From contig JAOZIF010000136.1 in NCBI GenBank assembly GCA_026014495.1, positions 3,886-67,885 of the forward strand: a stretch of DNA of 64,000 bases, written 5' to 3'. A program made the translations under genes and the position numbers. This stretch comes from Candidatus Bathyarchaeum sp. (GTDB lineage Archaea; Thermoproteota; Bathyarchaeia; Bathyarchaeales; Bathyarchaeaceae). The notes under the pieces are model-generated. The model searched no databases. It worked only from the letters and a program-made list of their open reading frames with translations, and was not told the origin of the DNA. Position 1 is the first letter of the stretch. The number at the start of each line of letters is the position of its first letter. Positions 1-64,000 of this stretch are shown here, one piece after another.

Positions 1-32
1 AATAAACTAAAAAGATTTGGCAACAAAAACCA

Positions 33-94
33 GCCAAGCATATTAGGAGACTAATAGAGGTACATTGTTGAAAACAGTCTTTTTTATGAAAAAC
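33..94 (-). repeat. Copy R1 of a ~60-bp interspersed intergenic repeat (working consensus TTTTCTGAAAAAAGGTTGTTTTCAACAATGTACCTCTATTAGTCTCCTAATATGCTTGG)
   Basis: Reverse complement reads GTTTTTCATAAAAAAGACTGTTTTCAACAATGTACCTCTATTAGTCTCCTAATATGCTTGGCTG. 26 nt are identical to the copies at 13456 and 55151, and the last 27 nt are identical to the copy at 56051. Confidence 0.85.
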
Positions 95-134
95 TTAAGC
101 AACAACAAATCACGTTACTTACAGGTGTGCTTGC

Positions 135-476
135 TCAACTAGAACTGTATACTTTGTATCTGCGTTCACATCTTGAACAGCGCTTCAACAAATCCTCTAG
201 GCTCTTTTTTTTATCAACAAACCCCAACTTTTTCACAGACTGCCATTTCTCATCAACATCTGAGCAGTGATTGTAGCCTCTGCGCTTCATCTCTTCAACA
301 AGCTCTTCGTGACGAGCATACATGCTGTGAACTTCAAGCAGTCCCTTCTCCAAATAGCCCTTCACAGTTTTTCCGTGACACAAAGTTCCAATAAACATGT
401 GAATCTCCACATGCTCCCCCAAAAGATGCTGGCGACACATAATCTTCGGGTCTACCATCCACATTCGCATAAACAA
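135..476 (-). CDS. Pyrimidine-dimer DNA glycosylase-like protein (T4 endonuclease V / DenV-type family)
   Basis: 113-aa ORF. MRMWMVDPKIMCRQHLLGEHVEIH and RHEELVEEMKRRGYNH resemble the N-terminal and mid-protein patterns I recall for DenV-type glycosylases. Not searched. Confidence 0.5.
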   Translation of the reverse strand: MFMRMWMVDPKIMCRQHLLGEHVEIHMFIGTLCHGKTVKGYLEKGLLEVHSMYARHEELVEEMKRRGYNHCSDVDEKWQSVKKLGFVDKKKSLEDLLKRCSRCERRYKVYSSS

Positions 477-512
477 ACTACAGTAAACTTAGAGAATTAA
501 AACTATCTCAAA

Positions 513-565
513 CATATATTCCCCCATAACAGAGCATTGTTGAAACACGTTTTTAGTGAAAAACC
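513..565 (-). repeat. Copy R2 (diverged) of the ~60-bp intergenic repeat
   Basis: Reverse complement reads GGTTTTTCACTAAAAACGTGTTTCAACAATGCTCTGTTATGGGGGAATATATG. The left half is conserved (TGTTTCAACAATG) and the second hairpin is disrupted. Confidence 0.6.
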
Positions 566-699
566 AAACAAAAAGCCTGTTTTACCTAAATTATTGGACA
601 ATACGAAGAGCCTATAACCGCCATCAGCTCCTCAAATAACCGAAAGAAATAAAGAAGAACCACTTACTATTTGCTGAAGAGTAAAGAGAATGTGATTAC

Positions 700-1800
700 A
701 TGGGCAAAATTAGGGTTGGCGTAATTGGCGTAGGAAACTGTTTCGCTGGTCTAGCTCAAGGAATCGAATACTACAAGCGAAACAAAACCCAAAAATTAGG
801 ATTAATGCACGAAACAATCGGAGGTTACGGAATCGAAGACCTCGAATTTGTTTGCGCTTTCGATGTCGGAGAAAACAAAATAGGCAGACCCCTAAACGAA
901 GCAATCTTTTCAGACCCAAACTACGTAGACTGGGTTGACAGTGCATCGAGTTGCACAACAAGAAAAGTCAAAGAAAGCCCAACTCTTGACGGCGTAGGCA
1001 TCTACGTTGCAAGCATGATTAACCCAATTAAACAAACAAAACCCACACAAGAACTCGAAAAAGAAGCAATTGAAGAAATAAAAGCAACAAAAGCACAAAT
1101 CCTAATCAACTATCTGCCTGTGGGCAGCCAGAAAGCCACAGAATTTTGGGCAAACATCGCCCTTAAAACAGGTTGCGCATTCATAAACTGCATGCCCGTA
1201 TTTATTGCATCCAATAAAGAATGGCTCAAAAAGTTTGAGGCTGCAGGTCTTCCAATTGTAGGAGACGACGTCAAAGGCGTAATCGGCGCAACAATAACTC
1301 ACAGAACATTAGCCAAACTTTGCGTAGACCGCGGAGCATCAATAGACCGAACATACCAGATTAACGTCGGCGGCAACACAGACTTTGCTAACATGCTTGA
1401 ACGAGAACGGCTGGAAAGCAAAAAAATCTCAAAAACCGAATCCGTACAAAGTCAAATACCCGAAAAACAACGCTTAAACGCTAAAGACATATACATCGGA
1501 CCAAGCGACTTTATTCCCTTCCTGGGTAACACCAAACTAGCATTCATCAGAATAGAAGGAAGAATGTTCGCAAACATACCCTACAACATGGAAATCAGAC
1601 TAGACGTAGACGACAAAGCAAACTCAGGCGGAGTAGCAATCGACGCAATAAGATGCGCACAACTAGCCCTAGACAAAGGAATAAGCGGCAACCTAACATA
1701 CACTTCAGCATACCTCATGAAACACCCAATGGAACAAATGGGCGACGAAGACGCCAGAGAAAAACTGGACAACTGGATTTCTGAACTAGAAAACAAGTAG
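700..1800 (+). CDS. ino1: myo-Inositol-1-phosphate synthase (bacterial/archaeal short type)
   Basis: 366 aa. IRVGVIGVGNCFAGLAQGIEYY, NMLERERLESKKISKT and SAYLMKHP align closely with the mycobacterial-type Ino1 sequence as I recall it. Confidence 0.85.
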   Translation: MGKIRVGVIGVGNCFAGLAQGIEYYKRNKTQKLGLMHETIGGYGIEDLEFVCAFDVGENKIGRPLNEAIFSDPNYVDWVDSASSCTTRKVKESPTLDGVGIYVASMINPIKQTKPTQELEKEAIEEIKATKAQILINYLPVGSQKATEFWANIALKTGCAFINCMPVFIASNKEWLKKFEAAGLPIVGDDVKGVIGATITHRTLAKLCVDRGASIDRTYQINVGGNTDFANMLERERLESKKISKTESVQSQIPEKQRLNAKDIYIGPSDFIPFLGNTKLAFIRIEGRMFANIPYNMEIRLDVDDKANSGGVAIDAIRCAQLALDKGISGNLTYTSAYLMKHPMEQMGDEDAREKLDNWISELENK

Positions 1801-1814
1801 CAGGAACACAAAGC

Positions 1815-2441
1815 TTGCCCAGCAAACCCCGCCCCCTTCTCATTTCTTGCGGTATCTTGCGAAAAGAAATCGAAAAACTCATAGAACAAAAACAACTTGA
1901 TGTTGATGTTCACTTCTTGGATGCAGGTCTACACGTAGTTTACGCTGAACTAGAAAAAGAAATAGTTTCTGCGCTCAAAAAAGCAAAAGACCACGCAGAA
2001 AACGGAATAGTTGTTGTCTACGGCGACATGTGCCATCCACGAATCAAAAAAATCGTCAAACAATACCGCAATGCCGTCAAAGTTGACGCCTTAAATTGCA
2101 TCGACTGCCTTCTTGGCGGACACAAAAACCTTCTACAGGCAGACCCAAAATGCAGTTACTTCTATTTGTCTCCAGGATGGATGCCTTCAAATCTCAAACA
2201 AACCGAATATTTTCGAGAAATCTTTGACTGGAACTTGGAAGGCATAAAAGAGCAATTTGAACACCTTAATGGGTTAATTATAATCGATTCTCTAGACAAC
2301 CTAAACGAGCTAAAAAGTGACATAGAAGAATTCAGTGAAAACACGGGACTTGCTGTTAAAGAAACAAAAACTGTGGGACTTGATGGACTAAAGTCTGTTA
2401 TCGATGAAGCAATAAAAAAACTTCAAAGCTCAACAAAATGA
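1815..2441 (+). CDS. DUF1638-like protein
   Basis: 208 aa with a TTG start. LLISCGILRKEIEKL ... HFLDAGLH ... IVVVYGDMCHP fits the DUF1638 pattern as recalled. Confidence 0.45.
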   Translation: MPSKPRPLLISCGILRKEIEKLIEQKQLDVDVHFLDAGLHVVYAELEKEIVSALKKAKDHAENGIVVVYGDMCHPRIKKIVKQYRNAVKVDALNCIDCLLGGHKNLLQADPKCSYFYLSPGWMPSNLKQTEYFREIFDWNLEGIKEQFEHLNGLIIIDSLDNLNELKSDIEEFSENTGLAVKETKTVGLDGLKSVIDEAIKKLQSSTK

Positions 2442-2455
2442 GTATCAATGACTTT

Positions 2456-3349
2456 TTAGATTGTCAGAGAGTGTTTGCGGTATTTGAAAAGTCCCGGAAA
2501 AATGTAGTATGTCGACCCTTTTATCGCGTAGCCAAGAGACTTTGCGATGTCATAGCCATCGCTTACTCTGGTTATGGTTCTTGTGAAAACTCCGGCCTGC
2601 TGTTCATATGAGATTCTTCCGAACCTTCTCATTAATCTAGAAATCTTTTGGTCCTCAGAAACTCCCAACTCTGAATCATAAGGTCCATACCCGTCCTTGG
2701 ACATTTTGGATGCAACGTCACGCAACAATGTTATGCTACATCCGGGAACGCTTGCCCCCATCACTGGAATTCCCAAAATTTGTATTGTTGGCAGCTTGAG
2801 GGAAAACCAAGTCAAAAAGTTCGCTCCCATTATTCCAAATCGTCTTCCAAGCTTGAGGCTGTCTCTTGGTCTTAATGATGGAACCGTGGCTACAACATCT
2901 TTGTGTTTGAATGCAGAATACATTACTTCAAAATAGTTTTTGTACTCGTCTAAATCCGAAAAAATGTAGTCTTTATCCATTTCTGTTCCTGTCGAGAAAA
3001 GTGAGTCAATGTCATGAAAAACAATTATTTTTCCCTTGGAATGCCTAAACCCTAAATTCCGTCCTATAGCAGGAGTATCCCACTTTGGGTACTTGATTAT
3101 TCCCGACTTTAACAGTTCTTTTCTGTACTTTTCATATTCTCTAGGAGAAATTATTTTACAATCACAGATTTCGGGGAACTCTGCGTTTTCTCCTGCATCT
3201 GCAACCAAAAACTCGATTGCATTGCTTTTTCCTGTTTTTTCTTCAAAAACCTTTTTTGCAATCTCCCAGTTGTTAAATGCCTCTTTGAGGGCTTTTGTAT
3301 CTTTCTCGCCGCGTCCAGTTGTTATAACTGAGAAGATTGGGTTTTGCAT
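2456..3349 (-). CDS. Glycosyltransferase, GT-A/GT2-like
   Basis: 297 aa. FSVITTGRG N-terminal strand and AIGRNLGFRHSKGKIIVFHDIDSLF (a DxD-type motif after a nucleotide-sugar loop) are typical of family-2 glycosyltransferases. Confidence 0.45.
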   Translation of the reverse strand: MQNPIFSVITTGRGEKDTKALKEAFNNWEIAKKVFEEKTGKSNAIEFLVADAGENAEFPEICDCKIISPREYEKYRKELLKSGIIKYPKWDTPAIGRNLGFRHSKGKIIVFHDIDSLFSTGTEMDKDYIFSDLDEYKNYFEVMYSAFKHKDVVATVPSLRPRDSLKLGRRFGIMGANFLTWFSLKLPTIQILGIPVMGASVPGCSITLLRDVASKMSKDGYGPYDSELGVSEDQKISRLMRRFGRISYEQQAGVFTRTITRVSDGYDIAKSLGYAIKGSTYYIFPGLFKYRKHSLTI

Positions 3350-3474
3350 AACCTCTTGTAGAACAAGAATGGCTTTTATCTTTTACCCGAATATCTCAAT
3401 AAACCATACAAATAATCCGTTTGTAGCATGCTGGCAGTTGCATTCCATTTGTCTAGCCAAGACTATCTAATGTG

Positions 3475-4263
3475 CTACGATTTGGTAATGTGCCTTACGT
3501 ATACTACTGCAGAAATGGCTGAAATCCACGCCGCCACATTCTGGCACAAAACATATCTTAACACGATGTCACTCTGAGTTAATGACTGTGCACTATTTGA
3601 GACAAATCCTCCAAAGATGTTTCCAAAAGCTGGGGCTATAGAATCTAAGCTACTAGCAATAGGAACCAATGCATTACCGAGTCCCTCCATAACTCCTTGT
3701 AGTGGCGAAGTTGTGCTGTATAATGCAGTAGCAAAATCGGTGAACAGTTTTGGATAAATTAATACCGACACTAGGATAGCTGACAGCAAAAAAATCGTTA
3801 AGACAGTTAATGTGCTTTCAAGGGCAGTTCTACTGAAACTGAGTTGATGTTGTTTAGTTGAGCCTTCGCTAGAAAGAGTTGCGGTGATTTTGGTGAAAAC
3901 TTTTTTGACTGTTCCAAACGTGTTTTGTGTGAGTGTTTTACGCTTTTTTCTTCCTCTTGCACGCCTTACCTGACTTTTTGATGCCTTAGACGGAGCTTTT
4001 ACACGTGGTCTAATGGCTACATATTTTGTAAGGTATAACCAGCTTAAGACTAAGACAGCTATCACTGCCAAAGGAAGAATATGAAACAATGTACTGGCGT
4101 ACAACTGGTTTGCAGAAACTTGTGTTAGTCCTAAGCCTGCAAAAAAAGAGACAATGAAATATTCGGAAACAAATGCTAGAGCAAAAAACGACCCTATTGT
4201 TAACAGTCCCTTTTGGGACGTCCATTTGAACATTGAACCATCGTTTTGTCCTTTAGATTCCAC
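3475..4263 (-). CDS. Hypothetical polytopic membrane protein with a strongly basic loop
   Basis: 262 aa with a GTG start. Several hydrophobic helices flank the loop KAPSKASKSQVRRARGRKKRKT. No family recognised. Confidence 0.5.
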   Translation of the reverse strand: MESKGQNDGSMFKWTSQKGLLTIGSFFALAFVSEYFIVSFFAGLGLTQVSANQLYASTLFHILPLAVIAVLVLSWLYLTKYVAIRPRVKAPSKASKSQVRRARGRKKRKTLTQNTFGTVKKVFTKITATLSSEGSTKQHQLSFSRTALESTLTVLTIFLLSAILVSVLIYPKLFTDFATALYSTTSPLQGVMEGLGNALVPIASSLDSIAPAFGNIFGGFVSNSAQSLTQSDIVLRYVLCQNVAAWISAISAVVYVRHITKS

Positions 4264-4664
4264 TGATACTTTCCCTCACGATATTGTCTTAAACACTTGA
4301 ACCATTTTGGGTGTGTATTACTTAAGATAATGGCCTTCTTATTTAATTTTGACTCAACTTCATTCATAATACACTCCCTTTCATGCCTCTAAAAACACAT
4401 GCTATGTCCTTGAAATAGACAACATTTGCTCTATGCCCGACAGCCAGCATTTTACCATCAGCCGTTTTTATGTGTAACTTGTAACTGCCTTATGTGAATC
4501 ATTTCATGTTCTTCTGTGTCATGGATGATGTGTAATACAAACATGAATGCAAAGTATAAATTACGCCTCCGTAACATTTTAAACAACTGTGAAGCATAAG
4601 CTAGCTTTGCTTTAGATGCGGTTGATGGAAACTCCTATAACCGCAAATCAAAAGGAGACAATGC

Positions 4665-5639
4665 ATGCCAAAAGCCTCTAAAAAGGGATTGCTTAAGCTG
4701 TACAAGGACCATAACGTGCAGCTTCTTATTAGCAAGTTTGTTAGCGGAGAGCTTGACGCACTGAATCCAACTTTTGACCCAAAGCAGGGTTTTAGATATC
4801 CAATTGTGGATAACCTAGTTGGGGACTCTAGCACCGAAGACTTTTTGCAGAGTCTCTCTGATGGTGGTGTTCTAGAGAGAAAGCTTTACGACAAAATTGT
4901 CTATTGTCCCTCATGTAATTCAGCGAACGTTTCGATTCATTATACTTGCCCCCACTGCAAGTCGTTTGACGTTAAAAAGAGCGCCTTGATTGAACACATA
5001 AAATGTGGATACATCGACACTGAAGACCACTTTCAAAAAGAAGGCAAACTAATCTGTCCTAAATGTAACAAACCTTTACTCGCTCCTGATGTGGACCATC
5101 ACAAAGCAGGAGTATGGTGCACCTGTAACCAATGTTCAAAGAGCTTTGACATTCCAGTTCCAGCACATTTTTGTCGAAAATGCGAAGAAAACTTCACTTT
5201 CGACGAAGCAATCTACAAAGACGTTTACTCCTACACTTTGACCCCAGAAGCGGCAAAAGAGGCAACGGTAGGTTGGATTATGATTGCTCCCATTATGGAA
5301 TTTTTGGGAGATAAGGGATTCGAAATCGAAAGTCCAGGTTTCTTGGACGGAAAATCTGGAACGCGCCACATGTTTGATTTAATTGCGGTTTCTTCTAAAA
5401 AGAAGAAAACAACTGCGATTGACTTAGCAACATCTAATGACGGTGTTGTATCTGAACAGTCAGTGATTTCTATGTTCGCTAAGGTTTTCGACGCTAATCC
5501 AGACCAAGCTTGTCTTGTTGTGATTCCAAAAATGACTGAAAGTGGCAAAAAATTGGCAGCACTCTACAAGATTGATTTGATTGAAGGTAAAGATCAGAAT
5601 GCTGCAATAGATGCCTTGAAGAGTTGTGTATCACAATAA
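4665..5639 (+). CDS. Multi-zinc-ribbon protein with a C-terminal alpha/beta (possibly nuclease-fold-like) domain; candidate regulator next to the pilus locus
   Basis: 324 aa. Four CxxC pairs (CPSCNS..CPHCKS; CPKCNK..CNQCSK..CRKCEE). The C-terminal part GTRHMFDLIAV...TAIDLAT...LVVIPK looks like a small alpha/beta module. Confidence 0.55.
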   Translation: MPKASKKGLLKLYKDHNVQLLISKFVSGELDALNPTFDPKQGFRYPIVDNLVGDSSTEDFLQSLSDGGVLERKLYDKIVYCPSCNSANVSIHYTCPHCKSFDVKKSALIEHIKCGYIDTEDHFQKEGKLICPKCNKPLLAPDVDHHKAGVWCTCNQCSKSFDIPVPAHFCRKCEENFTFDEAIYKDVYSYTLTPEAAKEATVGWIMIAPIMEFLGDKGFEIESPGFLDGKSGTRHMFDLIAVSSKKKKTTAIDLATSNDGVVSEQSVISMFAKVFDANPDQACLVVIPKMTESGKKLAALYKIDLIEGKDQNAAIDALKSCVSQ

Positions 5640-5640
5640 C

Positions 5641-6060
5641 TTAATTTCCAGAATAGACTGCTATGTTTCCACGTTCTGTTACAACTTTGATTGTGTAACT
5701 TTCTGCTGGTAAAGATATGTCTTCTGACGTGTATGTTTTTGTTTCTGCAGAATTCACAAAGACGCTTACGTCGTACTGTTGATGGTCTTTTTCGGTTATT
5801 ACCCACAATGAAACCAGATGCACTGTTAGCCCCCCGTTGTTTTCGAAGGTAAATTCAGACTCTTTCTTGACGCTCTCAACGTTGGTGATGTTGATGTTTT
5901 CTTTCATTTTTTCCCAATCCACTTGGGTCATCTCATAATTCCACAAAACAATATCCGAAACGATAGCCAAAATAATCACTAGACTGAGGGCAACAACAAT
6001 CACGTTGCTGACACCGCGTTTGTCACGTTTAAATCGGCGCCATGTAATAGTCCACAACAA
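5641..6060 (-). CDS. Archaeal type IV pilin-like protein (class III signal peptide)
   Basis: 139 aa. The N-terminus RFKRDKRG/VSNVIVVALSLVIILAIV is a basic stretch followed by a hydrophobic helix. The C-terminal motif YTIKVVTERGNIAVY is shared with the neighbouring pilin. Confidence 0.75.
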   Translation of the reverse strand: MLWTITWRRFKRDKRGVSNVIVVALSLVIILAIVSDIVLWNYEMTQVDWEKMKENINITNVESVKKESEFTFENNGGLTVHLVSLWVITEKDHQQYDVSVFVNSAETKTYTSEDISLPAESYTIKVVTERGNIAVYSGN

Positions 6061-6433
6061 TTGTTCCCCTCTCTGTTACAACTTTAATTTCGTATGCCGA
6101 GTCTGCTTTCCATTTGTACTTTACGTTTAACCATCCATGTTCCCCTTGTTCTAACTCAAGAGTTGTAATCGATTGCCTTGTGCGATTCACATATACAGAA
6201 GATATTTCGATTGGAACCTTGCCTACATTACGAACATACAATGAAACCTGATTTTTTGAGTTAAACCAAACATCTTCGACAATAAGGCGTTCACCCATAT
6301 TATCGTGTAGCCCATCAGTGATAACATATGTAGCGCCAACAGCAATTGACATACCCGCCACTGCGATTACAGTCAGTAAGAGACTGCTTAGCACTGGGGT
6401 TATTCCCCTCCTGTTCCGCAATAGCTTTCTCAC
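6029..6433 (-). CDS. Archaeal type IV pilin-like protein (class III signal peptide)
   Basis: 134 aa. MRKLLRNRRG/ITPVLSSLLLTVIAVAG is a textbook archaeal prepilin N-terminus. C-terminal YEIKVVTERGTIVV is paralogous to ORF 5641-6060. Confidence 0.8.
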   Translation of the reverse strand: MRKLLRNRRGITPVLSSLLLTVIAVAGMSIAVGATYVITDGLHDNMGERLIVEDVWFNSKNQVSLYVRNVGKVPIEISSVYVNRTRQSITTLELEQGEHGWLNVKYKWKADSAYEIKVVTERGTIVVDYYMAPI

Positions 6434-6449
6434 TTTGTCCTTTTCTCCG

Positions 6450-7265
6450 TCACACTATAAATTTGAATGCTAAATATCCACAGGTCAACAGAATGACACT
6501 GTGTTTTAAACCTCCGCCAACAGTTCCTTCGCCCATTTTACCTGCAACCAAACCTCCAAAGAATGCTTGGATTGCACTCATGTGAAAGAAAATGCTTCTT
6601 GCCTCACTAGTTGACATTAACTCAAATTGGCTGAGTTCAAAATCCGTCACGTCAACAAAGAATGATTTGAATAGCATAATAACCGTGAAAAGAAAAACAA
6701 AGAATGCTACGTAGATTATTGCAAGATACGGTCTAGTCTGTGTTTTACGTTCATCATCAAACGTTAAAGTTGTCTGCACAAATTTTTCTAGAGGCTCAAA
6801 AACTTTTTCAACCTGCCCTCCTGAACGCTGAGCTTCAAGAATCAACGGAATTGTTTGCCTCATAAGCGCAGTGTCAACACGCTTACCTAAGGACTGAAGG
6901 GCATCTTCAAAGGAGACTCCCCAGCTCATCTGAGCCACCATTTTTTGCAGTTCCTTGGTCATGGATCCGTAATTTCTTTTGGAAGCTTCTTCCAAGGCTT
7001 GTGGCAAGGTCATTCCACTTTTTTGGGCTTGAACTATGCTTCGAAACAGGTCAGGAAAATGCTTGTCTACTGATCGTTTCCAACGATAGTCCACGTAATC
7101 AAGAACTGCAGGAGGAAAAACAGTGATTACCACCGCCAATAGAAAATACTCATCAAAGAGGGGGCTGTCCCTGAGGAGGAGTATAGCTGTAACGCATATG
7201 ATGAGTCCTAGGGAACCCGAGACAATCCACGCGATTTTCTTTTCCCATGTTTCGATTTTAGGCAT
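6450..7265 (-). CDS. Type IV pilus platform protein, single T2SSF domain (TadC/FlaJ C-half-like)
   Basis: 271 aa membrane protein. It has a cytoplasmic helical T2SSF-like segment (GMTLPQALEEASKR...MSWGVSFEDALQSLGKRV) and lies 3 nt downstream of a second T2SSF ORF and the ATPase. Confidence 0.75.
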   Translation of the reverse strand: MPKIETWEKKIAWIVSGSLGLIICVTAILLLRDSPLFDEYFLLAVVITVFPPAVLDYVDYRWKRSVDKHFPDLFRSIVQAQKSGMTLPQALEEASKRNYGSMTKELQKMVAQMSWGVSFEDALQSLGKRVDTALMRQTIPLILEAQRSGGQVEKVFEPLEKFVQTTLTFDDERKTQTRPYLAIIYVAFFVFLFTVIMLFKSFFVDVTDFELSQFELMSTSEARSIFFHMSAIQAFFGGLVAGKMGEGTVGGGLKHSVILLTCGYLAFKFIV

Positions 7266-7268
7266 AAA

Positions 7269-8273
7269 TCATCTCTTCGGTGAAATCATGTCTATTATTA
7301 TTAGAAATATCACTGAGCCTATCGGTAAGCCAAGATATGTAAGGAGCTGTAACATTAGACGAGAATCTAATGGACCAAAGCCCCCGCCACCTAGCATTGA
7401 CATAACCGCAAGCATTACTACAAAGATTAGAGACCCCGCTACCATCAAAGTGACATAAAATTCTGCTAAAACTGCAAGGCTGTCAGAGAAACGTTTCAGT
7501 GCAATCTGTTTTAGCTTCATGTATTGCTGGGAGCGGTTTCTGAGATATTTTACCATGCTTCCTCCTGAGTGAACGACTGAAATGAATCCTTCAAGTAGTT
7601 CTTTGAATCTTTCAGAAGGTGTTAGATTAGATGTTGTTTCCAGTGCTGAATTGACATCAAAGCCGAAAAGCTCCACATCCCGAACCACGTTTTTTGCAAC
7701 ATTAGAGACTGCCAACGAATCGTCAACTTGAGCTAAAGATCGCCATATAAAATCTGGAGGTACACCTGCTCCTGCCAAAATTGACATGTACCCTGCAGTG
7801 AATGGAAGGTCATCATCTAAGGCTCTTTTTAGGCTATCTGCTTTGTAGCTTGGATAAGCATAAAAACCAATCACAGTTACAGCTCCAGCGAGCAAACTCA
7901 TTCCAACTCCAAAAAGAAGCGCCATCAACACAGAAAGATTAAAAACGAAAAACAGCAGTGATGGAACAACAATAATTATTGAGGCTGACACCAGCAAACT
8001 TGCTAGAATTGCTGTGCTTACGTACGCTTTGAAGTTGGTTTTCATTCCTGATTTTTTTAAACTGCCATCAAGATCTTTGAATAGTGGAAACAGCCGCGTT
8101 GTTCTTTCTCCCACAAGTTGATACGCAAAAACCTGAGGCTTAGTTTTGCCCAATCTGAGACTCTCACTCCACCTTGAAAACCAGCTATTACTAGGCGTGG
8201 AACTGCTCTGAAAAACACTTTTGATGCGATAATAGGCTTTTTTGAGCCACTTTCTTTTGTCGTTTGTGCTCAT
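7269..8273 (-). CDS. Type IV pilus platform protein, single T2SSF domain (TadB/FlaJ N-half-like)
   Basis: 334 aa polytopic protein. Its start overlaps the stop of the ATPase gene at 8273. It has a T2SSF-like helical segment (DLPFTAGYMSILAGAGVPP...). Confidence 0.7.
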   Translation of the reverse strand: MSTNDKRKWLKKAYYRIKSVFQSSSTPSNSWFSRWSESLRLGKTKPQVFAYQLVGERTTRLFPLFKDLDGSLKKSGMKTNFKAYVSTAILASLLVSASIIIVVPSLLFFVFNLSVLMALLFGVGMSLLAGAVTVIGFYAYPSYKADSLKRALDDDLPFTAGYMSILAGAGVPPDFIWRSLAQVDDSLAVSNVAKNVVRDVELFGFDVNSALETTSNLTPSERFKELLEGFISVVHSGGSMVKYLRNRSQQYMKLKQIALKRFSDSLAVLAEFYVTLMVAGSLIFVVMLAVMSMLGGGGFGPLDSRLMLQLLTYLGLPIGSVIFLIIIDMISPKR

Positions 8274-9787
8274 TATATTCCCAACCTAGCCTTTCGGAAG
8301 ACACGAGTGGGATCAGCATAATACTCTCTGATAACCGAAACTACGTCGGTGTACTTGCGAATCCCCTGTTTTACCATCCAATCTAAAACCGTTTTTCTTT
8401 GATTGAGTTCAGTTTGAACCTCTTTCTCATTAAGCCCCTTGCGTTTCATTCTCTCTTGTATCAGGTGACTATGCCCCGAATAAACAAAGGAATCAGTTCT
8501 CGCATCCCACCGGTACACCTCATGCGTTAAAAGTTCCCTTGTCTTAGGGTCTATCCCAACAATCTCAGTTATTGAACGCGTTCTTCGAACAGGTTTTCCA
8601 TCAACTTCAGTTCGCAACTGAACAGGAATGGCATTAATCATTGTTAAGAGCGGTCTTGGGATGTTCATTGGTTCTGACTCCAAACGGTGAATAACTGAAC
8701 TCGCAGATTCACCGTGGATTGTTCCCATTCCTAGGTGTCCTGTTGCCATGGCTTGGAACAGCGTATATGCTTCTTCTCCTCGAACTTCTCCTACAATCAG
8801 ATAGTCTGGTCTTTGCCTGACTGCTGCCCTCAAAAGGTCAAAGAGTGTAACACTTCCAGATCCTTTTGGATCATGACCAAATCCTGTTCTTGCAACTGAT
8901 GGAATCCAGTTTTCATGGGGCAAATTTAGTTCTGCAGTATCTTCTACGCTGACCAGCTTTAGTCCAGGTTTGATGAACATCGAAAAACAGTTGAGTATAG
9001 TCGTTTTTCCTGCGGCAACGCCTCCTGCTACAAGGAAGGAGGCTCTGTTTTCGATGGCAAACCAAAAATATGCACCCATCTCTGAGGAGATTGTGCCAAG
9101 GGAGATTAAATCAGAAATTGTTAGTGGGTCAACACGGAAGCGCCTTATCGTGAATGTTGAGCCTCTTCGTGTAATTTCGCTTCCGTAGGTCATCTGTATT
9201 CGGCTACCGTCTGGTAGGGAAGCATCAAGAATAGGCATTGCAAGAGAGATGTTTTTTTTCGTTAAGTAAGCCAATCTTACGATGAACGAGTTTAGTTCTG
9301 TGCTATTTTTGAAGATAATGTTTGTTGGAAGTGATTCGTAGTCGCGGTGCCAAACGTAGATTGGTATGTTGACTCCGTCTGCTGAGATGTCCTCGATTAG
9401 TGGGTCTTTCATGAGTGGGTCTATTTTTCCGTAGCCTAGAAAGTCGCGTATAATGTAGTATGTTAACTTATCAACGGCTTCCTCGTCGATTTTCAGGCGG
9501 TAATCTGTGATGACTTCATGAATTTTTGCTTTCAGATACTCTTCAGCCTTGGTTCTTGTTCCAATTTCTTTAAGATTAACATCGATTTCCTCAACAAGTA
9601 TTCCTTTTAGTTCTTTGAGTTGCTCTTCCTCTTCTTTGAGAAGCGTAGGTTCAATCAATTCATACTTTATTCGTTGAGTATTTGGTTCAGTAACAACTGC
9701 GGCGTATACGTAGGGCTCATCAATTGGATATACCTCTCGGAAAACGGAAGCTTTTCTTTCCGTTATGGATTTTGAGTTAGTTTTCAT
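8273..9787 (-). CDS. Type II/IV secretion-family ATPase (FlaI/TadA/VirB11-like) of an archaeal type IV pilus
   Basis: 504 aa. Walker A GGVAAGKTT, Walker B/Asp box PDYLIVGEVRGEE, His box GHLGMGTIHG. Confidence 0.9.
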   Translation of the reverse strand: MKTNSKSITERKASVFREVYPIDEPYVYAAVVTEPNTQRIKYELIEPTLLKEEEEQLKELKGILVEEIDVNLKEIGTRTKAEEYLKAKIHEVITDYRLKIDEEAVDKLTYYIIRDFLGYGKIDPLMKDPLIEDISADGVNIPIYVWHRDYESLPTNIIFKNSTELNSFIVRLAYLTKKNISLAMPILDASLPDGSRIQMTYGSEITRRGSTFTIRRFRVDPLTISDLISLGTISSEMGAYFWFAIENRASFLVAGGVAAGKTTILNCFSMFIKPGLKLVSVEDTAELNLPHENWIPSVARTGFGHDPKGSGSVTLFDLLRAAVRQRPDYLIVGEVRGEEAYTLFQAMATGHLGMGTIHGESASSVIHRLESEPMNIPRPLLTMINAIPVQLRTEVDGKPVRRTRSITEIVGIDPKTRELLTHEVYRWDARTDSFVYSGHSHLIQERMKRKGLNEKEVQTELNQRKTVLDWMVKQGIRKYTDVVSVIREYYADPTRVFRKARLGI

Positions 9788-9862
9788 TCGCCCTCACATT
9801 TACTCCGATTCTCAATTAATCCACTGGCTAATTGGCAGATGGAGCCTGTTCGTTGTTGTAGT

Positions 9863-9908
9863 ACAAAAAATAGGGCATATTAAGACTTAATAAAACCTAT
9901 GTATTCGG
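9863..9908 (-). repeat. Possible degenerate half-copy (R8) of the ~60-bp repeat
   Basis: ACAAAAAATAGGGCATATTAAGACTTAATAAAACC parallels ACAAAAACCAGCCAAGCATATTAGGAGACTAATAGAGG of R1, and keeps a palindrome TATTAAG-A-CTTAATA. The GTTTTCAACAAT half is not recognisable. Confidence 0.3.
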
Positions 9909-9935
9909 AATCACTTGCCAAAATCAATCAAAAAA

Positions 9936-11714
9936 CTAAGCTGCCCAAAAAGGAGACTCGGCACGCCTAATTTCAACAAACTCGTTTAGGGCTTCAATTT
10001 CTTCAGCCGACAAGCGATCTTCGAACTTGGTCAAAAGTAGCTTTGCATGAGATTCAGGCACTTTAACATAGAAATTTTCTCCTTCATGGATGTGTCGTCC
10101 TACGACTGTTTTGCCTAATGAAACTGCTACTTGTGAGCCGACACCCGATTCTGAAGCTGCTTTGCCTTTGTCTTGAATTTGTAAGATTTCTCCTACGTTA
10201 CGTCCGTCCTCTTTGGTGAGAACTTGTTTTGGTTTTATTTTTCCTGCCAAAACTTCAACGCCGATAACTGCGGGTTTTGCTTTTCGGAACACATATCCGG
10301 GAAGAAACTTGACTTTGGCGGGTTTGACCAGTCTGTTGAATTCTTCTTCAAGTCTTGTTTCGTCCTCTTGTTTGAGCCATGCTAGGTATTCATCTATGAG
10401 GCTGTAAATGGTTCTTTCATTGAATATGCGGATATCGCGGTTTCTTGCTTCTTCTTCGGCGTCAGGCAAAACCTTAACGTTGAATGCTAGAATAACTCCA
10501 TGAAGTGGCTCTCGTTCTTTGACAACTGCTGCCTCAGTTACGTCACGTCTGGATACATCACCAACGTCAGCCAGCTTTATTGGAACGTTGTTTCGTTTCA
10601 GGCTTTCGGCAATTGCTTCAAGAGAGCCCAAGGCGTCAGTTTTTAAAACAATGCCGTCTAGGTCAGTTGTGATTTTGATTTGTTCGACCTCTTCTGAGAC
10701 CAGCTTCATGTATTGTTCAAGTTGATCTTCAGATGGAACCGCATACAATGGGGCGCCTGCTAATGTGTCCTCAAGGTTTGGTGCTGCAATCTTTACTCCA
10801 GCTGCAGCTGAAACAGAAGTAACTGAAGAAAACTTGTCTCGGGGGTCTCTGATTTCGTCTAGGGGCTTAGGCAAGAAAACTGCACGAATGTTTGTTACAA
10901 TCGGTTTTTCTTTGGCGCCAACAACTATGAGGTCGCCTTTTTGTAGTGTTCCATCGTAAATAATCACGTTGGCTGTGATTCCTAATCCTGGCTCTTCTTT
11001 AACCTCTAGGACTGTTCCTTTTGCTGGTCCTTCTGTTGTTTTGAGCCTAGCCTTTAGGTACTGTTGGGTCAAACCTACAAGGACAGTTAAAAGTTCAGGT
11101 ATGCCTTCTCCTGTTGTTGCGCTTGTGGGGACGATGGCGATTGTTTTGGTGAAGTCTTTTACGTTGTTGAATTTGTCTGTTCTAAATCCTAGTCTAGAAA
11201 ATGTTCCCATGATTCGGTACAGGTTTTCGTCTAGGGCTTGCTGAACGTATGGGTCTTGGTCTTTATATGATGCTGAAAATGTTTCGTCTGGGTGAGGTTT
11301 CCATCCTGGTATGCGGTCAATTTTGTTTGCTGCCACAAGGAATGGCGTCTTTTTTTCTTTGAGGATTTCGATGCACTCGTAGGTTTGTGCCTCAAATCCC
11401 CTTACCACGTCGACTACAAGAATTGCGATGTCGGCTACTGCGCCGCCTCTTTTTCTTAGGTTAACAAAGGCTTCATGGCCTGGGGTGTCGATGACCAGTA
11501 GTCCTGGAAGCTGTACGTCTTTTTTCAGTCCCTTAAACAGTGGTCCACAGATTTTGGCTATGGTGTCTACTGGAAAGTAGCTTGCGCCGATGTGTTGGGT
11601 GATTCCTCCGACTTCGCGGTCTTGGACGCTACTTTTTCTAATTTTGTCAAGTAGTTTAGTCTTTCCGGCGTCTATGTGGCCTAGAACTGAAACGATGGGT
11701 TGTCTTATCGGCAA
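9936..11714 (-). CDS. infB: Translation initiation factor aIF5B (IF-2 family GTPase)
   Basis: 592 aa with a TTG start. G1 GHIDAGKT, G3 DTPGHEAF, G4 NKID, with full-length collinearity to aIF5B. Confidence 0.95.
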   Translation of the reverse strand: MPIRQPIVSVLGHIDAGKTKLLDKIRKSSVQDREVGGITQHIGASYFPVDTIAKICGPLFKGLKKDVQLPGLLVIDTPGHEAFVNLRKRGGAVADIAILVVDVVRGFEAQTYECIEILKEKKTPFLVAANKIDRIPGWKPHPDETFSASYKDQDPYVQQALDENLYRIMGTFSRLGFRTDKFNNVKDFTKTIAIVPTSATTGEGIPELLTVLVGLTQQYLKARLKTTEGPAKGTVLEVKEEPGLGITANVIIYDGTLQKGDLIVVGAKEKPIVTNIRAVFLPKPLDEIRDPRDKFSSVTSVSAAAGVKIAAPNLEDTLAGAPLYAVPSEDQLEQYMKLVSEEVEQIKITTDLDGIVLKTDALGSLEAIAESLKRNNVPIKLADVGDVSRRDVTEAAVVKEREPLHGVILAFNVKVLPDAEEEARNRDIRIFNERTIYSLIDEYLAWLKQEDETRLEEEFNRLVKPAKVKFLPGYVFRKAKPAVIGVEVLAGKIKPKQVLTKEDGRNVGEILQIQDKGKAASESGVGSQVAVSLGKTVVGRHIHEGENFYVKVPESHAKLLLTKFEDRLSAEEIEALNEFVEIRRAESPFWAA

Positions 11715-11812
11715 GGGGGGTTTCTCCTCTAGTTTAATTTGAGTGATTGGTTGCTTTTAGGTTATGCTCTAAGTGTTTTAATGAAAAGATAATAGGCGCG
11801 GTTTGTTTAGGC

Positions 11813-12457
11813 TTATTTTATGTTTTGAAGATGTTTTTTGCATTGGCTGATTATTTTTTCGATTTCTTCAATCGGGTAGTTTGCGTCGATGTCTGCTATC
11901 AAACCTTTTTTTCGAAGATAGTCAGCAACGGGTTGTGTTTTTTCGCGGTATACTTCTAGCCTGTTTTTGATGACTTCTGGTTTTTCGTCTGCGCGTTGGA
12001 CTAGTCTTCCGCTGCATTGGTCGCATATGCCTTCAATTGTTGGGGGTACGTTTTTTGTGTGATAGATTGCTCCGCATTTGTTGCAGGTTCTTCGTCCGCC
12101 GATGCGTTCCATTATAACTTCGTCAGGGGCGATAAAGTTGAGGGCAACGTCGATTTTTTTGAATTTCATCATGGCTTGTGCTTGAGGAACTGTTCTGGGG
12201 TATCCGTCAAGAATAAAGCCGTTTTTGCAGTCGTCTTCTTCTAGTCTGCTTTTTACTAGTTCGATGACTGTTTCGTCTGGAACAAGGTTGCCACTGGATA
12301 CGTAGCTTTTTATTTTTTTGCCTAGTTCAGTTTGGTTCTTTATTGCTCTGCGGAAAAGGTCTCCAACAGAGATTGTTGGGATGTCATACTTTTTTGAGAG
12401 AACTCCTGCGTATGTTCCTTTGCCTACGCCCGGAGGACCAAGAACTACAATATTCAT
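11813..12457 (-). CDS. adk: Adenylate kinase (long, zinc-lid type)
   Basis: 214 aa. P-loop GPPGVGKGT and a lid with CNKCG...CDQCSG. Confidence 0.9.
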   Translation of the reverse strand: MNIVVLGPPGVGKGTYAGVLSKKYDIPTISVGDLFRRAIKNQTELGKKIKSYVSSGNLVPDETVIELVKSRLEEDDCKNGFILDGYPRTVPQAQAMMKFKKIDVALNFIAPDEVIMERIGGRRTCNKCGAIYHTKNVPPTIEGICDQCSGRLVQRADEKPEVIKNRLEVYREKTQPVADYLRKKGLIADIDANYPIEEIEKIISQCKKHLQNIK

Positions 12458-12513
12458 AGTCGTTCACCAAACTTTTATGGTTACCTTGACTTTGAAAGGG
12501 GATAACCTTTCAG

Positions 12514-12711
12514 TTATGCTCTCCCTTTTTCTTCCTTTCCGAAGTATTTTGTCCACTTAACTTTGCGGGAGTCTCGTTTCAAGTCGATTGCGCTTTTTCT
12601 GCATTTGTTGGAACAGAACCACACTGTTGTTCCGTCATTTTTGATGTACATCATTCCGGTGCCTGGTGGAAACTCGTGTCCACAAAAAGAACATTCTCTT
12701 GTTTTTGGCAC
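12514..12711 (-). CDS. rpl24e: Ribosomal protein eL24 (L24e)
   Basis: 65 aa. CSFCGHEFPPGTGMMYIKNDGTTVWFCSNKCRK is the L24e zinc-ribbon signature. Confidence 0.9.
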   Translation of the reverse strand: MPKTRECSFCGHEFPPGTGMMYIKNDGTTVWFCSNKCRKSAIDLKRDSRKVKWTKYFGKEEKGRA

Positions 12712-12731
12712 TGGTCATTCTTCCTCTAATT

Positions 12732-12953
12732 TTATCTTCTGAGTCGTTTTGCTTCTCTTTCGGTGTCTCGTAGGACTAGAATGTCGTTAGCGCGCACTGG
12801 ACCTTTTACGTTCCTTGTTATGATGCGGCCTTTGTCCATTCCTTCAAGAACTCGGACTCTCACTTGGGTGATTTCGCCAGTGAGTCCTGTTCTTCCAACA
12901 ACCTGAATGACTTCTGCGGGAACTAGTTCATCAGGTGCCTCTTTTTTGCTCAT
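12732..12953 (-). CDS. rps28e: Ribosomal protein eS28 (S28e)
   Basis: 73 aa. [27 protein letters not shown]...[10 protein letters not shown] is typical of S28e. Confidence 0.9.
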
Positions 12954-13345
12954 TCACTAGAGCCCTTCTGTTTTAGTTCCTCGAGTCTGGTTGAGATTTC
13001 CTTTATCAGTGCTACTGCTTCGCCGACGTTGGCGATTGCAGCTGCGGCTGAGGAGACTTCTATTCCTGAGGAGATCCCAAGTTTTTCTCTGCTTGGTACA
13101 AATACGTAGGGGATTTTTCGTTCCTCACATAGGAGTGGGAGATGTGCTACAACTTCCGGAGGGTCTACGTCGTTTGCTATGACGACAAGTTTTGCTTGTC
13201 CTCTTTCTACGGATTTTGTTGTTTCGTTTGTTCCTATTCTAACAGACCCTGTTCGGTTGGCTATTTGCAGGGCTTCATAGGCTGCATCTGCCACCTCGTC
13301 GGGAACTTCAAATTTTGCGTAAAATGGTTTTGACATATGCCTCAC
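12950..13345 (-). CDS. rpl7ae: Ribosomal protein L7Ae (eL8; K-turn binding)
   Basis: 131 aa. [38 protein letters not shown] is the L7Ae core. Confidence 0.9.
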
Positions 13346-13455
13346 CCTTATTTTTCAAGTGCTGAGTTAATCGGAGACAGGGTTTATGAATGTTTCGACC
13401 TGAGGGCTAGTGTTCTACATTAACTAGTTTGGTTTTGGTGTTTTTGTTGCGTGAA

Positions 13456-13510
13456 TTTTTTCTGAAAAAAGGTTGTTTTCAACAATGTACCTCTATTAGT
13501 ATCCTAATAG
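13456..13510 (+). repeat. Copy R3 of the ~60-bp intergenic repeat
   Basis: TTTTCTGAAAAAAGGTTGTTTTCAACAATGTACCTCTATTAG (42 nt) is identical to the copy at 55151. It is followed by TATCCTAATAG, completing a 7-bp stem CTATTAG/CTAATAG. Confidence 0.9.
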
Positions 13511-13596
13511 GGCTCTGGTTCTTTTTGGTCATTATCTGCTGTTTTGTTGGTTTGTGAGCAGTGTAACTTATAAGAAAACTTTGCATTTGGTCAAGT

Positions 13597-14685
13597 GTGG
13601 AATGTGCTGTGTCTAAGAAGCTTACTTACTCTGAGGCGGGCGTGGACAGGAAAACAAGAGCAAAATCTAAAGAAGCGCTCTCGATGTTGAAGAAAACATA
13701 CACTTTAGGCAAGTTTGGTAAGGTTGTTCAGCTTCCGTACGGTAACATCTTTCTTGCGGGTGACCGTTACTTGGACCTTGTCATTGAGGGTGTTGGCACC
13801 AAGGTTCTTCTTGCCCAGTTAGCAGACAAATACGACACAATTGGGGTAGATGGGGTTGCCATGGCAGTTAATGATGTGATACGGTCAGGTGCTACGCCGT
13901 TGGCTTTGGTTGACAATTTTCATGCTCACGTTTCTGACCCAGATTTGGTTAGGGAGTGGCTAAAGGGCATAGTAAAGGGTGCAGAAGAATCCGATTGTCC
14001 AGTTCCAGGAGGCGAAATCGGCGATGTTGCAGCCATAATAAAGGGGTTAACAGTGGGGAAGGGCTTTGATTTGATTGTTGCCAGCGTAGGCGATGTTCTA
14101 GAGGAGGACATTATCACTGGAACAACAATAAAAGAGGGCGATGTTGTTGTGGGAATGAGAAGCTCAGGCGTTCACAGCAACGGAATATCCTTGGTCAGAA
14201 AAGTTCTTTTCAAAACGTGGGGCGGCAAATATGAACCGTTTGATGTCCCAGACGGCTTTGACAGAGAAGTTGTCTTTGAGGCGCTAGAACCTACAAAAAT
14301 TTATGTCAAGTCATTCCTGAACACCACAAAACAGGTCAACGTGAAAGGTGCAATTCACATTACAGGAGACGCATACGTCAAGTTTGACAGGTTCATGAAA
14401 CACTCCACGGGAATAGGGTTTGAATTTACGAATTTTAAGCCGCAACCAATTTTTGAGTTGATTCAGCGGACAGCTCCTGAGATTGGAGGTGAAATAACAG
14501 ATGAAGAGATGCTTAAAACCTTCAACATGGGCTGGGGCTTTGCTGTGCTAGTAGACAAAAACGATGCAGATGAGGCAATTTCTGTCCTTGAGAAAAGTGG
14601 AGTAGAAGCGGAACGTATCGGAAAGGTTACGGGCTCAGGAAAAATTGTTGCTCACTATAAAGATAAAAAACTGGAACTACGGTAA
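13597..14685 (+). CDS. purM: Phosphoribosylformylglycinamidine cyclo-ligase (AIR synthetase)
   Basis: 362 aa with a GTG start (an alternative GTG lies at 13609). LTYSEAGVD, GVDGVAMAVNDV and SGVHSNG are PurM motifs. Confidence 0.9.
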   Translation: MECAVSKKLTYSEAGVDRKTRAKSKEALSMLKKTYTLGKFGKVVQLPYGNIFLAGDRYLDLVIEGVGTKVLLAQLADKYDTIGVDGVAMAVNDVIRSGATPLALVDNFHAHVSDPDLVREWLKGIVKGAEESDCPVPGGEIGDVAAIIKGLTVGKGFDLIVASVGDVLEEDIITGTTIKEGDVVVGMRSSGVHSNGISLVRKVLFKTWGGKYEPFDVPDGFDREVVFEALEPTKIYVKSFLNTTKQVNVKGAIHITGDAYVKFDRFMKHSTGIGFEFTNFKPQPIFELIQRTAPEIGGEITDEEMLKTFNMGWGFAVLVDKNDADEAISVLEKSGVEAERIGKVTGSGKIVAHYKDKKLELR

Positions 14686-14770
14686 CATTTTGAATTGGGT
14701 TGTGCTGGTTTGAAATCCGTTAATGTTGTTTGGTGAGTTATTCAACTTGGATTCAATTTGTGTGTAGAGA

Positions 14771-14912
14771 AAACTTATAAATTGGGATGGATAATCCATC
14801 CATGTAGAAGGGGTAAAGCAAGGGTGGGACAGACTTTGGAAAGTGATCATGCTCGGTGACGACATGAAGGTTTTTTCATTTTTCCCTACTTTAACTTTCC
14901 AAAGTCCAACCA
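14771..14912 (+). other. Structured non-coding segment in the purM-purS spacer (candidate sRNA or 3'-UTR/terminator structure)
   Basis: TATA-like AACTTATAAATT at 14771-14782. Perfect 7-bp hairpin GGATGGA-TAA-TCCATCC at 14784-14800. Perfect 13-bp inverted repeat GACTTTGGAAAGT (14831-14843) / ACTTTCCAAAGTC (14893-14905), enclosing ATGAA-GGTTTT-TTCAT plus a T5 tract. Confidence 0.25.
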
Positions 14913-15079
14913 AAAAAAAACACAGACAATTGATACATACAACCATCTTTTAACAAACCTACAGACCTGTAATACATAGCCTGAAAAACGGGAACATCAA
15001 AACTCACACAGAGTTTAACTTTTCATATCAATTTTGTTTCGACAACATTTAAATTTTGATTTTTTCACTAACAATCACA

Positions 15080-15328
15080 ATGTATCGCGCAAAAATCGAA
15101 GTCAGTCTCAAACAGGGGCACTCCGACCCTGAGGGAGAAATGACGGCTCAATCCTTAAAGGAATTAAAGTTTTCCGCCAAAAAAGTCAACGTAAGCAAGG
15201 TCTACATAGTAGTTTTTGAGGCAGAATCCAAACAGAAAGCCGAGGAGGCGGTGGAGGGGATGTGTCGAAAACTTCTTGCTAACCCAACAAAGGATAACTA
15301 CAGTTACGTAATAGAGGAAGAAAAATGA
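15080..15328 (+). CDS. purS: Phosphoribosylformylglycinamidine synthase subunit PurS
   Basis: MYRAKIEVSLKQGHSDPEG... is the typical PurS N-terminus. I prefer the ATG at 15080 over the TTG at 15056. The gene overlaps the purL start. Confidence 0.85.
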   Translation: MYRAKIEVSLKQGHSDPEGEMTAQSLKELKFSAKKVNVSKVYIVVFEAESKQKAEEAVEGMCRKLLANPTKDNYSYVIEEEK

Positions 15329-17700
15329 GTCGTTACGTCAAAAAAGACGTGCCCTTTGAACTGGTAGAAATAGATTTGAAAACCGCTGATGATGGGCAGC
15401 TTATCGAAATCAGTGGTGAGTTGGGAATAGGCTTAAACTTAACTGAAATGAAGCTTGTTCAAAGCTATTTTTCTAGAAAGAAACGTAATCCTACAGATGT
15501 GGAGCTTCAGACTATTGGTCAAACGTGGTCTGAGCATTGTTACCATAAAACCTTCAAGGGCGACATATCAACGCCAAATGAGCAAATCAGAAGCCTATTC
15601 AAAACATACATTGCAAGAGCAACCGAAGAACTTGACCCCGACTGGTGTATTTCAGTTTTTGAGGACAATGCGGGCATTATTGATTTTGAGAAAAACTATG
15701 CCATAGCTGCAAAGGTTGAAACGCATAATCATCCGTCTGCGATTGAGCCGTTTGGTGGAGCAGCAACGGGAACAGGTGGAGTGATACGTGATATACTTGC
15801 GGTGTGGGCTGATCCGATAGCATGCACGGATGTGCTGTGTTTTGGTCCTCTGGATTATGATTACAGTAAGCTTCCTGCTGGAACAAAGCATCCAAAATAT
15901 GTTTACAGTGGCGTGGTTGCTGGGATTGGCAGCTACGGAAACAACATGGGAATCCCAACAGTGAATGGTGCCATAAATTTTGATGAAAGCTATGTTGGCA
16001 ACGTGGTTGTTTATTGTGGCTGTGTTGGGCTTCTTCCTAAAGACAAGTTTGTAAAAGATACAAGAGCAGGAGATGTTGCTCTTCTTGTTGGCGGAGAAAC
16101 AGGAAGAGATGGAATCCACGGCGTAACCTTTGCATCTGCAGAATTAACCAAAGAGTCCGAGGAAATCTCCAGACCTGCAGTTCAAATCGCAAATCCCATA
16201 GAAGAAGAACGAGTCAAACGAGCAATTAACAGGCTACGGGACGCGGGTTTAGGCTCAGCCATAACCGACATCGGTGGAGGCGGAATCTCGTGCGGAACTG
16301 GAGAGATGGCTGAGCGCTCAAATCTTGGAATTCACGTTTACCTCGAAAAGATTCCGCTAAAGTATCAGGGCTTGGCGCCATGGGAAATATATGTCTCTGA
16401 ATCGCAGGAAAGGATGCTGCTGTCTGTTTCAGAGAAAAATCTAAAGAAAGCTTTGGAAGTTTTTGAAACCGAAAACGTGAAGGCAAGCCCCATAGGCAAA
16501 TTCACAACTGACGGAATCCTAAAAGTAACATACAAAGGACAAACCGTTGCAGAACTGGACATCGACTTTGTTTTTAATCCACCAAAATTTGTGGGCACCA
16601 CAGACTGGCAGCCCCCAAAACTGGATGAACCAACGTTTCCAGAGCCAGCAGACTTGACCAAAGAACTGTGGGGGATGCTGTCTATGCCAAACATCGCAAG
16701 CAAAGAATCGGTCATACGAACCTACGACCACGAAGTTAAAGGCAACACAGTGCTAAAGCCGCTGCAAAGCAAGTATGGTGGACCAAACGATGCGGCAGTT
16801 CTAAAACCGCTACCTGATTCATGGAAAGGCGTAGTTATTTCGTCTGGACTAAACACTAACTACGGAAAAATTGACCCATACTGGATGGCAGCCTCAAGCA
16901 TAGATGAGGCAATACGAAACAATGTGGCGGTTGGTGGACGAAGAATAGCGCTGCTTGATAACTTCACGTGGGGTAATCCTCAGAAGCCTGACAGGCTAGG
17001 TTCACTAGTAAGCGCATGTAAAGCCTGTTACGATTTTGCCAAGGGCTTTCAGACACCTTTCATTTCAGGAAAAGACAGCCTGTATAACGAATCGCCCATA
17101 GGACCAGTAACACCCACGTTGCTAATTACTGCAATCGGGATAACCCCTGACGTAAGAAAAACGGTTTCTATGGAACTTAAACAGCCCAAAAACAGCATCT
17201 ACATGGTCGGAAAAACTTACCCTGAGCTGGGAGGCAGCCAGTACTACCAAAACAAGGGAATCCTAGGAAACACGGTTCCAAAAGTGAGAATGGCTCAGGC
17301 AAAAAACACTATGGACCAGATTACAAAATCCATCGACAACGGGTACCTCAGGGCATGTCACGACCTGTCCGAGGGGGGCTTGGCGGTTGCGGCTGCGGAG
17401 ATGGCGTTTAGTAGCGGATATGGGATAGAGTTGGACCTAAACAAGGTGCCCAGAACCGAGCAAATGTCCAGAAACGATTTTGTGTTATTCTCGGAGTCAA
17501 ACAGCAGATTTTTAGTTGAAGTAACACAAAAACGCAAAACAGAATTCGAGGCACTAATGAAAGGTGTGTACTGCGCTGAAATTGGCACAGTAACAAACGA
17601 TGAAGTTATGTCGGTTACTGGCTTGGACGGCAAACAGGTACTCCATGCTGACATACCAGAGTTGAGGAGACGCTGGAAAAGCGCCCTAGGAGGAAAATAA
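15325..17700 (+). CDS. purL: Phosphoribosylformylglycinamidine synthase II
   Basis: 791 aa. TWSEHCYHKTF, ETHNHPSAIEPFGGAATG and the duplicated AIR-synthase-like fold are present. Confidence 0.95.
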   Translation: MSRYVKKDVPFELVEIDLKTADDGQLIEISGELGIGLNLTEMKLVQSYFSRKKRNPTDVELQTIGQTWSEHCYHKTFKGDISTPNEQIRSLFKTYIARATEELDPDWCISVFEDNAGIIDFEKNYAIAAKVETHNHPSAIEPFGGAATGTGGVIRDILAVWADPIACTDVLCFGPLDYDYSKLPAGTKHPKYVYSGVVAGIGSYGNNMGIPTVNGAINFDESYVGNVVVYCGCVGLLPKDKFVKDTRAGDVALLVGGETGRDGIHGVTFASAELTKESEEISRPAVQIANPIEEERVKRAINRLRDAGLGSAITDIGGGGISCGTGEMAERSNLGIHVYLEKIPLKYQGLAPWEIYVSESQERMLLSVSEKNLKKALEVFETENVKASPIGKFTTDGILKVTYKGQTVAELDIDFVFNPPKFVGTTDWQPPKLDEPTFPEPADLTKELWGMLSMPNIASKESVIRTYDHEVKGNTVLKPLQSKYGGPNDAAVLKPLPDSWKGVVISSGLNTNYGKIDPYWMAASSIDEAIRNNVAVGGRRIALLDNFTWGNPQKPDRLGSLVSACKACYDFAKGFQTPFISGKDSLYNESPIGPVTPTLLITAIGITPDVRKTVSMELKQPKNSIYMVGKTYPELGGSQYYQNKGILGNTVPKVRMAQAKNTMDQITKSIDNGYLRACHDLSEGGLAVAAAEMAFSSGYGIELDLNKVPRTEQMSRNDFVLFSESNSRFLVEVTQKRKTEFEALMKGVYCAEIGTVTNDEVMSVTGLDGKQVLHADIPELRRRWKSALGGK

Positions 17701-17703
17701 ATC

Positions 17704-26348: not shown

Positions 26349-29300
26349 CTATTTCTCGGCTAATCGTTCAACCCGTGCCTTATACAAGGCGCTTGTGGCT
26401 TGATAAATGTCAAGCATTTCCTTTTTATTTAATCCTAAAATATCACAGAAGACTATTTCATCTAGTGCTTGCCTCTCCTCAAGTAAAACTTCCTCAAAAA
26501 GAGGCTTAACTTCGTGACCTGCTATCTTATCTAATGCTTGTTCCAACTTTTTAATTATTAAAGGGTTCTTCTTTTCAATTTTTTTCATATCAAGTGTTGG
26601 TACTTCTCTCAACTCGTAAATTTTAATTTCGTTAGATATTGTTTTGTCTCTATTTTCTATGTATCTACCACAAAATTCAGTAAGCAAAGCAGTAAGGGTT
26701 GAATTAAGCACAGCGCAATGAGCCTTTGCATACTTCTTATTAAAAGGGCGTATCTCGTCCAAACAATCTGTAGCATAGAAACCCAACTTGTTATAGAATA
26801 TGATGTGTCTTCCCCAATAGATACTTGGAGAAAGAATCAAACTTTTCGGTCTGCTATCCAAATCATACCAAGGCTTTCTCGAAGAGCAGGTTGGATGCTC
26901 ATGATAACCAGCATATTTTGTCGCCCTCCAAAAATGTTCCTTAGTTTCACCATACTCGATATATTCTAAGACTTTTTTTCCGCCATTTTTAAGCGCACTC
27001 TTTTTTTCTTTGCATATAAGCAAGTATCCATCTTTTTCAAGATTAGATATGCTTTTGTGGGGTCTTATTTTATTTAAGACAGGCTTGACATACTCCCATT
27101 CTATCCAAAAACGTTCTTTTTTGGTGCCTTTATCTATAAGAACTAAGAACTCGGGGGTTTCTTTTGTCTTGAAAAATCGATTTGGAAAACAAAAGAAATG
27201 GTTTGCGCCAGTTTTGATTGCATATTTAACATCAGCTACTTTTCGTAGAGGAATCACAAAATCTTTTGCTTGTTCCAATAGCTTAAAGAAAGCTGTGGGA
27301 GCTACCAAATATTTTCCCCATTTCGGATCGTTTCTAAGATCACATTGTCTAACAAGAACTATCTTAAAATCTTCATTTTCATAAAACCAGACTTTTCGAT
27401 CTAAAAATTCAGTTTCTTTAAAATCAAATAACTTCTCAGCACATTCAATACTATTTACGAATTTATCCACTTCGCTCCAACGATAAATTTCCTGAACCAT
27501 ATCACGTTCGTCAGAAATTGCTGGGACCAATTTAGAGATAGGAGATTTAAGTTGAACAAATTTAACGAGATTATCATTTCTTTCTTTTTTCTGGTTGCAC
27601 ATTTCAAGAATTGAAACACATGGAAGCATTTGAGCGTCAGGGAACCATTGTTCTTCATTTGATTCAATAATTGCTACAAGTTTACAATGGTCAAGGAAAA
27701 AATTCTTTAATGCTTTTCCATATTTCACATCAAGCCACGATCTCAATGTCACAAATCCAAGCCTACATTTGTCTTCCAAAAATTTTAAACTGTGAATGAA
27801 AAAGTAGGCGTAAATACTTGCCCTCAATGATAGATTAATATGTGGGTAGTCTTTTTGGATGGTCGCTAGTAGTGTTTCTTCCTTATAATTATGACCAAAC
27901 ACTTCTTCCAACATTTCTTCTTGACGTGTATATGGTGGGTTTCCGACAACTGCACACATTAGGGGCAACTTTTTCTCTATTACTGATTTATCTAACTTGG
28001 GAACTTGTACTACTGTTTCTTTTTTGGGGATACCATAAGCCTCCAAAGTATGCTGTACTCCAATATCTACTTGTGATCTTGGAAAAACCTCAAAGAAATC
28101 ATTGTACACTATGTTTGGATAGTTCTTTTCTACCGTCAAATCTCTTATTGCGAGATTTATTGTAGAAAGGTGAGCGGGAAACTTAGCGATATCGACTCCC
28201 CAAAGCCGTCGGAGTAAATCTTTGTGAGATATTTTGCCTTCCAAATACTTGAGTCGGTAATATGACCTTACAAGAAATGTTCCTGAACCACAGGCAGGAT
28301 CGAGTACTATATCTTGTTTATTTTTTACACAAAATCCTATAATCAAATCAACAATATCCGATCGAGTGAAATATTGACCTAAAGTATGGCGCTCTGTTGT
28401 TGGAATTATTTTCTCGAAAACTTTTCCGATAATATCGTAGCCAATGTTGGAATAATCAAGTGTTTGTAAGTAGCCAATTGTTCTAATTAATTCAGATATA
28501 GTATCACTGGGGAGAGGAATTTTATCAACAAAGTTCGTTTGAAAAACTGTTTCATAATTTCCAGATTTCTCTATACCTATGTTAAAAAATGTTTGAAGGA
28601 GCGTATAGAATGTGTCTGAAGTCAATCCTTTTGGTAAAGTAAGTTCGGGTAAAGCATATTTGACTTTAAGAACATTATAAAATAGCAATTTATTCACGAA
28701 AATATACGTATATTGTTTTGCTAAAATTATACAATATTCTTCAAGTTTTGTTTTGTTTCCTTTTGGATCGTCCCAACCATTATCCGCTAACCACACTTCG
28801 AATTTCAGTCGATAGTCTGAGTCCTCAATATATCTTGAAACAAGCTCGTTTACTAAATGCGTTGTGCTGACAATACCGTTGATGTAGTTATGCAGAACTT
28901 CCACTATGCTCTCATCTATGGGTTTTGGAGGTTCCCCTTCAAGAAATTTTGAAAACCATAAAAGAAATCTTTTGAAGGAGCCTCGAATTTCATCGGTTTT
29001 TCTGAAATATTCTTGCAGTTCTTTTACATATGTGATAGCGAACTCGGCAATTCTTTTGAGTGTTACAGCATCCCATAATACAAGAAAGTTCACATTATGA
29101 GTTGCAAAATATCTTATGTGTGGACGATAATTTTCTACATATCCTATTGTTTGCTCAATAACTTCAGGATTGTAAGGTGCATCCATTTCCTCTGGACGTT
29201 TTACTTCAATTAGAAAAAAACAGTTGTTCTTATCATCTAAGAAAAGTATATCGGCACGTTTCCTTTCCTTTACCATCTCAACTTTTACTTTTCCAAGTGG

Positions 29301-29522
29301 CAAATTATTTTCTTTTATTATTTGCCCTATCCACTCTTTCAGGTCACTCGCATAAGTTGGTTCAGTAGGCTCCCCACTCAACGCAATCCCTAGTCTATTA
29401 ATTTGTTTATAATTTATAAGCTTACAAAAAATTGGATTTTTTTTAAAAAATTCACCATCCAAAAGAAGCATGGTGGTGTGGCATTTACGCCAAAAGACAA
29501 TTTTCAGTCGATTCCCCCGCAA
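26349..29522 (-). CDS. Type IIG restriction-modification enzyme (N-terminal PD-(D/E)xK nuclease fused to a gamma-class N6-adenine DNA methyltransferase and target-recognition region)
   Basis: 1057 aa. Nuclease-like RADILFLD...FLIEVKRPE. MTase motif I VLDPACGSGTFLV and motif IV VVGNPPYTRQEE. The gene is much more AT-rich than its neighbours. The start may be an internal Met (for example 29471). Confidence 0.8.
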   Translation of the reverse strand: MRGNRLKIVFWRKCHTTMLLLDGEFFKKNPIFCKLINYKQINRLGIALSGEPTEPTYASDLKEWIGQIIKENNLPLGKVKVEMVKERKRADILFLDDKNNCFFLIEVKRPEEMDAPYNPEVIEQTIGYVENYRPHIRYFATHNVNFLVLWDAVTLKRIAEFAITYVKELQEYFRKTDEIRGSFKRFLLWFSKFLEGEPPKPIDESIVEVLHNYINGIVSTTHLVNELVSRYIEDSDYRLKFEVWLADNGWDDPKGNKTKLEEYCIILAKQYTYIFVNKLLFYNVLKVKYALPELTLPKGLTSDTFYTLLQTFFNIGIEKSGNYETVFQTNFVDKIPLPSDTISELIRTIGYLQTLDYSNIGYDIIGKVFEKIIPTTERHTLGQYFTRSDIVDLIIGFCVKNKQDIVLDPACGSGTFLVRSYYRLKYLEGKISHKDLLRRLWGVDIAKFPAHLSTINLAIRDLTVEKNYPNIVYNDFFEVFPRSQVDIGVQHTLEAYGIPKKETVVQVPKLDKSVIEKKLPLMCAVVGNPPYTRQEEMLEEVFGHNYKEETLLATIQKDYPHINLSLRASIYAYFFIHSLKFLEDKCRLGFVTLRSWLDVKYGKALKNFFLDHCKLVAIIESNEEQWFPDAQMLPCVSILEMCNQKKERNDNLVKFVQLKSPISKLVPAISDERDMVQEIYRWSEVDKFVNSIECAEKLFDFKETEFLDRKVWFYENEDFKIVLVRQCDLRNDPKWGKYLVAPTAFFKLLEQAKDFVIPLRKVADVKYAIKTGANHFFCFPNRFFKTKETPEFLVLIDKGTKKERFWIEWEYVKPVLNKIRPHKSISNLEKDGYLLICKEKKSALKNGGKKVLEYIEYGETKEHFWRATKYAGYHEHPTCSSRKPWYDLDSRPKSLILSPSIYWGRHIIFYNKLGFYATDCLDEIRPFNKKYAKAHCAVLNSTLTALLTEFCGRYIENRDKTISNEIKIYELREVPTLDMKKIEKKNPLIIKKLEQALDKIAGHEVKPLFEEVLLEERQALDEIVFCDILGLNKKEMLDIYQATSALYKARVERLAEK

Positions 29523-29888
29523 GAAGTTTTCATATTTCCTGTCCTCCTACGTGTTCCTAATATTGCAAAGAACGGGAATGTCAAGATAATATTCTCTTCA
29601 GAAAACAGTTGGGGAATGAAAGAAATCTTGATTCCATTTGAGATTGTTAAGTTAAGTCCTATTGTTTCTAAAAAATATTTACTCGTTTTTTAGCTTTGTT
29701 AACAGCCTTTTTCAGAAGCTCAGATTTGCTATTCTTGGTTTCCATAATGTATGTTCACTTCTCAAATATTTTGCTAAAAGTAAAGCTTCTTCATTTATCA
29801 GGGTTTCAAGGGTTTGTTTTTTGCCGTGTCTTATTCTTGGGCGTTTTGCTTCTGACCCCAACTTTGCGGTGTTTTTGTTGATTGTGTG

Positions 29889-30218
29889 TTATTTGTTGTT
29901 TGTTGTGAATAGTTCTAGTAATAGTTCGTAGAGTTCGTTTCCGCCTTCTATTTTGGTGAATAGTGTTTTTTCTGCGGTGAGTATTTTTTGTGCTGTGTCG
30001 CAGGTTCGTCTCCATTCTAGTTCTTTCCACATGAGCTTGTAGTTTTTGTGCTCCACCCATGCCCGAAACACCAGCACAGTAAACATTGCTACGGTAACCA
30101 AAAGATTTAGAACATAAATGCTTAGCAAATCCAACATAACCGCCTCAATATACTGTTTAGTTTCTGTAGATTCATAAGATTTATTACCGCAAAACAGAGT
30201 ATCGGTTTTTGCTCTCAC
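29889..30218 (-). CDS. Hypothetical small single-pass membrane protein upstream of the R-M gene
   Basis: 109 aa with one hydrophobic helix (LLSIYVLNLLVTVAMFTVLVF). It is on the same strand as the R-M gene and inside the AT-rich island. No family recognised. Confidence 0.35.
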   Translation of the reverse strand: MRAKTDTLFCGNKSYESTETKQYIEAVMLDLLSIYVLNLLVTVAMFTVLVFRAWVEHKNYKLMWKELEWRRTCDTAQKILTAEKTLFTKIEGGNELYELLLELFTTNNK

Positions 30219-30376
30219 CGAGATGAAACCTGCGCTGCACGCATAAATCCCATTTCATGTATCATCTCAACGCGAGATATCCAAAATTTGATTATATTGG
30301 GTAGCGTGGTACAGGCTCCGGTGAGAGCACAACTTTACATTCAATTTAACACCCGAAATAAAGAGACTCATACGCC

Positions 30377-30436
30377 TCAAGCATATTAGGAGACTAATAG
30401 CAGAATATTGTTGAAAACTAGCTTTTCTGAAATTTT
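30377..30436 (-). repeat. Copy R5 of the ~60-bp intergenic repeat (right border of the R-M island, inverted relative to R4)
   Basis: Reverse complement reads AAAATTTCAGAAAAGCTAGTTTTCAACAATATTCTGCTATTAGTCTCCTAATATGCTTGAGG. It ends 2 nt from the ThiF/MoeB stop codon. Confidence 0.85.
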
Positions 30437-30438
30437 TA

Positions 30439-31434
30439 CTAGCAACCACCAATCAAGTCACTGAAAAGCTTGAGTGCTTCCTTTTTTTCTTTGAAGCCTT
30501 CAACAATCATAACTCCGCTTTTTAGAACACTCACCTTAACATCGTCACGAATAGAAGTCAACCCCAACTTACCTTTAGCTTTGAAACTAAACCCTCGTTT
30601 AATCAATACTTCCTCCACCTCTACAAGGTTAACTTCCAAGTTTTCTGTTGGAACTATAACATATGTTCTCTTTCCGTTACGTCCACAAACTTCTTCCACG
30701 ACTTCATTTTTTAGCTGCACAGCAGAACCTGACACTTTTACTCCACAGACGGGACACGAATCAACGTTTGAGAGATTAATCTCGTTAAATTCCAGTTCCT
30801 CCAAGTCAAAATGCAAAAGCTTGTTGACTAACCGCGGCTTCTTTCCCGTAAGTATCCTGATTGCCTCGCTGACTTCTAGACTTGCAATAATATTCACCAA
30901 AGACGGGTGAACACCCACCACCCCACATTTAGGCAACTTTTTGTCATCAAGATTCCCATAAAAACACTCAAGGCACGCTGTTTCCCCCGGAACAATCGTG
31001 GACAAGTTACCTGTAGTAGCTACTGCTGCTCCAAAAACGTAAGGTACCCCAAGCTTGTTGCAAGCTCTGTTTACTGCATAACGTGCAGCCATACTATCCA
31101 AGCCATCAACCACAACATCCATTCCCTGAACAAGGTCTTCTGCGTTGGTCTGGTTTACTGAAAACGTAAGAGGCTCAATGTTGATGTAGGGATTCAGCTT
31201 CTCTAACCGTTTGGCGGCAGCCTCAACCTTCGCAAACCCAACATCATCAACACCATAAAGGTGCTGACGGTGCAAATTAGTTCGCTCTACTACATCGCGG
31301 TCAACAATCCGTAGATGCCCAACTCCCATAGCCGCCAGCTGCATCGCCGCAGGAGAGCCTAACCCGCCTACACCAAGCAAACAAGCTTTAGAATTTTTTA
31401 GTTTCAGCTGAGCGTTGTAGCCCATTTCAGCCAT
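30439..31434 (-). CDS. ThiF/MoeB/HesA-family E1-like adenylyltransferase
   Basis: LLGVGGLGSPAAMQLAAMGVGHLRIVDRDVVERTNLHRQ, plus CxxC pairs. The conserved N-terminal LSKEELDYYSRQ motif is encoded in frame upstream of the first ATG (up to 31509), so the true start is probably further upstream. Confidence 0.85.
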   Translation of the reverse strand: MAEMGYNAQLKLKNSKACLLGVGGLGSPAAMQLAAMGVGHLRIVDRDVVERTNLHRQHLYGVDDVGFAKVEAAAKRLEKLNPYINIEPLTFSVNQTNAEDLVQGMDVVVDGLDSMAARYAVNRACNKLGVPYVFGAAVATTGNLSTIVPGETACLECFYGNLDDKKLPKCGVVGVHPSLVNIIASLEVSEAIRILTGKKPRLVNKLLHFDLEELEFNEINLSNVDSCPVCGVKVSGSAVQLKNEVVEEVCGRNGKRTYVIVPTENLEVNLVEVEEVLIKRGFSFKAKGKLGLTSIRDDVKVSVLKSGVMIVEGFKEKKEALKLFSDLIGGC

Positions 31435-31622
31435 AACAACCTGTCTTGAATAGTAATCTAGCTCTTCTTTTGAAAGCTCTGCTGTAACTGGCTGTTTAGG
31501 CTTAACTATCTTTTTTCACCCCAAAGAGTTGGCTCATGCTCAACAAAGCAACTGACCATATTAAAAGAACCGTTCCCCTCAGCTTTTAAATAAATTCCCC
31601 AAAAGAACAACCTAAACCAAAA

Positions 31623-31907
31623 CTAACTGGTTAAAGCCGAAACCAAGACCCGTTCAGCTTCATCTACAGTAATATTATTGACTAAAAACCGCTTTTGCCT
31701 TGAAGTACAACCTGAAACAATATCAACTCTACGACCAAAAAGCCGCGAAAAACGCTTCAACAACTCTTTGTTAACCTTGCCCTTCACTGGAGCTTCACAA
31801 CACGACACAACCAACTCATCTTCATCCAGCTCCATACGAAACTGCTTTGCGTTTGGCTTAACATGCACATCAAAAACAACGCCCTGAGCAGTCTCCAACA
31901 ACTTCAT
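31623..31907 (-). CDS. DUF167 (YggU-like) family protein
   Basis: GVVFDVHVKPNAKQ...VSCCEAPVKGKVNKELLKRFSRLFG fits DUF167. I prefer the start at MKLLE (31907) over 31937. Confidence 0.65.
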   Translation of the reverse strand: MKLLETAQGVVFDVHVKPNAKQFRMELDEDELVVSCCEAPVKGKVNKELLKRFSRLFGRRVDIVSGCTSRQKRFLVNNITVDEAERVLVSALTS

Positions 31908-32019
31908 GCCATACCACAACACATGAGCAATTAACATTCAAGGAAGGCTTACACCGTTATTTAACAGTAATCAAGCCTTTAATAGGCGCCCAGTTAAGAC
32001 TCATTGAAGGCAAACTAAA

Positions 32020-33360
32020 ATGCTAAAAGACGCTTGGACGCTCGCCATAGAAACACTAAGCTGGATTGAACTAAAACGAATGGGTGAGCGCCTAGCATTA
32101 ACAAAAGCCACAAAACAACTTAAAATCAAAGACCCAAAAGCAATCGGATTAGCCCACAGACTAGTATCCGAAACGCTCAGAAAAAAGAATTACATAGACC
32201 TTCTACTAAACTCTGTTTTGGAACCCCAAACAATCAATGACCTAAAACTGGGACCCAGAGTTTTCCTTCGTCTATATGTTCACGAAACAAAATTTGCAGA
32301 CGAAAGCCTAGACAAAGCTCAAAGAATAGCACGAATGGGACGCACAATACTGGGATGGTGGAAACTCAAAGACGTAGAAGAAGTTCTAGGCAAAATCCTA
32401 AGTATCAACCCAGAAACCCTCATAGCCAGATTAGAAGAAACAGAGAAAATAGGCCTCCAAACATACCACCCCACATGGTTTGTGAAATACTGCTTTAGGC
32501 TCCTTGGAAGAGGAGAAGCCCTAAAATTCCTAGAAAAATCTGCAGAAATTACTCCCACTTACGTGCGACTAAACACCCTAAAGGCACCAGAACAAACCCT
32601 AATCAAAGACATACAAGACGAAAAAGTAGTTCTAGAAAAAGTTCCTCAACTCAAACACACCTACAAACTAATCGAAACAAACAAGCCACTCACAAGAACA
32701 CAAAGCTTCAGGCAAGGACTATTCTACATACAAGACAAAGCCAGTTGCCTAGCAGCCGAAATCGCAGACCCCAAACAAAACAATACAGTGCTTGACGTAT
32801 GCGCAGCCCCAGGCTCCAAAACAACATACCTAGCGCAGCTGATGAACAACACTGGAACAATCGTTTCCGTTGACTACTCAAAACGAAGAATAAAAGTATG
32901 GAAAAAAGAAACAAACCACATGGGCACAACAAACGTTCACTCAATAGTAGCTGACGCAAGAAATACTCTGCCCTTGAATATTTCTGCAGACTTGGTGATT
33001 TTAGACCCTCCATGCACAAGCACAGGAACCTTCGGCAAAACACCAGACGCAAAATGGCGTCTCACCAAACGGTCAATGCTGGGCATGTCAAAAATTCAAT
33101 CAGAAATGATAGAACAGTGCTCAGAATACGTGAAGCATAACGGCTTTCTGGTCTATTCCACCTGCAGCATAACCTTAGAAGAAAACGAACTGGTGATCGA
33201 AAAGTTTCTGAAATTGCACCCCGAATTCAAGCTAGTCGAATCAAAGCCCAGAATCGGATTGCCTGGACTTAGAGGACTAAATAAGTGTCAAAGGCTGTAT
33301 CCACACATTCATGAATGCAATGGGTTTTTTGTGGCAAAACTAAAAAAAGAAACAAAATAA
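32020..33360 (+). CDS. NOL1/NOP2/Sun-family RNA cytosine-C5 methyltransferase
   Basis: 446 aa. SAM motif VLDVCAAPGSKTTYL and the catalytic DPPCTSTG and YSTCS motifs are present. Confidence 0.85.
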   Translation: MLKDAWTLAIETLSWIELKRMGERLALTKATKQLKIKDPKAIGLAHRLVSETLRKKNYIDLLLNSVLEPQTINDLKLGPRVFLRLYVHETKFADESLDKAQRIARMGRTILGWWKLKDVEEVLGKILSINPETLIARLEETEKIGLQTYHPTWFVKYCFRLLGRGEALKFLEKSAEITPTYVRLNTLKAPEQTLIKDIQDEKVVLEKVPQLKHTYKLIETNKPLTRTQSFRQGLFYIQDKASCLAAEIADPKQNNTVLDVCAAPGSKTTYLAQLMNNTGTIVSVDYSKRRIKVWKKETNHMGTTNVHSIVADARNTLPLNISADLVILDPPCTSTGTFGKTPDAKWRLTKRSMLGMSKIQSEMIEQCSEYVKHNGFLVYSTCSITLEENELVIEKFLKLHPEFKLVESKPRIGLPGLRGLNKCQRLYPHIHECNGFFVAKLKKETK

Positions 33361-33371
33361 CCTGTTCAGAC

Positions 33372-34268
33372 CTAGCTTTTTTGTGAACTCTCTAGAAAGC
33401 CTAGCACTTCAAAGAGGACTTTTGTAGCTTGGATAGCGGTTACGCCTTGGTCATAGTTAGGCGCCACCTCAACAACATCAAAGCCAACAACTCGATGGTC
33501 ACACACAACCTGCAGAAGGTCCAACAGAGTTGCAGTGTCCAGTCCTTCAGGTTCAGGGTTTGGAACAGCAGGCACAATCGAGGGGTCCAACACGTCCATG
33601 TCTATTGTAACATAAATTTTTTTGTAACCCTTAAGGGCGTTCTTGATTGTTTCAGCCGTTTTCTTGACGCCCTCCTTTCGTATTTCATGTGCAGTTAGAT
33701 AGTCGATTCCAGCCTCTTTTGCGTAGTCAAGCTCTTCTTTACATACTGCGCGAGTTCCAATCTCCAAAATCTTGGCGGGTTTAACATCCTCGTTTATTCG
33801 CCGCATGAACGTTGTATGAGAAACATCAAGACCAAGATAGCTGTCGCGCAGGTCTAAGTGAGCATCAAAACTCACCACAGCAACATCTTCACCAAGGCTA
33901 CGTGCAACACCCAACGTAATAGTGTGCTCACCTCCAATAAACACCGCAACCTTGTCGTCGTCAAAAATGTCCTTTGCAACCAAAGCCAAGCGCCCCAAAG
34001 TTAATTCGACATCTCCAGCAACATGCAAGTCCCCTAAATCGTGAGTTTTCAGGTCCTCAACATCAACGCCCGTTCTGAAACTGTAACACTCAACATTTTG
34101 GGAAGCATCCCTGATTGCAAGAGGCGCAAATTTTGCTCCACAACGGTAAGTGCTTGTTACGTCGAATGGGACTCCTAAAATCACATACTTTGCTAATTCA
34201 AAGCTTTCTTGGCTGCCCGTGAATACGGGAGATGGGGATACAAAGAGTTCACGGTAACTCAAGCTCAA
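33372..34268 (-). CDS. speB: Agmatinase (arginase/ureohydrolase family)
   Basis: 298 aa. GGEHTIT, SFDAHLDL and TIDMDVLDPS are the metal-binding motifs. Confidence 0.8.
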   Translation of the reverse strand: MSLSYRELFVSPSPVFTGSQESFELAKYVILGVPFDVTSTYRCGAKFAPLAIRDASQNVECYSFRTGVDVEDLKTHDLGDLHVAGDVELTLGRLALVAKDIFDDDKVAVFIGGEHTITLGVARSLGEDVAVVSFDAHLDLRDSYLGLDVSHTTFMRRINEDVKPAKILEIGTRAVCKEELDYAKEAGIDYLTAHEIRKEGVKKTAETIKNALKGYKKIYVTIDMDVLDPSIVPAVPNPEPEGLDTATLLDLLQVVCDHRVVGFDVVEVAPNYDQGVTAIQATKVLFEVLGFLESSQKS

Positions 34269-34333
34269 TCACTCCTTAGAAAAAATAATCACACATGAAT
34301 CAACTGTAACATAAGAAAAGGAAAGATTTAGGA

Positions 34334-34594
34334 TTATTGGCTCTGCACTACTTTTTCGTAGCAGCTCCAACACAATATTTCACAGTTTTCTACTGTAAAT
34401 TTTCCGCCTTTTTCGGGGCTAACAAAGTAAGTGGCTTCCCAACCGCTTCTTTCGTTTTTGTTTCCCCTGTGTTCCCATATAATTTGCTTGAAGCATGTAA
34501 AAGCTCCATGATCATGGGTGTCTCTTTCACATTGGCAACGCATATTTGCCCTTGAAAATGCTTTCTTAACGATTTCCTCAGGAAACTGGCTCAT
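34334..34594 (-). CDS. Small HNH-like zinc protein with substituted catalytic histidines
   Basis: 86 aa. RCQCERDTHDHG..C...IIWEHRG...GWEATYFVSPEKGGKFTVENCEILCWSCYEK parallels a small HNH family (..WEAHH..GG..NC.ILCW.CH), but His residues are replaced by Thr-Tyr and by Tyr. Confidence 0.45.
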   Translation of the reverse strand: MSQFPEEIVKKAFSRANMRCQCERDTHDHGAFTCFKQIIWEHRGNKNERSGWEATYFVSPEKGGKFTVENCEILCWSCYEKVVQSQ

Positions 34595-34744
34595 TACAAT
34601 TCCTCAACAACAGTAAGCCAATATTCAGTATATTTTTAAAGCTTACGAAAGTAAACGCAAATAAAATTGAATAAAACAACTAAAACCGTATTTGACATCT
34701 AAGCCTTTTTTGTGGAGATAATTCCAAGCACAGGTCGCAGTCGC

Positions 34745-35011
34745 TTAGGGGACAATTAATGCACGAAGAGAATTCTGCTGTTTTTGTTCTCTTTGCTGTT
34801 CAAGTTCTTCTCTCAGACTTTGAACTTCCCGTCTTAGACTAATTAATTCTAAAAGAAGAAATGTGTTACCATGCCTGAAGAATTGATTTACCTTCTCAGA
34901 AACTGTTTCTTCGTTTACGTGTCCCCTGACTTTGGATGTTATCTCTTTTGAAAGCATCTTTTTCGGGTCCATCTTTAATCGACACCACATTACAGTAACA
35001 AGGGATAACAC
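34745..35011 (-). CDS. Hypothetical coiled-coil protein
   Basis: ORF of 88 aa (75 aa if it starts at MDPKK, 34972). The C-terminal heptad-like stretch is LISLRREVQSLREELEQQREQKQ. No family recognised. Confidence 0.3.
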   Translation of the reverse strand: MLSLVTVMWCRLKMDPKKMLSKEITSKVRGHVNEETVSEKVNQFFRHGNTFLLLELISLRREVQSLREELEQQREQKQQNSLRALIVP

Positions 35012-35167
35012 TTATGAAAACAGGATTATTACAAAGAATCCATCTTTTCCATCGTAAGCGACAATCTTCCAATTTACTGAAACATTGCCCAGAAATAACG
35101 TAATTCAACAAAAACGGAGAAACTAATTTATTACCAATCGTATTATAGCGGTAAGAAGGAATGCAAT

Positions 35168-35542
35168 ATGACCTCAGAAAAGAGCAGCAAGATTGAAAAT
35201 CCAATTATGCGGATAATGGCAATTTTTTACATTATAGTCGGAATTGCTCAATTAGGATACTTTGCTATAGAAAGCTTTGCTGCACCACCACACATCCCAG
35301 TTCTGGGACTAATAAGTTTAATCACAGCATACAGTGTTTTCACAATGAAAAAGTGGACTTTGCCTCTTGTAGCTGGACTATTCTTTATAGGAATGACATT
35401 TGGAGCAACAACACTCGTCAACTCGCTTGCACTACAAACATTTCCAGACGCAATGCTGTTCAACATCGCTCTGATAGCATACATGATAGTGTTGTTGATA
35501 GCATCAGCTTACATAATAAAGAGCAGAGAAAACTTCAACTAA
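35168..35542 (+). CDS. Hypothetical membrane protein (4 predicted helices)
   Basis: 124 aa, hydrophobic throughout. No family recognised. Confidence 0.45.
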   Translation: MTSEKSSKIENPIMRIMAIFYIIVGIAQLGYFAIESFAAPPHIPVLGLISLITAYSVFTMKKWTLPLVAGLFFIGMTFGATTLVNSLALQTFPDAMLFNIALIAYMIVLLIASAYIIKSRENFN

Positions 35543-35548
35543 GAACAC

Positions 35549-36805
35549 TCAAACATTTTTTGTTTTTCTAAGCTTTCCAAACAAGTAAACATCTATCTCT
35601 GTTCCTACATCTACAAACTGCTGTTTTTCAGAGATTTCAACAAAACCGTCAGCCTTAACCAAAGTTGTTATGGCACCAGACAAGCCAGTAGGAACAGGAC
35701 TCGCAATTAGCCTTCCTGAGTTATCATAACCCAAATTTACCATTGTAAATGTTCTGCGTCCTCGCGCCGGAAACATCTTCTGGGCAGCCACTGCCTTAAG
35801 CGTGTGCAACTCTTCTTCTGGTCTTCCAGCAAGCTTAACAATTACAGGACGAACGAACACGTTAAACATGAAGAGTGATGACGTTGGGTTACCTGGCATG
35901 GAAAAGACAGGTTTTTCGTTAACTACTGCAATTGTGATTGGTTTCCCAGGCTTCACAGCTACTCCAGATATGATTACTCCCGGTTTACCTAAACTATCTA
36001 CAACTTGAGGCGTAAAGTCCTTTGGACCAACTGAAACTCCGCCCGAAGTTATCACAGCATCCGCCAAAGACAAAGCTTTCTTGAGCGCGTCTGTCAATTC
36101 CTCTTTATTGTCTGGGATAATTCCCAAGTTAATCGGCTCTCCTCCAGCTTCAGTAACCGCAGCACTCAATGTATGAGCATTTATATCATAGATTTTTCCT
36201 GCAGGAAGCGGTTCTCCGGGTGCCACAACCTCCGCGCCTGTGGATAAAACAGCCACTTTGGGGCGCTTGTAAACAGTAACTTCAGTTAAGCCAATTGCAG
36301 CCAGAACCCCAATTTCACGAGAACTCAGAAAACGACCCACTTTTAGAACAGTCTCGTTTTTGCTAATGTCTGAGCCTGCAGCCATAATGTTCTCACCTAT
36401 CGTAACTGGGCGGTGCACAAAAACGGAATATTCTCTGGGTGTTGTATATTCAACCATTACTACTGCATCTGCGCCTTCAGGTAGGGGCGCGCCAGTCACT
36501 ATCTCAGCAATTAACCCCTTTTTTACAACCACATTTGGGGCTTCGCCTATCGCAACATGACCACAAAATTTTAGGGTAACCGGTTTGTCTTCACTTGCGT
36601 CGAACGTGTCAGCAGCTTTTACTGCATAACCGTCAACAATTGACCGAGTGAACGAAGGGATGTCTGCTGGTGACGTAACGTTCTGGGCTAGCACTCGCTC
36701 ATGAGCTCCTGAGAGAGAAACTTGTTCGACTCCAATAGGCTTAGCAGAAAAGCTCTGTTCAAGAAGTTGTTTTGCCTCATCAAAAGAAAGAAGTTTTCGG
36801 AACAT
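35549..36805 (-). CDS. moeA: Molybdopterin molybdenum/tungsten transferase MoeA (paralog 2)
   Basis: 418 aa. RSIVDGYAV, SGGVSVGPKDF and PGNPTSS are MoeA motifs. Confidence 0.85.
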   Translation of the reverse strand: MFRKLLSFDEAKQLLEQSFSAKPIGVEQVSLSGAHERVLAQNVTSPADIPSFTRSIVDGYAVKAADTFDASEDKPVTLKFCGHVAIGEAPNVVVKKGLIAEIVTGAPLPEGADAVVMVEYTTPREYSVFVHRPVTIGENIMAAGSDISKNETVLKVGRFLSSREIGVLAAIGLTEVTVYKRPKVAVLSTGAEVVAPGEPLPAGKIYDINAHTLSAAVTEAGGEPINLGIIPDNKEELTDALKKALSLADAVITSGGVSVGPKDFTPQVVDSLGKPGVIISGVAVKPGKPITIAVVNEKPVFSMPGNPTSSLFMFNVFVRPVIVKLAGRPEEELHTLKAVAAQKMFPARGRRTFTMVNLGYDNSGRLIASPVPTGLSGAITTLVKADGFVEISEKQQFVDVGTEIDVYLFGKLRKTKNV

Positions 36806-36806
36806 A

Positions 36807-38036
36807 CTACTCCCTCACTATGCTTGAAAAAAGTTGCACCCTAACAGCTTCTCCCTCGTCTATGCCTTCACGGTTTTCAGGAATAATCACATACCCGTTT
36901 GCCTTTGTCATAGTTGTTAGCACACCCGACCCAGTTACTCTGACTGGTTCAGCAAAAAAGCTGTCACTTCTCTCAAACACGTGAACACGCAAAAAGACTC
37001 TTCGTCCCAGAGCCCCTGCAACTCTTCGTGTAAGTTTCGCCTCCACTGCTGGTCTAGTCTCATTTACTCCCAGCAACCTAAGCAATGTAGGTCGAGTGAA
37101 CGCCTCAAAGCCTACAGTTGCTGCCACAGGGTTTCCAGACAACACAAAAACGGGTTTGCCTTTAAGAATCGCCAAACCTGTTGGCATTCCAGGTCTTATG
37201 GCAACGCCATGCACAATTACCCCCGGCTTGCCTATCTTGTTAACTGCCAAAGGAACCAAGTCTGGGTATCCAACGCTTGTTCCTCCAGTTGTAATAACCA
37301 CATCTGCTTGCTCTAACCCTTCCTCAATTTTAGACACTATCTCCTCCAGATTGTCTTTGACTAACCCCAAATTCAGCGGCTCGGCGCCCAATTCCATGCA
37401 CAGGCTAGAAAAAACTAGCCGATTAGTCTCCACAATCTTGCCATGCTCAAGCTTGTTTCCCAACTCCACAAGTTCGCTTCCAGTTGCTAAGATGGCAACT
37501 TTAGGTTTTTTGACAACAGACACGTTGGTTTCGCCCAGCGCCGCCAATAACCCTAAATGGTGAGGATTTAGTCGGGTACTAGCAAGTATGGCTACATTTC
37601 CTTTTGTTACGTCTTCTCCCCTTTTGGCTACGTTTCTGCCTGGAGTAACTGAAGCTGCCAACTCAATCTTGCCCTCAGACTTCTTGGTGTACTCAAGCAT
37701 AACCACTGCATCCGCGCCCTCGGGAACTGGGTTTCCAGTCCACAGCTCTTTTGCCTCATTTTCGTTGACTTTATCTTTTGTTAGCTTGAAACTTTTAGTT
37801 TTAAATGCAGAAACTCCGAAAGTGTCCTTTGCTCGCAGGGCATAGCCGTCTACTGCGGAGCGGTCAAAACGTGGCAAGTCATCCTTGGCTCGAACGTCCT
37901 CTGCAGTAACTCGACCTAGTGTCTCGTGAATTGGAATTCGTTCAGAACCTAGCTGTTTTGGATTAAGTTGCCCCAAAAACGATTGAAGAGCATCATCCAC
38001 GTTTGTAAGTTTTTCAAAGCCTTTAAGCCGAACCAA
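36807..38036 (-). CDS. moeA: Molybdopterin molybdenum/tungsten transferase MoeA (paralog 1)
   Basis: 409 aa. RSAVDGYAL, TGGTSVGYPD and SGNPVAA motifs. It lies in tandem with the second MoeA with a 1-nt gap. Confidence 0.85.
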   Translation of the reverse strand: MVRLKGFEKLTNVDDALQSFLGQLNPKQLGSERIPIHETLGRVTAEDVRAKDDLPRFDRSAVDGYALRAKDTFGVSAFKTKSFKLTKDKVNENEAKELWTGNPVPEGADAVVMLEYTKKSEGKIELAASVTPGRNVAKRGEDVTKGNVAILASTRLNPHHLGLLAALGETNVSVVKKPKVAILATGSELVELGNKLEHGKIVETNRLVFSSLCMELGAEPLNLGLVKDNLEEIVSKIEEGLEQADVVITTGGTSVGYPDLVPLAVNKIGKPGVIVHGVAIRPGMPTGLAILKGKPVFVLSGNPVAATVGFEAFTRPTLLRLLGVNETRPAVEAKLTRRVAGALGRRVFLRVHVFERSDSFFAEPVRVTGSGVLTTMTKANGYVIIPENREGIDEGEAVRVQLFSSIVRE

Positions 38037-38233
38037 AGATAAGCCCTCTCAGTAAAGAGCAAGAAAGTAGGCGTAAAAAACTTATCGCAAAACGCTGCAT
38101 AAACAATTAATATTGCTGCCAACACAGCTGATTTATCTGTGGTTTATTGAAAAAAGCGATACATCTGAAGGAAAACTTAAATAAACTGCAACTTACTTCG
38201 GTAGTTAGCCTAAAAGAGACGTGAATATTCAAG

Positions 38234-38698
38234 ATGTCTAGAGAATTTCAGCACATCATAAGATTTGCCGGAGCCGATATTGAAGGGACACAACCGGTAA
38301 CTTACGCCCTGACAAACATAAAGGGAGTAGGAATAAAACTAGCAAACGCAATTATAGAGAAAACTGGAATCAGCCCAGAAACAAGAATGGGTTTCCTTTC
38401 TAGTGCTGATATAGAAAAAATTGAAGATGCCATCACAAACCCAGTAAAGCATGGTATACCTGTGTGGCTTCTAAATCGCCGAAAAGATCTAGACACCGGA
38501 CAAGACATTCATCTCTTAGGCACAGACCTAATTGTTCAAACTAAGAACGATATCGAGCAGATGAAAAAGATACGCTCATGGAAAGGCTTCCGTCACAGTT
38601 ATGGATTAAAGGTTCGAGGCCAAAGAACCAAATCTACGGGTAGAGAAGGAAAAGCTATGGGTGTAAAGAGGAAACAGGTCCAGCGAGGAGGCAAATAA
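38234..38698 (+). CDS. rps13: Ribosomal protein uS13
   Basis: 154 aa. IRFAGADIEGTQPVTYALTNIKGVG and GLKVRGQRTKSTGR. Confidence 0.95.
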   Translation: MSREFQHIIRFAGADIEGTQPVTYALTNIKGVGIKLANAIIEKTGISPETRMGFLSSADIEKIEDAITNPVKHGIPVWLLNRRKDLDTGQDIHLLGTDLIVQTKNDIEQMKKIRSWKGFRHSYGLKVRGQRTKSTGREGKAMGVKRKQVQRGGK

Positions 38699-38701
38699 TA
38701 G

Positions 38702-39268
38702 ATGGGAGATCCAAAACGACAAAGAAAAAAGTTTGATACACCAAGATTCCCTTGGCAAATGGACACACTGGACGCTGAACTAAAACTGCTTGGTCAATAT
38801 GGTTTACGAAATAAACGAGAAATCTGGCGCCACAAAACTTTGCTCTCAAAGTACCGTGGCATTGGACGTTCACTATTGGGCATGTCTGTTGAAGAAAGAA
38901 GCGAGCAAGAAAAACAGCTTCTAAACAGGCTTAACAGGCTGGGAATCCTGTCTGAAGAAGCTGCACTGGATGACGTTTTGGACCTGACACTGGGAGACAT
39001 ACTTGAACGTAGACTTCAAACTCTTGTTTTCCAGAGAGGCTTATCACAATCAATACAGCAAGCTCGTCAACTCATTGCCCATGGACACATCGCCATTGAT
39101 GGACGAAGAGTTTCATCTCCAAGCTATTTAGTGCTCAGAGATGAAGAGGAAAAGCTGTCTTATTCACCTAAAAGCCCTCTAACAGACCCTGACCATCCAT
39201 TAACTAAAGCCGCAAGCATCCCAGCTGAGCCAGTATCAGAAAGTAACGAGGAGAATAGCCATGAGTAA
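38702..39268 (+). CDS. rps4: Ribosomal protein uS4
   Basis: 188 aa. [18 protein letters not shown] and S4-domain [32 protein letters not shown]. Confidence 0.95.
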
Positions 39269-39656
39269 GAAGACTGACAAATGGGCAGTTGTTCACGTTT
39301 TCAGTTCATACAACAACACAATAATTCATTTCACAGACATCTCAGGCGCAGAAACCATTGCGCGTTCTTCAGGTGGAATGCACGTTAAATCGGACAGACT
39401 AGAATCTTCTGCATACGCTACTATGCGAGCCGCAGCACACGCAGCCACAGTCGCTAAAGACAAGGGAATAACCGCTATACACATTAAAGTTCGTGCTCCA
39501 GGAGGCTCAGGTGCCAGAACGCCCGGAGCAGGAGCTCAAGCTGCTATACGTGCCTTGGCAAGGGCTGGATTTCGTGTAGGCCGAATTGAAGAAGTAACTC
39601 CTATACCTCATGATGGAACCCGAAGAAAGGGTGGACGTAGAGGCCGTCGAGTCTAG
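39261..39656 (+). CDS. rps11: Ribosomal protein uS11
   Basis: 131 aa. [19 protein letters not shown] and [17 protein letters not shown]. Confidence 0.95.
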
Positions 39657-39819
39657 ACTTCTTTTATCACCAATGATGTGAAACAGAGGAAAAAGCCGAA
39701 GAGACTAATGAATCGGTTTTCCCTTGTAACCAAAATATTGAAATAACCCCTTTCGCTCTCTTTGAAAAGCACGAGCTTTAAACGCGTTAATTACAAAGAG
39801 GCTTAATTGAGGCTTAACT

Positions 39820-40635
39820 GTGGTAGAGATTCAAATCCTTGAAAAAAGCGATGACTTCATGCGATTCATTGTTAGCGGAGTCAATGTGCCGTTTGTAAAC
39901 GCGTTACGACGAATCATGCTCACAGAAGTCCCTGCAATGGCTATAGACGAAATTGTTGTCCTAGAAAACTCTTCAATTCTTAACGATGAAATTCTTGCCC
40001 ACCGAATTGGTTTCATCCCACTCAAAACAGACTTAGATTCTTACAGTCTTCCAGAAGAGTGTAAATGCGAAAGCGAGTTCGGATGCAACCTTTGTCGATC
40101 AAATTTAACACTTGAAGCTGAAGCAGTAGATAAAATTACGACAGTTTATTCAGGGGATATGAAGCCAGAGAACCCTGACATAGTTCCAGTCAGCGACAAG
40201 ATTCCGATAGTGAAGTTGGCTTCAGATCAACGAATAAAAATGGAAGCCTATGCTCGACTGGGAAAGGGAAAGAAGCATGCGAAATGGCAGCCAGTGTCAA
40301 TGTGTAACTACATGTATCTGCCAAAAATCAAGGTTGATGTTGACAGTTGTGATGCCTGCGGCAAATGCGTTAAAGTGTGCCCTGAAGAGTGTCTCATAAA
40401 AACTGATTCAGGGATAAAAACTCAGAACGAGCTTGAATGTACGCTTTGCATGGACTGTGTAGATGCCTGTCCAAAAGAGCCGTTAGCCGTTGAAGTGACT
40501 TGGGACAAGAACGCTTTCATTTTCAAAATCGAGTCAACTGGAGCGCTTCCAGTGGAACGAATTGTTGTTGAAGCAATCAAGATTCTTGACAAAAAAGTTA
40601 AGGAATTTTCCGATCAACTGAAAAAGGGTAAGTAG
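39820..40635 (+). CDS. rpoD: DNA-directed RNA polymerase subunit D (Rpo3) with a ferredoxin-like 4Fe-4S domain
   Basis: 271 aa with a GTG start. VNALRRIMLTEVPAMAID, plus CDACGKCVKVCP and CTLCMDCVDACP. Confidence 0.9.
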   Translation: MVEIQILEKSDDFMRFIVSGVNVPFVNALRRIMLTEVPAMAIDEIVVLENSSILNDEILAHRIGFIPLKTDLDSYSLPEECKCESEFGCNLCRSNLTLEAEAVDKITTVYSGDMKPENPDIVPVSDKIPIVKLASDQRIKMEAYARLGKGKKHAKWQPVSMCNYMYLPKIKVDVDSCDACGKCVKVCPEECLIKTDSGIKTQNELECTLCMDCVDACPKEPLAVEVTWDKNAFIFKIESTGALPVERIVVEAIKILDKKVKEFSDQLKKGK

Positions 40636-40637
40636 AA

Positions 40638-41000
40638 GTGAAGAAAATAAAGGCAACTAATCCGGAAATTATTGCTCTCATCCGAGATTTGAAGAAACAA
40701 TCACAGGAAAGCCAAGCTGCATTATGGCAAAGTTTAGCTGATAGTTTGGCTAGTTCACAAAGAAGCCGTATAGCCGTAAACGTAAGCCGCTTGAATCGTT
40801 ATACGAAAGATGGAGAAACAGTTGTTGTTCCGGGCAAAGTTCTAGGCTCCGGAAAGGTTGTTCATCCCTTGACTGTAGCTGCATTCTCATTTTCTGATGT
40901 GGCTAAATCAAAGATTCTGAAAGGTAAGGGAACCTGTTTGTCTATCAGAGATCTGATGAAAAAGAACCCGACAGGCAAAAACGTGAAAATTATGGGGTAA
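40638..41000 (+). CDS. rpl18e: Ribosomal protein eL18 (L18e)
   Basis: 120 aa with a GTG start. TNPEIIALIRDLKK...VVVPGKVLGSG, and in the conserved operon position. Confidence 0.85.
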   Translation: MKKIKATNPEIIALIRDLKKQSQESQAALWQSLADSLASSQRSRIAVNVSRLNRYTKDGETVVVPGKVLGSGKVVHPLTVAAFSFSDVAKSKILKGKGTCLSIRDLMKKNPTGKNVKIMG

Positions 41001-41006
41001 ACTGTA

Positions 41007-41450
41007 ATGTCTTTTGATACAGCTACAATTATAGATGCTAATGGATTGATTCTTGGGCGATTGGCCAGTAGTGTAGCCAAGCGTCTTCTTCAAGGCGAGA
41101 CTGTTATAGTGTTGAATGCTGAAAAAGCAGCTATTTCAGGCAAGAGGCTGCACATAATTAGTGATGCTAAAGCTTTTCTTGATGTTGGGCATCCAAGAAA
41201 AGGGCCATTCCATCAGAGAAGACCTGACAGAATAGTTCGTAGAACCATTCGGGGTATGCTTCCTCGACAAAAACCGAAAGGTGTGGCGGCATTCAAAAGA
41301 TTGAGGGTCTATCTTGGTGTTCCGTTGGAAGTTGAAGGAAAAGAAATTCAGACAATTCCCGAAGCCAGCGCGGATAAATTAAAATCACCTTATATAACTG
41401 TGGGCGAATTGGCTAAAGAAGTCGGCGGATGGACCCCAGAGGTTGAGTAG
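41007..41450 (+). CDS. rpl13: Ribosomal protein uL13
   Basis: 147 aa. [24 protein letters not shown]. Confidence 0.9.
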
Positions 41451-41865
41451 CATGTCAAAAACAAAGAAAGTTATGGTACTAAGTGGGAAGCGGAAAACCG
41501 CGATAGCAAGAGCAACAGTCAGACTTGGGAAAGGAAGAGTTCGAATAAACAATGTTCCATTAGAGGTTTTTGAACCTAAAATCGCTCGGGACAAAATTTT
41601 AGAACCCCTACTACTCACAGAAGACAAAGTTTGGAGTCAACTTGACATCAACGTCAGTGTTGCTGGAGGAGGCTTCATGGGGCAAGCTGAAGCCGCGCGT
41701 ATGGCAATAGCTAAAGGTCTACTAAAATGGACAAAGAGCACCCGACTTCGCACGACACTTAGAGATTATGATCGAACAATGATTGCTGGCGATCCTAGAA
41801 GAAGTGAGTCCAAAAAGTTTGGAGGACCTGGGGCTAGGGCTAGGGATCAGAAAAGCTACCGGTAA
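41443..41865 (+). CDS. rps9: Ribosomal protein uS9
   Basis: 140 aa. [31 protein letters not shown] and a C-terminal [17 protein letters not shown]. Confidence 0.95.
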
Positions 41866-41998
41866 GCATCCAAAGGGGCGTGTTGGTGGCTAAAGGCGTC
41901 AATGTGGTCTAAATGTATTGACGCCGAAATGTATAAGTAGGAATTGAATGTTCGAAACAACCTGAATGTCATAATTATGTATAGGAGGTCGAGTTGAA

Positions 41999-42226
41999 AT
42001 TATCATCCCAGTTCGTTGTTTTACATGCGGCAAGTTGATAGCCGATAAATGGGAAGACTTCAACAGTAGAGTAAATGCTGGAGAAGACCCAAAAAAGGTT
42101 CTTGATAGTTTAGGAATAACAAGGTATTGTTGTCGCCGAATGATTCTGGCGCACATTGAGATTTCTGATAGTATCCTCAGATTTTATGAGGAAAAAGGGA
42201 AACTAAACAGCCCTCAACCATTTTAG
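41999..42226 (+). CDS. rpoN: DNA-directed RNA polymerase subunit N (Rpo10)
   Basis: [17 protein letters not shown]...YCCRRM is the Rpo10 zinc motif. The conserved [11 protein letters not shown] lies upstream of the first TTG (42035). In-frame ATT at 41999 sits 9 nt after GGAGGT (41984-41989), and the in-frame stop is at 41972. Confidence 0.85.
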
Positions 42227-42238
42227 TGGTGAACAAGA

Positions 42239-43483
42239 ATGTCGTCTGTCATAGAAGATGTTATGGCGCGGAAACTTTTCAACAGCAGAGGACACGAAAC
42301 CATAGAAGTTGACATCATAACAGCTGATGGGTTTGGAAGAGCTGCTGCTCCCGCTGGAGCCAGTACAGGTAAAGCTGAGGTGGTTTCTTATCCTAAAGGT
42401 GGAGTTGACGCGGCTATAGCAAAGTTGGAAGAGCTTATTGCACCTGAACTTGTTGGAATGGATGCTGAAGAACAAAACGATATTGATGCTCTTCTTCATG
42501 AAATTGATGAAACAGAAAACTTCAGTAACATTGGAGGAAACACAGTTTTTGCTATCTCTGTGGCTAATGCAGAAGCAGCTGCAACCTCTTATGATTTGCC
42601 GCTGTTTCAGTATTTAGCTGGGTATGGTGGAAATGAGCTTCCGTATCCTCTTGGAAACGTGTTGGGTGGAGGAAAACATGCTCTTGGAAAGACAACTGAT
42701 ATTCAAGAGTATCTAGTTATCCCGTTTAAGGCACGATGTTTCTCAGAGGCTGCTGCAGCAAACATTCTGGTCCACAACAAGATTGGCGCTTCCCTTAGAA
42801 AAGCTGACCCCAACTTTACGGGTGGACGAGGAGATGAAGGAGCTTGGGCGCCTAACATCGAAAATGAGGAAGCTTTGAAGATAGTTGCCAAGGCTTGTGA
42901 AGATGTTTCATCTGAGATGAATGTCGAATGCAGACCTTGTCTTGATGTTGCGGCTTCTAGTTTTTATGACCCAAAAAAGGGCGTTTACGTTTATTCGATG
43001 GAAGGAAAAAAGCGAGACTCTGGTGAACAACTAGAGTTCATGTTGCGCTTAATTGAAGAGTATAACTTGGCTTATGTTGAAGACCCCTTCGATGAGGATG
43101 ACTACGAAAGCTTTGCCGAACTTACAAAGAAAGTTAACAATTGCCTAATTTGTGGCGATGACTTGTTTGTCACAAATTCCCAGAGGCTAACTAAGGGAAT
43201 TGAAATGTGCGCTGGAAATTCTCTTATAGTAAAAACTAATCAAGTTGGCACACTCACAGACGCTTGGGAAACAACACGGTTGGCGAAAAGGGCTGGATAT
43301 GTTCCAGTCATGTCACATCGTTCTGGAGAAACAACTGATACACATATAGCTCACTTAGCAGTTGGTTTCAATTGTCCAGTCATTAAGACTGGCGTGTTAC
43401 ATGGAGAACGAGTAGCTAAAATAAATGAGCTAATCCGAATAGAGGAAACCCTCGGAAATAGAGCACAAATGTCAAGATTATAG
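42239..43483 (+). CDS. eno: Enolase
   Basis: 414 aa. FNSRGHETIEVD, GDDLFVTN and SHRSGETTDT. Confidence 0.95.
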   Translation: MSSVIEDVMARKLFNSRGHETIEVDIITADGFGRAAAPAGASTGKAEVVSYPKGGVDAAIAKLEELIAPELVGMDAEEQNDIDALLHEIDETENFSNIGGNTVFAISVANAEAAATSYDLPLFQYLAGYGGNELPYPLGNVLGGGKHALGKTTDIQEYLVIPFKARCFSEAAAANILVHNKIGASLRKADPNFTGGRGDEGAWAPNIENEEALKIVAKACEDVSSEMNVECRPCLDVAASSFYDPKKGVYVYSMEGKKRDSGEQLEFMLRLIEEYNLAYVEDPFDEDDYESFAELTKKVNNCLICGDDLFVTNSQRLTKGIEMCAGNSLIVKTNQVGTLTDAWETTRLAKRAGYVPVMSHRSGETTDTHIAHLAVGFNCPVIKTGVLHGERVAKINELIRIEETLGNRAQMSRL

Positions 43484-44161
43484 TTGGAGGAAAAAAAGTT
43501 GTCTGAAAGTGAAGAAAATATGGAAACATACAGTGAAGAAGAACTCCTGTTACCTCAGGATACCCTATTATCCGCAGGTGTTCACATAGGAACAAGAATG
43601 AGAACAAAAGATATGGATGCATTCATATATCGAGTTAGAGCCGACGGCTTGTTCGTTTTGGATGTTAAAAAAACTGACGAACGCATACGAATAGCTGCAA
43701 AGTTTCTGGCCCGATTTGAACCCTCAAAGATAGTTGCTGTAGCAGGCAGATTGTATGGGCAGTCTCCTGTAGAGAAATTCTGCCAAGTAATTGGAGCAAC
43801 CCCGATAGTTGGAAGGTTCATTCCTGGAATGCTTTCAAACCCGCTCTACCCAAAGCGTCTTGAGCCTAGCGTGATAATAGTGTCTGACCCCAAAGCTGAT
43901 GTGCAAGCAGTAAAAGAAGCTGCTAACATAGGCGTTCCAGTCATAGCACTATGCAGCACTGACAACGACTTCTCCTTTGTAGATTTGGTTATACCAACAA
44001 ACAACAAGGGAAGACGTGCATTAGCAGTTATCTATTGGCTTCTAGCTAGACAGATACTACGCGAAAGAGGCGAAATCCCCGCAGACGGCGACCTAAGTCA
44101 GACAATCGAAGACTTCGAAATTAAACTGACAAGGGACCGAGGGGAAGTAGAAGAGGATTGA
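43484..44161 (+). CDS. rps2: Ribosomal protein uS2
   Basis: 225 aa with a TTG start. [20 protein letters not shown] and [11 protein letters not shown]. Confidence 0.9.
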
Positions 44162-45012
44162 AACTTCGGTATCCAGCAGTAGCAGATTCATGGTACTCTG
44201 GTACCCCCAACGGTTTACGTGAGCAGATAGAAGAACTTTTTACGCATAAGCATGGACCAGGAAGCCTTCCCAAAGTCGTAATGGATGGTCCGCGGAGCCT
44301 TGTTGGACTTGTTGTTCCCCATGCAGGATACATGGCTTCGGGTCCAGTAGCTGCACATGCGTATCAGTATCTTGCAGCTGATGGAAAACCTGATGTTATA
44401 GTGATTTTTGGCCCAAATCATACTGGGCATGGAAGTGCGCTTTCGATTATGAATGAAGGCGCATGGCGAACTCCCCTAGGAGACGTGAGAGTTGATGAAA
44501 AAACAGCTGACGATATTTTGCAAGCGTCAAGAATTATTGACGTCGATGATAAGGCACATGTTTACGAGCATTCTATTGAGCTTCAGTTGCCCTTTCTTCA
44601 GTATTTGTATGGTTCAGATTTCACGTTTGTTCCAGTCTGTTTTATGATGCAGGATTTGCAGTCCAGCCGAGAAGTAGGAAAAGCTGTTGCAAAAGCCTTG
44701 AACGGTAAGAATGGTTTGGTTATTGCTTCTTCTGATATGACTCATTATGAGCCACAGGAAAGAGCAGAAAAAAAAGACAAACTGGCGCTAGATTCTGCTC
44801 TACAGCTGAATGAAGAACAATATTATCACAATGTGGAAGTTTATGGGATATCAACTTGCGGTTATGGTCCTGTTATTGCTGCTATTGTTGCTGCAAAAGA
44901 ACTGGGTGCCAAAAAGGCGGAGTTACTCTGCTACAAAACAAGTGGCGACGTATTAGGTGACCGTTCTGCAGTAGTAGGTTATGCATCAATGGCATTCGTT
45001 AAAGGCAGTTGA
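44158..45012 (+). CDS. MEMO1-family protein (AmmeMemoRadiSam system protein B)
   Basis: 284 aa with a TTG start. [28 protein letters not shown] and GPNHTG. Confidence 0.8.
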
Positions 45013-45218
45013 TTTGAAGACTTATTTTGTCTTGATGCTGGTAACGTATTGCGTTGTGTCTCGTTGTTTTGTGTGTGCTGTATGCTTGTGGTTAGTTTTA
45101 CCAATGAACACACGCGTTCAAATAAAACGCTGCTTTTAGAAAATACATTCATTAAAAAGTAATGTTTATATATAATTATATAGTATTATCTAAATTAACT
45201 GAACAGGTGTGAGTGAGT

Positions 45219-45320
45219 ATGGCAACACCAATAACTAAAAAAAGTGAGTCTAAACTGGAACTAAACGAATCTAGAGCCTTCAAGCAACTTGCTGAAATCT
45301 GGTTCTTCCCAAGAATCTAA
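45219..45320 (+). CDS. Candidate 33-aa small protein (MATPITKKSESKLELNESRAFKQLAEIWFFPRI)
   Basis: Not in the ORF track because it is shorter than 60 aa. ATG is preceded by GGTGTGAGTGAGT, and by a strong TATA-like TTTATATATAATTATATAG about 45 nt upstream, inside a 410-bp gap. Confidence 0.2.
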   Translation: MATPITKKSESKLELNESRAFKQLAEIWFFPRI

Positions 45321-45423
45321 AACAAGCATCAACCTCTTTTTCTTTCTGTAACAACATTATGTTTAACCAGACCCCTTTTCGAGAAAAGCAGTAACCTAAA
45401 AGTATTTTATTCAATCTCTTCCA

Positions 45424-46389
45424 TTGTCATTTGGGTTTGTTCCAATGGGAAGAGGTTCTGGTTTCGGAAAAACAATTTTGTTCGGTGAACACTTTGTTGT
45501 TCATGGCGTACCAGGTATTGCTTCAGCAGTTGACTCAGCAGCTGATGCGCACGTAAAAAAAGCCGCAAAAGGCATCAACGTAACAGATGAAAGAACAGGC
45601 GCAAAAGGTTATGCTGAAAAAAAGAAGCTGCAGCAGCTAGAGTCAATTGAAAGAATGCTAACAGCAATGAACATGGACCCACAAAAGACTTCAATGGATA
45701 TTTGGTTGGGTGGAAACCTTCCTGGATTTAGTGGACTTGGAGCTTCTGCGGCAAGCAGTGTCGCGATTGCCAGAGCCATAGCAGAAGAATATGAGTTGGT
45801 TTTGTCGGACGAACAAATTAATGACATTGCCTATGAAGCAGAAAAGGCGTATGCAGGAAATCCGTCAGGTATAGATAACACCGCAGCAACCTTTGGTGGT
45901 TTGATTTGGTTTAAGAAAAACTTGAACAAAGGCTCAAATGAAATAGAGCAACTAAGCATACGTGAGCCAGTTGAGATTGTGATTGGTAACACTGGAATTG
46001 TTGCTAACACTAAGGCAATGGTTGCAGGGGTCGCACAAAGAAAGGAACAAAACCCCGAAGAATATGCTGCAATCTTTAGGTATGCAGAAGAGTTAGCCAA
46101 TAAAGGAAGAAAGGCGCTGGATGAGTTTGACCTAAAGCAGGTTGGCAACCTTATGAATGAAAGCCATCAGTTGCTGCAGCAAATCGAGGTCTCTTGTAAC
46201 GAGCTAGACTACTTGGTTGAGTTAGCCAGAAAACAGGGAGCGTTTGGAGCAAAAATGACTGGGGGCGGAGGCGGAGGCTGTATGCTAGCTTTAACTCCAG
46301 GAAAAGACCTGCAAGAAAAGGTTGCGTTAGCCATAGAAAATGAGGGCTTTGAAGTATTAAGAACAAAGATTGGCGTCAGGAAAGTGTAA
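45424..46389 (+). CDS. mvk: Mevalonate kinase
   Basis: GKTILFGEHFVVHG, GLGASAASSVA and KMTGGGGGGCMLAL are the GHMP kinase motifs. The start may be the ATG at 45445 (MGRGSGFGK). Confidence 0.9.
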   Translation: MSFGFVPMGRGSGFGKTILFGEHFVVHGVPGIASAVDSAADAHVKKAAKGINVTDERTGAKGYAEKKKLQQLESIERMLTAMNMDPQKTSMDIWLGGNLPGFSGLGASAASSVAIARAIAEEYELVLSDEQINDIAYEAEKAYAGNPSGIDNTAATFGGLIWFKKNLNKGSNEIEQLSIREPVEIVIGNTGIVANTKAMVAGVAQRKEQNPEEYAAIFRYAEELANKGRKALDEFDLKQVGNLMNESHQLLQQIEVSCNELDYLVELARKQGAFGAKMTGGGGGGCMLALTPGKDLQEKVALAIENEGFEVLRTKIGVRKV

Positions 46390-46401
46390 GAGGGAACAAA
46401 T

Positions 46402-47709
46402 TTGGGTTTTAGAGGATTTATTGAACAGCTTGAACGTGAAGGAAAATTAACAAGAATCCAAAAAGAGGTTTCAGTCGACCTTGAGTTGGCGGGAATCGTT
46501 GAGGCACTGGGCGAAAAGCCATGCTTTTTTGAGAATGTGAAAGAGTCAGAACTGCCTGTTGTTGCAGGTTTGGTTTCTTCTAAAGAGCTTGTTGCTAAAG
46601 CATTGAACATGGACATACAGCAGATTTTGCCTAAGCTTTCACGGGCAATAGAGACTACTGTGGTTCCAGAAGTTGTGAAAACTGGTGAATGTCAGCAAGT
46701 AGTTGAAAAAAACGTTGATTTAACCAAGCTTCCTATAATGAAGTACACCGAAAAAGACGGCGGAAAATATGTTCCATCCGCCATTTCTCTAGTAAAAGAC
46801 CCTGAACTAGGAAGAAACATGTGCTTTCATCGATTAATGCTGATTGACAAAAACAAGTTTGTAGCTCGAATCGTAGAAAACAGGGGAACCGATACTGCAC
46901 TGAAAAAGGCAGGGGGCGAACTTGAAATCGCTATGTGCATTGGAAACTCAACAGCTGTTCTTCTTGCCGCTTCTACATCTTTGCCCATGGGCGTTGATGA
47001 GTTGGGAATGGCGAATGTTTTAGAAGAGACTGAATTGGTGAAATGTAAGACCATTGATATTGAGGTTCCAAGAGACTGCGAAATCGTTTTGGAGGGCAGG
47101 ATAACAAAAGAGTTGGTTCCCGAAGGCCCCTTCCTTGACCTTACGGGGATTGTTGATCGTGTTAGAATGCAGCCTGTTATAGAAATCAAATGTGTAACTC
47201 ACAGAAAGAACCCTATTTATCAAACAATTCTTGCAGGACGAAACGAACACAAGGTGCTGATGGGAATGCCTAAGGAACCCACAATTTTCAACGAAGTCAA
47301 TAAAGTCTGCAAATGCAACGACGTTTACATCACAACTGGTGGCTGCAGCTGGCTTCATGCAGTGGTGCAGATAACCAAACAGAACCCTGATGATGGAAAA
47401 AAGGCAATCAACGCAGCTTTTGAGGGTCACAAGTCGCTAAAGCATTGTGTTGTAGTGGATGATGATATAAACATCTATGACAGCAACGATGTTGAGTGGG
47501 CACTTGCAACACGTTTTCAGGCAGACAAAGCTGCGGTTATCTTGCCAAATCAGCCGGGGTCTTCACTTGATCCATCTGGAGATTTGACTGCGGGTAAAAA
47601 AGCTCGAACATGCAAGATGGGTTTAGATGCGACGATTCCTTTGAGTGGAACGGGTAAAGGCTTTAATAAGGAAAATTACCGAAAAGTTGACTTGAACAAG
47701 TTCTTGTGA
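46402..47709 (+). CDS. UbiD-family decarboxylase, probable trans-anhydromevalonate-5-phosphate decarboxylase
   Basis: 435 aa with a TTG start and UbiD-like collinearity (LKRIQKEV..., GPFLDLTG, TGGCSWLHAVVQI). It sits between mvk and the AcnX-like dehydratase genes, matching the archaeal-type mevalonate pathway. Confidence 0.65.
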   Translation: MGFRGFIEQLEREGKLTRIQKEVSVDLELAGIVEALGEKPCFFENVKESELPVVAGLVSSKELVAKALNMDIQQILPKLSRAIETTVVPEVVKTGECQQVVEKNVDLTKLPIMKYTEKDGGKYVPSAISLVKDPELGRNMCFHRLMLIDKNKFVARIVENRGTDTALKKAGGELEIAMCIGNSTAVLLAASTSLPMGVDELGMANVLEETELVKCKTIDIEVPRDCEIVLEGRITKELVPEGPFLDLTGIVDRVRMQPVIEIKCVTHRKNPIYQTILAGRNEHKVLMGMPKEPTIFNEVNKVCKCNDVYITTGGCSWLHAVVQITKQNPDDGKKAINAAFEGHKSLKHCVVVDDDINIYDSNDVEWALATRFQADKAAVILPNQPGSSLDPSGDLTAGKKARTCKMGLDATIPLSGTGKGFNKENYRKVDLNKFL

Positions 47710-47713
47710 TATT

Positions 47714-48910
47714 ATGTTTCTGACAAAAGATGAAGAGCGCATGCTAGATGGCGAAGAGGGTTACGCAGTAAAGAAGTCTATGGAGATACTGGTTGCTCTT
47801 GGGGACATTTACGGCGCCGAAAAACTCATACAAGTTGGGTCTGTGCAGGTTGCGGGCGTGTCTTATCATAATCTTGGGGATGCGGGTTTAGAGTTTCTTA
47901 ACGAGTTGGCAACAGACGGTAAGGTCAAAGTTCTTACAACCCTTAATCCTGCGGGAATGGACCTAGAAAACTGGCAGAATCTTGGCATTGACCCTGAGTT
48001 TGCGAGAAAACAGAATCTTGTTATTGATGCTTTCAGCAAGATGGGGATAATTGTTTCGTGCACTTGTACGCCTTATCTTATTGGTAACTTACCCCGTTAT
48101 GGTGAGCATGTTGCTTGGTCTGAGTCTTCGGCGGTTACTTTTGCGAATTCGGTTATTGGCGCGAAAACAAACAGGGAGGGTGGTCCTTCGGCGTTGGCGG
48201 CCGCCTTTGTGGGCAAAACGCCCTGTTATGGACTTCATTTGGATGAAAATAGAGTGCCAGATGTTCATGTGGATGTAACGGCTGATTTGTCTAAGTTTTC
48301 TGATTGGGGAGCTCTTGGTTATTGTGTTGGAACTCAGGCGCAAAGCAAAATTTCCTACATAACGGGCATAAAGGATGCTAGCGTGGATGAGTTGAAGACA
48401 TTTTGTGCTTCTGTGGTGACTTTTGGTTCAAAGCCGCTGTTTTATATGAAGGATATTACTCCTGGATCCGAGAATGTTCCGCTTCCAAAAGAGAAGATCA
48501 CAATCGATAAGCAGGATATACAAGATGCTTACCAAACAATTAACGATGAAACAGAAGACATTGACTTTGTTTGTATAGGCTGTCCGCATGCATCCATCAA
48601 AGAAATATCACAAATAGCAAGCCTGCTAAAAGGCAAGAAGATATCGCCAAACACGGAGTTCTGGGTTGCAACCTCAAGACCTGCAAAGCAGCTTGCTGAC
48701 AAAAGAGGCTACAGCAAAGTAATCGAGGCTGCTGGAGGAAAGTTTGCCTGTGACACTTGCATGGCTGTGGCTCCTTTGAAGGGAAGGTTTAGAGCAATCG
48801 CTACAACCTCCGCGAAGGGATGTTATTACTCAAGGCATAACAAGATGTTGACAAAGATGGGCAGCCTTGAAGAGTGCATAGCTGCTGGGGTGAGTGGAAA
48901 ATGGAAATGA
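47714..48910 (+). CDS. Aconitase-X-like (DUF521) protein, probable phosphomevalonate dehydratase large subunit
   Basis: 398 aa. MFLTKDEERMLDGEEGYAVKKSMEILVALGDIYGAEKLIQVGSVQVAGVSY is the DUF521/AcnX N-terminus. Confidence 0.7.
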   Translation: MFLTKDEERMLDGEEGYAVKKSMEILVALGDIYGAEKLIQVGSVQVAGVSYHNLGDAGLEFLNELATDGKVKVLTTLNPAGMDLENWQNLGIDPEFARKQNLVIDAFSKMGIIVSCTCTPYLIGNLPRYGEHVAWSESSAVTFANSVIGAKTNREGGPSALAAAFVGKTPCYGLHLDENRVPDVHVDVTADLSKFSDWGALGYCVGTQAQSKISYITGIKDASVDELKTFCASVVTFGSKPLFYMKDITPGSENVPLPKEKITIDKQDIQDAYQTINDETEDIDFVCIGCPHASIKEISQIASLLKGKKISPNTEFWVATSRPAKQLADKRGYSKVIEAAGGKFACDTCMAVAPLKGRFRAIATTSAKGCYYSRHNKMLTKMGSLEECIAAGVSGKWK

Positions 48911-49287
48911 AAGGAAGAATTATTTCCAGGGGTGTTGCTGAGGGCGAGGCGTTAACGACAACTCAGCCGATTTCGTTTTATGGCGGGGTAGACCCAGAGA
49001 CCAGCGAGATACTGGAAAAGGGTCATGAGTTGCAGGGAAAACTAATCAAAGGTAAAATCTTGGTTTTCCCGACGGGAAAAGGCTCAACAGTTGGTTCGTA
49101 TACTCTTTATAGGCTAAAGAAAGGTGGGGTGGCTCCTGCGGGGCTTGTGAACAGTGAATGTGAAACTGTTGTTGCTGTGGGCGCGATAATCTCTGAGATA
49201 CCCTGCGTTGATAAGGTTGACATTTCAAAAATAGCGACTGGTGACATTGTTCGATTAGAGAACGGGGTTGTCACAATAAAGAAGTAA
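48901..49287 (+). CDS. DUF126 protein, probable phosphomevalonate dehydratase small subunit
   Basis: MEMKGRIISRGVAEGEALTTTQPISFYGGVDPETSEI is the DUF126/AcnX small-subunit pattern. ATG 48901 overlaps the large-subunit stop (ATGGAAATGA). Confidence 0.7.
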   Translation: MEMKGRIISRGVAEGEALTTTQPISFYGGVDPETSEILEKGHELQGKLIKGKILVFPTGKGSTVGSYTLYRLKKGGVAPAGLVNSECETVVAVGAIISEIPCVDKVDISKIATGDIVRLENGVVTIKK

Positions 49288-49345
49288 ACATGTTGACAAA
49301 TCTGCAAGCCAACTTGTCTACAATAAACATTGATGGTGTACCTTG

Positions 49346-50146
49346 ATGGGAGTTAAGCCAACTGTTCTAAAACTCGGCGGCTCTGTGATAACAGACAAGA
49401 ATAAGCCATCTACCGCAAACGTTGATGCAATTGACCGACTGGCAGACGAGATTTCCAGCGCCAAAGTTTCGTCGCTTATTTTAGTTCATGGCGGTGGCTC
49501 TTTTGGGCATCCCATTGCAAAAAAATATAATCTAACTGAAGGCTACGGTGACCCATCACAGGTCATCGGGTTTTCAGAAACCCATCGTGCCATGACCAAG
49601 TTGAACAATTTTGTTATGGAGGCACTATTTAGCCATAATATTAACGCGGTAGTTGTTCAGCCATCTTCTTGTGTACTAACAACGGGAGGCAGAATCCAAA
49701 GCATGGAACAAAAGCCAATAGAAAGAATGCTTGACATGGGGCTTGTGCCTGTTCTTTTTGGAGATGCAGTTCTTGACTCTGAGAAAGGATTTGCCATACT
49801 GTCTGGAGACCAGCTTGTTTCGTCGTTGGCAATAACTTTTGGTGCATCCCGTATCATAATGGGCGGGGATGTTGATGGATTGTACACCGCAGACCCAAAA
49901 GTGAACGCTTCAGCTAAGTTGATTGAGCGTGTTACATTGGAAGAATTAAAAAACCAAAAACATGAGATAGAAGGGTCAAAGGCAATCGATGATGTGACGG
50001 GGGGTATGCTGGGAAAGATGCGTGAATTAATTCCTGCAATAGAGAAGAATATTCAAACGTTGATTGTAAATGCTACAAAGCCCTTGAGAGTTTACAAGGC
50101 GCTCAGGGAAGAAGAAGTTGTTGGGACAATTATCAAGAAAAGGTGA
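49346..50146 (+). CDS. Isopentenyl phosphate kinase
   Basis: VLKLGGSVITDK, HGGGSFGH and ILSGDQL are amino-acid-kinase fold motifs of IPK. Confidence 0.85.
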   Translation: MGVKPTVLKLGGSVITDKNKPSTANVDAIDRLADEISSAKVSSLILVHGGGSFGHPIAKKYNLTEGYGDPSQVIGFSETHRAMTKLNNFVMEALFSHNINAVVVQPSSCVLTTGGRIQSMEQKPIERMLDMGLVPVLFGDAVLDSEKGFAILSGDQLVSSLAITFGASRIIMGGDVDGLYTADPKVNASAKLIERVTLEELKNQKHEIEGSKAIDDVTGGMLGKMRELIPAIEKNIQTLIVNATKPLRVYKALREEEVVGTIIKKR

Positions 50147-50149
50147 AAC

Positions 50150-51253
50150 ATGTTGGATGATATTATTGGAGAGCGGAAAGCTGACCACATAGACGTGTGT
50201 CTTAAAGAAAATGTTCAATCCCAGAAAGTGACAACGGGATTTGAGGATGTTCATCTTGTGCATAATGCTCTACCTGAGATTGAAAGAGACAAAATTGACA
50301 CTTCGTTAACCGTTTTTGGTTACAAGTTTTCTGCCCCCTTTTTTGTTGGAGCAATGACAGGAGGCACAGAACAAGCAACAAAAATCAACGCTGCCATAGC
50401 CGAAGCAGTAGAATCGCTTCATCTTGGGATGGGTGTTGGAAGCCAAAGAATAGCAATTGACAACCCAAAAGTTGAGCGCTCATTTAGTATTGTTCGTGAA
50501 AAAGCGCCAACAGCTTTCGTTTTAGCTAACATTGGCGGCCCACAGCTTGTCAACAAATATGGGGTGAAAGAAGCAAAAAAAGTGGTTGACATGGTAAAAG
50601 CAGACGCTTTAGCTGTTCATTTGAACGCATTACAGGAGGCTGTTCAGCCAGAAGGAGACACAAACTACTCAAATCTTCTCCAAAAAATATGCAAACTTGC
50701 CCAAGAATTAGATGTTCCCGTGGTCGTGAAGGAAACTGGTGCAGGAATCTGTGCAGAAGATGTAGTAATGCTTGATGCAGCAGGTGTTGCAGCAATAGAT
50801 GTTGCAGGCGTTGGGGGCACAAGTTGGGCAGCAGTAGAATATTACCGTGCTAAAGCGCGCAAAGATGAGGCCAGTCAAAGGTTGGGTGAAACGTTCTGGG
50901 ATTGGGGCATACCCACGGCAGTAAGTCTTGTGGAAACAGTCAAGTCCTCTCGTTTGCCTGTCATAGCTTCGGGTGGAATACGCACTGGGGTAGATGTGAC
51001 AAAAGCTTTAGCTTTAGGTGCAAGCTTGGCTAGTGCGACTTATCCATTTTTAGGTCCAGCCACGAAATCTTCGGAAGATGTTAAAAAGGCGCTGGGGTAT
51101 TTGGTTGCAGAAGTGAGAAATGCGATGTTTCTTGTAGGCGCAAATTCGATTGAAAAGCTGCATCAGGTTCCAGTTGTGTTAACTGGAAAAACCTCTGAGT
51201 GGTTAACGGTACGCGGTTTTCAGCCTGAAGTTTATGCGAGGAGAAAACTATGA
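50150..51253 (+). CDS. fni: Isopentenyl-diphosphate delta-isomerase, type 2 (FMN-dependent)
   Basis: 367 aa. FFVGAMTGG, VVVKETGAG and ASGGIRTG. Confidence 0.9.
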   Translation: MLDDIIGERKADHIDVCLKENVQSQKVTTGFEDVHLVHNALPEIERDKIDTSLTVFGYKFSAPFFVGAMTGGTEQATKINAAIAEAVESLHLGMGVGSQRIAIDNPKVERSFSIVREKAPTAFVLANIGGPQLVNKYGVKEAKKVVDMVKADALAVHLNALQEAVQPEGDTNYSNLLQKICKLAQELDVPVVVKETGAGICAEDVVMLDAAGVAAIDVAGVGGTSWAAVEYYRAKARKDEASQRLGETFWDWGIPTAVSLVETVKSSRLPVIASGGIRTGVDVTKALALGASLASATYPFLGPATKSSEDVKKALGYLVAEVRNAMFLVGANSIEKLHQVPVVLTGKTSEWLTVRGFQPEVYARRKL

Positions 51254-52251
51254 GCCGTTTGTCATCTCAGATAGCGGAATCAGCAAATAAAGTGAACAAA
51301 TTCATTGAAACTGTTGTGGATTTGGACAGTGAACCCAAAGTTCTCTACAATGCTGCTCGTCACATAATTGATGCTGGTGGAAAACGGCTAAGACCGTTTC
51401 TTGTCTTGAAGACCTGCAAGCTGGTCGGAGGAAACGAAGAGGATGCGCTTGCAACAGCCGCATCTTTGGAGATGCTTCATACTTTCACTTTGCTTCACGA
51501 CGACATAATGGACCAAGACGAAAAGCGGCGTGGAGTTCCGTCTGTTCACACTAAATGGGGAGTGCCCATTGCGATAGTGGCTGGAGACTTGTTGTTTGCC
51601 AAGGTTTACGAGGCAATCACCAAGTATACAGATTCCAATCGTGTGAAGCCAAAGCGAATCTTGCAGGTAATGCAGGAAGTTAGCGAGGCAACCATCGTTT
51701 TGTGTGAAGGTCAGACACGTGACATGATGTTTGAATGTAAAGAAACCGTGTCTGAGGCTGAGTACTTTAAGATGATTGAGGGAAAAACTGCGGCGCTGTT
51801 TGAAGTTTCGGCTCGGTGTGGCGGATTGTTGGGCGGCGCAACTAAAAGTCAAGTTAAGCGTCTTGGCGAGTTTGGGCATTACTCGGGCATTGCATTTCAG
51901 GTGATTGATGATGTTTTGGCTTTGACTGCAGATGAGAAAGTTCTCAAGAAGCCTGTTGGTAATGATATTCGTGAAGGAAAACGCACTTTGATGGTTGTTT
52001 ATGCACTCAAGAAAGCTTCGGCACGTCAGAAAAAACAGATTCTTGAAACCCTTGGAAACAAGGATGCATCTGCTGAGCAAATAAAGGAAACTATCTCTTT
52101 GATTGATTCTTTGGGCGCAATTACTTACGCCAAAAAGCTTGCTGACCGATACATCAAAAAAGCCAAAAAGGCATTGGCAAGATTTCCTGACTGTGACGAC
52201 AAAGAAGACCTAATAAACTTAGCAGACCTGATTTTTGATAGACAACATTAA
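51250..52251 (+). CDS. idsA: Polyprenyl (geranylgeranyl) diphosphate synthase
   Basis: 333 aa. First and second Asp-rich motifs LLHDDIMD and FQVIDDVLA. Confidence 0.85.
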   Translation: MSRLSSQIAESANKVNKFIETVVDLDSEPKVLYNAARHIIDAGGKRLRPFLVLKTCKLVGGNEEDALATAASLEMLHTFTLLHDDIMDQDEKRRGVPSVHTKWGVPIAIVAGDLLFAKVYEAITKYTDSNRVKPKRILQVMQEVSEATIVLCEGQTRDMMFECKETVSEAEYFKMIEGKTAALFEVSARCGGLLGGATKSQVKRLGEFGHYSGIAFQVIDDVLALTADEKVLKKPVGNDIREGKRTLMVVYALKKASARQKKQILETLGNKDASAEQIKETISLIDSLGAITYAKKLADRYIKKAKKALARFPDCDDKEDLINLADLIFDRQH

Positions 52252-52266
52252 ACAAAGTGGCGTGCC

Positions 52267-54018
52267 TTGAATCCAAAAGAAGAAAAAGAAGCAAAAGAGC
52301 TAATCAAAAAAATTGTACTTCTAAATGCTATTCGTTACGAAGGAAAAGCTACACCTAAGCCTATTTTTAGCAAACTGTTAGGTGAGTACCCCCAGTTTAG
52401 AAAAAACGTGAAAGCTGTTGCACCAATCATTAGCAAGATTGTACAAGAAATCAATGAGTTGCCTCTAGGGCGGCAAAAAGAAATTGTAGCCAAAAATTGG
52501 CCTGAAGCGTTAGTTGAAGAAAAAGTTGAAGAAATAAAGCAGCTTCCGCCGTTGCCAAACGCCAAAAAGTATGACAAGGTTGTTACGCGCTTTTCTCCAA
52601 ACCCTGACTTTGTTTTGCACCTTGGTTCTGCTAGGGCAATTTTGCTCAGTTACGATTACGCGAAAATGTATAACGGCAGTTTTATTCTTCGTTTTGAGGA
52701 CACGGACTCTAAGACTAAGAAGCCAAAGTTGGAGTTCTATGATGCTGTTCGTGAGGATTTGGATTGGTTAGGTTGCAAGTGGGATTCTGAGTTTATTCAA
52801 AGTGATAGGCTTCCGATTTATTATGAGCATGCTGAAGAGTTGATTAAAGCAGGTAACGCCTACGTTTGTGTTTGTGAGCGGGAGGTTTTTCAGGAAAAAT
52901 CGAGGGCTGGCAAAGCGTGTCCCTGTAGAGTGTTATCTGTAGACGAAAATTTGGTTCGTTGGAATCAGATGTTAAATGGAGTGTATGCTGATGGGGAGGC
53001 TGTTGTTCGGGTTAAAACGGATTTGAGTCATCCTAACCCTGCTGTTCGGGACTGGCCCGCTTTGAGGATTGTTGATACAAAAAAGTTTCCTCATCCCCGA
53101 GTTGGCAGCAAATACCGTGTTTGGCCACTCTACAACTTTTCTACAGGCGTTGATGACCATCTGATGGGTATCACGCACATTATACGGGGAAAAGAGCATC
53201 TTACCAATCAGGCTAGGCAAGAATACATGTACAAGCATTTTGGATGGACATATCCTGAAACAATTCACTATGGTAGGCTAAAGATAACCGGGGCATCCCT
53301 TAGCAAATCAGAAATCGTGAAGGGCATGGACAGTGGCTTATACAAAAGCTGGGATGACCCGCGGTTGGCTACTCTTGCGGCGCTGAGAAGGCGTGGAATA
53401 ACCGCAGAGGCGATTCACAGTTTAATTGTTGATGTTGGTCCTAAGCCGCAGGATGTGGTTTTAGCTTGGAAAAACCTGTATGCACATAACCGAAAGCAAA
53501 TTGACCCTACGGCTAAGCGTTACTTCTTTGTGCAAAACCCCGTGAAACTGGTTGTAGATGCTGTTCCACACGATTTTATGGTTCAAGCTCCGTTTCATCC
53601 TGACTGTCCTGAAATGGGTGTTCGCAGATTTGAGGTTAAGCCCAAGAACGGGGAAGCAGTATTGCTGATTTCCAGTGATGATGTAGAGACAGTGAAAGGG
53701 AAGAGTGCTGTGCGTTTGATGGATTTGTTTAACTTCAAAGTGAAAACAATCAAAGATGATGTGGTTCGGGCTGATTTTCTGGGCGAGTCTTACGAAGAGG
53801 CTAAACAGCTTGGTGCACCTTTGATTCACTGGGTTCCCGCTGATAGTGGTGTTGCATGTGAAGTTGTGATGCCTGACGCTTCCGTGGCTAAAGGCGTTGC
53901 AGAGGATGCCTGCAGGGCTTTGACTGTAAATGAGATTGTTCAGTTCCAGCGTTTTGGTTTTGCCCGAGTAGACCATGTTGATAACAAGAAGTTGACGGCA
54001 TATTTTGCGCATCGTTAG
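52267..54018 (+). CDS. gltX: Glutamyl-tRNA synthetase (archaeal/eukaryal type)
   Basis: 583 aa with a TTG start. FSPNPDFVLHLGSARAILLSYDYAK, ILRFEDTD and LSKS. Confidence 0.9.
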   Translation: MNPKEEKEAKELIKKIVLLNAIRYEGKATPKPIFSKLLGEYPQFRKNVKAVAPIISKIVQEINELPLGRQKEIVAKNWPEALVEEKVEEIKQLPPLPNAKKYDKVVTRFSPNPDFVLHLGSARAILLSYDYAKMYNGSFILRFEDTDSKTKKPKLEFYDAVREDLDWLGCKWDSEFIQSDRLPIYYEHAEELIKAGNAYVCVCEREVFQEKSRAGKACPCRVLSVDENLVRWNQMLNGVYADGEAVVRVKTDLSHPNPAVRDWPALRIVDTKKFPHPRVGSKYRVWPLYNFSTGVDDHLMGITHIIRGKEHLTNQARQEYMYKHFGWTYPETIHYGRLKITGASLSKSEIVKGMDSGLYKSWDDPRLATLAALRRRGITAEAIHSLIVDVGPKPQDVVLAWKNLYAHNRKQIDPTAKRYFFVQNPVKLVVDAVPHDFMVQAPFHPDCPEMGVRRFEVKPKNGEAVLLISSDDVETVKGKSAVRLMDLFNFKVKTIKDDVVRADFLGESYEEAKQLGAPLIHWVPADSGVACEVVMPDASVAKGVAEDACRALTVNEIVQFQRFGFARVDHVDNKKLTAYFAHR

Positions 54019-54075
54019 CTTGTTGGCGGAACTTTTTATTACACTTAATTGAGTTATTTCTTGAGGGGTCAACGG

Positions 54076-55113
54076 GTGTCAAAGCTTGTTGCTAAGTGTG
54101 GAATAGATTGTGGTGCGTGTCCTTGGGGGCCTTATCCTAGAAAGGGCATGTCTGCACAAGATTTTGAAGCGTATAAACGCGATGCTAAACGTGTTTTGGG
54201 TCATGTGCCAATCAAGACGCCGTGTGTGACGTGTCAAATTCCAGACGATAAGATTCCTAAAACATCAAAGTTACCTAACAAAAGGTGCTTGATACGGCAG
54301 TGTGTAGACAAGGCTGGAGTTGAGAACTGTGGTTATTGTTCTCGCTTTCCATGTGACACAGTTACAGAGACGGCTGGGGCTTGGAACCGTGAGAGTATCG
54401 AGGTTAAGCTTGGTGCATCCCTTTCTGAAGAGGCTTATCACTCGTTTGTTGAACCTTTTGAGGGGCTGGCTCGTTTAGAGGCTATTCGTGATTCGTTAAA
54501 GCCAGATAAGATTGTAGACCCTGCGAAAGTTTGTGTGCCTAAGATAAGGCTAGCTGATTTTCCAAAGAATTTACCTTTTAGCAAGGACGAGGTGTCTTCT
54601 TTCAAAGCGGTTTATAATTTGCTTGCAAACATAGAGCGTTCTTCGTTTGGGTTAAAGGATACTGACACGTTTGCTCAGCAGCACAAACTGAAAAAACAAA
54701 GAGCACACGTTTTGAGGTTTTTGTGGCTGCTTGGAGCTTACGGCGAATTTGAGAATGGAGATACTTCACGGCTTGTTGTTGATGCTGAGACGTATCTTTT
54801 TAACCGTGGTAGCGAGAAGAGTTTAGCGATTTGGTCTTTTGTTGATGGTGTTATTTTCAAGCTTTTATCTGGGTTTGGAGTTTGTTGTGAACGTCTTGTG
54901 TTAGATGGATTACTGAAGGAAGAACTGACCACGGGTACGGGTTATCTTCGAAAAAAGGGGTGGGTAATGAGTATGTCGTTTGACGCGAAAATCGGCGGTA
55001 AGAATGCTCTTGAAGCGTTGCAAGTTTACATTAAGAAACTAGCCAAAGAATATGGCAAAAGAGCTTTTCAGCGTTTTTGCGTAGCAGACATGCATGTTTT
55101 ATCTGCAGCCTGA
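54076..55113 (+). CDS. DUF3795-like Cys-rich N-terminal domain fused to an unknown ~230-aa C-terminal domain
   Basis: KCGIDCGACPW...CVTC...CLIRQCVDKAGVENCGYCSRFPCD fits DUF3795. GTG 54076 lies 7 nt after GAGGGGT (the track start 54049 is also possible). The C-terminal half is unrecognised. Confidence 0.55.
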   Translation: MSKLVAKCGIDCGACPWGPYPRKGMSAQDFEAYKRDAKRVLGHVPIKTPCVTCQIPDDKIPKTSKLPNKRCLIRQCVDKAGVENCGYCSRFPCDTVTETAGAWNRESIEVKLGASLSEEAYHSFVEPFEGLARLEAIRDSLKPDKIVDPAKVCVPKIRLADFPKNLPFSKDEVSSFKAVYNLLANIERSSFGLKDTDTFAQQHKLKKQRAHVLRFLWLLGAYGEFENGDTSRLVVDAETYLFNRGSEKSLAIWSFVDGVIFKLLSGFGVCCERLVLDGLLKEELTTGTGYLRKKGWVMSMSFDAKIGGKNALEALQVYIKKLAKEYGKRAFQRFCVADMHVLSAA

Positions 55114-55150
55114 ATTGTGAAAAGAAGTTAATGAGAGCTTAGCGTTAATT

Positions 55151-55207
55151 GTTTTCTGAAAAAAGGTTGTTTTCAACAATGTACCTCTATTAGACTACAA
55201 ATATGTG
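55151..55207 (+). repeat. Copy R6 of the ~60-bp intergenic repeat
   Basis: GTTTTCTGAAAAAAGGTTGTTTTCAACAATGTACCTCTATTAGACTACAAATATGTG. 42 nt are identical to R3. It lies 37 nt after the DUF3795-fusion stop and 5 nt before the TIR-like gene stop. Confidence 0.9.
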
Positions 55208-55212
55208 TGGTT

Positions 55213-55986
55213 CTATAGCCATCCTAGTTTGTTTGCGTCGACGTCAAAGTTGGCAGCTTTTAGTTCTTTGATTAGTTTAAGGTACCATCCCGTTTTGTAT
55301 TCTATCCAGAGAATTTGGTTGTCTTGGTTTGGGATTTTGAAGTCTTTGGTTTTCTGGTAAATTGCAGCCACGTTTTGGGGTCCAAGGTGTCCTAGAAAGT
55401 AGCCTAGTTCAAAGATGCTGTTTTGGTTTGCTTGAGTTTTTGCTTCTTGCGGAGTTTTTTCTTTTGGGTACACCCGATTGTCTGGGGACAAAAGGACTAC
55501 TGCAAAGGAGACGTGCGGGTTTTCGTTTATTGTTTTGGTTATTGTTTGTTGTTCGTGTACGATTATGGGGTCAAGGTCTAGTTTTTGCAGTGTTTGGGTT
55601 ACGTCTGTTTTCATTGTTGGGTCGTTTCCGTGGACGAGAAAGATTTTGTTTGACCTGACTTGGTTGTTGATTTTTTTGTTTCCCGTGGGTGGAGCTAGGA
55701 GTAGCTTTACTTTTTGTAGCAGAATATTTGATGCGTTGGCGACTTCTCTTAGTTTTGCTTGTTCTTGTTTGGTGAAGCCTGAATCGAATGTTTGTTCGCT
55801 GAAGGGGACTGGTTCGATGGGTTTTAGTTCTTTGTAGAAGCCTAGGGCTTGTATGTCGTTTAGTATTTTGTTGTATGTGTTTACGTAGTTTTCGTAGCTG
55901 CTCCAGAATTTTTCAGAAAAGTCTTCTTTTGAGCTATACGCAAGTGTTTCTAATTCTATTATTAGCGAACCAAAATCTATCGCCAT
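55213..55986 (-). CDS. TIR-like domain protein (COG4271/PF10137-type nucleotide-binding TIR-like domain) with an unknown helical N-terminal domain
   Basis: 257 aa. KIFLVHGNDPTMKTDVTQTLQKLDLDPIIVHEQ, FAVVLLSPDN and QNSIFELGYFLGHLG match the remembered signature of the Cap12/PycTIR-type TIR-like domain. Confidence 0.65.
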   Translation of the reverse strand: MAIDFGSLIIELETLAYSSKEDFSEKFWSSYENYVNTYNKILNDIQALGFYKELKPIEPVPFSEQTFDSGFTKQEQAKLREVANASNILLQKVKLLLAPPTGNKKINNQVRSNKIFLVHGNDPTMKTDVTQTLQKLDLDPIIVHEQQTITKTINENPHVSFAVVLLSPDNRVYPKEKTPQEAKTQANQNSIFELGYFLGHLGPQNVAAIYQKTKDFKIPNQDNQILWIEYKTGWYLKLIKELKAANFDVDANKLGWL

Positions 55987-56050
55987 CTATCTAACCCATT
56001 TAGAATTGGTTTGCTCACCTGTATATTCGTATCTTTTTGGTGCTGCTACC

Positions 56051-56113
56051 TTTTTCTGGAAAAAGGTTTTTTTCAACAATGTTCTGCTATTAGTCTCCTA
56101 ATATGCTTGGCTG
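56051..56113 (+). repeat. Copy R7 of the ~60-bp intergenic repeat
   Basis: TTTTTCTGGAAAAAGGTTTTTTTCAACAATGTTCTGCTATTAGTCTCCTAATATGCTTGGCTG. The last 27 nt are identical to R1. Confidence 0.9.
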
Positions 56114-56390
56114 TTTTGGGTGACCAGCTTTTGCAAGTTAATATACTTCCTGTTTTGGTACAATCATTTAGTGAAAGCATCTGATTGGGGGTGAAACAGG
56201 GTATGCCTTCCTTAGAAAAAAAGAACAAGCAAAAAAAGAAGAAACATAAAGAAAAATGGGGAGAATAACACGAACATACTGCTGAAGCGGTGTTAAACTC
56301 CCTTTTTTTGTGCATAAAACCAGTTTGGTTGGTTTTGTTGTTATCAAAAAATTTTATAGCTTGTTGCATTGTTGTAAACTTGTGGCAACC

Positions 56391-56735
56391 TTGAGAAAAA
56401 CTGGGTGGGGCAGTATTATCTGGGTACTACTGGGTTTTCTTATGTTCTTAACTGCATTTTTTGCACAAAATGTAGTAACAATGACTTTTGGGTTAGCTTT
56501 GACGTTTGGAAGCTTGTCACTGTGTCTGACTTCGCATCTGAAAACTGACAACACAATAAAGAAGGCTTTAGAAATAGTGTTTTTGGTTGCAGCCTTCACA
56601 GTTTTTGGCTACGGATACATTGTAACTCAAAGCCTAATACTTGGACTAATGATGATATTCATTGTAGTGATGACTCTTTTTGCATTCACAGCCACGTATC
56701 TTCTGCCAAAAATACGTAACAAACCCAAAAAATAG
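56391..56735 (+). CDS. Hypothetical small membrane protein (about 4 helices)
   Basis: Hydrophobic ORF. The track start at 56310 (GTG) adds a non-hydrophobic leader, so TTG 56391 is equally plausible. No family recognised. Confidence 0.4.
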   Translation: MRKTGWGSIIWVLLGFLMFLTAFFAQNVVTMTFGLALTFGSLSLCLTSHLKTDNTIKKALEIVFLVAAFTVFGYGYIVTQSLILGLMMIFIVVMTLFAFTATYLLPKIRNKPKK

Positions 56736-56904
56736 CAATTAACAGCTATTTTCGGCATATGTTACTGGAAACTTACGTTGAGGCTTTTGTATTTGACCCA
56801 AATACGGGACAAAACATATCAAGTTATTTTCTTAATATAGAACCTAGGGGTTAACACTGTTTCCCAATCAGAAAGATGTTGAAGTTCCTATTCTTGAGGT
56901 TCTT

Positions 56905-57651
56905 GTGGAACTTGGTGGAACGGGCAAGACAACGGAAATCTATCCACGTGTAACAAAAAAATTCCCTGAACTCACTAATGATGATTTAGCCGAAGTTTAT
57001 CTGAATGGAGAATCCAAGTGGATAAATCGTATCCGATGGGTGAGACAAAATCTTACGGCTAAAGGTGAGATAGATAGTCCAAGCAGGGGCGTTTGGGGGA
57101 TTACTGATAAGGGTAGAAAACGTGTGGAAACAAAAGAGTCCACAGAGACTGTAATTAATTTTTTTGAGTTATATGAAGAATATGAAACAGGGTTCCGTTC
57201 GCAACTGCTTGATAAGTTGCATGAACTTTCTCCTCGTCAATTTGAAATATTCTCACGGAAATTGCTTCAGGCTTACGGTTTTGTTCAGGTTAACGTAACA
57301 AACCTGTCATCAGACGGAGGTATTGATGGGTATGGAAAACTTCGATTAGGTCTTGCAACTATGAATGTGGCGTTCCAATGTAAACGATGGCAAGGTAACA
57401 TAGGACGACCAGAAGTAGACAAATTCAGAGGAGCAATACAAGGTGAGTTTGAACAAGGCGTTTTTCTTGTAACATCAGACTTTACAGAACAAGCCCGGAA
57501 TGTATCATTGAAAAAAGGAGCAGTTCCAATAATTCTACTAAACGGCGTAAGCATCGTTAATCTAATGATGCAAAAAGGAATTGGAGTAGAACGTGTTCCG
57601 TTGTATCTGCACTATGAACGGCCATCTGATTTTGTAGAAGAAATAGAGTGA
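56905..57651 (+). CDS. mrr: Mrr-family restriction endonuclease (Mrr_N winged helix plus Mrr_cat PD-(D/E)xK)
   Basis: SSDGGIDGYGKLRLGLATMNVAFQCKRWQGNIGRPEVDKFRGA and GVFLVTSDFTEQA form the Mrr catalytic core. The N-terminal-domain residues FPNQKDVEVPILEVLV are encoded in frame upstream of GTG 56905, back to the stop at 56845. Confidence 0.8.
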   Translation: MELGGTGKTTEIYPRVTKKFPELTNDDLAEVYLNGESKWINRIRWVRQNLTAKGEIDSPSRGVWGITDKGRKRVETKESTETVINFFELYEEYETGFRSQLLDKLHELSPRQFEIFSRKLLQAYGFVQVNVTNLSSDGGIDGYGKLRLGLATMNVAFQCKRWQGNIGRPEVDKFRGAIQGEFEQGVFLVTSDFTEQARNVSLKKGAVPIILLNGVSIVNLMMQKGIGVERVPLYLHYERPSDFVEEIE

Positions 57652-57697
57652 GGGCTAAAATATAACCTAATTAGTATTTCAGAGAAACTACGAAGAA

Positions 57698-59500
57698 TTA
57701 TTTGCATTTTGGCTCTTCTGGGTTCGTTAGTATTGCTCTTATTCTTCTGACGCCTGCTGCTATGCCTTTTTGTTTTGTTATTTTGAAGACCCCTAACTCT
57801 TTGGTGTTGTTGACGTGGGGTCCGCCACAAATTTCTGTTGAGAACTTTCCTACCTTGTAAACTGACACTGTATTGCCGTACTTGTCATCAAACACTGCCT
57901 GTGCGCCCCTAGTTTTTGCTTCTTCAACAGTCATCTCTTCCCTGACTACAGGCAAAGAACACCTTATTTGCTTATTAACCAAGTCTTCAACCGCAGCTAG
58001 TTCTTCAGGTGACAAAGCTCTATCAAAATTAAAGTCAAAACGCAGCCTCTCTGGAGTAATATTTGAGCCCCGTTGAACAATATCGTTCTTTTTCAGTACC
58101 ACCCGCAAAGCCTCATTTAGCAGATGAGTTGCGGTGTGAAGTTTTTTAGTTTCAATCGACGCGTCACTCAAACCGCCTTTGAACAGCTTTTTTGCACTCG
58201 CAGCCGAAACTTTTTGATGCTGTTCATACTCGTTTCTGAAGCCTGCTTCATCAACTTCAATGCCTTTTTCTGCAGCAAGCTCCTGTGTTAATTCTATAGG
58301 AAATCCAAAGCTCTGAAACAGCAAAAACGCGTTTCTTCCATCAATTGTTGCACTGTTTTCTGCTATTCGATGGAATTTTCTTAAACCTTTTTCCAGAGTG
58401 TTCTTGAACTTGGTTTCTTCTTTGCGTAACTCTGCAAATATGCTGGCTTGTTTTTCTTTAAGCAGTGGATAGTCGAATTCGTTAAGATTTATCACGACTT
58501 CAGCAACATCGTTTAGGAAGTCTTTTTCAATTCCAATTAACCGCCCAAACCTTATTGCACGCCTGATTAACCGCCGCAAAACATAGCCCCTGTCAAGGTT
58601 GCTAGGCTTAACGCCCCGTTCGTCCCCCAAAAAGAACACTGAAGCGCGGATGTGGTCGGCGATAATTCTAATCGAACGCTCTTCAGTATCGGTTGGAACA
58701 CTAATGCCCGCAAGTTCTTCCACAGTTTTTGCTATTGGACGAACTGCTCCAATCTGAAAAACGTGCTCCTTGCCCTCAAGCATTGCAGCAGTGTGCTCTA
58801 CACCCATTCCAGTGTCAACGTTCTTTTGTTTTAAGAACTCATAACAACCCGCAGGTGTTTTGTTATACTCCATGAAAACGTCGTTCCAGAGCTCAAAATA
58901 TTTACCACAAGAACAACCCGGTCTACAAGATGGGCTGCATGCTGGTTTTCCAGTATCGTAGAACATTTCAGTACAAGGCCCACAAGGTCCTGTGTTACCA
59001 ACTGGTCCCCACCAATTATCTTCCTTGCCCAAAAAGAAGATATGCTCATCAGGAACCCCTGCACTGCTCCATGCCTCAAAACTTTCGTTGTCTTTTGGAG
59101 CATCTTTATCTCCTGCGAACACGGTCACAGACAACCGTTTCCTGTCTAAGTTAAGCCACCTTTTGTTTGTGAGAAAGTCGTAACTCAGGCTGACGGCTTC
59201 TTTTTTAAAGTAGTCACCCAAAGACCAACTACCCAACATTTCAAAAAACGTCAAATGAGAACTGTCTCCAACACATTCGATGTCTCCGGTTCTGAAACAT
59301 CTTTGAACGTTTGCAAGTTTTTTTCCAAGCGGATGAGGTTGCCCCAAAAAGTATGGTATAAGCGGATGCATACCCGCTGGAGTAAATAGAACGGTTGGGT
59401 CATATTCTGGAATAAGCGGAGAATTAGGAATTAAACTGTGCTCATTTTCACTAAAGAAGTCCAAGAACAGTTTCTTTAGTTTTTGTGAATCTATGACCAT
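57698..59500 (-). CDS. alaS: Alanyl-tRNA synthetase, short bacterial-type form (catalytic, tRNA-recognition and SAD/editing-core domains; no C-Ala domain)
   Basis: 600 aa. DPTVLFTPAGMHPLIPYFLG, RCFRTGDIE..VGDSSHLTFFEMLGSWSLGDYFK, WNDVFMEY, editing-site HTATHLL and CGGPHV. Confidence 0.8.
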   Translation of the reverse strand: MVIDSQKLKKLFLDFFSENEHSLIPNSPLIPEYDPTVLFTPAGMHPLIPYFLGQPHPLGKKLANVQRCFRTGDIECVGDSSHLTFFEMLGSWSLGDYFKKEAVSLSYDFLTNKRWLNLDRKRLSVTVFAGDKDAPKDNESFEAWSSAGVPDEHIFFLGKEDNWWGPVGNTGPCGPCTEMFYDTGKPACSPSCRPGCSCGKYFELWNDVFMEYNKTPAGCYEFLKQKNVDTGMGVEHTAAMLEGKEHVFQIGAVRPIAKTVEELAGISVPTDTEERSIRIIADHIRASVFFLGDERGVKPSNLDRGYVLRRLIRRAIRFGRLIGIEKDFLNDVAEVVINLNEFDYPLLKEKQASIFAELRKEETKFKNTLEKGLRKFHRIAENSATIDGRNAFLLFQSFGFPIELTQELAAEKGIEVDEAGFRNEYEQHQKVSAASAKKLFKGGLSDASIETKKLHTATHLLNEALRVVLKKNDIVQRGSNITPERLRFDFNFDRALSPEELAAVEDLVNKQIRCSLPVVREEMTVEEAKTRGAQAVFDDKYGNTVSVYKVGKFSTEICGGPHVNNTKELGVFKITKQKGIAAGVRRIRAILTNPEEPKCK

Positions 59501-59711
59501 AGATAGGAGTTTGGTAAAAACTGCTTAATATCCATACCGTAACCAAACCCTTGAAAGATTTGACTAAAACACCAACATTTCAAAAACAAAAGATTAAAGG
59601 AGATTAAAAATCTCTCCCTCAAACAAACTCAACCTGAACTAAACTTGCAAAAGCTAAGAAAACAAAGAAATCAAAAAGAATTAAAAGAGAGGAAAAGCCT
59701 CCCCTTTGTTC

Positions 59712-59733
59712 AAAAAACGGAACTAACTCCGTT
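59712..59733 (-). terminator. Putative terminator after the stalk-protein operon
   Basis: The minus strand reads AACGGA-GTTAGT-TCCGTT followed by TTTT immediately after the P1 stop. Further hairpins (GGAGAT-TAAAA-ATCTCC) occur in the T-rich spacer. Confidence 0.35.
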
Positions 59734-60041
59734 TATCCGAACAGGGAACCTAAACCTTCCATTGCTGCTTCTTCTTTCTTGCTCTCGTCTTCTTCAGGCT
59801 CTTCTTCCTTCTTCTCTTCCGCGGCTGGTGCTGTAGCTGCAGTCGCTGGTGCTGCCGCCATCATTGCAGGAGCAGATTTGATTGCTTCTTCAATGTCAAC
59901 TTCGGCAATGGACGCCACTAAAGCTTTAACTCGAACAGCATCGGCGCTTACGCCAGCTGCCGTGAGAACTTCAGACACGCTTTTTTCGTTTATTTCTTTA
60001 CCAGCTTTGTGCAGGAGCATTGCAGCATATACGTATTCCAT
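59733..60041 (-). CDS. rpl12: Ribosomal stalk protein P1 (L12e)
   Basis: 102 aa. [19 protein letters not shown] with an acidic tail [28 protein letters not shown]. Confidence 0.95.
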
Positions 60042-60094
60042 TATTCATTCTCCTCCATCTTTTCCTTCATACTTACTTTTCAACTTTTCTGAAC

Positions 60095-60973
60095 CTAACT
60101 TGATGACGCACCTTTTTTCTCGGCTTCATCCAATTTATCGCTTAGACCTTGCATTTCCATGTTAGCCTTTCTGATAAGATCCTCAACAGTATCCTTGTTA
60201 ATTACGCCAGCATTCAAAGCCAAACTGTAGGCTTCCTGATGACCTCGTCTAAGAAGATAACTGATATTTTCTGGAATTGGATAAGCCGCTTCCAAAGACA
60301 AATTGAAAGCAAACTGGTGAGCCTCTTCGACACTTCGACGAACCTCATCAAGGTCTACCTTCAGGTCTTCTTCAGTCAGAATCGCGCCATCATCATAAAC
60401 AACCTTTAAGCTTAAACCAACCTCAACAGGCTTTATTCCAAGCTTAGAAAGTAAACTCGCAAGCTGAGCACTAATCGGCTCACCTTTCTTAACAACCATC
60501 GTGGCTTTAGACACATAGACGCTTCCAGACTCTATTCTGGTGCGCAAACCAACAGCAGTAAATTGGCTAATGATTGGACCTGGAGGCAATCCAGTGTTTC
60601 CAGCAGGAACTGTAACATCAAACGCTGCTAAGTCTCCTCCTCTAGCAGTTGCGTTAACTCTACTTTTTTCGAGAAGAATCGCAAGTTTGAATGGATTTAG
60701 ATTTGTAAAAAGATACAGGTTTGGTCCGGTCAAATGTTCCTGAAGCTTTTCGATTCCAGCGTCATCCGCTGTTTCAGAAACTGCTCGTACTATGAGAGAG
60801 TTTTTAACAACTCTAAGGCAAGCGCTCTTAGCCAACTTTTTTCTTAACTGTTGAAGTTGAGCTGACCTAACCTTTTCTAGGCTGGCGATTCCCACCGCAT
60901 TATATTGCGACAGGAACTCCTTTAGTTCTTTAACTTTATCAGCCTTTAACAGAGTTGATTGACGGACTACCAT
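60095..60973 (-). CDS. rpl10: Ribosomal stalk protein P0 (uL10)
   Basis: 292 aa, uL10/P0-like throughout, located between L1 and P1. Confidence 0.9.
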   Translation of the reverse strand: MVVRQSTLLKADKVKELKEFLSQYNAVGIASLEKVRSAQLQQLRKKLAKSACLRVVKNSLIVRAVSETADDAGIEKLQEHLTGPNLYLFTNLNPFKLAILLEKSRVNATARGGDLAAFDVTVPAGNTGLPPGPIISQFTAVGLRTRIESGSVYVSKATMVVKKGEPISAQLASLLSKLGIKPVEVGLSLKVVYDDGAILTEEDLKVDLDEVRRSVEEAHQFAFNLSLEAAYPIPENISYLLRRGHQEAYSLALNAGVINKDTVEDLIRKANMEMQGLSDKLDEAEKKGASSS

Positions 60974-60982
60974 AACTTTTCC

Positions 60983-61630
60983 CTACATAGCCACCTTAAC
61001 TGAGCCACCCATAGAGGTTTTCAAATAAACCGACTTGAAGTTTTTGATTCCTCTTTTGAGTTTTCCCTCGATTCTTCTAACAACAGCTTGAACATTTTCA
61101 GCTATTTCTTCGTCTGTCATAGCTTCATTTCCGATTCGGCACTGAATAACAGGTTGCCCTCGCATTCTCACGAACACAACGTTCTGATGCTTCTTAATCT
61201 GTTCTTCTATGTTAGCATTAGGAGCCACTGGAGTAGGCATCTTCCCTCTAGGACCAAGGGATGCACCAAGACTCTTACCTACAAGAGGCATCATTGGCGC
61301 CTCAGCTATGAACAAATCATACTTTTTGGCAACTTCTTTCTGTTTTTTCTTATCTCCAACTAAAGCTTCAAGGTTAGCACTTTCAAGAACAGTAGCACCA
61401 GCCTTTTTTGCCTTCATCGCCATCTCGCCTCTAGCTATAACACATACCTGCATTTGTTTTCCAACAGAATGCGGTAACTCAATGCGTTCCTGAATTCTAC
61501 CTTCAGGCTTCTTCATGTCAATGTTCTGCAAGTTTATGGCGAGGTCTATAGACTGAGAAAACTTACGTTCAGATGAATTATTTTTAACCTCTTTAACTGC
61601 CGCAATGAGGTTTTTCATGTTCAATGGCAT
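60983..61630 (-). CDS. rpl1: Ribosomal protein uL1
   Basis: 215 aa. FSQSIDLAINLQNIDMKKPEGRI and LGPRGKMPTP. Confidence 0.95.
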   Translation of the reverse strand: MPLNMKNLIAAVKEVKNNSSERKFSQSIDLAINLQNIDMKKPEGRIQERIELPHSVGKQMQVCVIARGEMAMKAKKAGATVLESANLEALVGDKKKQKEVAKKYDLFIAEAPMMPLVGKSLGASLGPRGKMPTPVAPNANIEEQIKKHQNVVFVRMRGQPVIQCRIGNEAMTDEEIAENVQAVVRRIEGKLKRGIKNFKSVYLKTSMGGSVKVAM

Positions 61631-61692
61631 TCTATGAGCCTCGCGCCAATGACGTACAAGAGCCAGTTATAAAAATCTTATTACTCTAAAAC

Positions 61693-62178
61693 TTATTTTA
61701 CTAGTAAAGTATCGTGCTTTCCTTCATCGATTTCCTTCTGAATTTCGCGTGGATCTTTGCTTTCAACCGTTACGCCCATGCTCACTCCAGTCCCCAAAAC
61801 CTCTTTAACAGCTGCCTTTAAGTCTCTACCCAAAACATCTTCACGCTTCATCTTAGCAATCTTCACAACTTGCTCCAAGGAAAGATCACCAATCTTTTCA
61901 GTGTTAGGAACCCCTGAACCCTTAGTTACGCCCAACTCGCTGACAAGCAACGCTGAAACTGTAGGTGTACCTACACTCACTTCAAACTCTTTATTGTCAG
62001 TGTCCACACTGATCTTCACTGGCACTTTCATGCCCGCGTAGTCTTTTGTTATTTCGTTGATTTTGGTTACTATAGCTAAAACATTAACTCCCAACGGACC
62101 AAGAGCAGGTCCAAGAGGAGGACCAGCGGTAGCTTGCCCGCCGTTCACTAAAGCTTCAACAACTTTCTTTTCTCCCAT
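61693..62178 (-). CDS. rpl11: Ribosomal protein uL11
   Basis: GGQATAGPPLGPALGPLGVNV. I prefer the start at MGEKK (62178), which lies just downstream of the Spt5 stop, over 62211. Confidence 0.95.
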   Translation of the reverse strand: MGEKKVVEALVNGGQATAGPPLGPALGPLGVNVLAIVTKINEITKDYAGMKVPVKISVDTDNKEFEVSVGTPTVSALLVSELGVTKGSGVPNTEKIGDLSLEQVVKIAKMKREDVLGRDLKAAVKEVLGTGVSMGVTVESKDPREIQKEIDEGKHDTLLVK

Positions 62179-62182
62179 GTTT

Positions 62183-62659
62183 TCATTCTTCCTTTTTCGA
62201 TTTCTCAACAAGTTTCACGTAGTCGGCGTGAACTGTGATTGGTAAAGTGAAGGTTGCCTCCAACAATTCAAGAGTCACATCCTCCTTTGCTTTATCCACC
62301 CTTGTAATTTTGGCTCTCATTCCCTTGAAGGGTCCTCCAACAACTTCAACGAGGTCATCTGCGTCCAATTCTTCGATAACAGGTTTCACAACTATGTATC
62401 GTTCTACTTCCGGAAAAGTCACAACACCCGGAACTCGAGACCTTACGTGTTTGACTCCCGCTATGGCTTTTTCTACAGAGTGAGGGCCATCAGCTTCAAT
62501 GAAAACGTAGCCCTTCAACATCTCAGGCACAAGCACAGCTTTTATTTGCAGTTTATACATTTTCACTTTTGCTTCAATAAGATTCGCCACATTTTTTTCT
62601 TGACCTGCAGTGGTTCGTACAGCGAATACAGCTGTTGAAATTTTAGTTTCCTCGCCCAT
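62183..62659 (-). CDS. spt5: Transcription elongation factor Spt5 (NusG homolog)
   Basis: 158 aa. NGN domain VFAVRTTAGQEKNVA and KOW motif DLVEVVGGPFKGMRAKI. Confidence 0.9.
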   Translation of the reverse strand: MGEETKISTAVFAVRTTAGQEKNVANLIEAKVKMYKLQIKAVLVPEMLKGYVFIEADGPHSVEKAIAGVKHVRSRVPGVVTFPEVERYIVVKPVIEELDADDLVEVVGGPFKGMRAKITRVDKAKEDVTLELLEATFTLPITVHADYVKLVEKSKKEE

Positions 62660-62671
62660 AATCTATCAACT

Positions 62672-62845
62672 CTATAAAACGTTACCAATGAGCCTGATTA
62701 TGTAGCCGATTCCTCCGATTACTATGATGCCTAGAAAGCATATCTTTATCGATAGCCAAAGCTCGGTTCTGCCGGGTTTTGTGGCAAGTTTAAGCAATCT
62801 GGATGCTGACTCAAAGAATGATCGTAGTCCCAAGGTTCTTCGCAC
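62672..62845 (-). CDS. secE: Preprotein translocase subunit SecE (Sec61-gamma)
   Basis: 57-aa ORF absent from the track (shorter than 60 aa), GTG start. VRRTLGLRSFFESASRLLKLATKPGRTELWLSIKICFLGIIVIGGIGYIIRLIGNVL. It occupies the conserved position upstream of spt5. Confidence 0.8.
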   Translation of the reverse strand: MRRTLGLRSFFESASRLLKLATKPGRTELWLSIKICFLGIIVIGGIGYIIRLIGNVL

Positions 62846-63005
62846 CTTTCAAATTAGGTTCTAATATGTAAACTTATCCCCGAGAAAAAGTTTTTCCAAC
62901 ATAGTTTTTTGTGGTTTTGCTAAAGGTTTACTGAAAGTGAAGTGTTCTATTCAGCACAACAGATGTTAAAAGGCAAAAAATGGGTAATATTACTTTGGTG
63001 AATAA

Positions 63006-63392
63006 ATGTCAAAAGAGAATGAAATGCTAGAGGAACTTAAGCAAATACGTGAACTGTTGGCCGCTAAACCTGCTCCCCCACCGCCCCCTCCTGAGGGCCT
63101 ATGGAATGAATTCAAAACTTTTCTGGAAAACTACAAGGTCATGGGCTTGGCTGTAGCATTTATCATGGGTGTCTACTTGGGTAGCTTAATTCAATCACTT
63201 GTTAAAGATTTGTTGTTGCCAGTTATCGGTCTTGCATTGCCTGGGCTTTCAGACTTGTCTAGTCTTGAATACGCTGTAGATGCACAAGTATTTGGTGTAG
63301 GAAACTTTCTAGTAGCATTGATAACGTTCATCATTGTTGCCTTTGTCATATTCATACTAGTAAAGATCACCAAAAAATGGGGAATTAAATAG
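63006..63392 (+). CDS. mscL: Large-conductance mechanosensitive channel MscL-like protein with an N-terminal Pro-rich extension
   Basis: 128 aa. FKTFLENYKVMGLAVAFIMGVYLGSLIQSLVKDLLLPVIG resembles the MscL TM1 region. The N-terminal extension contains PAPPPPPPEG. Confidence 0.7.
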   Translation: MSKENEMLEELKQIRELLAAKPAPPPPPPEGLWNEFKTFLENYKVMGLAVAFIMGVYLGSLIQSLVKDLLLPVIGLALPGLSDLSSLEYAVDAQVFGVGNFLVALITFIIVAFVIFILVKITKKWGIK

Positions 63393-63492
63393 AATTCTCC
63401 ATTCCACCCACTTTTTTATTTTAGATTACTTTCCATATTTTATGATAACTAAGCGTTTTTAACATGATTACACTGTAATTCAGCGAATAGTT

Positions 63493-64000
63493 TTATGCTC
63501 TTTCTACTTGCACTCCATGCTCTTCCAGCACCGCACTTATCTTGGGTTTGTGCTCACCCTTAATTCCCTTCCAGTCAAGAACCACAGAATCAACTGTTTC
63601 CACAGTTCGGTCAACACACTGCCTTATGATTTTTGCATCAACTTCACTAAGAGCATACTTTGGAATCATGTGACCAAACGCTTTCTTGTTGCTTAATGCC
63701 AGTTTAGTGAACTTTTTGTTATAGTGAGGTCCACCGATTCCCAGAGCTACAGAAACGCAGGAACAATTAAAAAGAGCAGCCACAGCAGCATCCGCAACAA
63801 CCTCTGCGGCCTTAATGTCCTGCCACTGTTTTGGTGAACTGCCCAGTTCTACGAACATAGCTGGTGCATCCAAGGATGGTCCATGGTGTGTGCACTCGTA
63901 GGAAACATCATAGTCAAGTTCTCGTTCATCCGTCAGTTTTGCCATTTCTAAGAGCGCATTTTTCATTGCACCTGCAGGAGAGATTGAGACTGTTTTAGGT
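63493..64000 (-). CDS. dtdA: D-aminoacyl-tRNA deacylase, archaeal type (DtdA); 5' end outside the window
   Basis: YECTHHGP...FVELGSSPKQW...GGPHYN pattern. The reading frame stays open upstream of the track Met to the window edge, so the gene is partial. Confidence 0.7.
   Translation of the reverse strand, partial: PKTVSISPAGAMKNALLEMAKLTDERELDYDVSYECTHHGPSLDAPAMFVELGSSPKQWQDIKAAEVVADAAVAALFNCSCVSVALGIGGPHYNKKFTKLALSNKKAFGHMIPKYALSEVDAKIIRQCVDRTVETVDSVVLDWKGIKGEHKPKISAVLEEHGVQVERA

What the first reader, a model, noticed from the sequence alone, without database searches (positions are those of the whole stretch)
33..56113. ~60-bp interspersed intergenic repeat family (7 clear copies plus 1 degenerate) sitting at the borders of accessory genes
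Reading the intergenic DNA shows the same 55-62 nt element at seven places:
- 33-94 (-)
- 513-565 (-, diverged)
- 13456-13510 (+)
- 25931-25990 (+)
- 30377-30436 (-)
- 55151-55207 (+)
- 56051-56113 (+)
A weaker half-copy lies at 9863-9908.

The shared core is GTTTTCAACAAT-N6/7-CTATTAG-N4-CTAATA. 42 nt are identical between the 13.4-kb and 55.1-kb copies, and 27 nt are identical between the copies at 33 and 56051, so the copies are mosaics of two subtypes. Each copy carries two small palindromes (GTTG-TTTT-CAAC and TATTAG-N4-CTAATA, loop GAGA on the reverse strand) and an A6/T6 tract.

The element has no terminal inverted repeats, no regular spacing, and is never inside a CDS. Copies bracket three accessory units:
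- the DenV-like gene, with direct copies;
- the type IIG R-M island, with inverted copies;
- the TIR-like gene, with direct copies.
The degenerate copy sits at the right edge of the pilus locus.

Candidate roles are a bidirectional terminator or insulator between transcription units, an operator for a dimeric regulator, a recombination or targeting site for cassette exchange, or a small RNA. I cannot distinguish these from sequence alone.
Basis: seen in the sequence. Interest (0 to 1): 0.75.

Follow-up and report, generated by a model that had tools for sequence, protein, structure and literature searches.

The report
Archaeal intergenic repeat shared with viruses
A DNA motif of about 65 bases recurs between genes in one group of sediment archaea (Bathyarchaeia) and in one clade of their tailed viruses; it stays almost unchanged across species and sits where gene order and defence genes change, but its function is unproven.

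Summary
The repeat is real. The window holds six strong copies and one diverged copy (526-570). The claimed half-copy at 9863 is not above chance. The host is a Bathyarchaeia archaeon.

In about 298 kb of related DNA I found 20 strong copies. One lies upstream of purM in 6 of 6 genomes where that region is visible. Others lie near the methionine adenosyltransferase (MAT) gene and the TIR gene. One copy also sits at a fixed place in 12 tailed-virus contigs, where it contains the start of the ORF in front of the large terminase gene.

Invariant blocks (A6G, GTTTTCAACAAT, YTATTAG-N4-CYAATATG) are separated by free spacers. The purM-linked core is 82% identical across genomes, against 53% at neutral sites. 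I found no RNA covariation, no Rfam match, no terminal inverted repeats and no regular spacing. Spacer variants are shuffled among copies, genomes and viruses, and the genes next to copies differ in every relative.

Best reading (confidence 0.4): a REP-like dispersed DNA element, recognised by a protein and kept uniform by recombination between copies. It marks transcription-unit borders in general, not only accessory-gene cassettes. Promoter, terminator and att/pac-site roles remain open.

My two large collection scans used a wrong spacer length, so the wider distribution is untested.

The parts
38..103 (-). Strong copy, 41 nt downstream of the DenV-like gene (135-476, -) and co-oriented with it. 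Its 3' tail (down to position 2) is also similar to the tail of the copy at 56041.
   Evidence: nhmmer 57.1 bits; inverted-repeat pair I1, 92 nt; Pfam PF03013 for the gene.
526..570 (-). Diverged copy in the divergent gap between the DenV-like gene and the inositol-1-phosphate synthase gene. The 5' two-thirds is kept. The hairpin half has decayed to GGGGGAATATATG, a TATA-like box about 45 nt upstream of the DenV-like start.
   Evidence: nhmmer 20.1 bits, E=1e-4; local alignment score 26 against a null maximum of 14; sequence.
13451..13511 (+). Strong copy upstream of purM and co-oriented with it, about 55 nt upstream of purM's own invariant promoter (GTAACTTATAAGAAAAC, about 13562-13579). The L7Ae gene diverges on the other side.
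   Evidence: nhmmer 56.6 bits; orthologous copies in L108, L111, L117, L118 and L119; core identity 0.82 against 0.53 at four-fold sites.
25930..25989 (+). Strong copy 134 nt downstream of the MAT gene. It forms the left border of the low-GC R-M island.
   Evidence: nhmmer 55.7 bits; copies in the same place in L108 and L109; GC profile.
30381..30448 (-). Strong copy at the right border of the R-M island. Its 5' extension (GGTTGCTAG) contains the last codons and stop codon of the ThiF-family gene (30439-31434, -).
   Evidence: nhmmer 53.5 bits for 30381-30431; sequence context; Pfam ThiF.
55146..55205 (+). Strong copy between convergent genes. It lies 38 nt after the DUF3795 gene, and its other end lies about 7 nt from the stop codon of the TIR gene. 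Forty-two nt are identical to the purM copy.
   Evidence: nhmmer 50.0 bits; repeat family D1; context.
56041..56106 (+). Strong copy 55 nt upstream of the TIR gene start, in opposite orientation to it. It lies about 95 nt upstream of a conserved 21-aa ORF (56203-56268), with which it is co-oriented.
   Evidence: nhmmer 60.3 bits; the same element-TIR arrangement in L121; small ORF conserved in L109.
9875..9943 (-). Possible decayed relic directly after the aIF5B gene stop codon. Not statistically supported.
   Evidence: Not found by nhmmer at E<=5; local score 12, p=0.05; sequence.

Best explanation
What it is. This is a family of dispersed DNA repeats of about 65 bp. It is restricted to one clade of Bathyarchaeia and one clade of their tailed viruses, and it works like bacterial REP/BIME-type small repeats.

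Structure. Each copy has invariant blocks separated by unconstrained spacers of fixed length: (TTGCTTRG)-T5, then A6G, then GTTTTCAACAAT, then YTATTAG-N4-CYAATATG.

How I think it acts (inferred). The element acts as double-stranded DNA. The invariant blocks are contact sites for a sequence-specific protein, and the 6-4-6 palindrome suits a dimer. That protein could be a host factor or the enzyme that propagates the element.

How copies stay alike. Copies keep exchanging sequence with one another, including with the viral copy, by recombination or gene conversion. The exchange itself is shown by shuffled spacer variants. Its consequences are inferred:
- it keeps copies alike over long times;
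- it makes them mosaics;
- it seeds new copies at gene borders;
- it turns copies into points where gene order breaks and where accessory or defence genes come to lie.

Position. The element sits at the outer edge of transcription units, between the end of one gene and the separate BRE/TATA promoter of the next. Its T5/A6 block may add weak oligo-T stop signals on both strands (inferred).
For: - Real, multi-copy and intergenic.
- The constraint is on primary sequence. Blocks are invariant and spacers free in 17-20 host copies and 12 viral copies.
- No RNA support. Fold energies are within the shuffle range. RNAalifold finds only one invariant 6-bp hairpin on one strand and nothing on the other. 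The covariation score equals that of shuffles. Rfam gives nothing, even at E<=10.
- Long-term retention. A copy lies upstream of purM in 6/6 genomes whatever the upstream neighbour is. Its core identity is 0.82, against 0.53 at four-fold sites and about 0.5 in the flanks. Profile scores are bimodal: 20 copies at 50-61 bits, 2 at 20 bits, then noise.
- Exchange between copies. Spacer and loop variants occur in all combinations within the window. The window's purM copy carries the GTACCT variant shared with two paralogues, but not with purM copies of other genomes. The same variants (GTACCT, GAAGTA, NNNCTG) recur in viral copies and do not follow the TerL or flank clades. Pairs of copies share extra flanking similarity of ragged length.
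- Break-points. Downstream of MAT every relative has different genes. A catalase gene is inserted next to the purM copy in L119. The single element of L109 corresponds to two window copies about 30 kb apart.
- Neighbouring genes have their own TATA boxes 35-140 nt away at variable distance.
Against: - No binding protein, transposase or recombinase was identified. None is seen among the ORFs annotated in the window.
- Purifying selection for a local cis function (promoter, terminator) would explain the conservation equally well without ongoing exchange.
- In tandem-gene contexts, host copies are co-oriented with the genes in about 7 of 7 independent loci. This hints at a role tied to transcription direction rather than a purely symmetric DNA site.
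- In the viruses the element supplies a start codon and sits where a promoter or packaging site would be. This points to a more specific function.
- Only about 300 kb of related host DNA was examined, and the copies are not independent samples.
Confidence: 0.4

Rival explanations
1. Portable promoter module. The TATA-like palindrome (CTATTAG / CTAATATG) would be a core promoter. Read on the reverse strand, it would start a nearly leaderless transcript at ATTGTTG in block B. The other blocks would be regulator sites. Copies would then form a set of co-regulated start sites, and the virus would use one for its packaging operon.
For: - In 12 viral contigs the reversed element begins 1-3 nt after the stop of an 84-aa gene and contains the only possible start codon (TTG TTG) of the conserved 111-aa ORF that overlaps the TerL start. 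The sequence just downstream shows a coding pattern of variability by codon position, 0.38/0.15/0.65.
- The box in block D resembles real TATA boxes of this genome, such as GGTATATATG at MAT and GGAATATATG at DenV.
- The decayed copy at 526-570 keeps exactly such a box about 45 nt upstream of DenV.
- Intergenic repeats of halovirus HF2 carry promoters (PMC8707807, seen).
Against: - Every host gene next to a copy has its own TATA box at a variable distance of 35-140 nt.
- In most host copies a reverse-strand transcript would run antisense into the 3' end of the preceding gene and meet a T6 run after about 20 nt.
- The TATA-like box lies only about 17-24 nt upstream of the proposed start, closer than the usual 23-30 nt.
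- The neighbouring genes have no common function.
Confidence: 0.2
2. Two-way transcription stop or insulator as the primary function. The T5-N3-A6 block would give oligo-T termination signals on both strands, and the rest of the element would bind a protein that reinforces the boundary between transcription units.
For: - The A run (a T run on the other strand) is at least 5 long in nearly all copies. The T run is at least 4 in 14 of 20 copies.
- The upstream gene's stop codon lies inside or within a few nt of the element at ThiF and purE.
- The other end abuts stop codons of opposite-strand genes within 1-7 nt: TIR, the ORF in L107 and the viral 84-aa gene.
- In tandem-gene contexts, host copies are co-oriented with the genes.
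Against: - About a third of copies lie in divergent gaps where nothing needs stopping.
- In the viruses the T5-6 run lies inside the first codons of a conserved ORF, so it cannot be an efficient stop there.
- MAT has its own hairpin plus T7 directly at its stop codon, upstream of the element.
- Only 8 of 25 genes in the window have a T5 run within 60 nt of the stop, so oligo-T ends are not the rule here.
- A 65-nt conserved sequence is far more than oligo-T termination needs.
Confidence: 0.12
3. Recognition site shared by virus and host. The element would be an attachment (att) or packaging (pac/cos-like) site. Chromosomal copies would then be places where the virus or other mobile DNA recombines with the chromosome, or where the chromosome is packaged, bringing in or moving the adjacent cassettes.
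For: - The same 65-bp sequence is present in host chromosomes and in one virus clade.
- In the virus it spans the 5' end of the ORF in the small-terminase position. That is where pac/cos sites of tailed phages lie (own knowledge of SPP1, P22 and lambda).
- Spacer variants are exchanged between viral and host copies.
- Single genes are flanked by direct copies: DenV-like and TIR in the window, a GT2 gene in L121.
- Defence genes (R-M, Mrr, TIR, an AbiGi-like ORF) lie next to copies.
Against: - No integrase or recombinase was found in up to 15 kb of viral contigs.
- No provirus flanked by copies was seen.
- The R-M island is flanked by inverted copies, not direct ones.
- The best-conserved copies sit between core genes with no foreign DNA nearby.
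- No viral contig ends at the element.
Confidence: 0.1
4. Classical non-autonomous transposon (MITE- or IS200/IS605-derived) that is cut and pasted by a transposase encoded elsewhere, inserts at T-rich gene ends, and is otherwise junk.
For: - Copy number differs between related genomes, from 0 to 3 per 20 kb.
- Near-identical paralogues exist within one genome.
- The element is present in a virus. MITEs shared by hosts and viruses are known (PMC11602168, seen).
- Flanks of the same copy resemble each other slightly more than flanks of different copies (p=0.009, 0.027 and 0.083 in three tests).
Against: - There are no terminal inverted repeats.
- The ends are ragged rather than sharp.
- The flank-duplication signal is weak and has no fixed register.
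- The scarcity of decayed copies and retention at orthologous sites over saturating neutral divergence are unusual for junk insertions.
- No transposase was seen.
Confidence: 0.1
5. Small structured RNA gene or RNA-level 3'-UTR element.
For: - One 6-bp hairpin is kept in 97% of cells.
- One G-U variant is compatible with the forward strand.
- A stem around block B can be drawn in 10 of 17 copies with different sequences (own versus cross pairing, p=0.036).
Against: - No covariation.
- Fold energies are no better than shuffles.
- No Rfam match.
- Two recurrent variants break the hairpin (CAAATA, TAATAG).
- No conserved promoter lies at a fixed distance.
- 7 of 17 copies form no stem around block B.
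Confidence: 0.05

Closest known systems
Bacterial REP / BIME / REPIN elements
   Same: Short extragenic repeats in many copies. They contain a palindrome, sit at gene ends and between genes of all orientations, persist at orthologous sites, are bound by host proteins in E. coli (own knowledge), and serve as substrates for rearrangement.
   Different: The host is archaeal. The element is AT-rich with a weak 6-bp stem and has no GTAG/CGTC tag (family features as in PMC3733652, seen). It has long non-palindromic invariant blocks. No RAYT-type gene is known for it. It is also present in a virus.
MITEs shared between prokaryotes and their viruses; Neisseria Correia elements
   Same: Small non-coding intergenic repeats that can carry promoter or terminator signals and are found in both host and viral genomes (PMC11602168, seen; Correia properties from own knowledge).
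   Different: There are no terminal inverted repeats, no clear target-site duplication, and the ends are ragged.
Intergenic repeats of halovirus HF2 (58-bp class I)
   Same: An archaeal system with a similar length, AT-rich motifs and intergenic position. The repeats were shown to carry promoters (PMC8707807, abstract seen).
   Different: Those repeats are confined to a viral genome and precede genes. Here most copies are chromosomal, lie in every kind of gap, and are accompanied by separate gene promoters.
Integron attC sites, including archaeal integrons
   Same: Imperfect palindromic sites about 60 nt long at the borders of accessory gene cassettes.
   Different: There are no RYYYAAC/GTTRRRY core sites at the ends, no array, and no adjacent integron integrase. 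Copies are scattered among core genes.
pac/cos packaging sites of tailed phages (SPP1 pac, lambda cosB)
   Same: In the viral copies, a multi-block element with A/T tracts spans the upstream region and the first codons of the ORF in front of the large terminase gene (own knowledge for the phage sites).
   Different: No cleavage or terminus evidence is available. The viral 111-aa ORF has no recognisable small-terminase domain. Many chromosomal copies exist.

Membership tests
REP/BIME (REPIN) | Imperfect palindrome that forms a stable, usually G+C-rich hairpin | tested here: not met
   Only a 6-bp A/T-rich stem. RNAalifold gives -2.18 kcal/mol. Single-copy folds are within the shuffle range.
REP/BIME (REPIN) | Conserved GTAG or CGTC tetranucleotide at one end | tested here: not met
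   Alignments of 20 copies show no such tag. Feature as named in PMC3733652.
REP/BIME (REPIN) | Cognate RAYT (Y1 transposase-like) gene flanked by repeats | not testable with these tools
   The complete genome is not available. There is no such domain among the 30 window ORFs scanned.
REP/BIME (REPIN) | Many extragenic copies per genome | tested here: met
   7 copies in 64 kb and 20 strong copies in 298 kb, all in gene gaps or overlapping only stop codons.
MITE | Terminal inverted repeats | tested here: not met
   The ends (TTGCTTRG-T5... and ...CYAATATG) are not complementary.
MITE | Target-site duplication of fixed length directly at both ends | tested here: inconclusive
   Own-flank versus cross-flank similarity gives p=0.009, 0.027 and 0.083 in three tests, with no fixed register.
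Integron attC | RYYYAAC ... GTTRRRY core sites at the two ends; array next to an integron integrase gene | tested here: not met
   The 3' end is CYAATATG. Copies are 0.4-25 kb apart among core genes. No integrase domain was found in the scanned ORFs.
CRISPR array | Regularly spaced direct repeats with unique spacers | tested here: not met
   Spacings are 12477, 29217 and 900 nt and so on, on both strands.
Any Rfam RNA family | Match to a curated covariance model | tested here: not met
   No hit at gathering score in the window. At E<=10 only a few weak hits to unrelated families turned up in two sub-regions holding three copies, and nothing relevant.
Archaeal oligo-T terminator | Run of at least 5 T just downstream of a gene on its sense strand | tested here: inconclusive
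   T runs are present on both strands in most copies and abut stop codons in several. Copies also occur in divergent gaps and inside a viral ORF start.
Archaeal BRE/TATA promoter | TATA-like box about 25 nt upstream of a transcript or leaderless ORF start | tested here: inconclusive
   A TATA-like palindrome is present, and the viral ORF start lies 17-25 nt downstream of it. Host genes have their own TATA boxes. No transcript data are available.
Phage att or pac/cos site | Identical core in virus and host with recombinant junctions, or genome termini / terminase binding at the site | not testable with these tools
   The shared sequence is shown. No integrase, junctions or termini are seen in the partial contigs.

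The most novel reading that the evidence does not exclude
The element is a recognition site shared by Bathyarchaeia and a clade of their tailed viruses or virus-like particles, either an attachment site or a packaging (pac-like) signal. The chromosomal copies would then be places where viral or other mobile DNA recombines with the chromosome, or where chromosome segments are packaged. That would drive turnover of the defence and accessory genes next to them. It would be an attC-independent cassette or transduction platform in an uncultured archaeal lineage.
Probability: 0.1. Interest if true: 0.85.

Novelty: new variant of a known kind. Interest (0 to 1): 0.55.

Why it matters
Bathyarchaeia are abundant in sediments, barely cultured and genetically intractable, and almost nothing is known about their non-coding DNA. 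This is a 65-bp element conserved across species, sitting at gene-order break-points and defence islands, and shared with a virus clade. It offers three things:
- a sequence marker that links viruses to their Bathyarchaeia hosts;
- a concrete candidate for how these genomes rearrange and acquire defence genes;
- a defined bait for finding the first sequence-specific DNA-binding factor, or a portable promoter or terminator, in this lineage.

If it turns out to be only a selfish repeat, it is still a new family that annotation pipelines should mask or label.

Tried and rejected
1. My own error. The scans of genome contigs, metagenome contigs and the first viral scan used 7 N between CAACAAT and CTATTAG, whereas canonical copies have 6. 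They could find only the variant that is 1 nt longer (L107) and chance hits (Streptococcus oralis, 'Hestiella' and others). The caps blocked a repeat. Absence from GTDB genomes or JGI metagenomes must therefore NOT be concluded. The corrected pattern on viral contigs found the virus clade. A looser pattern added only chance hits.
2. An exact-protein look-up of the window's MAT gene found nothing. The TIR protein is 100% identical to one on an NCBI MAG contig of 71,885 bp; I did not fetch it.
3. RNA readings tested and dropped:
- single-copy folds;
- RNAalifold on both strands;
- pair counts for the three proposed hairpins;
- a stem enclosing block B (p=0.036, 7/17 copies without a stem);
- C/D-box, H/ACA and K-turn patterns, checked by eye.
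4. Target-site duplication gave a weak and unstable signal. The motif TTGCTTRGTTTTT is not enriched on its own (19 matches against 12.6 expected).
5. Fixed spacing to the purM promoter was rejected. The distance is 41-50 nt in five genomes but about 130 nt in L118.
6. No conserved RNA or ORF is common to all gaps downstream of MAT. Only the 21-aa ORF is shared, by L109 and the window.
7. BLAST against plasmid and phage GenBank collections gave no match.
8. Literature searches for a described Bathyarchaeia repeat or for the motif strings found nothing relevant.
9. A resemblance to the SurR GTTn3AAC motif, Hin hix half-sites, Lrp-type TGAAA/TTTCA half-sites, Orc-binding boxes and CRISPR repeat ends was noted from memory only. 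None was tested, and none is used as evidence.

Full report
**Observation**

- GTTTTCAACAAT (up to 1 mismatch) occurs 7 times against 1.27 expected.
- The repeat finder recovers the direct and inverted pairs at 80-92% identity over 45-60 nt.
- The two composite half-patterns occur only in the six strong copies, with 0.28 and 0.06 matches expected.
- A profile built from all copies scores the six window copies at 50-60 bits and the diverged copy at 526-570 at 20 bits. The best hit in 827 kb of unrelated control loci is 12.8 bits.
- The copy at 513-565 keeps the 5' two-thirds (score 26 against a null maximum of 14) and has lost the hairpin.
- The 'half-copy' at 9863 is not distinguishable from chance (p=0.05). 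It could still be a decayed relic directly behind the aIF5B stop codon.
- The element extends further 5' than described (TTGCTTRG-T5). That part overlaps the ThiF stop codon.

**Host and neighbours**

- The window encodes L7Ae, S28e, an archaeal-type S-adenosylmethionine synthetase (MAT), aIF5B and a purine operon.
- The closest MAT and purM proteins (91-92% identity) come from metagenomes, and several are named Candidatus Bathyarchaeota or Bathyarchaeum. The host is therefore a Bathyarchaeia archaeon.
- An Mrr nuclease and a weak AbiGi-like ORF also lie nearby.
- The R-M segment has GC 0.35 against 0.42-0.46 around it.

**Copies elsewhere in hosts**

I fetched contigs of relatives through MAT, purM and TIR homologues and found 14 further strong copies.
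- A copy lies upstream of purM and co-oriented with it in all six genomes where that region is visible. The upstream neighbour varies: purE (probably the ancestral state, with the purE stop codon inside the element), L7Ae, a ThiS-like gene or an inserted catalase.
- purM has its own invariant BRE/TATA promoter 41-50 nt further on, or about 130 nt in one genome. The element is therefore not that promoter and is not phased with it.
- Copies also lie just downstream of MAT in three genomes, and one gene further on in two others. Two relatives have none there.
- The copy upstream of the TIR gene recurs in a genome whose TIR protein is only 71% identical.

**Selection**

- Across the six purM-linked copies the 48-nt core is 82% identical on average. 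The comparison values are 53% at four-fold degenerate sites of the adjacent purM gene and about 50% in the spacer and the upstream flank.
- Profile scores are bimodal, with few decayed copies.
- The family is therefore held constant, either by selection or by continual homogenisation.

**Not an RNA structure**

- Single copies do not fold better than shuffles.
- RNAalifold finds only the invariant 6-bp TATTAG/CTAATA stem on one strand and nothing on the other, with no compensatory change.
- A possible stem around GTTTTCAACAAT is weakly above cross-pairing (p=0.036) but absent in 7 of 17 copies.
- Rfam gives nothing relevant.
- The constraint is on primary sequence in blocks, with free spacers of fixed length. 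This is the pattern expected for protein contacts on DNA (inference).

**Exchange between copies**

- Spacer and loop variants occur in all combinations among the window copies.
- The window's purM copy carries the spacer GTACCT, which it shares with two paralogues in the same genome but not with purM copies of other genomes.
- Some pairs share extra similarity of different lengths beyond the core: 92 nt for the copies at 38 and 56041, and about 50 nt for the two copies that flank a GT2 gene in L121. These ragged ends fit recombination better than cut-and-paste with defined termini.
- Flanking direct repeats that would indicate target-site duplication are only weakly supported (p=0.009 to 0.083).

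**Viruses**

With the corrected pattern, ten IMG/VR contigs carry one copy each, and two more were found through their large terminase.
- They encode a large terminase (TerL), a tail tube protein and neck proteins, so they are tailed viruses.
- The copy is always in the same place. The reversed element starts 1-3 nt after the stop of an 84-aa gene. It contains the only available start codon (TTG TTG within ATTGTTGAAAAC) and the first ten or so codons of a conserved 111-aa ORF that overlaps the TerL start.
- The sequence just beyond the element varies by codon position as 0.38/0.15/0.65, so it is coding.
- Viral copies carry the same spacer variants as host copies (GTACCT, GAAGTA, NNNCTG). These variants do not follow the viral flank or TerL clades. 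L130, L135 and L131 share one variant although their TerL proteins are 79-89% identical, while closer relatives carry others.
- More distant viruses (TerL 54-57% identical) lack the element.
- No integrase and no tRNA gene were seen.

**Break-points**

- The gene order upstream of MAT is conserved. Downstream of the MAT-linked element, every relative has different genes.
- In L109 a single element lies between MAT and a conserved 21-aa ORF next to AlaRS. In the window, the MAT side belongs to the copy at 25930 and the 21-aa-ORF/AlaRS side to the copy at 56041, with about 30 kb between them.
- The association with variable gene content is therefore real. It is an association with transcription-unit borders in general, core genes included.

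**Mechanism**

Best reading (confidence 0.4): a REP-like dispersed DNA element recognised by a protein and kept uniform and mobile by recombination between copies, including viral ones.

Shown:
- repetition;
- block-wise primary-sequence constraint;
- lack of RNA covariation;
- retention at orthologous sites;
- shuffling of spacer variants;
- coincidence with break-points;
- sharing with viruses.

Inferred:
- protein binding;
- recombination as the cause of spread and of break-points;
- a weak two-way stop for transcription.

Rivals:
- A promoter (0.2). It is favoured by the viral context and the TATA-like palindrome. It is disfavoured by the separate promoters of all host neighbours.
- A two-way terminator or insulator (0.12). 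It is favoured by the stop-codon contacts and the T runs. It is disfavoured by copies in divergent gaps, by the T run inside the viral ORF, and by the rarity of oligo-T gene ends here.
- A shared att or pac site (0.1).
- A classical transposon (0.1).
- A structured RNA (0.05).

**Limits**

- Only about 300 kb of related host DNA was seen.
- Copies are related, so the counts are not independent.
- My two large DNA scans used a wrong gap length and say nothing about the wider distribution.
- No expression data are available.

Noticed in passing
window 56203-56268 (+); L109 11437-11502 (+): A conserved 21-aa lysine-rich ORF: MPSLEKKNKQKKKKHKEKWGE in the window and MPSLAKKNKQKKKKHDEKTGK in L109. 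It has its own TATA-like box and an SD-like GGTG, lies between the element and the AlaRS/ribosomal-protein cluster, and was not called as a gene.
   Followed up: partly
L127-L136, L143-L145 (IMG/VR contigs), e.g. L130 10818-12741: A clade of tailed-virus contigs (TerL, tail tube, neck protein; GC 0.46-0.51). A 111-aa ORF in the small-terminase position starts inside the host-type repeat. It matches no Pfam or PHROG family.
   Followed up: partly
window 26349-30218: A low-GC (0.35) island with a 1057-aa Eco57I/MmeI-like R-M protein and a weak AbiGi-like 109-aa ORF, lying between inverted copies of the repeat. Whether the segment inverts was not tested.
   Followed up: partly
window about 26070-26180: An odd G+C-rich stretch of CACAC/GTGTG-type runs (…CCCCACACACACCTGTTCGTGTTCACACGCCCGTGTACGTACGTGCGTGTGTGC…) in the long gap between the MAT gene and the R-M gene. 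No Rfam match.
   Followed up: no
L119 5387-6838: A catalase gene is inserted on the opposite strand between purE and the element-purM unit. Other relatives have purE directly next to the element.
   Followed up: no
L121 10413-11439: A GT2 glycosyltransferase gene is flanked by two direct copies of the repeat that also share about 50 nt of extra 3' tail. A third copy lies upstream of the TIR gene 3 kb away.
   Followed up: partly
window 55213-55986 (-): The TIR-domain protein is 100% identical to a protein on an NCBI MAG contig of 71,885 bp (Candidatus Bathyarchaeota), probably the source of the window. More than 1000 homologues exist, about 70% identical in many Bathyarchaeia contigs and in differing contexts.
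   Followed up: partly
window 35549-38036 (-): Two tandem MoeA-family paralogues (418 and 409 aa). GC skew and gene strand both switch at the divergent gap 38036-38234.
   Followed up: no
L145 12650-15187: After the terminase, an ABC-type ATPase and a winged-helix gene, there is an apparently non-coding stretch of about 600 nt. It is followed by a large secreted protein with repeated domains, which may mark a provirus/host junction.
   Followed up: no
window 4665-5639 (+): A protein with a TackOD1 (thaumarchaeal output) domain sits next to the type IV pilus-like ATPase locus.
   Followed up: no

What the first reader, a model, noticed from the sequence alone, without database searches (positions are those of the whole stretch)
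55151..56113. Orphan TIR-like effector with an unrecognised N-terminal domain, alone between two direct copies of the repeat
The only gene between repeat copies R6 and R7 is a 257-aa protein. Its stop is 5 nt from R6 and its start is 65 nt from R7.

The C-terminal ~140 aa (KIFLVHGNDPTMKTDVTQTLQKLDLDPIIVHEQ ... FAVVLLSPDN ... QNSIFELGYFLGHLG) match the signature I remember for the COG4271/PF10137 TIR-like domain used by CBASS Cap12 and Pycsar PycTIR effectors. This includes the Glu of FELGYF, the position expected for a catalytic NADase residue.

The N-terminal ~115 aa are helical and match nothing I recognise. No cyclase, SIR2, SLOG, STING or other signal generator or partner is adjacent.

A stand-alone TIR-like protein with a novel putative sensor domain, in an archaeon and in a cassette-like setting next to Mrr, is a candidate single-gene defence or abortive-infection module.
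Basis: partly seen in the sequence, partly recalled or inferred. Interest (0 to 1): 0.68.

Follow-up and report, generated by a model that had tools for sequence, protein, structure and literature searches.

The report
Stand-alone archaeal TIR-like defence-type protein
A real 257-residue gene of a Bathyarchaeota archaeon joins an undescribed three-helix front module to a TIR-like domain of the kind bacteria use to destroy NAD+ during virus infection; it is probably a one-gene immune effector, and it comes and goes at a repeat-bounded hotspot, but its catalytic site is partly degenerate.

Summary
The ORF is at 55213-55986 (-), 257 aa, between two direct copies of a ~57-nt repeat. Residues 114-230 match Pfam PF10137 (E=3e-20), fold like the SfSTING TIR domain, and place Glu193 on SfSTING catalytic E84. 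Residues 1-100 form a confident three-helix bundle with no Pfam, PADLOC, PHROG or PDB relative.

It is not an orphan: it has over 1,300 homologues, mostly from Bathyarchaeia. The C-terminal part matches the untested PADLOC single-gene candidate PDC-S35 (E=4e-42).

- **Front module.** It is reused in front of REase, PLD, Ser/Thr-kinase, WD40 and membrane domains, several of which match defence families.
- **Gene setting.** Among relatives with 80-85% identical AlaRS, the gene lies downstream of AlaRS in seven lineages (usually repeat-TIR-repeat) and is missing in five.
- **Repeat.** It is a lineage-wide intergenic element found at synteny breakpoints, not an attC site.

Two cautions apply. About 21% of close homologues lack the Glu yet remain under purifying selection, and the Arg matching SfSTING R78 is not conserved.

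Verdict: a likely single-protein defence effector, a new variant of a known kind. NADase chemistry is unproven.

The parts
55213..55986 (-). Whole ORF, 257 aa: N-module + linker + TIR-like domain + conserved tail
   Evidence: ORF list. It is 100% identical to P0001, which NCBI names 'nucleotide-binding protein' from a Candidatus Bathyarchaeota archaeon. dN/dS against orthologues is 0.07-0.25.
55687..55986 (-). N-terminal module (aa 1-100): three-helix bundle, helices 5-24, 31-47 and 73-97, with conserved EDF..FW..YE.Y..YN and AKLRE motifs
   Evidence: AlphaFold model from a 26-sequence alignment: pLDDT 86.5, pTM 0.77. No Pfam, PADLOC, PHROG or PDB match. 34 cluster representatives carry it in front of other domains.
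55297..55647 (-). TIR-like domain (aa 114-230), Cap12/PycTIR type
   Evidence: PF10137 E=3.1e-20. Best Foldseek hits are the SfSTING TIR (7un8), TIR-STING (9lmq), MyD88 TIR and SARM1. A profile of the family hits Cap12 (9lmq) and PycTIR (8jsj).
55408..55410 (-). Codon of Glu193 (FELGYF), the position of the catalytic Glu
   Evidence: Aligned to the FEFG Glu of 7un8 and 9lmq, which is SfSTING E84 (PMC9402430). This position is E in only 95 of the 120 closest homologues.
55216..55296 (-). C-terminal tail (aa 231-257), KTGWY...VDANKLGWL, the most invariant stretch of the family
   Evidence: Invariant columns K231 G233 W234 Y235 L242 V249 D250 N252 K253 W256 in alignment A2.
55152..55210 (+). Repeat copy R6, abutting the stop codon
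   Evidence: The orthologous copy is found 1-5 nt after the stop in L111, L116, L117 and L121, and likewise abutting the stop in L130 and L133.
56052..56110 (+). Repeat copy R7, 65 nt upstream of the ATG
   Evidence: An orthologous copy lies about 65-70 nt upstream of the ATG in L111, L116, L117, L121, L130 and L133.
56905..57651 (+). Mrr-type type IV restriction endonuclease, a neighbour in the same hotspot
   Evidence: Mrr_N + Mrr_cat; PADLOC mREase_IV / PDC-S02. It is present without the TIR gene in L134 and absent from the hotspot in all the other AlaRS-linked loci examined (L111, L116-119, L121, L128-133, L135).
57698..59500 (-). AlaRS, the conserved anchor of the hotspot
   Evidence: 80-85% identical AlaRS flanks the TIR gene or the empty site in 12 related loci.
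30378..30426 (-). Inverted repeat copy next to ThiF; with R6 it bounds a 24.7-kb segment that is inverted relative to L111
   Evidence: L111 reads TIR-R-ThiF-o104-RsmB-arginase, whereas the window reads R-ThiF-o104-RsmB-arginase at 30.4 kb.

Best explanation
The gene encodes a stand-alone, two-module protein of the defence-effector type. The C-terminal half is a Cap12/PycTIR-class TIR-like domain followed by a strongly conserved 27-residue tail. The N-terminal ~100 residues are a previously undescribed three-helix module.

The most likely mode of action is as follows. The N-module keeps the protein inactive and, on a virus-derived cue, drives or permits self-assembly. The assembled TIR-like domains then cleave the N-glycosidic bond of NAD+ or a related nucleotide, which arrests the infected cell.

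The gene is accessory. It occupies a hotspot downstream of AlaRS bounded by copies of a lineage-specific 57-nt intergenic repeat, and it is present in some close relatives and absent in others.

Shown here: domain identity, fold, alignment of the Glu, reuse of both modules with other partners, presence/absence at the hotspot, and purifying selection.

Inferred only: the defence role, the trigger, oligomerisation, and the NADase chemistry.
For: - **Domain and fold.** PF10137 well above threshold. TIR fold with the SfSTING TIR as best structural match. Glu193 aligns with SfSTING catalytic E84; F116 and N189 align with the SfSTING pocket residues F6 and N80.
- **Match to a defence candidate.** PADLOC PDC-S35 at E=3.8e-42. 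PDC systems are single- or multi-gene candidates predicted because they are embedded in RM, BREX or DISARM loci (10.1101/2024.01.29.577857).
- **N-module reuse.** The N-module alone finds 34 cluster representatives in which it precedes DpnII-MboI REase, PLD, PD-(D/E)xK, Ser/Thr kinase, WD40 or membrane segments. Those partner domains hit Aga_Helical-REase, PDC-S05, PDC-S54 and PD-T4-6.
- **TIR-module reuse.** The TIR-like module of the related protein P0126 is 70-76% identical across proteins that carry many different N-termini.
- **Accessory status.** Downstream of 80-85% identical AlaRS genes, the TIR gene is present in the window, L111, L116-119, L121, L128, L130 and L133, and absent in L129, L131, L132, L134 and L135. 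TIR identity (60-74%) does not track AlaRS identity.
- **Defence and mobile neighbours.** Mrr here; integrases, PLD nucleases and DUF6602 in L002; a HEPN-like protein in L003.
- **Viral relatives.** The TIR-like module also matches a phage protein family, phrog_16442.
- **Real gene.** dN/dS is 0.07-0.37.
Against: - No member of this clade or of PDC-S35 has been tested, as far as the searchable literature shows.
- The active site looks relaxed. The Glu is replaced by T, A, Q, K, D or I in 25 of 120 close homologues, including orthologues at the same locus (L121 has A, L133 has T). These remain under purifying selection (omega 0.15).
- The Arg matching SfSTING R78 is not conserved in this clade. 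The bacterial-type subfamily keeps (A/S)RxNVIFExG in 108 of the 108 sequences where the motif was found.
- The strongest conservation lies in the N-module and the C-terminal tail, not in the catalytic pocket.
- Most homologues are flanked by housekeeping genes such as AlaRS, LeuRS, ThiF and an oxidoreductase.
- The N-module is not represented in PADLOC, so the PDC-S35 match rests on the C-terminal half.
Confidence: 0.5

Rival explanations
1. The TIR-like domain in this archaeal clade is no longer, or not mainly, an NADase. It acts as a scaffold, a nucleotide-binding module or an enzyme with a different substrate. The selected function resides in interactions made by the N-module and the conserved C-terminal tail.
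For: The Glu is missing in 21% of close homologues, and these are still under purifying selection. The R78-equivalent Arg is lost. The invariant residues concentrate in the N-module, the VRSN linker and the tail. Non-catalytic TIR domains such as MyD88 are among the structural matches.
Against: The window protein itself keeps the Glu, the F6 and N80 equivalents and the FELG..G..G helix. 79% of the clade keeps the Glu. The partner domains of the N-module are mostly catalytic effectors.
Confidence: 0.25
2. It is the effector arm of a signalling immune pathway (CBASS, Pycsar or Thoeris-like) whose signal generator is encoded elsewhere in the genome. In this reading the N-module is the ligand receptor.
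For: The closest solved relatives, Cap12 and PycTIR, are ligand-activated effectors. Only 64 kb of the genome could be inspected.
Against: No cyclase, CD-NTase or ThsB/ThsA-type partner occurs in any of the roughly 12 distinct neighbourhoods examined. A 100-residue three-helix bundle resembles no known cyclic-nucleotide receptor such as STING, SAVED, CARF or cNMP-binding domains. The NCBIfam Cap12 equivalog score is 21.9 against a cut-off of 450.
Confidence: 0.08
3. It is a lineage-specific housekeeping or regulatory gene functionally tied to the AlaRS and ribosomal-protein cluster, not an immune gene.
For: It holds the same position and orientation downstream of Spt5-L11-L1-L10-P1-AlaRS in seven lineages whose AlaRS is 80-85% identical. 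Few defence neighbours are present.
Against: It is absent from five equally close relatives at that very site. It occurs in unrelated contexts elsewhere. It is separated from AlaRS by the repeat, and here by Mrr on the opposite strand. It evolves faster than its neighbours, and its divergence does not follow theirs.
Confidence: 0.07

Closest known systems
PADLOC PDC-S35 (single-gene 'phage defence candidate', Payne et al. 2024 preprint)
   Same: A stand-alone protein with a PF10137-type TIR-like C-terminal half and a helical N-terminal part. The HMM match is E=3.8e-42 over aa 29-254. Both are candidates only; neither has been tested.
   Different: The N-module on its own matches no PADLOC model, so the front half differs. 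This is an archaeal clade with a relaxed catalytic motif. PDC-S35 was defined from bacterial RefSeq genomes by its embedding in RM, BREX or DISARM loci, whereas this gene is embedded among housekeeping genes.
CBASS Cap12 (TIR-STING, e.g. SfSTING, PDB 7un8/9lmq)
   Same: The same TIR-like domain family and fold, and the same FExG catalytic-Glu helix. Activity in SfSTING depends on filament assembly, the model proposed here.
   Different: There is no STING domain and no CD-NTase operon. The order is N-module then TIR, instead of TIR then STING. The R78 equivalent is missing. The NCBIfam Cap12 score is far below its cut-off.
Pycsar PycTIR (PDB 8jsj)
   Same: The same domain order: an N-terminal regulatory domain followed by a C-terminal TIR-like domain. 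The alignment extends into the Y(K/R)TG segment after the domain. There is also a PADLOC PycTIR hit at E=2.3e-7.
   Different: No cNMP-binding domain and no pyrimidine cyclase gene nearby.
Modular single-protein defence systems with interchangeable effectors (e.g. the PD-T4-6 kinase, PDC-S05 PLD, PDC-S54 REase)
   Same: The N-module found here precedes domains that match these families. This is the constant-module, variable-effector pattern typical of immune proteins.
   Different: Those families as modelled in PADLOC do not contain this N-module. Whether proteins carrying the N-module defend against viruses is unknown.
Integron gene cassettes (attC) and Xer/dif-bounded modules (recalled from general knowledge; not retrieved in the literature searches here)
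   Same: Single accessory genes are bracketed by copies of a short conserved site. Presence/absence and rearrangements have their breakpoints at those sites.
   Different: RNAalifold finds no conserved hairpin. No R''/R' complementarity was seen on reading the consensus sequence. No integrase lies nearby, and no recombinase family is enriched near 107 copies. The copies are scattered between housekeeping blocks rather than arranged in an array, and they have no fixed orientation relative to the genes.

Membership tests
Pfam PF10137 CAP12/PycTIR TIR-like domain | Profile score above the curated gathering threshold | tested here: met
   72.8 bits against 24.7, E=3.1e-20, aa 114-230 covering profile positions 1-117 of 119.
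Pfam PF10137 CAP12/PycTIR TIR-like domain | TIR (flavodoxin-like) fold | tested here: met
   AlphaFold model with TIR-part pLDDT of about 80-87. Best Foldseek matches are the SfSTING TIR (E=2e-5), TIR-STING 9lmq, MyD88 TIR and SARM1.
Pfam PF10137 CAP12/PycTIR TIR-like domain | Catalytic Glu in the alpha-C helix (FExG) | tested here: met
   Glu193 aligns with the Glu of 9lmq, 7un8 and 8jsj, which is SfSTING E84. Caveat: 25 of 120 close homologues have T, A, Q, K, D or I at this position.
Pfam PF10137 CAP12/PycTIR TIR-like domain | Remaining NAD+ pocket residues (SfSTING F6, S10, R78, N80, D110) | tested here: inconclusive
   F116 (equivalent to F6) is invariant and N189 (equivalent to N80) is mostly kept. 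The R78 equivalent is N187 here and varies across the clade. The PxD motif is shifted, reading PNQD.
Pfam PF10137 CAP12/PycTIR TIR-like domain | NAD+ glycohydrolase activity | not testable with these tools
   Requires an enzyme assay.
CBASS Cap12 / Pycsar PycTIR effectors | Fused ligand-sensing domain (STING, SAVED or cNMP-binding) | tested here: not met
   The N-terminal 113 aa have no Pfam hit. They are modelled as a three-helix bundle with no significant PDB match.
CBASS Cap12 / Pycsar PycTIR effectors | Operon with a CD-NTase or a pyrimidine cyclase | tested here: not met
   The neighbours are a DUF3795 protein, GluRS, a membrane protein, Mrr and AlaRS. No cyclase occurs in any homologue locus.
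CBASS Cap12 / Pycsar PycTIR effectors | NCBIfam equivalog cut-off for Cap12 | tested here: not met
   21.9 and 17.9 bits against a cut-off of 450.
PADLOC PDC-S35 | Match to the PDC-S35 HMMs as a single gene | tested here: met
   Five models at E=3.8e-42 to 5.5e-27. No partner gene is conserved. The N-module alone gives no PADLOC hit.
PADLOC PDC-S35 | Demonstrated anti-virus activity | not testable with these tools
   PDC systems are predictions. No paper mentioning PDC-S35 was found.
Thoeris (ThsB signal producer) | TIR gene in an operon with a ThsA-type or other effector | tested here: not met
   No such neighbour occurs in the window or in related loci.
Effector-associated adaptor domains (paired with an NTPase carrying the same domain) | A second protein with the same N-module, typically a STAND or other NTPase, nearby | tested here: not met
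   A profile of the N-module finds only the TIR or REase gene itself in the window and in all loci. None of the 20 cluster representatives scanned against Pfam carries an NTPase domain. The rest of the genome was not visible.
Integron gene cassette | attC hairpin with complementary R''/R' boxes, an array next to intI | tested here: not met
   No consensus structure on either strand in 134 copies. No Rfam hit. The copies are dispersed and in either orientation. No recombinase is enriched nearby.

The most novel reading that the evidence does not exclude
Two linked claims. First, the N-terminal three-helix module is a new, widely reused control domain (sensor or assembly switch) that defines a family of single-protein immune systems with interchangeable effectors: TIR-like, REase, PLD, kinase and membrane. 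Second, the 57-nt repeats are the crossover sites of an undescribed exchange mechanism in Bathyarchaeia that lacks both a hairpin and a nearby integrase. That mechanism would insert, delete and shuffle defence genes and whole gene blocks.
Probability: 0.15. Interest if true: 0.8.

Novelty: new variant of a known kind. Interest (0 to 1): 0.5.

Why it matters
- **Archaeal immunity.** Stand-alone TIR-like proteins are routinely set aside in defence surveys as presumed NAD+-depleting effectors, and those in archaea are essentially unstudied. This locus offers a compact archaeal example.
- **A handle on activation.** The front module recurs in front of at least five other effector classes. That gives a way to ask how single-protein systems are switched on.
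- **A natural experiment on the Glu.** Glu-containing and Glu-less orthologues sit at one locus and are both under purifying selection. They test whether the catalytic Glu is needed for the selected function.
- **The repeat.** The repeat-bounded hotspot, and the finding that relatives differ by rearrangements ending exactly at repeat copies, point to an unexplained mechanism of genome plasticity in a major uncultured archaeal lineage.

Tried and rejected
- **Integron attC reading of the repeat.** Rejected. There is no conserved hairpin, no Rfam hit and no array or integrase.
- **Terminator or promoter reading of the repeat.** Not supported. Convergent, divergent and tandem intergenic classes are hit 30, 26 and 48 times, about what random placement gives.
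- **C/D-box or CRISPR-repeat reading.** Considered from the sequence alone. No C or D boxes are present, the spacing does not fit an array, and nothing was found in Rfam.
- **Paired-adaptor model for the N-module.** No second copy was found nearby.
- **DUF3795 link.** A DUF3795 gene lies near both the TIR gene here and the N-module-REase operon, but the proteins are unrelated beyond the Cys motif. The REase-operon partners have no homologue in TIR loci.
- **Viral carriage.** No relative was found in IMG/VR by the pattern scan. The TIR-like part does match phrog_16442.
- **Fold search of the N-module.** Only generic helical bundles were found, best E=0.45.
- **Literature searches that returned nothing useful.** PDC-S35, COG4271, and integrons in Bathyarchaeota.
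- **Exact look-up of the window protein in the contig index.** It failed.
Full report
**1. The observation**

The region holds one long ORF, 55213..55986 on the minus strand, 257 aa. It lies between two direct copies of a ~57-nt repeat at 55152-55210 and 56052-56110. The repeat core occurs six times in the window against 0.16 expected by chance. A profile search adds a partial seventh copy at 526-562.

The stop codon lies within 2-7 nt of R6, and the ATG is 65 nt from R7. No tRNA and no Rfam family is present.

The protein is identical to an NCBI entry from a Candidatus Bathyarchaeota MAG, annotated 'nucleotide-binding protein'.

**2. The C-terminal half**

Residues 114-230 match Pfam PF10137 (CAP12/Pycsar effector TIR domain) at E=3.1e-20, 72.8 bits against a cut-off of 24.7.

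A profile of 30 family members hits the solved Cap12 (9lmq, 7un8) and PycTIR (8jsj) chains. The FELG motif lies on their FEFG/LEFG motif. A single-sequence alignment to 7un8 gives the same register.

The SfSTING paper names E84 as the catalytic residue. It lists F6, W33, F37, L47, S10, R78, N80 and D110 as the NAD+ pocket (PMC9402430). Allowing for the eight-residue offset of the deposited chain:
- Glu193 corresponds to E84.
- N189 corresponds to N80.
- F116 corresponds to F6.
- N187 stands where R78 should be.

The AlphaFold model (pLDDT 71.9 overall, about 80-87 in the TIR part) finds the SfSTING TIR, TIR-STING, MyD88 TIR and SARM1 as its best PDB matches.

It is not a Cap12 or PycTIR orthologue. 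The NCBIfam Cap12 equivalog scores are 22 and 18 bits against a cut-off of 450, and there is no sensing domain or cyclase.

**3. The N-terminal half**

Residues 1-113 have no Pfam hit even at E<=1, no PADLOC hit, no PHROG hit and no PDB sequence match.

With a diverse 26-sequence alignment the module folds confidently as a three-helix bundle, pLDDT 86.5 and pTM 0.77, with helices at 5-24, 31-47 and 73-97. Foldseek against PDB finds only generic bundles, best E=0.45.

Searching the N-module alone against 1.8 billion cluster representatives gave 34 hits. In these proteins the module precedes:
- the PF10137 TIR-like domain;
- the DpnII-MboI REase domain (seven representatives);
- a PLD-like domain;
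- a PD-(D/E)xK domain;
- a Ser/Thr kinase;
- a WD40 propeller;
- membrane or unknown C-termini.

Those partner domains match the PADLOC families Aga_Helical-REase, PDC-S05, PDC-S54 and PD-T4-6.

The reverse also holds. The TIR-like module of the related protein P0126 is 70-76% identical across proteins with many unrelated N-termini, several from bacteria. Both halves of the window protein are therefore mix-and-match modules, the usual signature of immune proteins.

No second protein with the N-module lies near any copy. This argues against a paired-adaptor arrangement, at least locally.

**4. Relation to catalogued systems**

The whole protein hits five PADLOC PDC-S35 models, best E=3.8e-42 over aa 29-254. 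PDC systems are 145 single- and multi-gene candidates inferred from being embedded in BREX, DISARM or type I RM loci. They are predictions, not tested systems (10.1101/2024.01.29.577857). No paper mentioning PDC-S35 was found.

Because the N-module alone gives no PADLOC hit, the similarity rests on the TIR-like half and the tail. A recent survey of TIR signalling explicitly sets aside stand-alone TIR proteins as presumed NAD+-depleting effectors (10.64898/2025.12.03.692087).

**5. The family and its active site**

There are 1,336 homologues at E<=1e-3. The best 120 are full-length, 57-74% identical, and the named ones are from Bathyarchaeota.

Conservation is highest in the N-module (EDF..FW..YE.Y..YN, AKLRE), the VRSN linker and the C-terminal tail (E229, K231, G233-W-Y, V249-D-x-N-K, W256).

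The Glu is not invariant. Among the 120 it is E in 95, T in 8, A in 7, Q in 6, K in 2, D in 1 and I in 1. Orthologues at the same chromosomal site carry Ala (L121) or Thr (L133).

Pairwise dN/dS is 0.07-0.37 throughout, including Glu-less pairs (L121-L133 0.147, L130-L121 0.155). These are therefore functional genes.

In the bacterial-type subfamily around P0126, the motif (A/S)RxNVIFExG was found in 108 of the 120 listed proteins, and all 108 have the Glu and the Arg. The archaeal clade has thus relaxed two catalytic-pocket positions. NADase activity is plausible for the window protein, which keeps the Glu, but it cannot be assumed.

**6. Genomic setting**

The neighbours here are a DUF3795 protein, GluRS and GGPS on one side, and a small membrane protein, an Mrr-type type IV endonuclease and AlaRS on the other.

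Other homologues lie in varied contexts:

| Locus | Context |
|---|---|
| L001 | ABC transporter and radical SAM gene |
| L002 | An island with integrases, PLD nucleases and DUF6602 |
| L003 | A HEPN-like gene and an ammonium transporter |
| L112-115 | Unknown genes |

The closest homologues sit at the same place as in the window: downstream of Spt5-L11-L1-L10-P1-AlaRS and in the AlaRS orientation (L111, L116-119, L121).

A metagenome scan with AlaRS recovered eight more loci whose AlaRS is 81-84% identical. Three of them carry the gene (L128, L130, L133). Five do not (L129, L131, L132, L134, L135).

L134 reads AlaRS-Mrr-small ORF-repeat-repeat-MetK. This is the window arrangement without the TIR gene.

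TIR identity to the window (60-74%) does not follow AlaRS identity (80-85%). The gene is therefore accessory at a conserved hotspot. It is neither a fixed housekeeping gene nor part of a large defence island.

What flanks it on the far side differs in every lineage: LeuRS, ThiF, an oxidoreductase, or DUF3795/GluRS.

**7. The repeat**

A scan of one genome per species found the repeat core in at least 107 stretches, nearly all from Bathyarchaeia MAGs of more than ten species. A profile search finds 145 copies, of which 144 are intergenic.

Copies show no preference for convergent, divergent or tandem gene pairs (30, 26 and 48). They show no fixed orientation, and many abut or overlap stop codons. 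RNAalifold finds no consensus structure on either strand. The sequence holds an AT-rich palindrome, CTATTAG-N4-CTAATA.

No recombinase or transposase family is enriched among 603 neighbouring ORFs.

The repeat-TIR-repeat geometry (a copy 65-70 nt before the ATG and a copy 1-5 nt after the stop) recurs in the window, L111, L116-119, L121, L130 and L133.

Other accessory genes are bracketed in the same way:
- a pyrimidine-dimer glycosylase gene (135-476);
- a type IIG RM gene (26349-29522, between inverted copies);
- a glycosyltransferase in L112.

Every conserved block boundary that could be compared carries a copy (AlaRS, MetK, ThiF, GluRS, L7Ae), and the blocks are joined differently in relatives. 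One case stands out: the window differs from L111 by an inversion of 30427-55151 whose ends are the inverted copies at 30378 and 55152.

The repeat therefore marks recombination-prone junctions, but its mechanism is unknown. It is not an integron attC site.

**8. Verdict**

The best reading is a single-protein defence-type effector with confidence about 0.5. In this reading an undescribed three-helix control module is coupled to a Cap12/PycTIR-class TIR-like domain, and the protein acts by assembly-dependent cleavage of NAD+ or a related nucleotide.

The main rival (0.25) is that the TIR-like domain in this clade has a non-catalytic or altered role, given the Glu-less orthologues and the missing Arg. 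An unlinked signalling partner (0.08) and a housekeeping role tied to AlaRS (0.07) are less likely.

It is a new variant of a known kind. The effector class and the stand-alone architecture are already catalogued as an untested candidate (PDC-S35). The N-module, its reuse across effector classes, the natural Glu polymorphism and the repeat-bounded hotspot are new details.

Noticed in passing
window 35-83(-), 526-562(-), 13458-13516(+), 25935-25993(+), 30378-30426(-), 55152-55210(+), 56052-56110(+); loci L004-L110: A ~57-nt repeat (core GAAAAAA-N4-GTTTTCAACAAT-N6-CTATTAG-N4-CTAATATG) is a lineage-wide intergenic element of Bathyarchaeia, with at least 145 copies in the DNA fetched. RNAalifold predicts no consensus hairpin, there is no Rfam match, no orientation bias and no linked recombinase.
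   Followed up: partly
window 30427-55151 compared with L111:6001-10645: The window and a relative differ by a 24.7-kb inversion whose two ends are inverted copies of the repeat. L111 reads TIR-repeat-ThiF-o104-RsmB-arginase. In the window the ThiF block follows the repeat at 30.4 kb instead.
   Followed up: partly
window 25935-30426: A 1,057-aa type IIG restriction-modification enzyme (Eco57I/MmeI-like methylase domains) and a 109-aa ORF sit between inverted repeat copies. They are inserted between the MetK and ThiF blocks and are absent from the relatives L111, L131 and L134.
   Followed up: partly
window 135-476(-) with repeats at 35-83 and 526-562: A 113-aa pyrimidine-dimer DNA glycosylase (Pyr_excise, T4 endonuclease V type) is another single gene bracketed by direct repeat copies, one of them partial.
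   Followed up: no
L134:5264-6770: A relative has AlaRS-Mrr (82% identical to the window Mrr) followed by two repeat copies only 17 nt apart and then MetK. This is an 'empty' version of the repeat-TIR-repeat site.
   Followed up: partly
L123:3150-6322 (also L120, L124-L127): The REase fusion of the N-module lies in a conserved, overlapping gene string: DUF3795, a 41-aa ORF, a 361-aa unknown, N-module-DpnII/MboI REase, and (in L124-L127) a 182-aa unknown. This suggests a multi-gene system for that variant. None of the partners has a family match.
   Followed up: partly
window 57698-59500(-): The AlaRS is only 600 aa (catalytic domain plus tRNA_SAD editing domain). The metagenome scan returned 519 AlaRS relatives, and the best 80 kept align over nearly the whole 600-aa query. 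Whether this short form lacks the usual C-terminal domain was not examined.
   Followed up: no
loci L004-L110: The largest protein cluster next to repeat copies (15 members at 14 loci) is a ~950-aa protein with a hydrophobic N-terminal segment, possibly secreted or surface-located. It was not annotated.
   Followed up: no
window 55213-55986(-), aa 105-249: The TIR-like half matches a phage protein family of unknown function, phrog_16442 (E=5.6e-28). The REase partner domain matches phrog_29450. No IMG/VR relative was found by the pattern scan.
   Followed up: no
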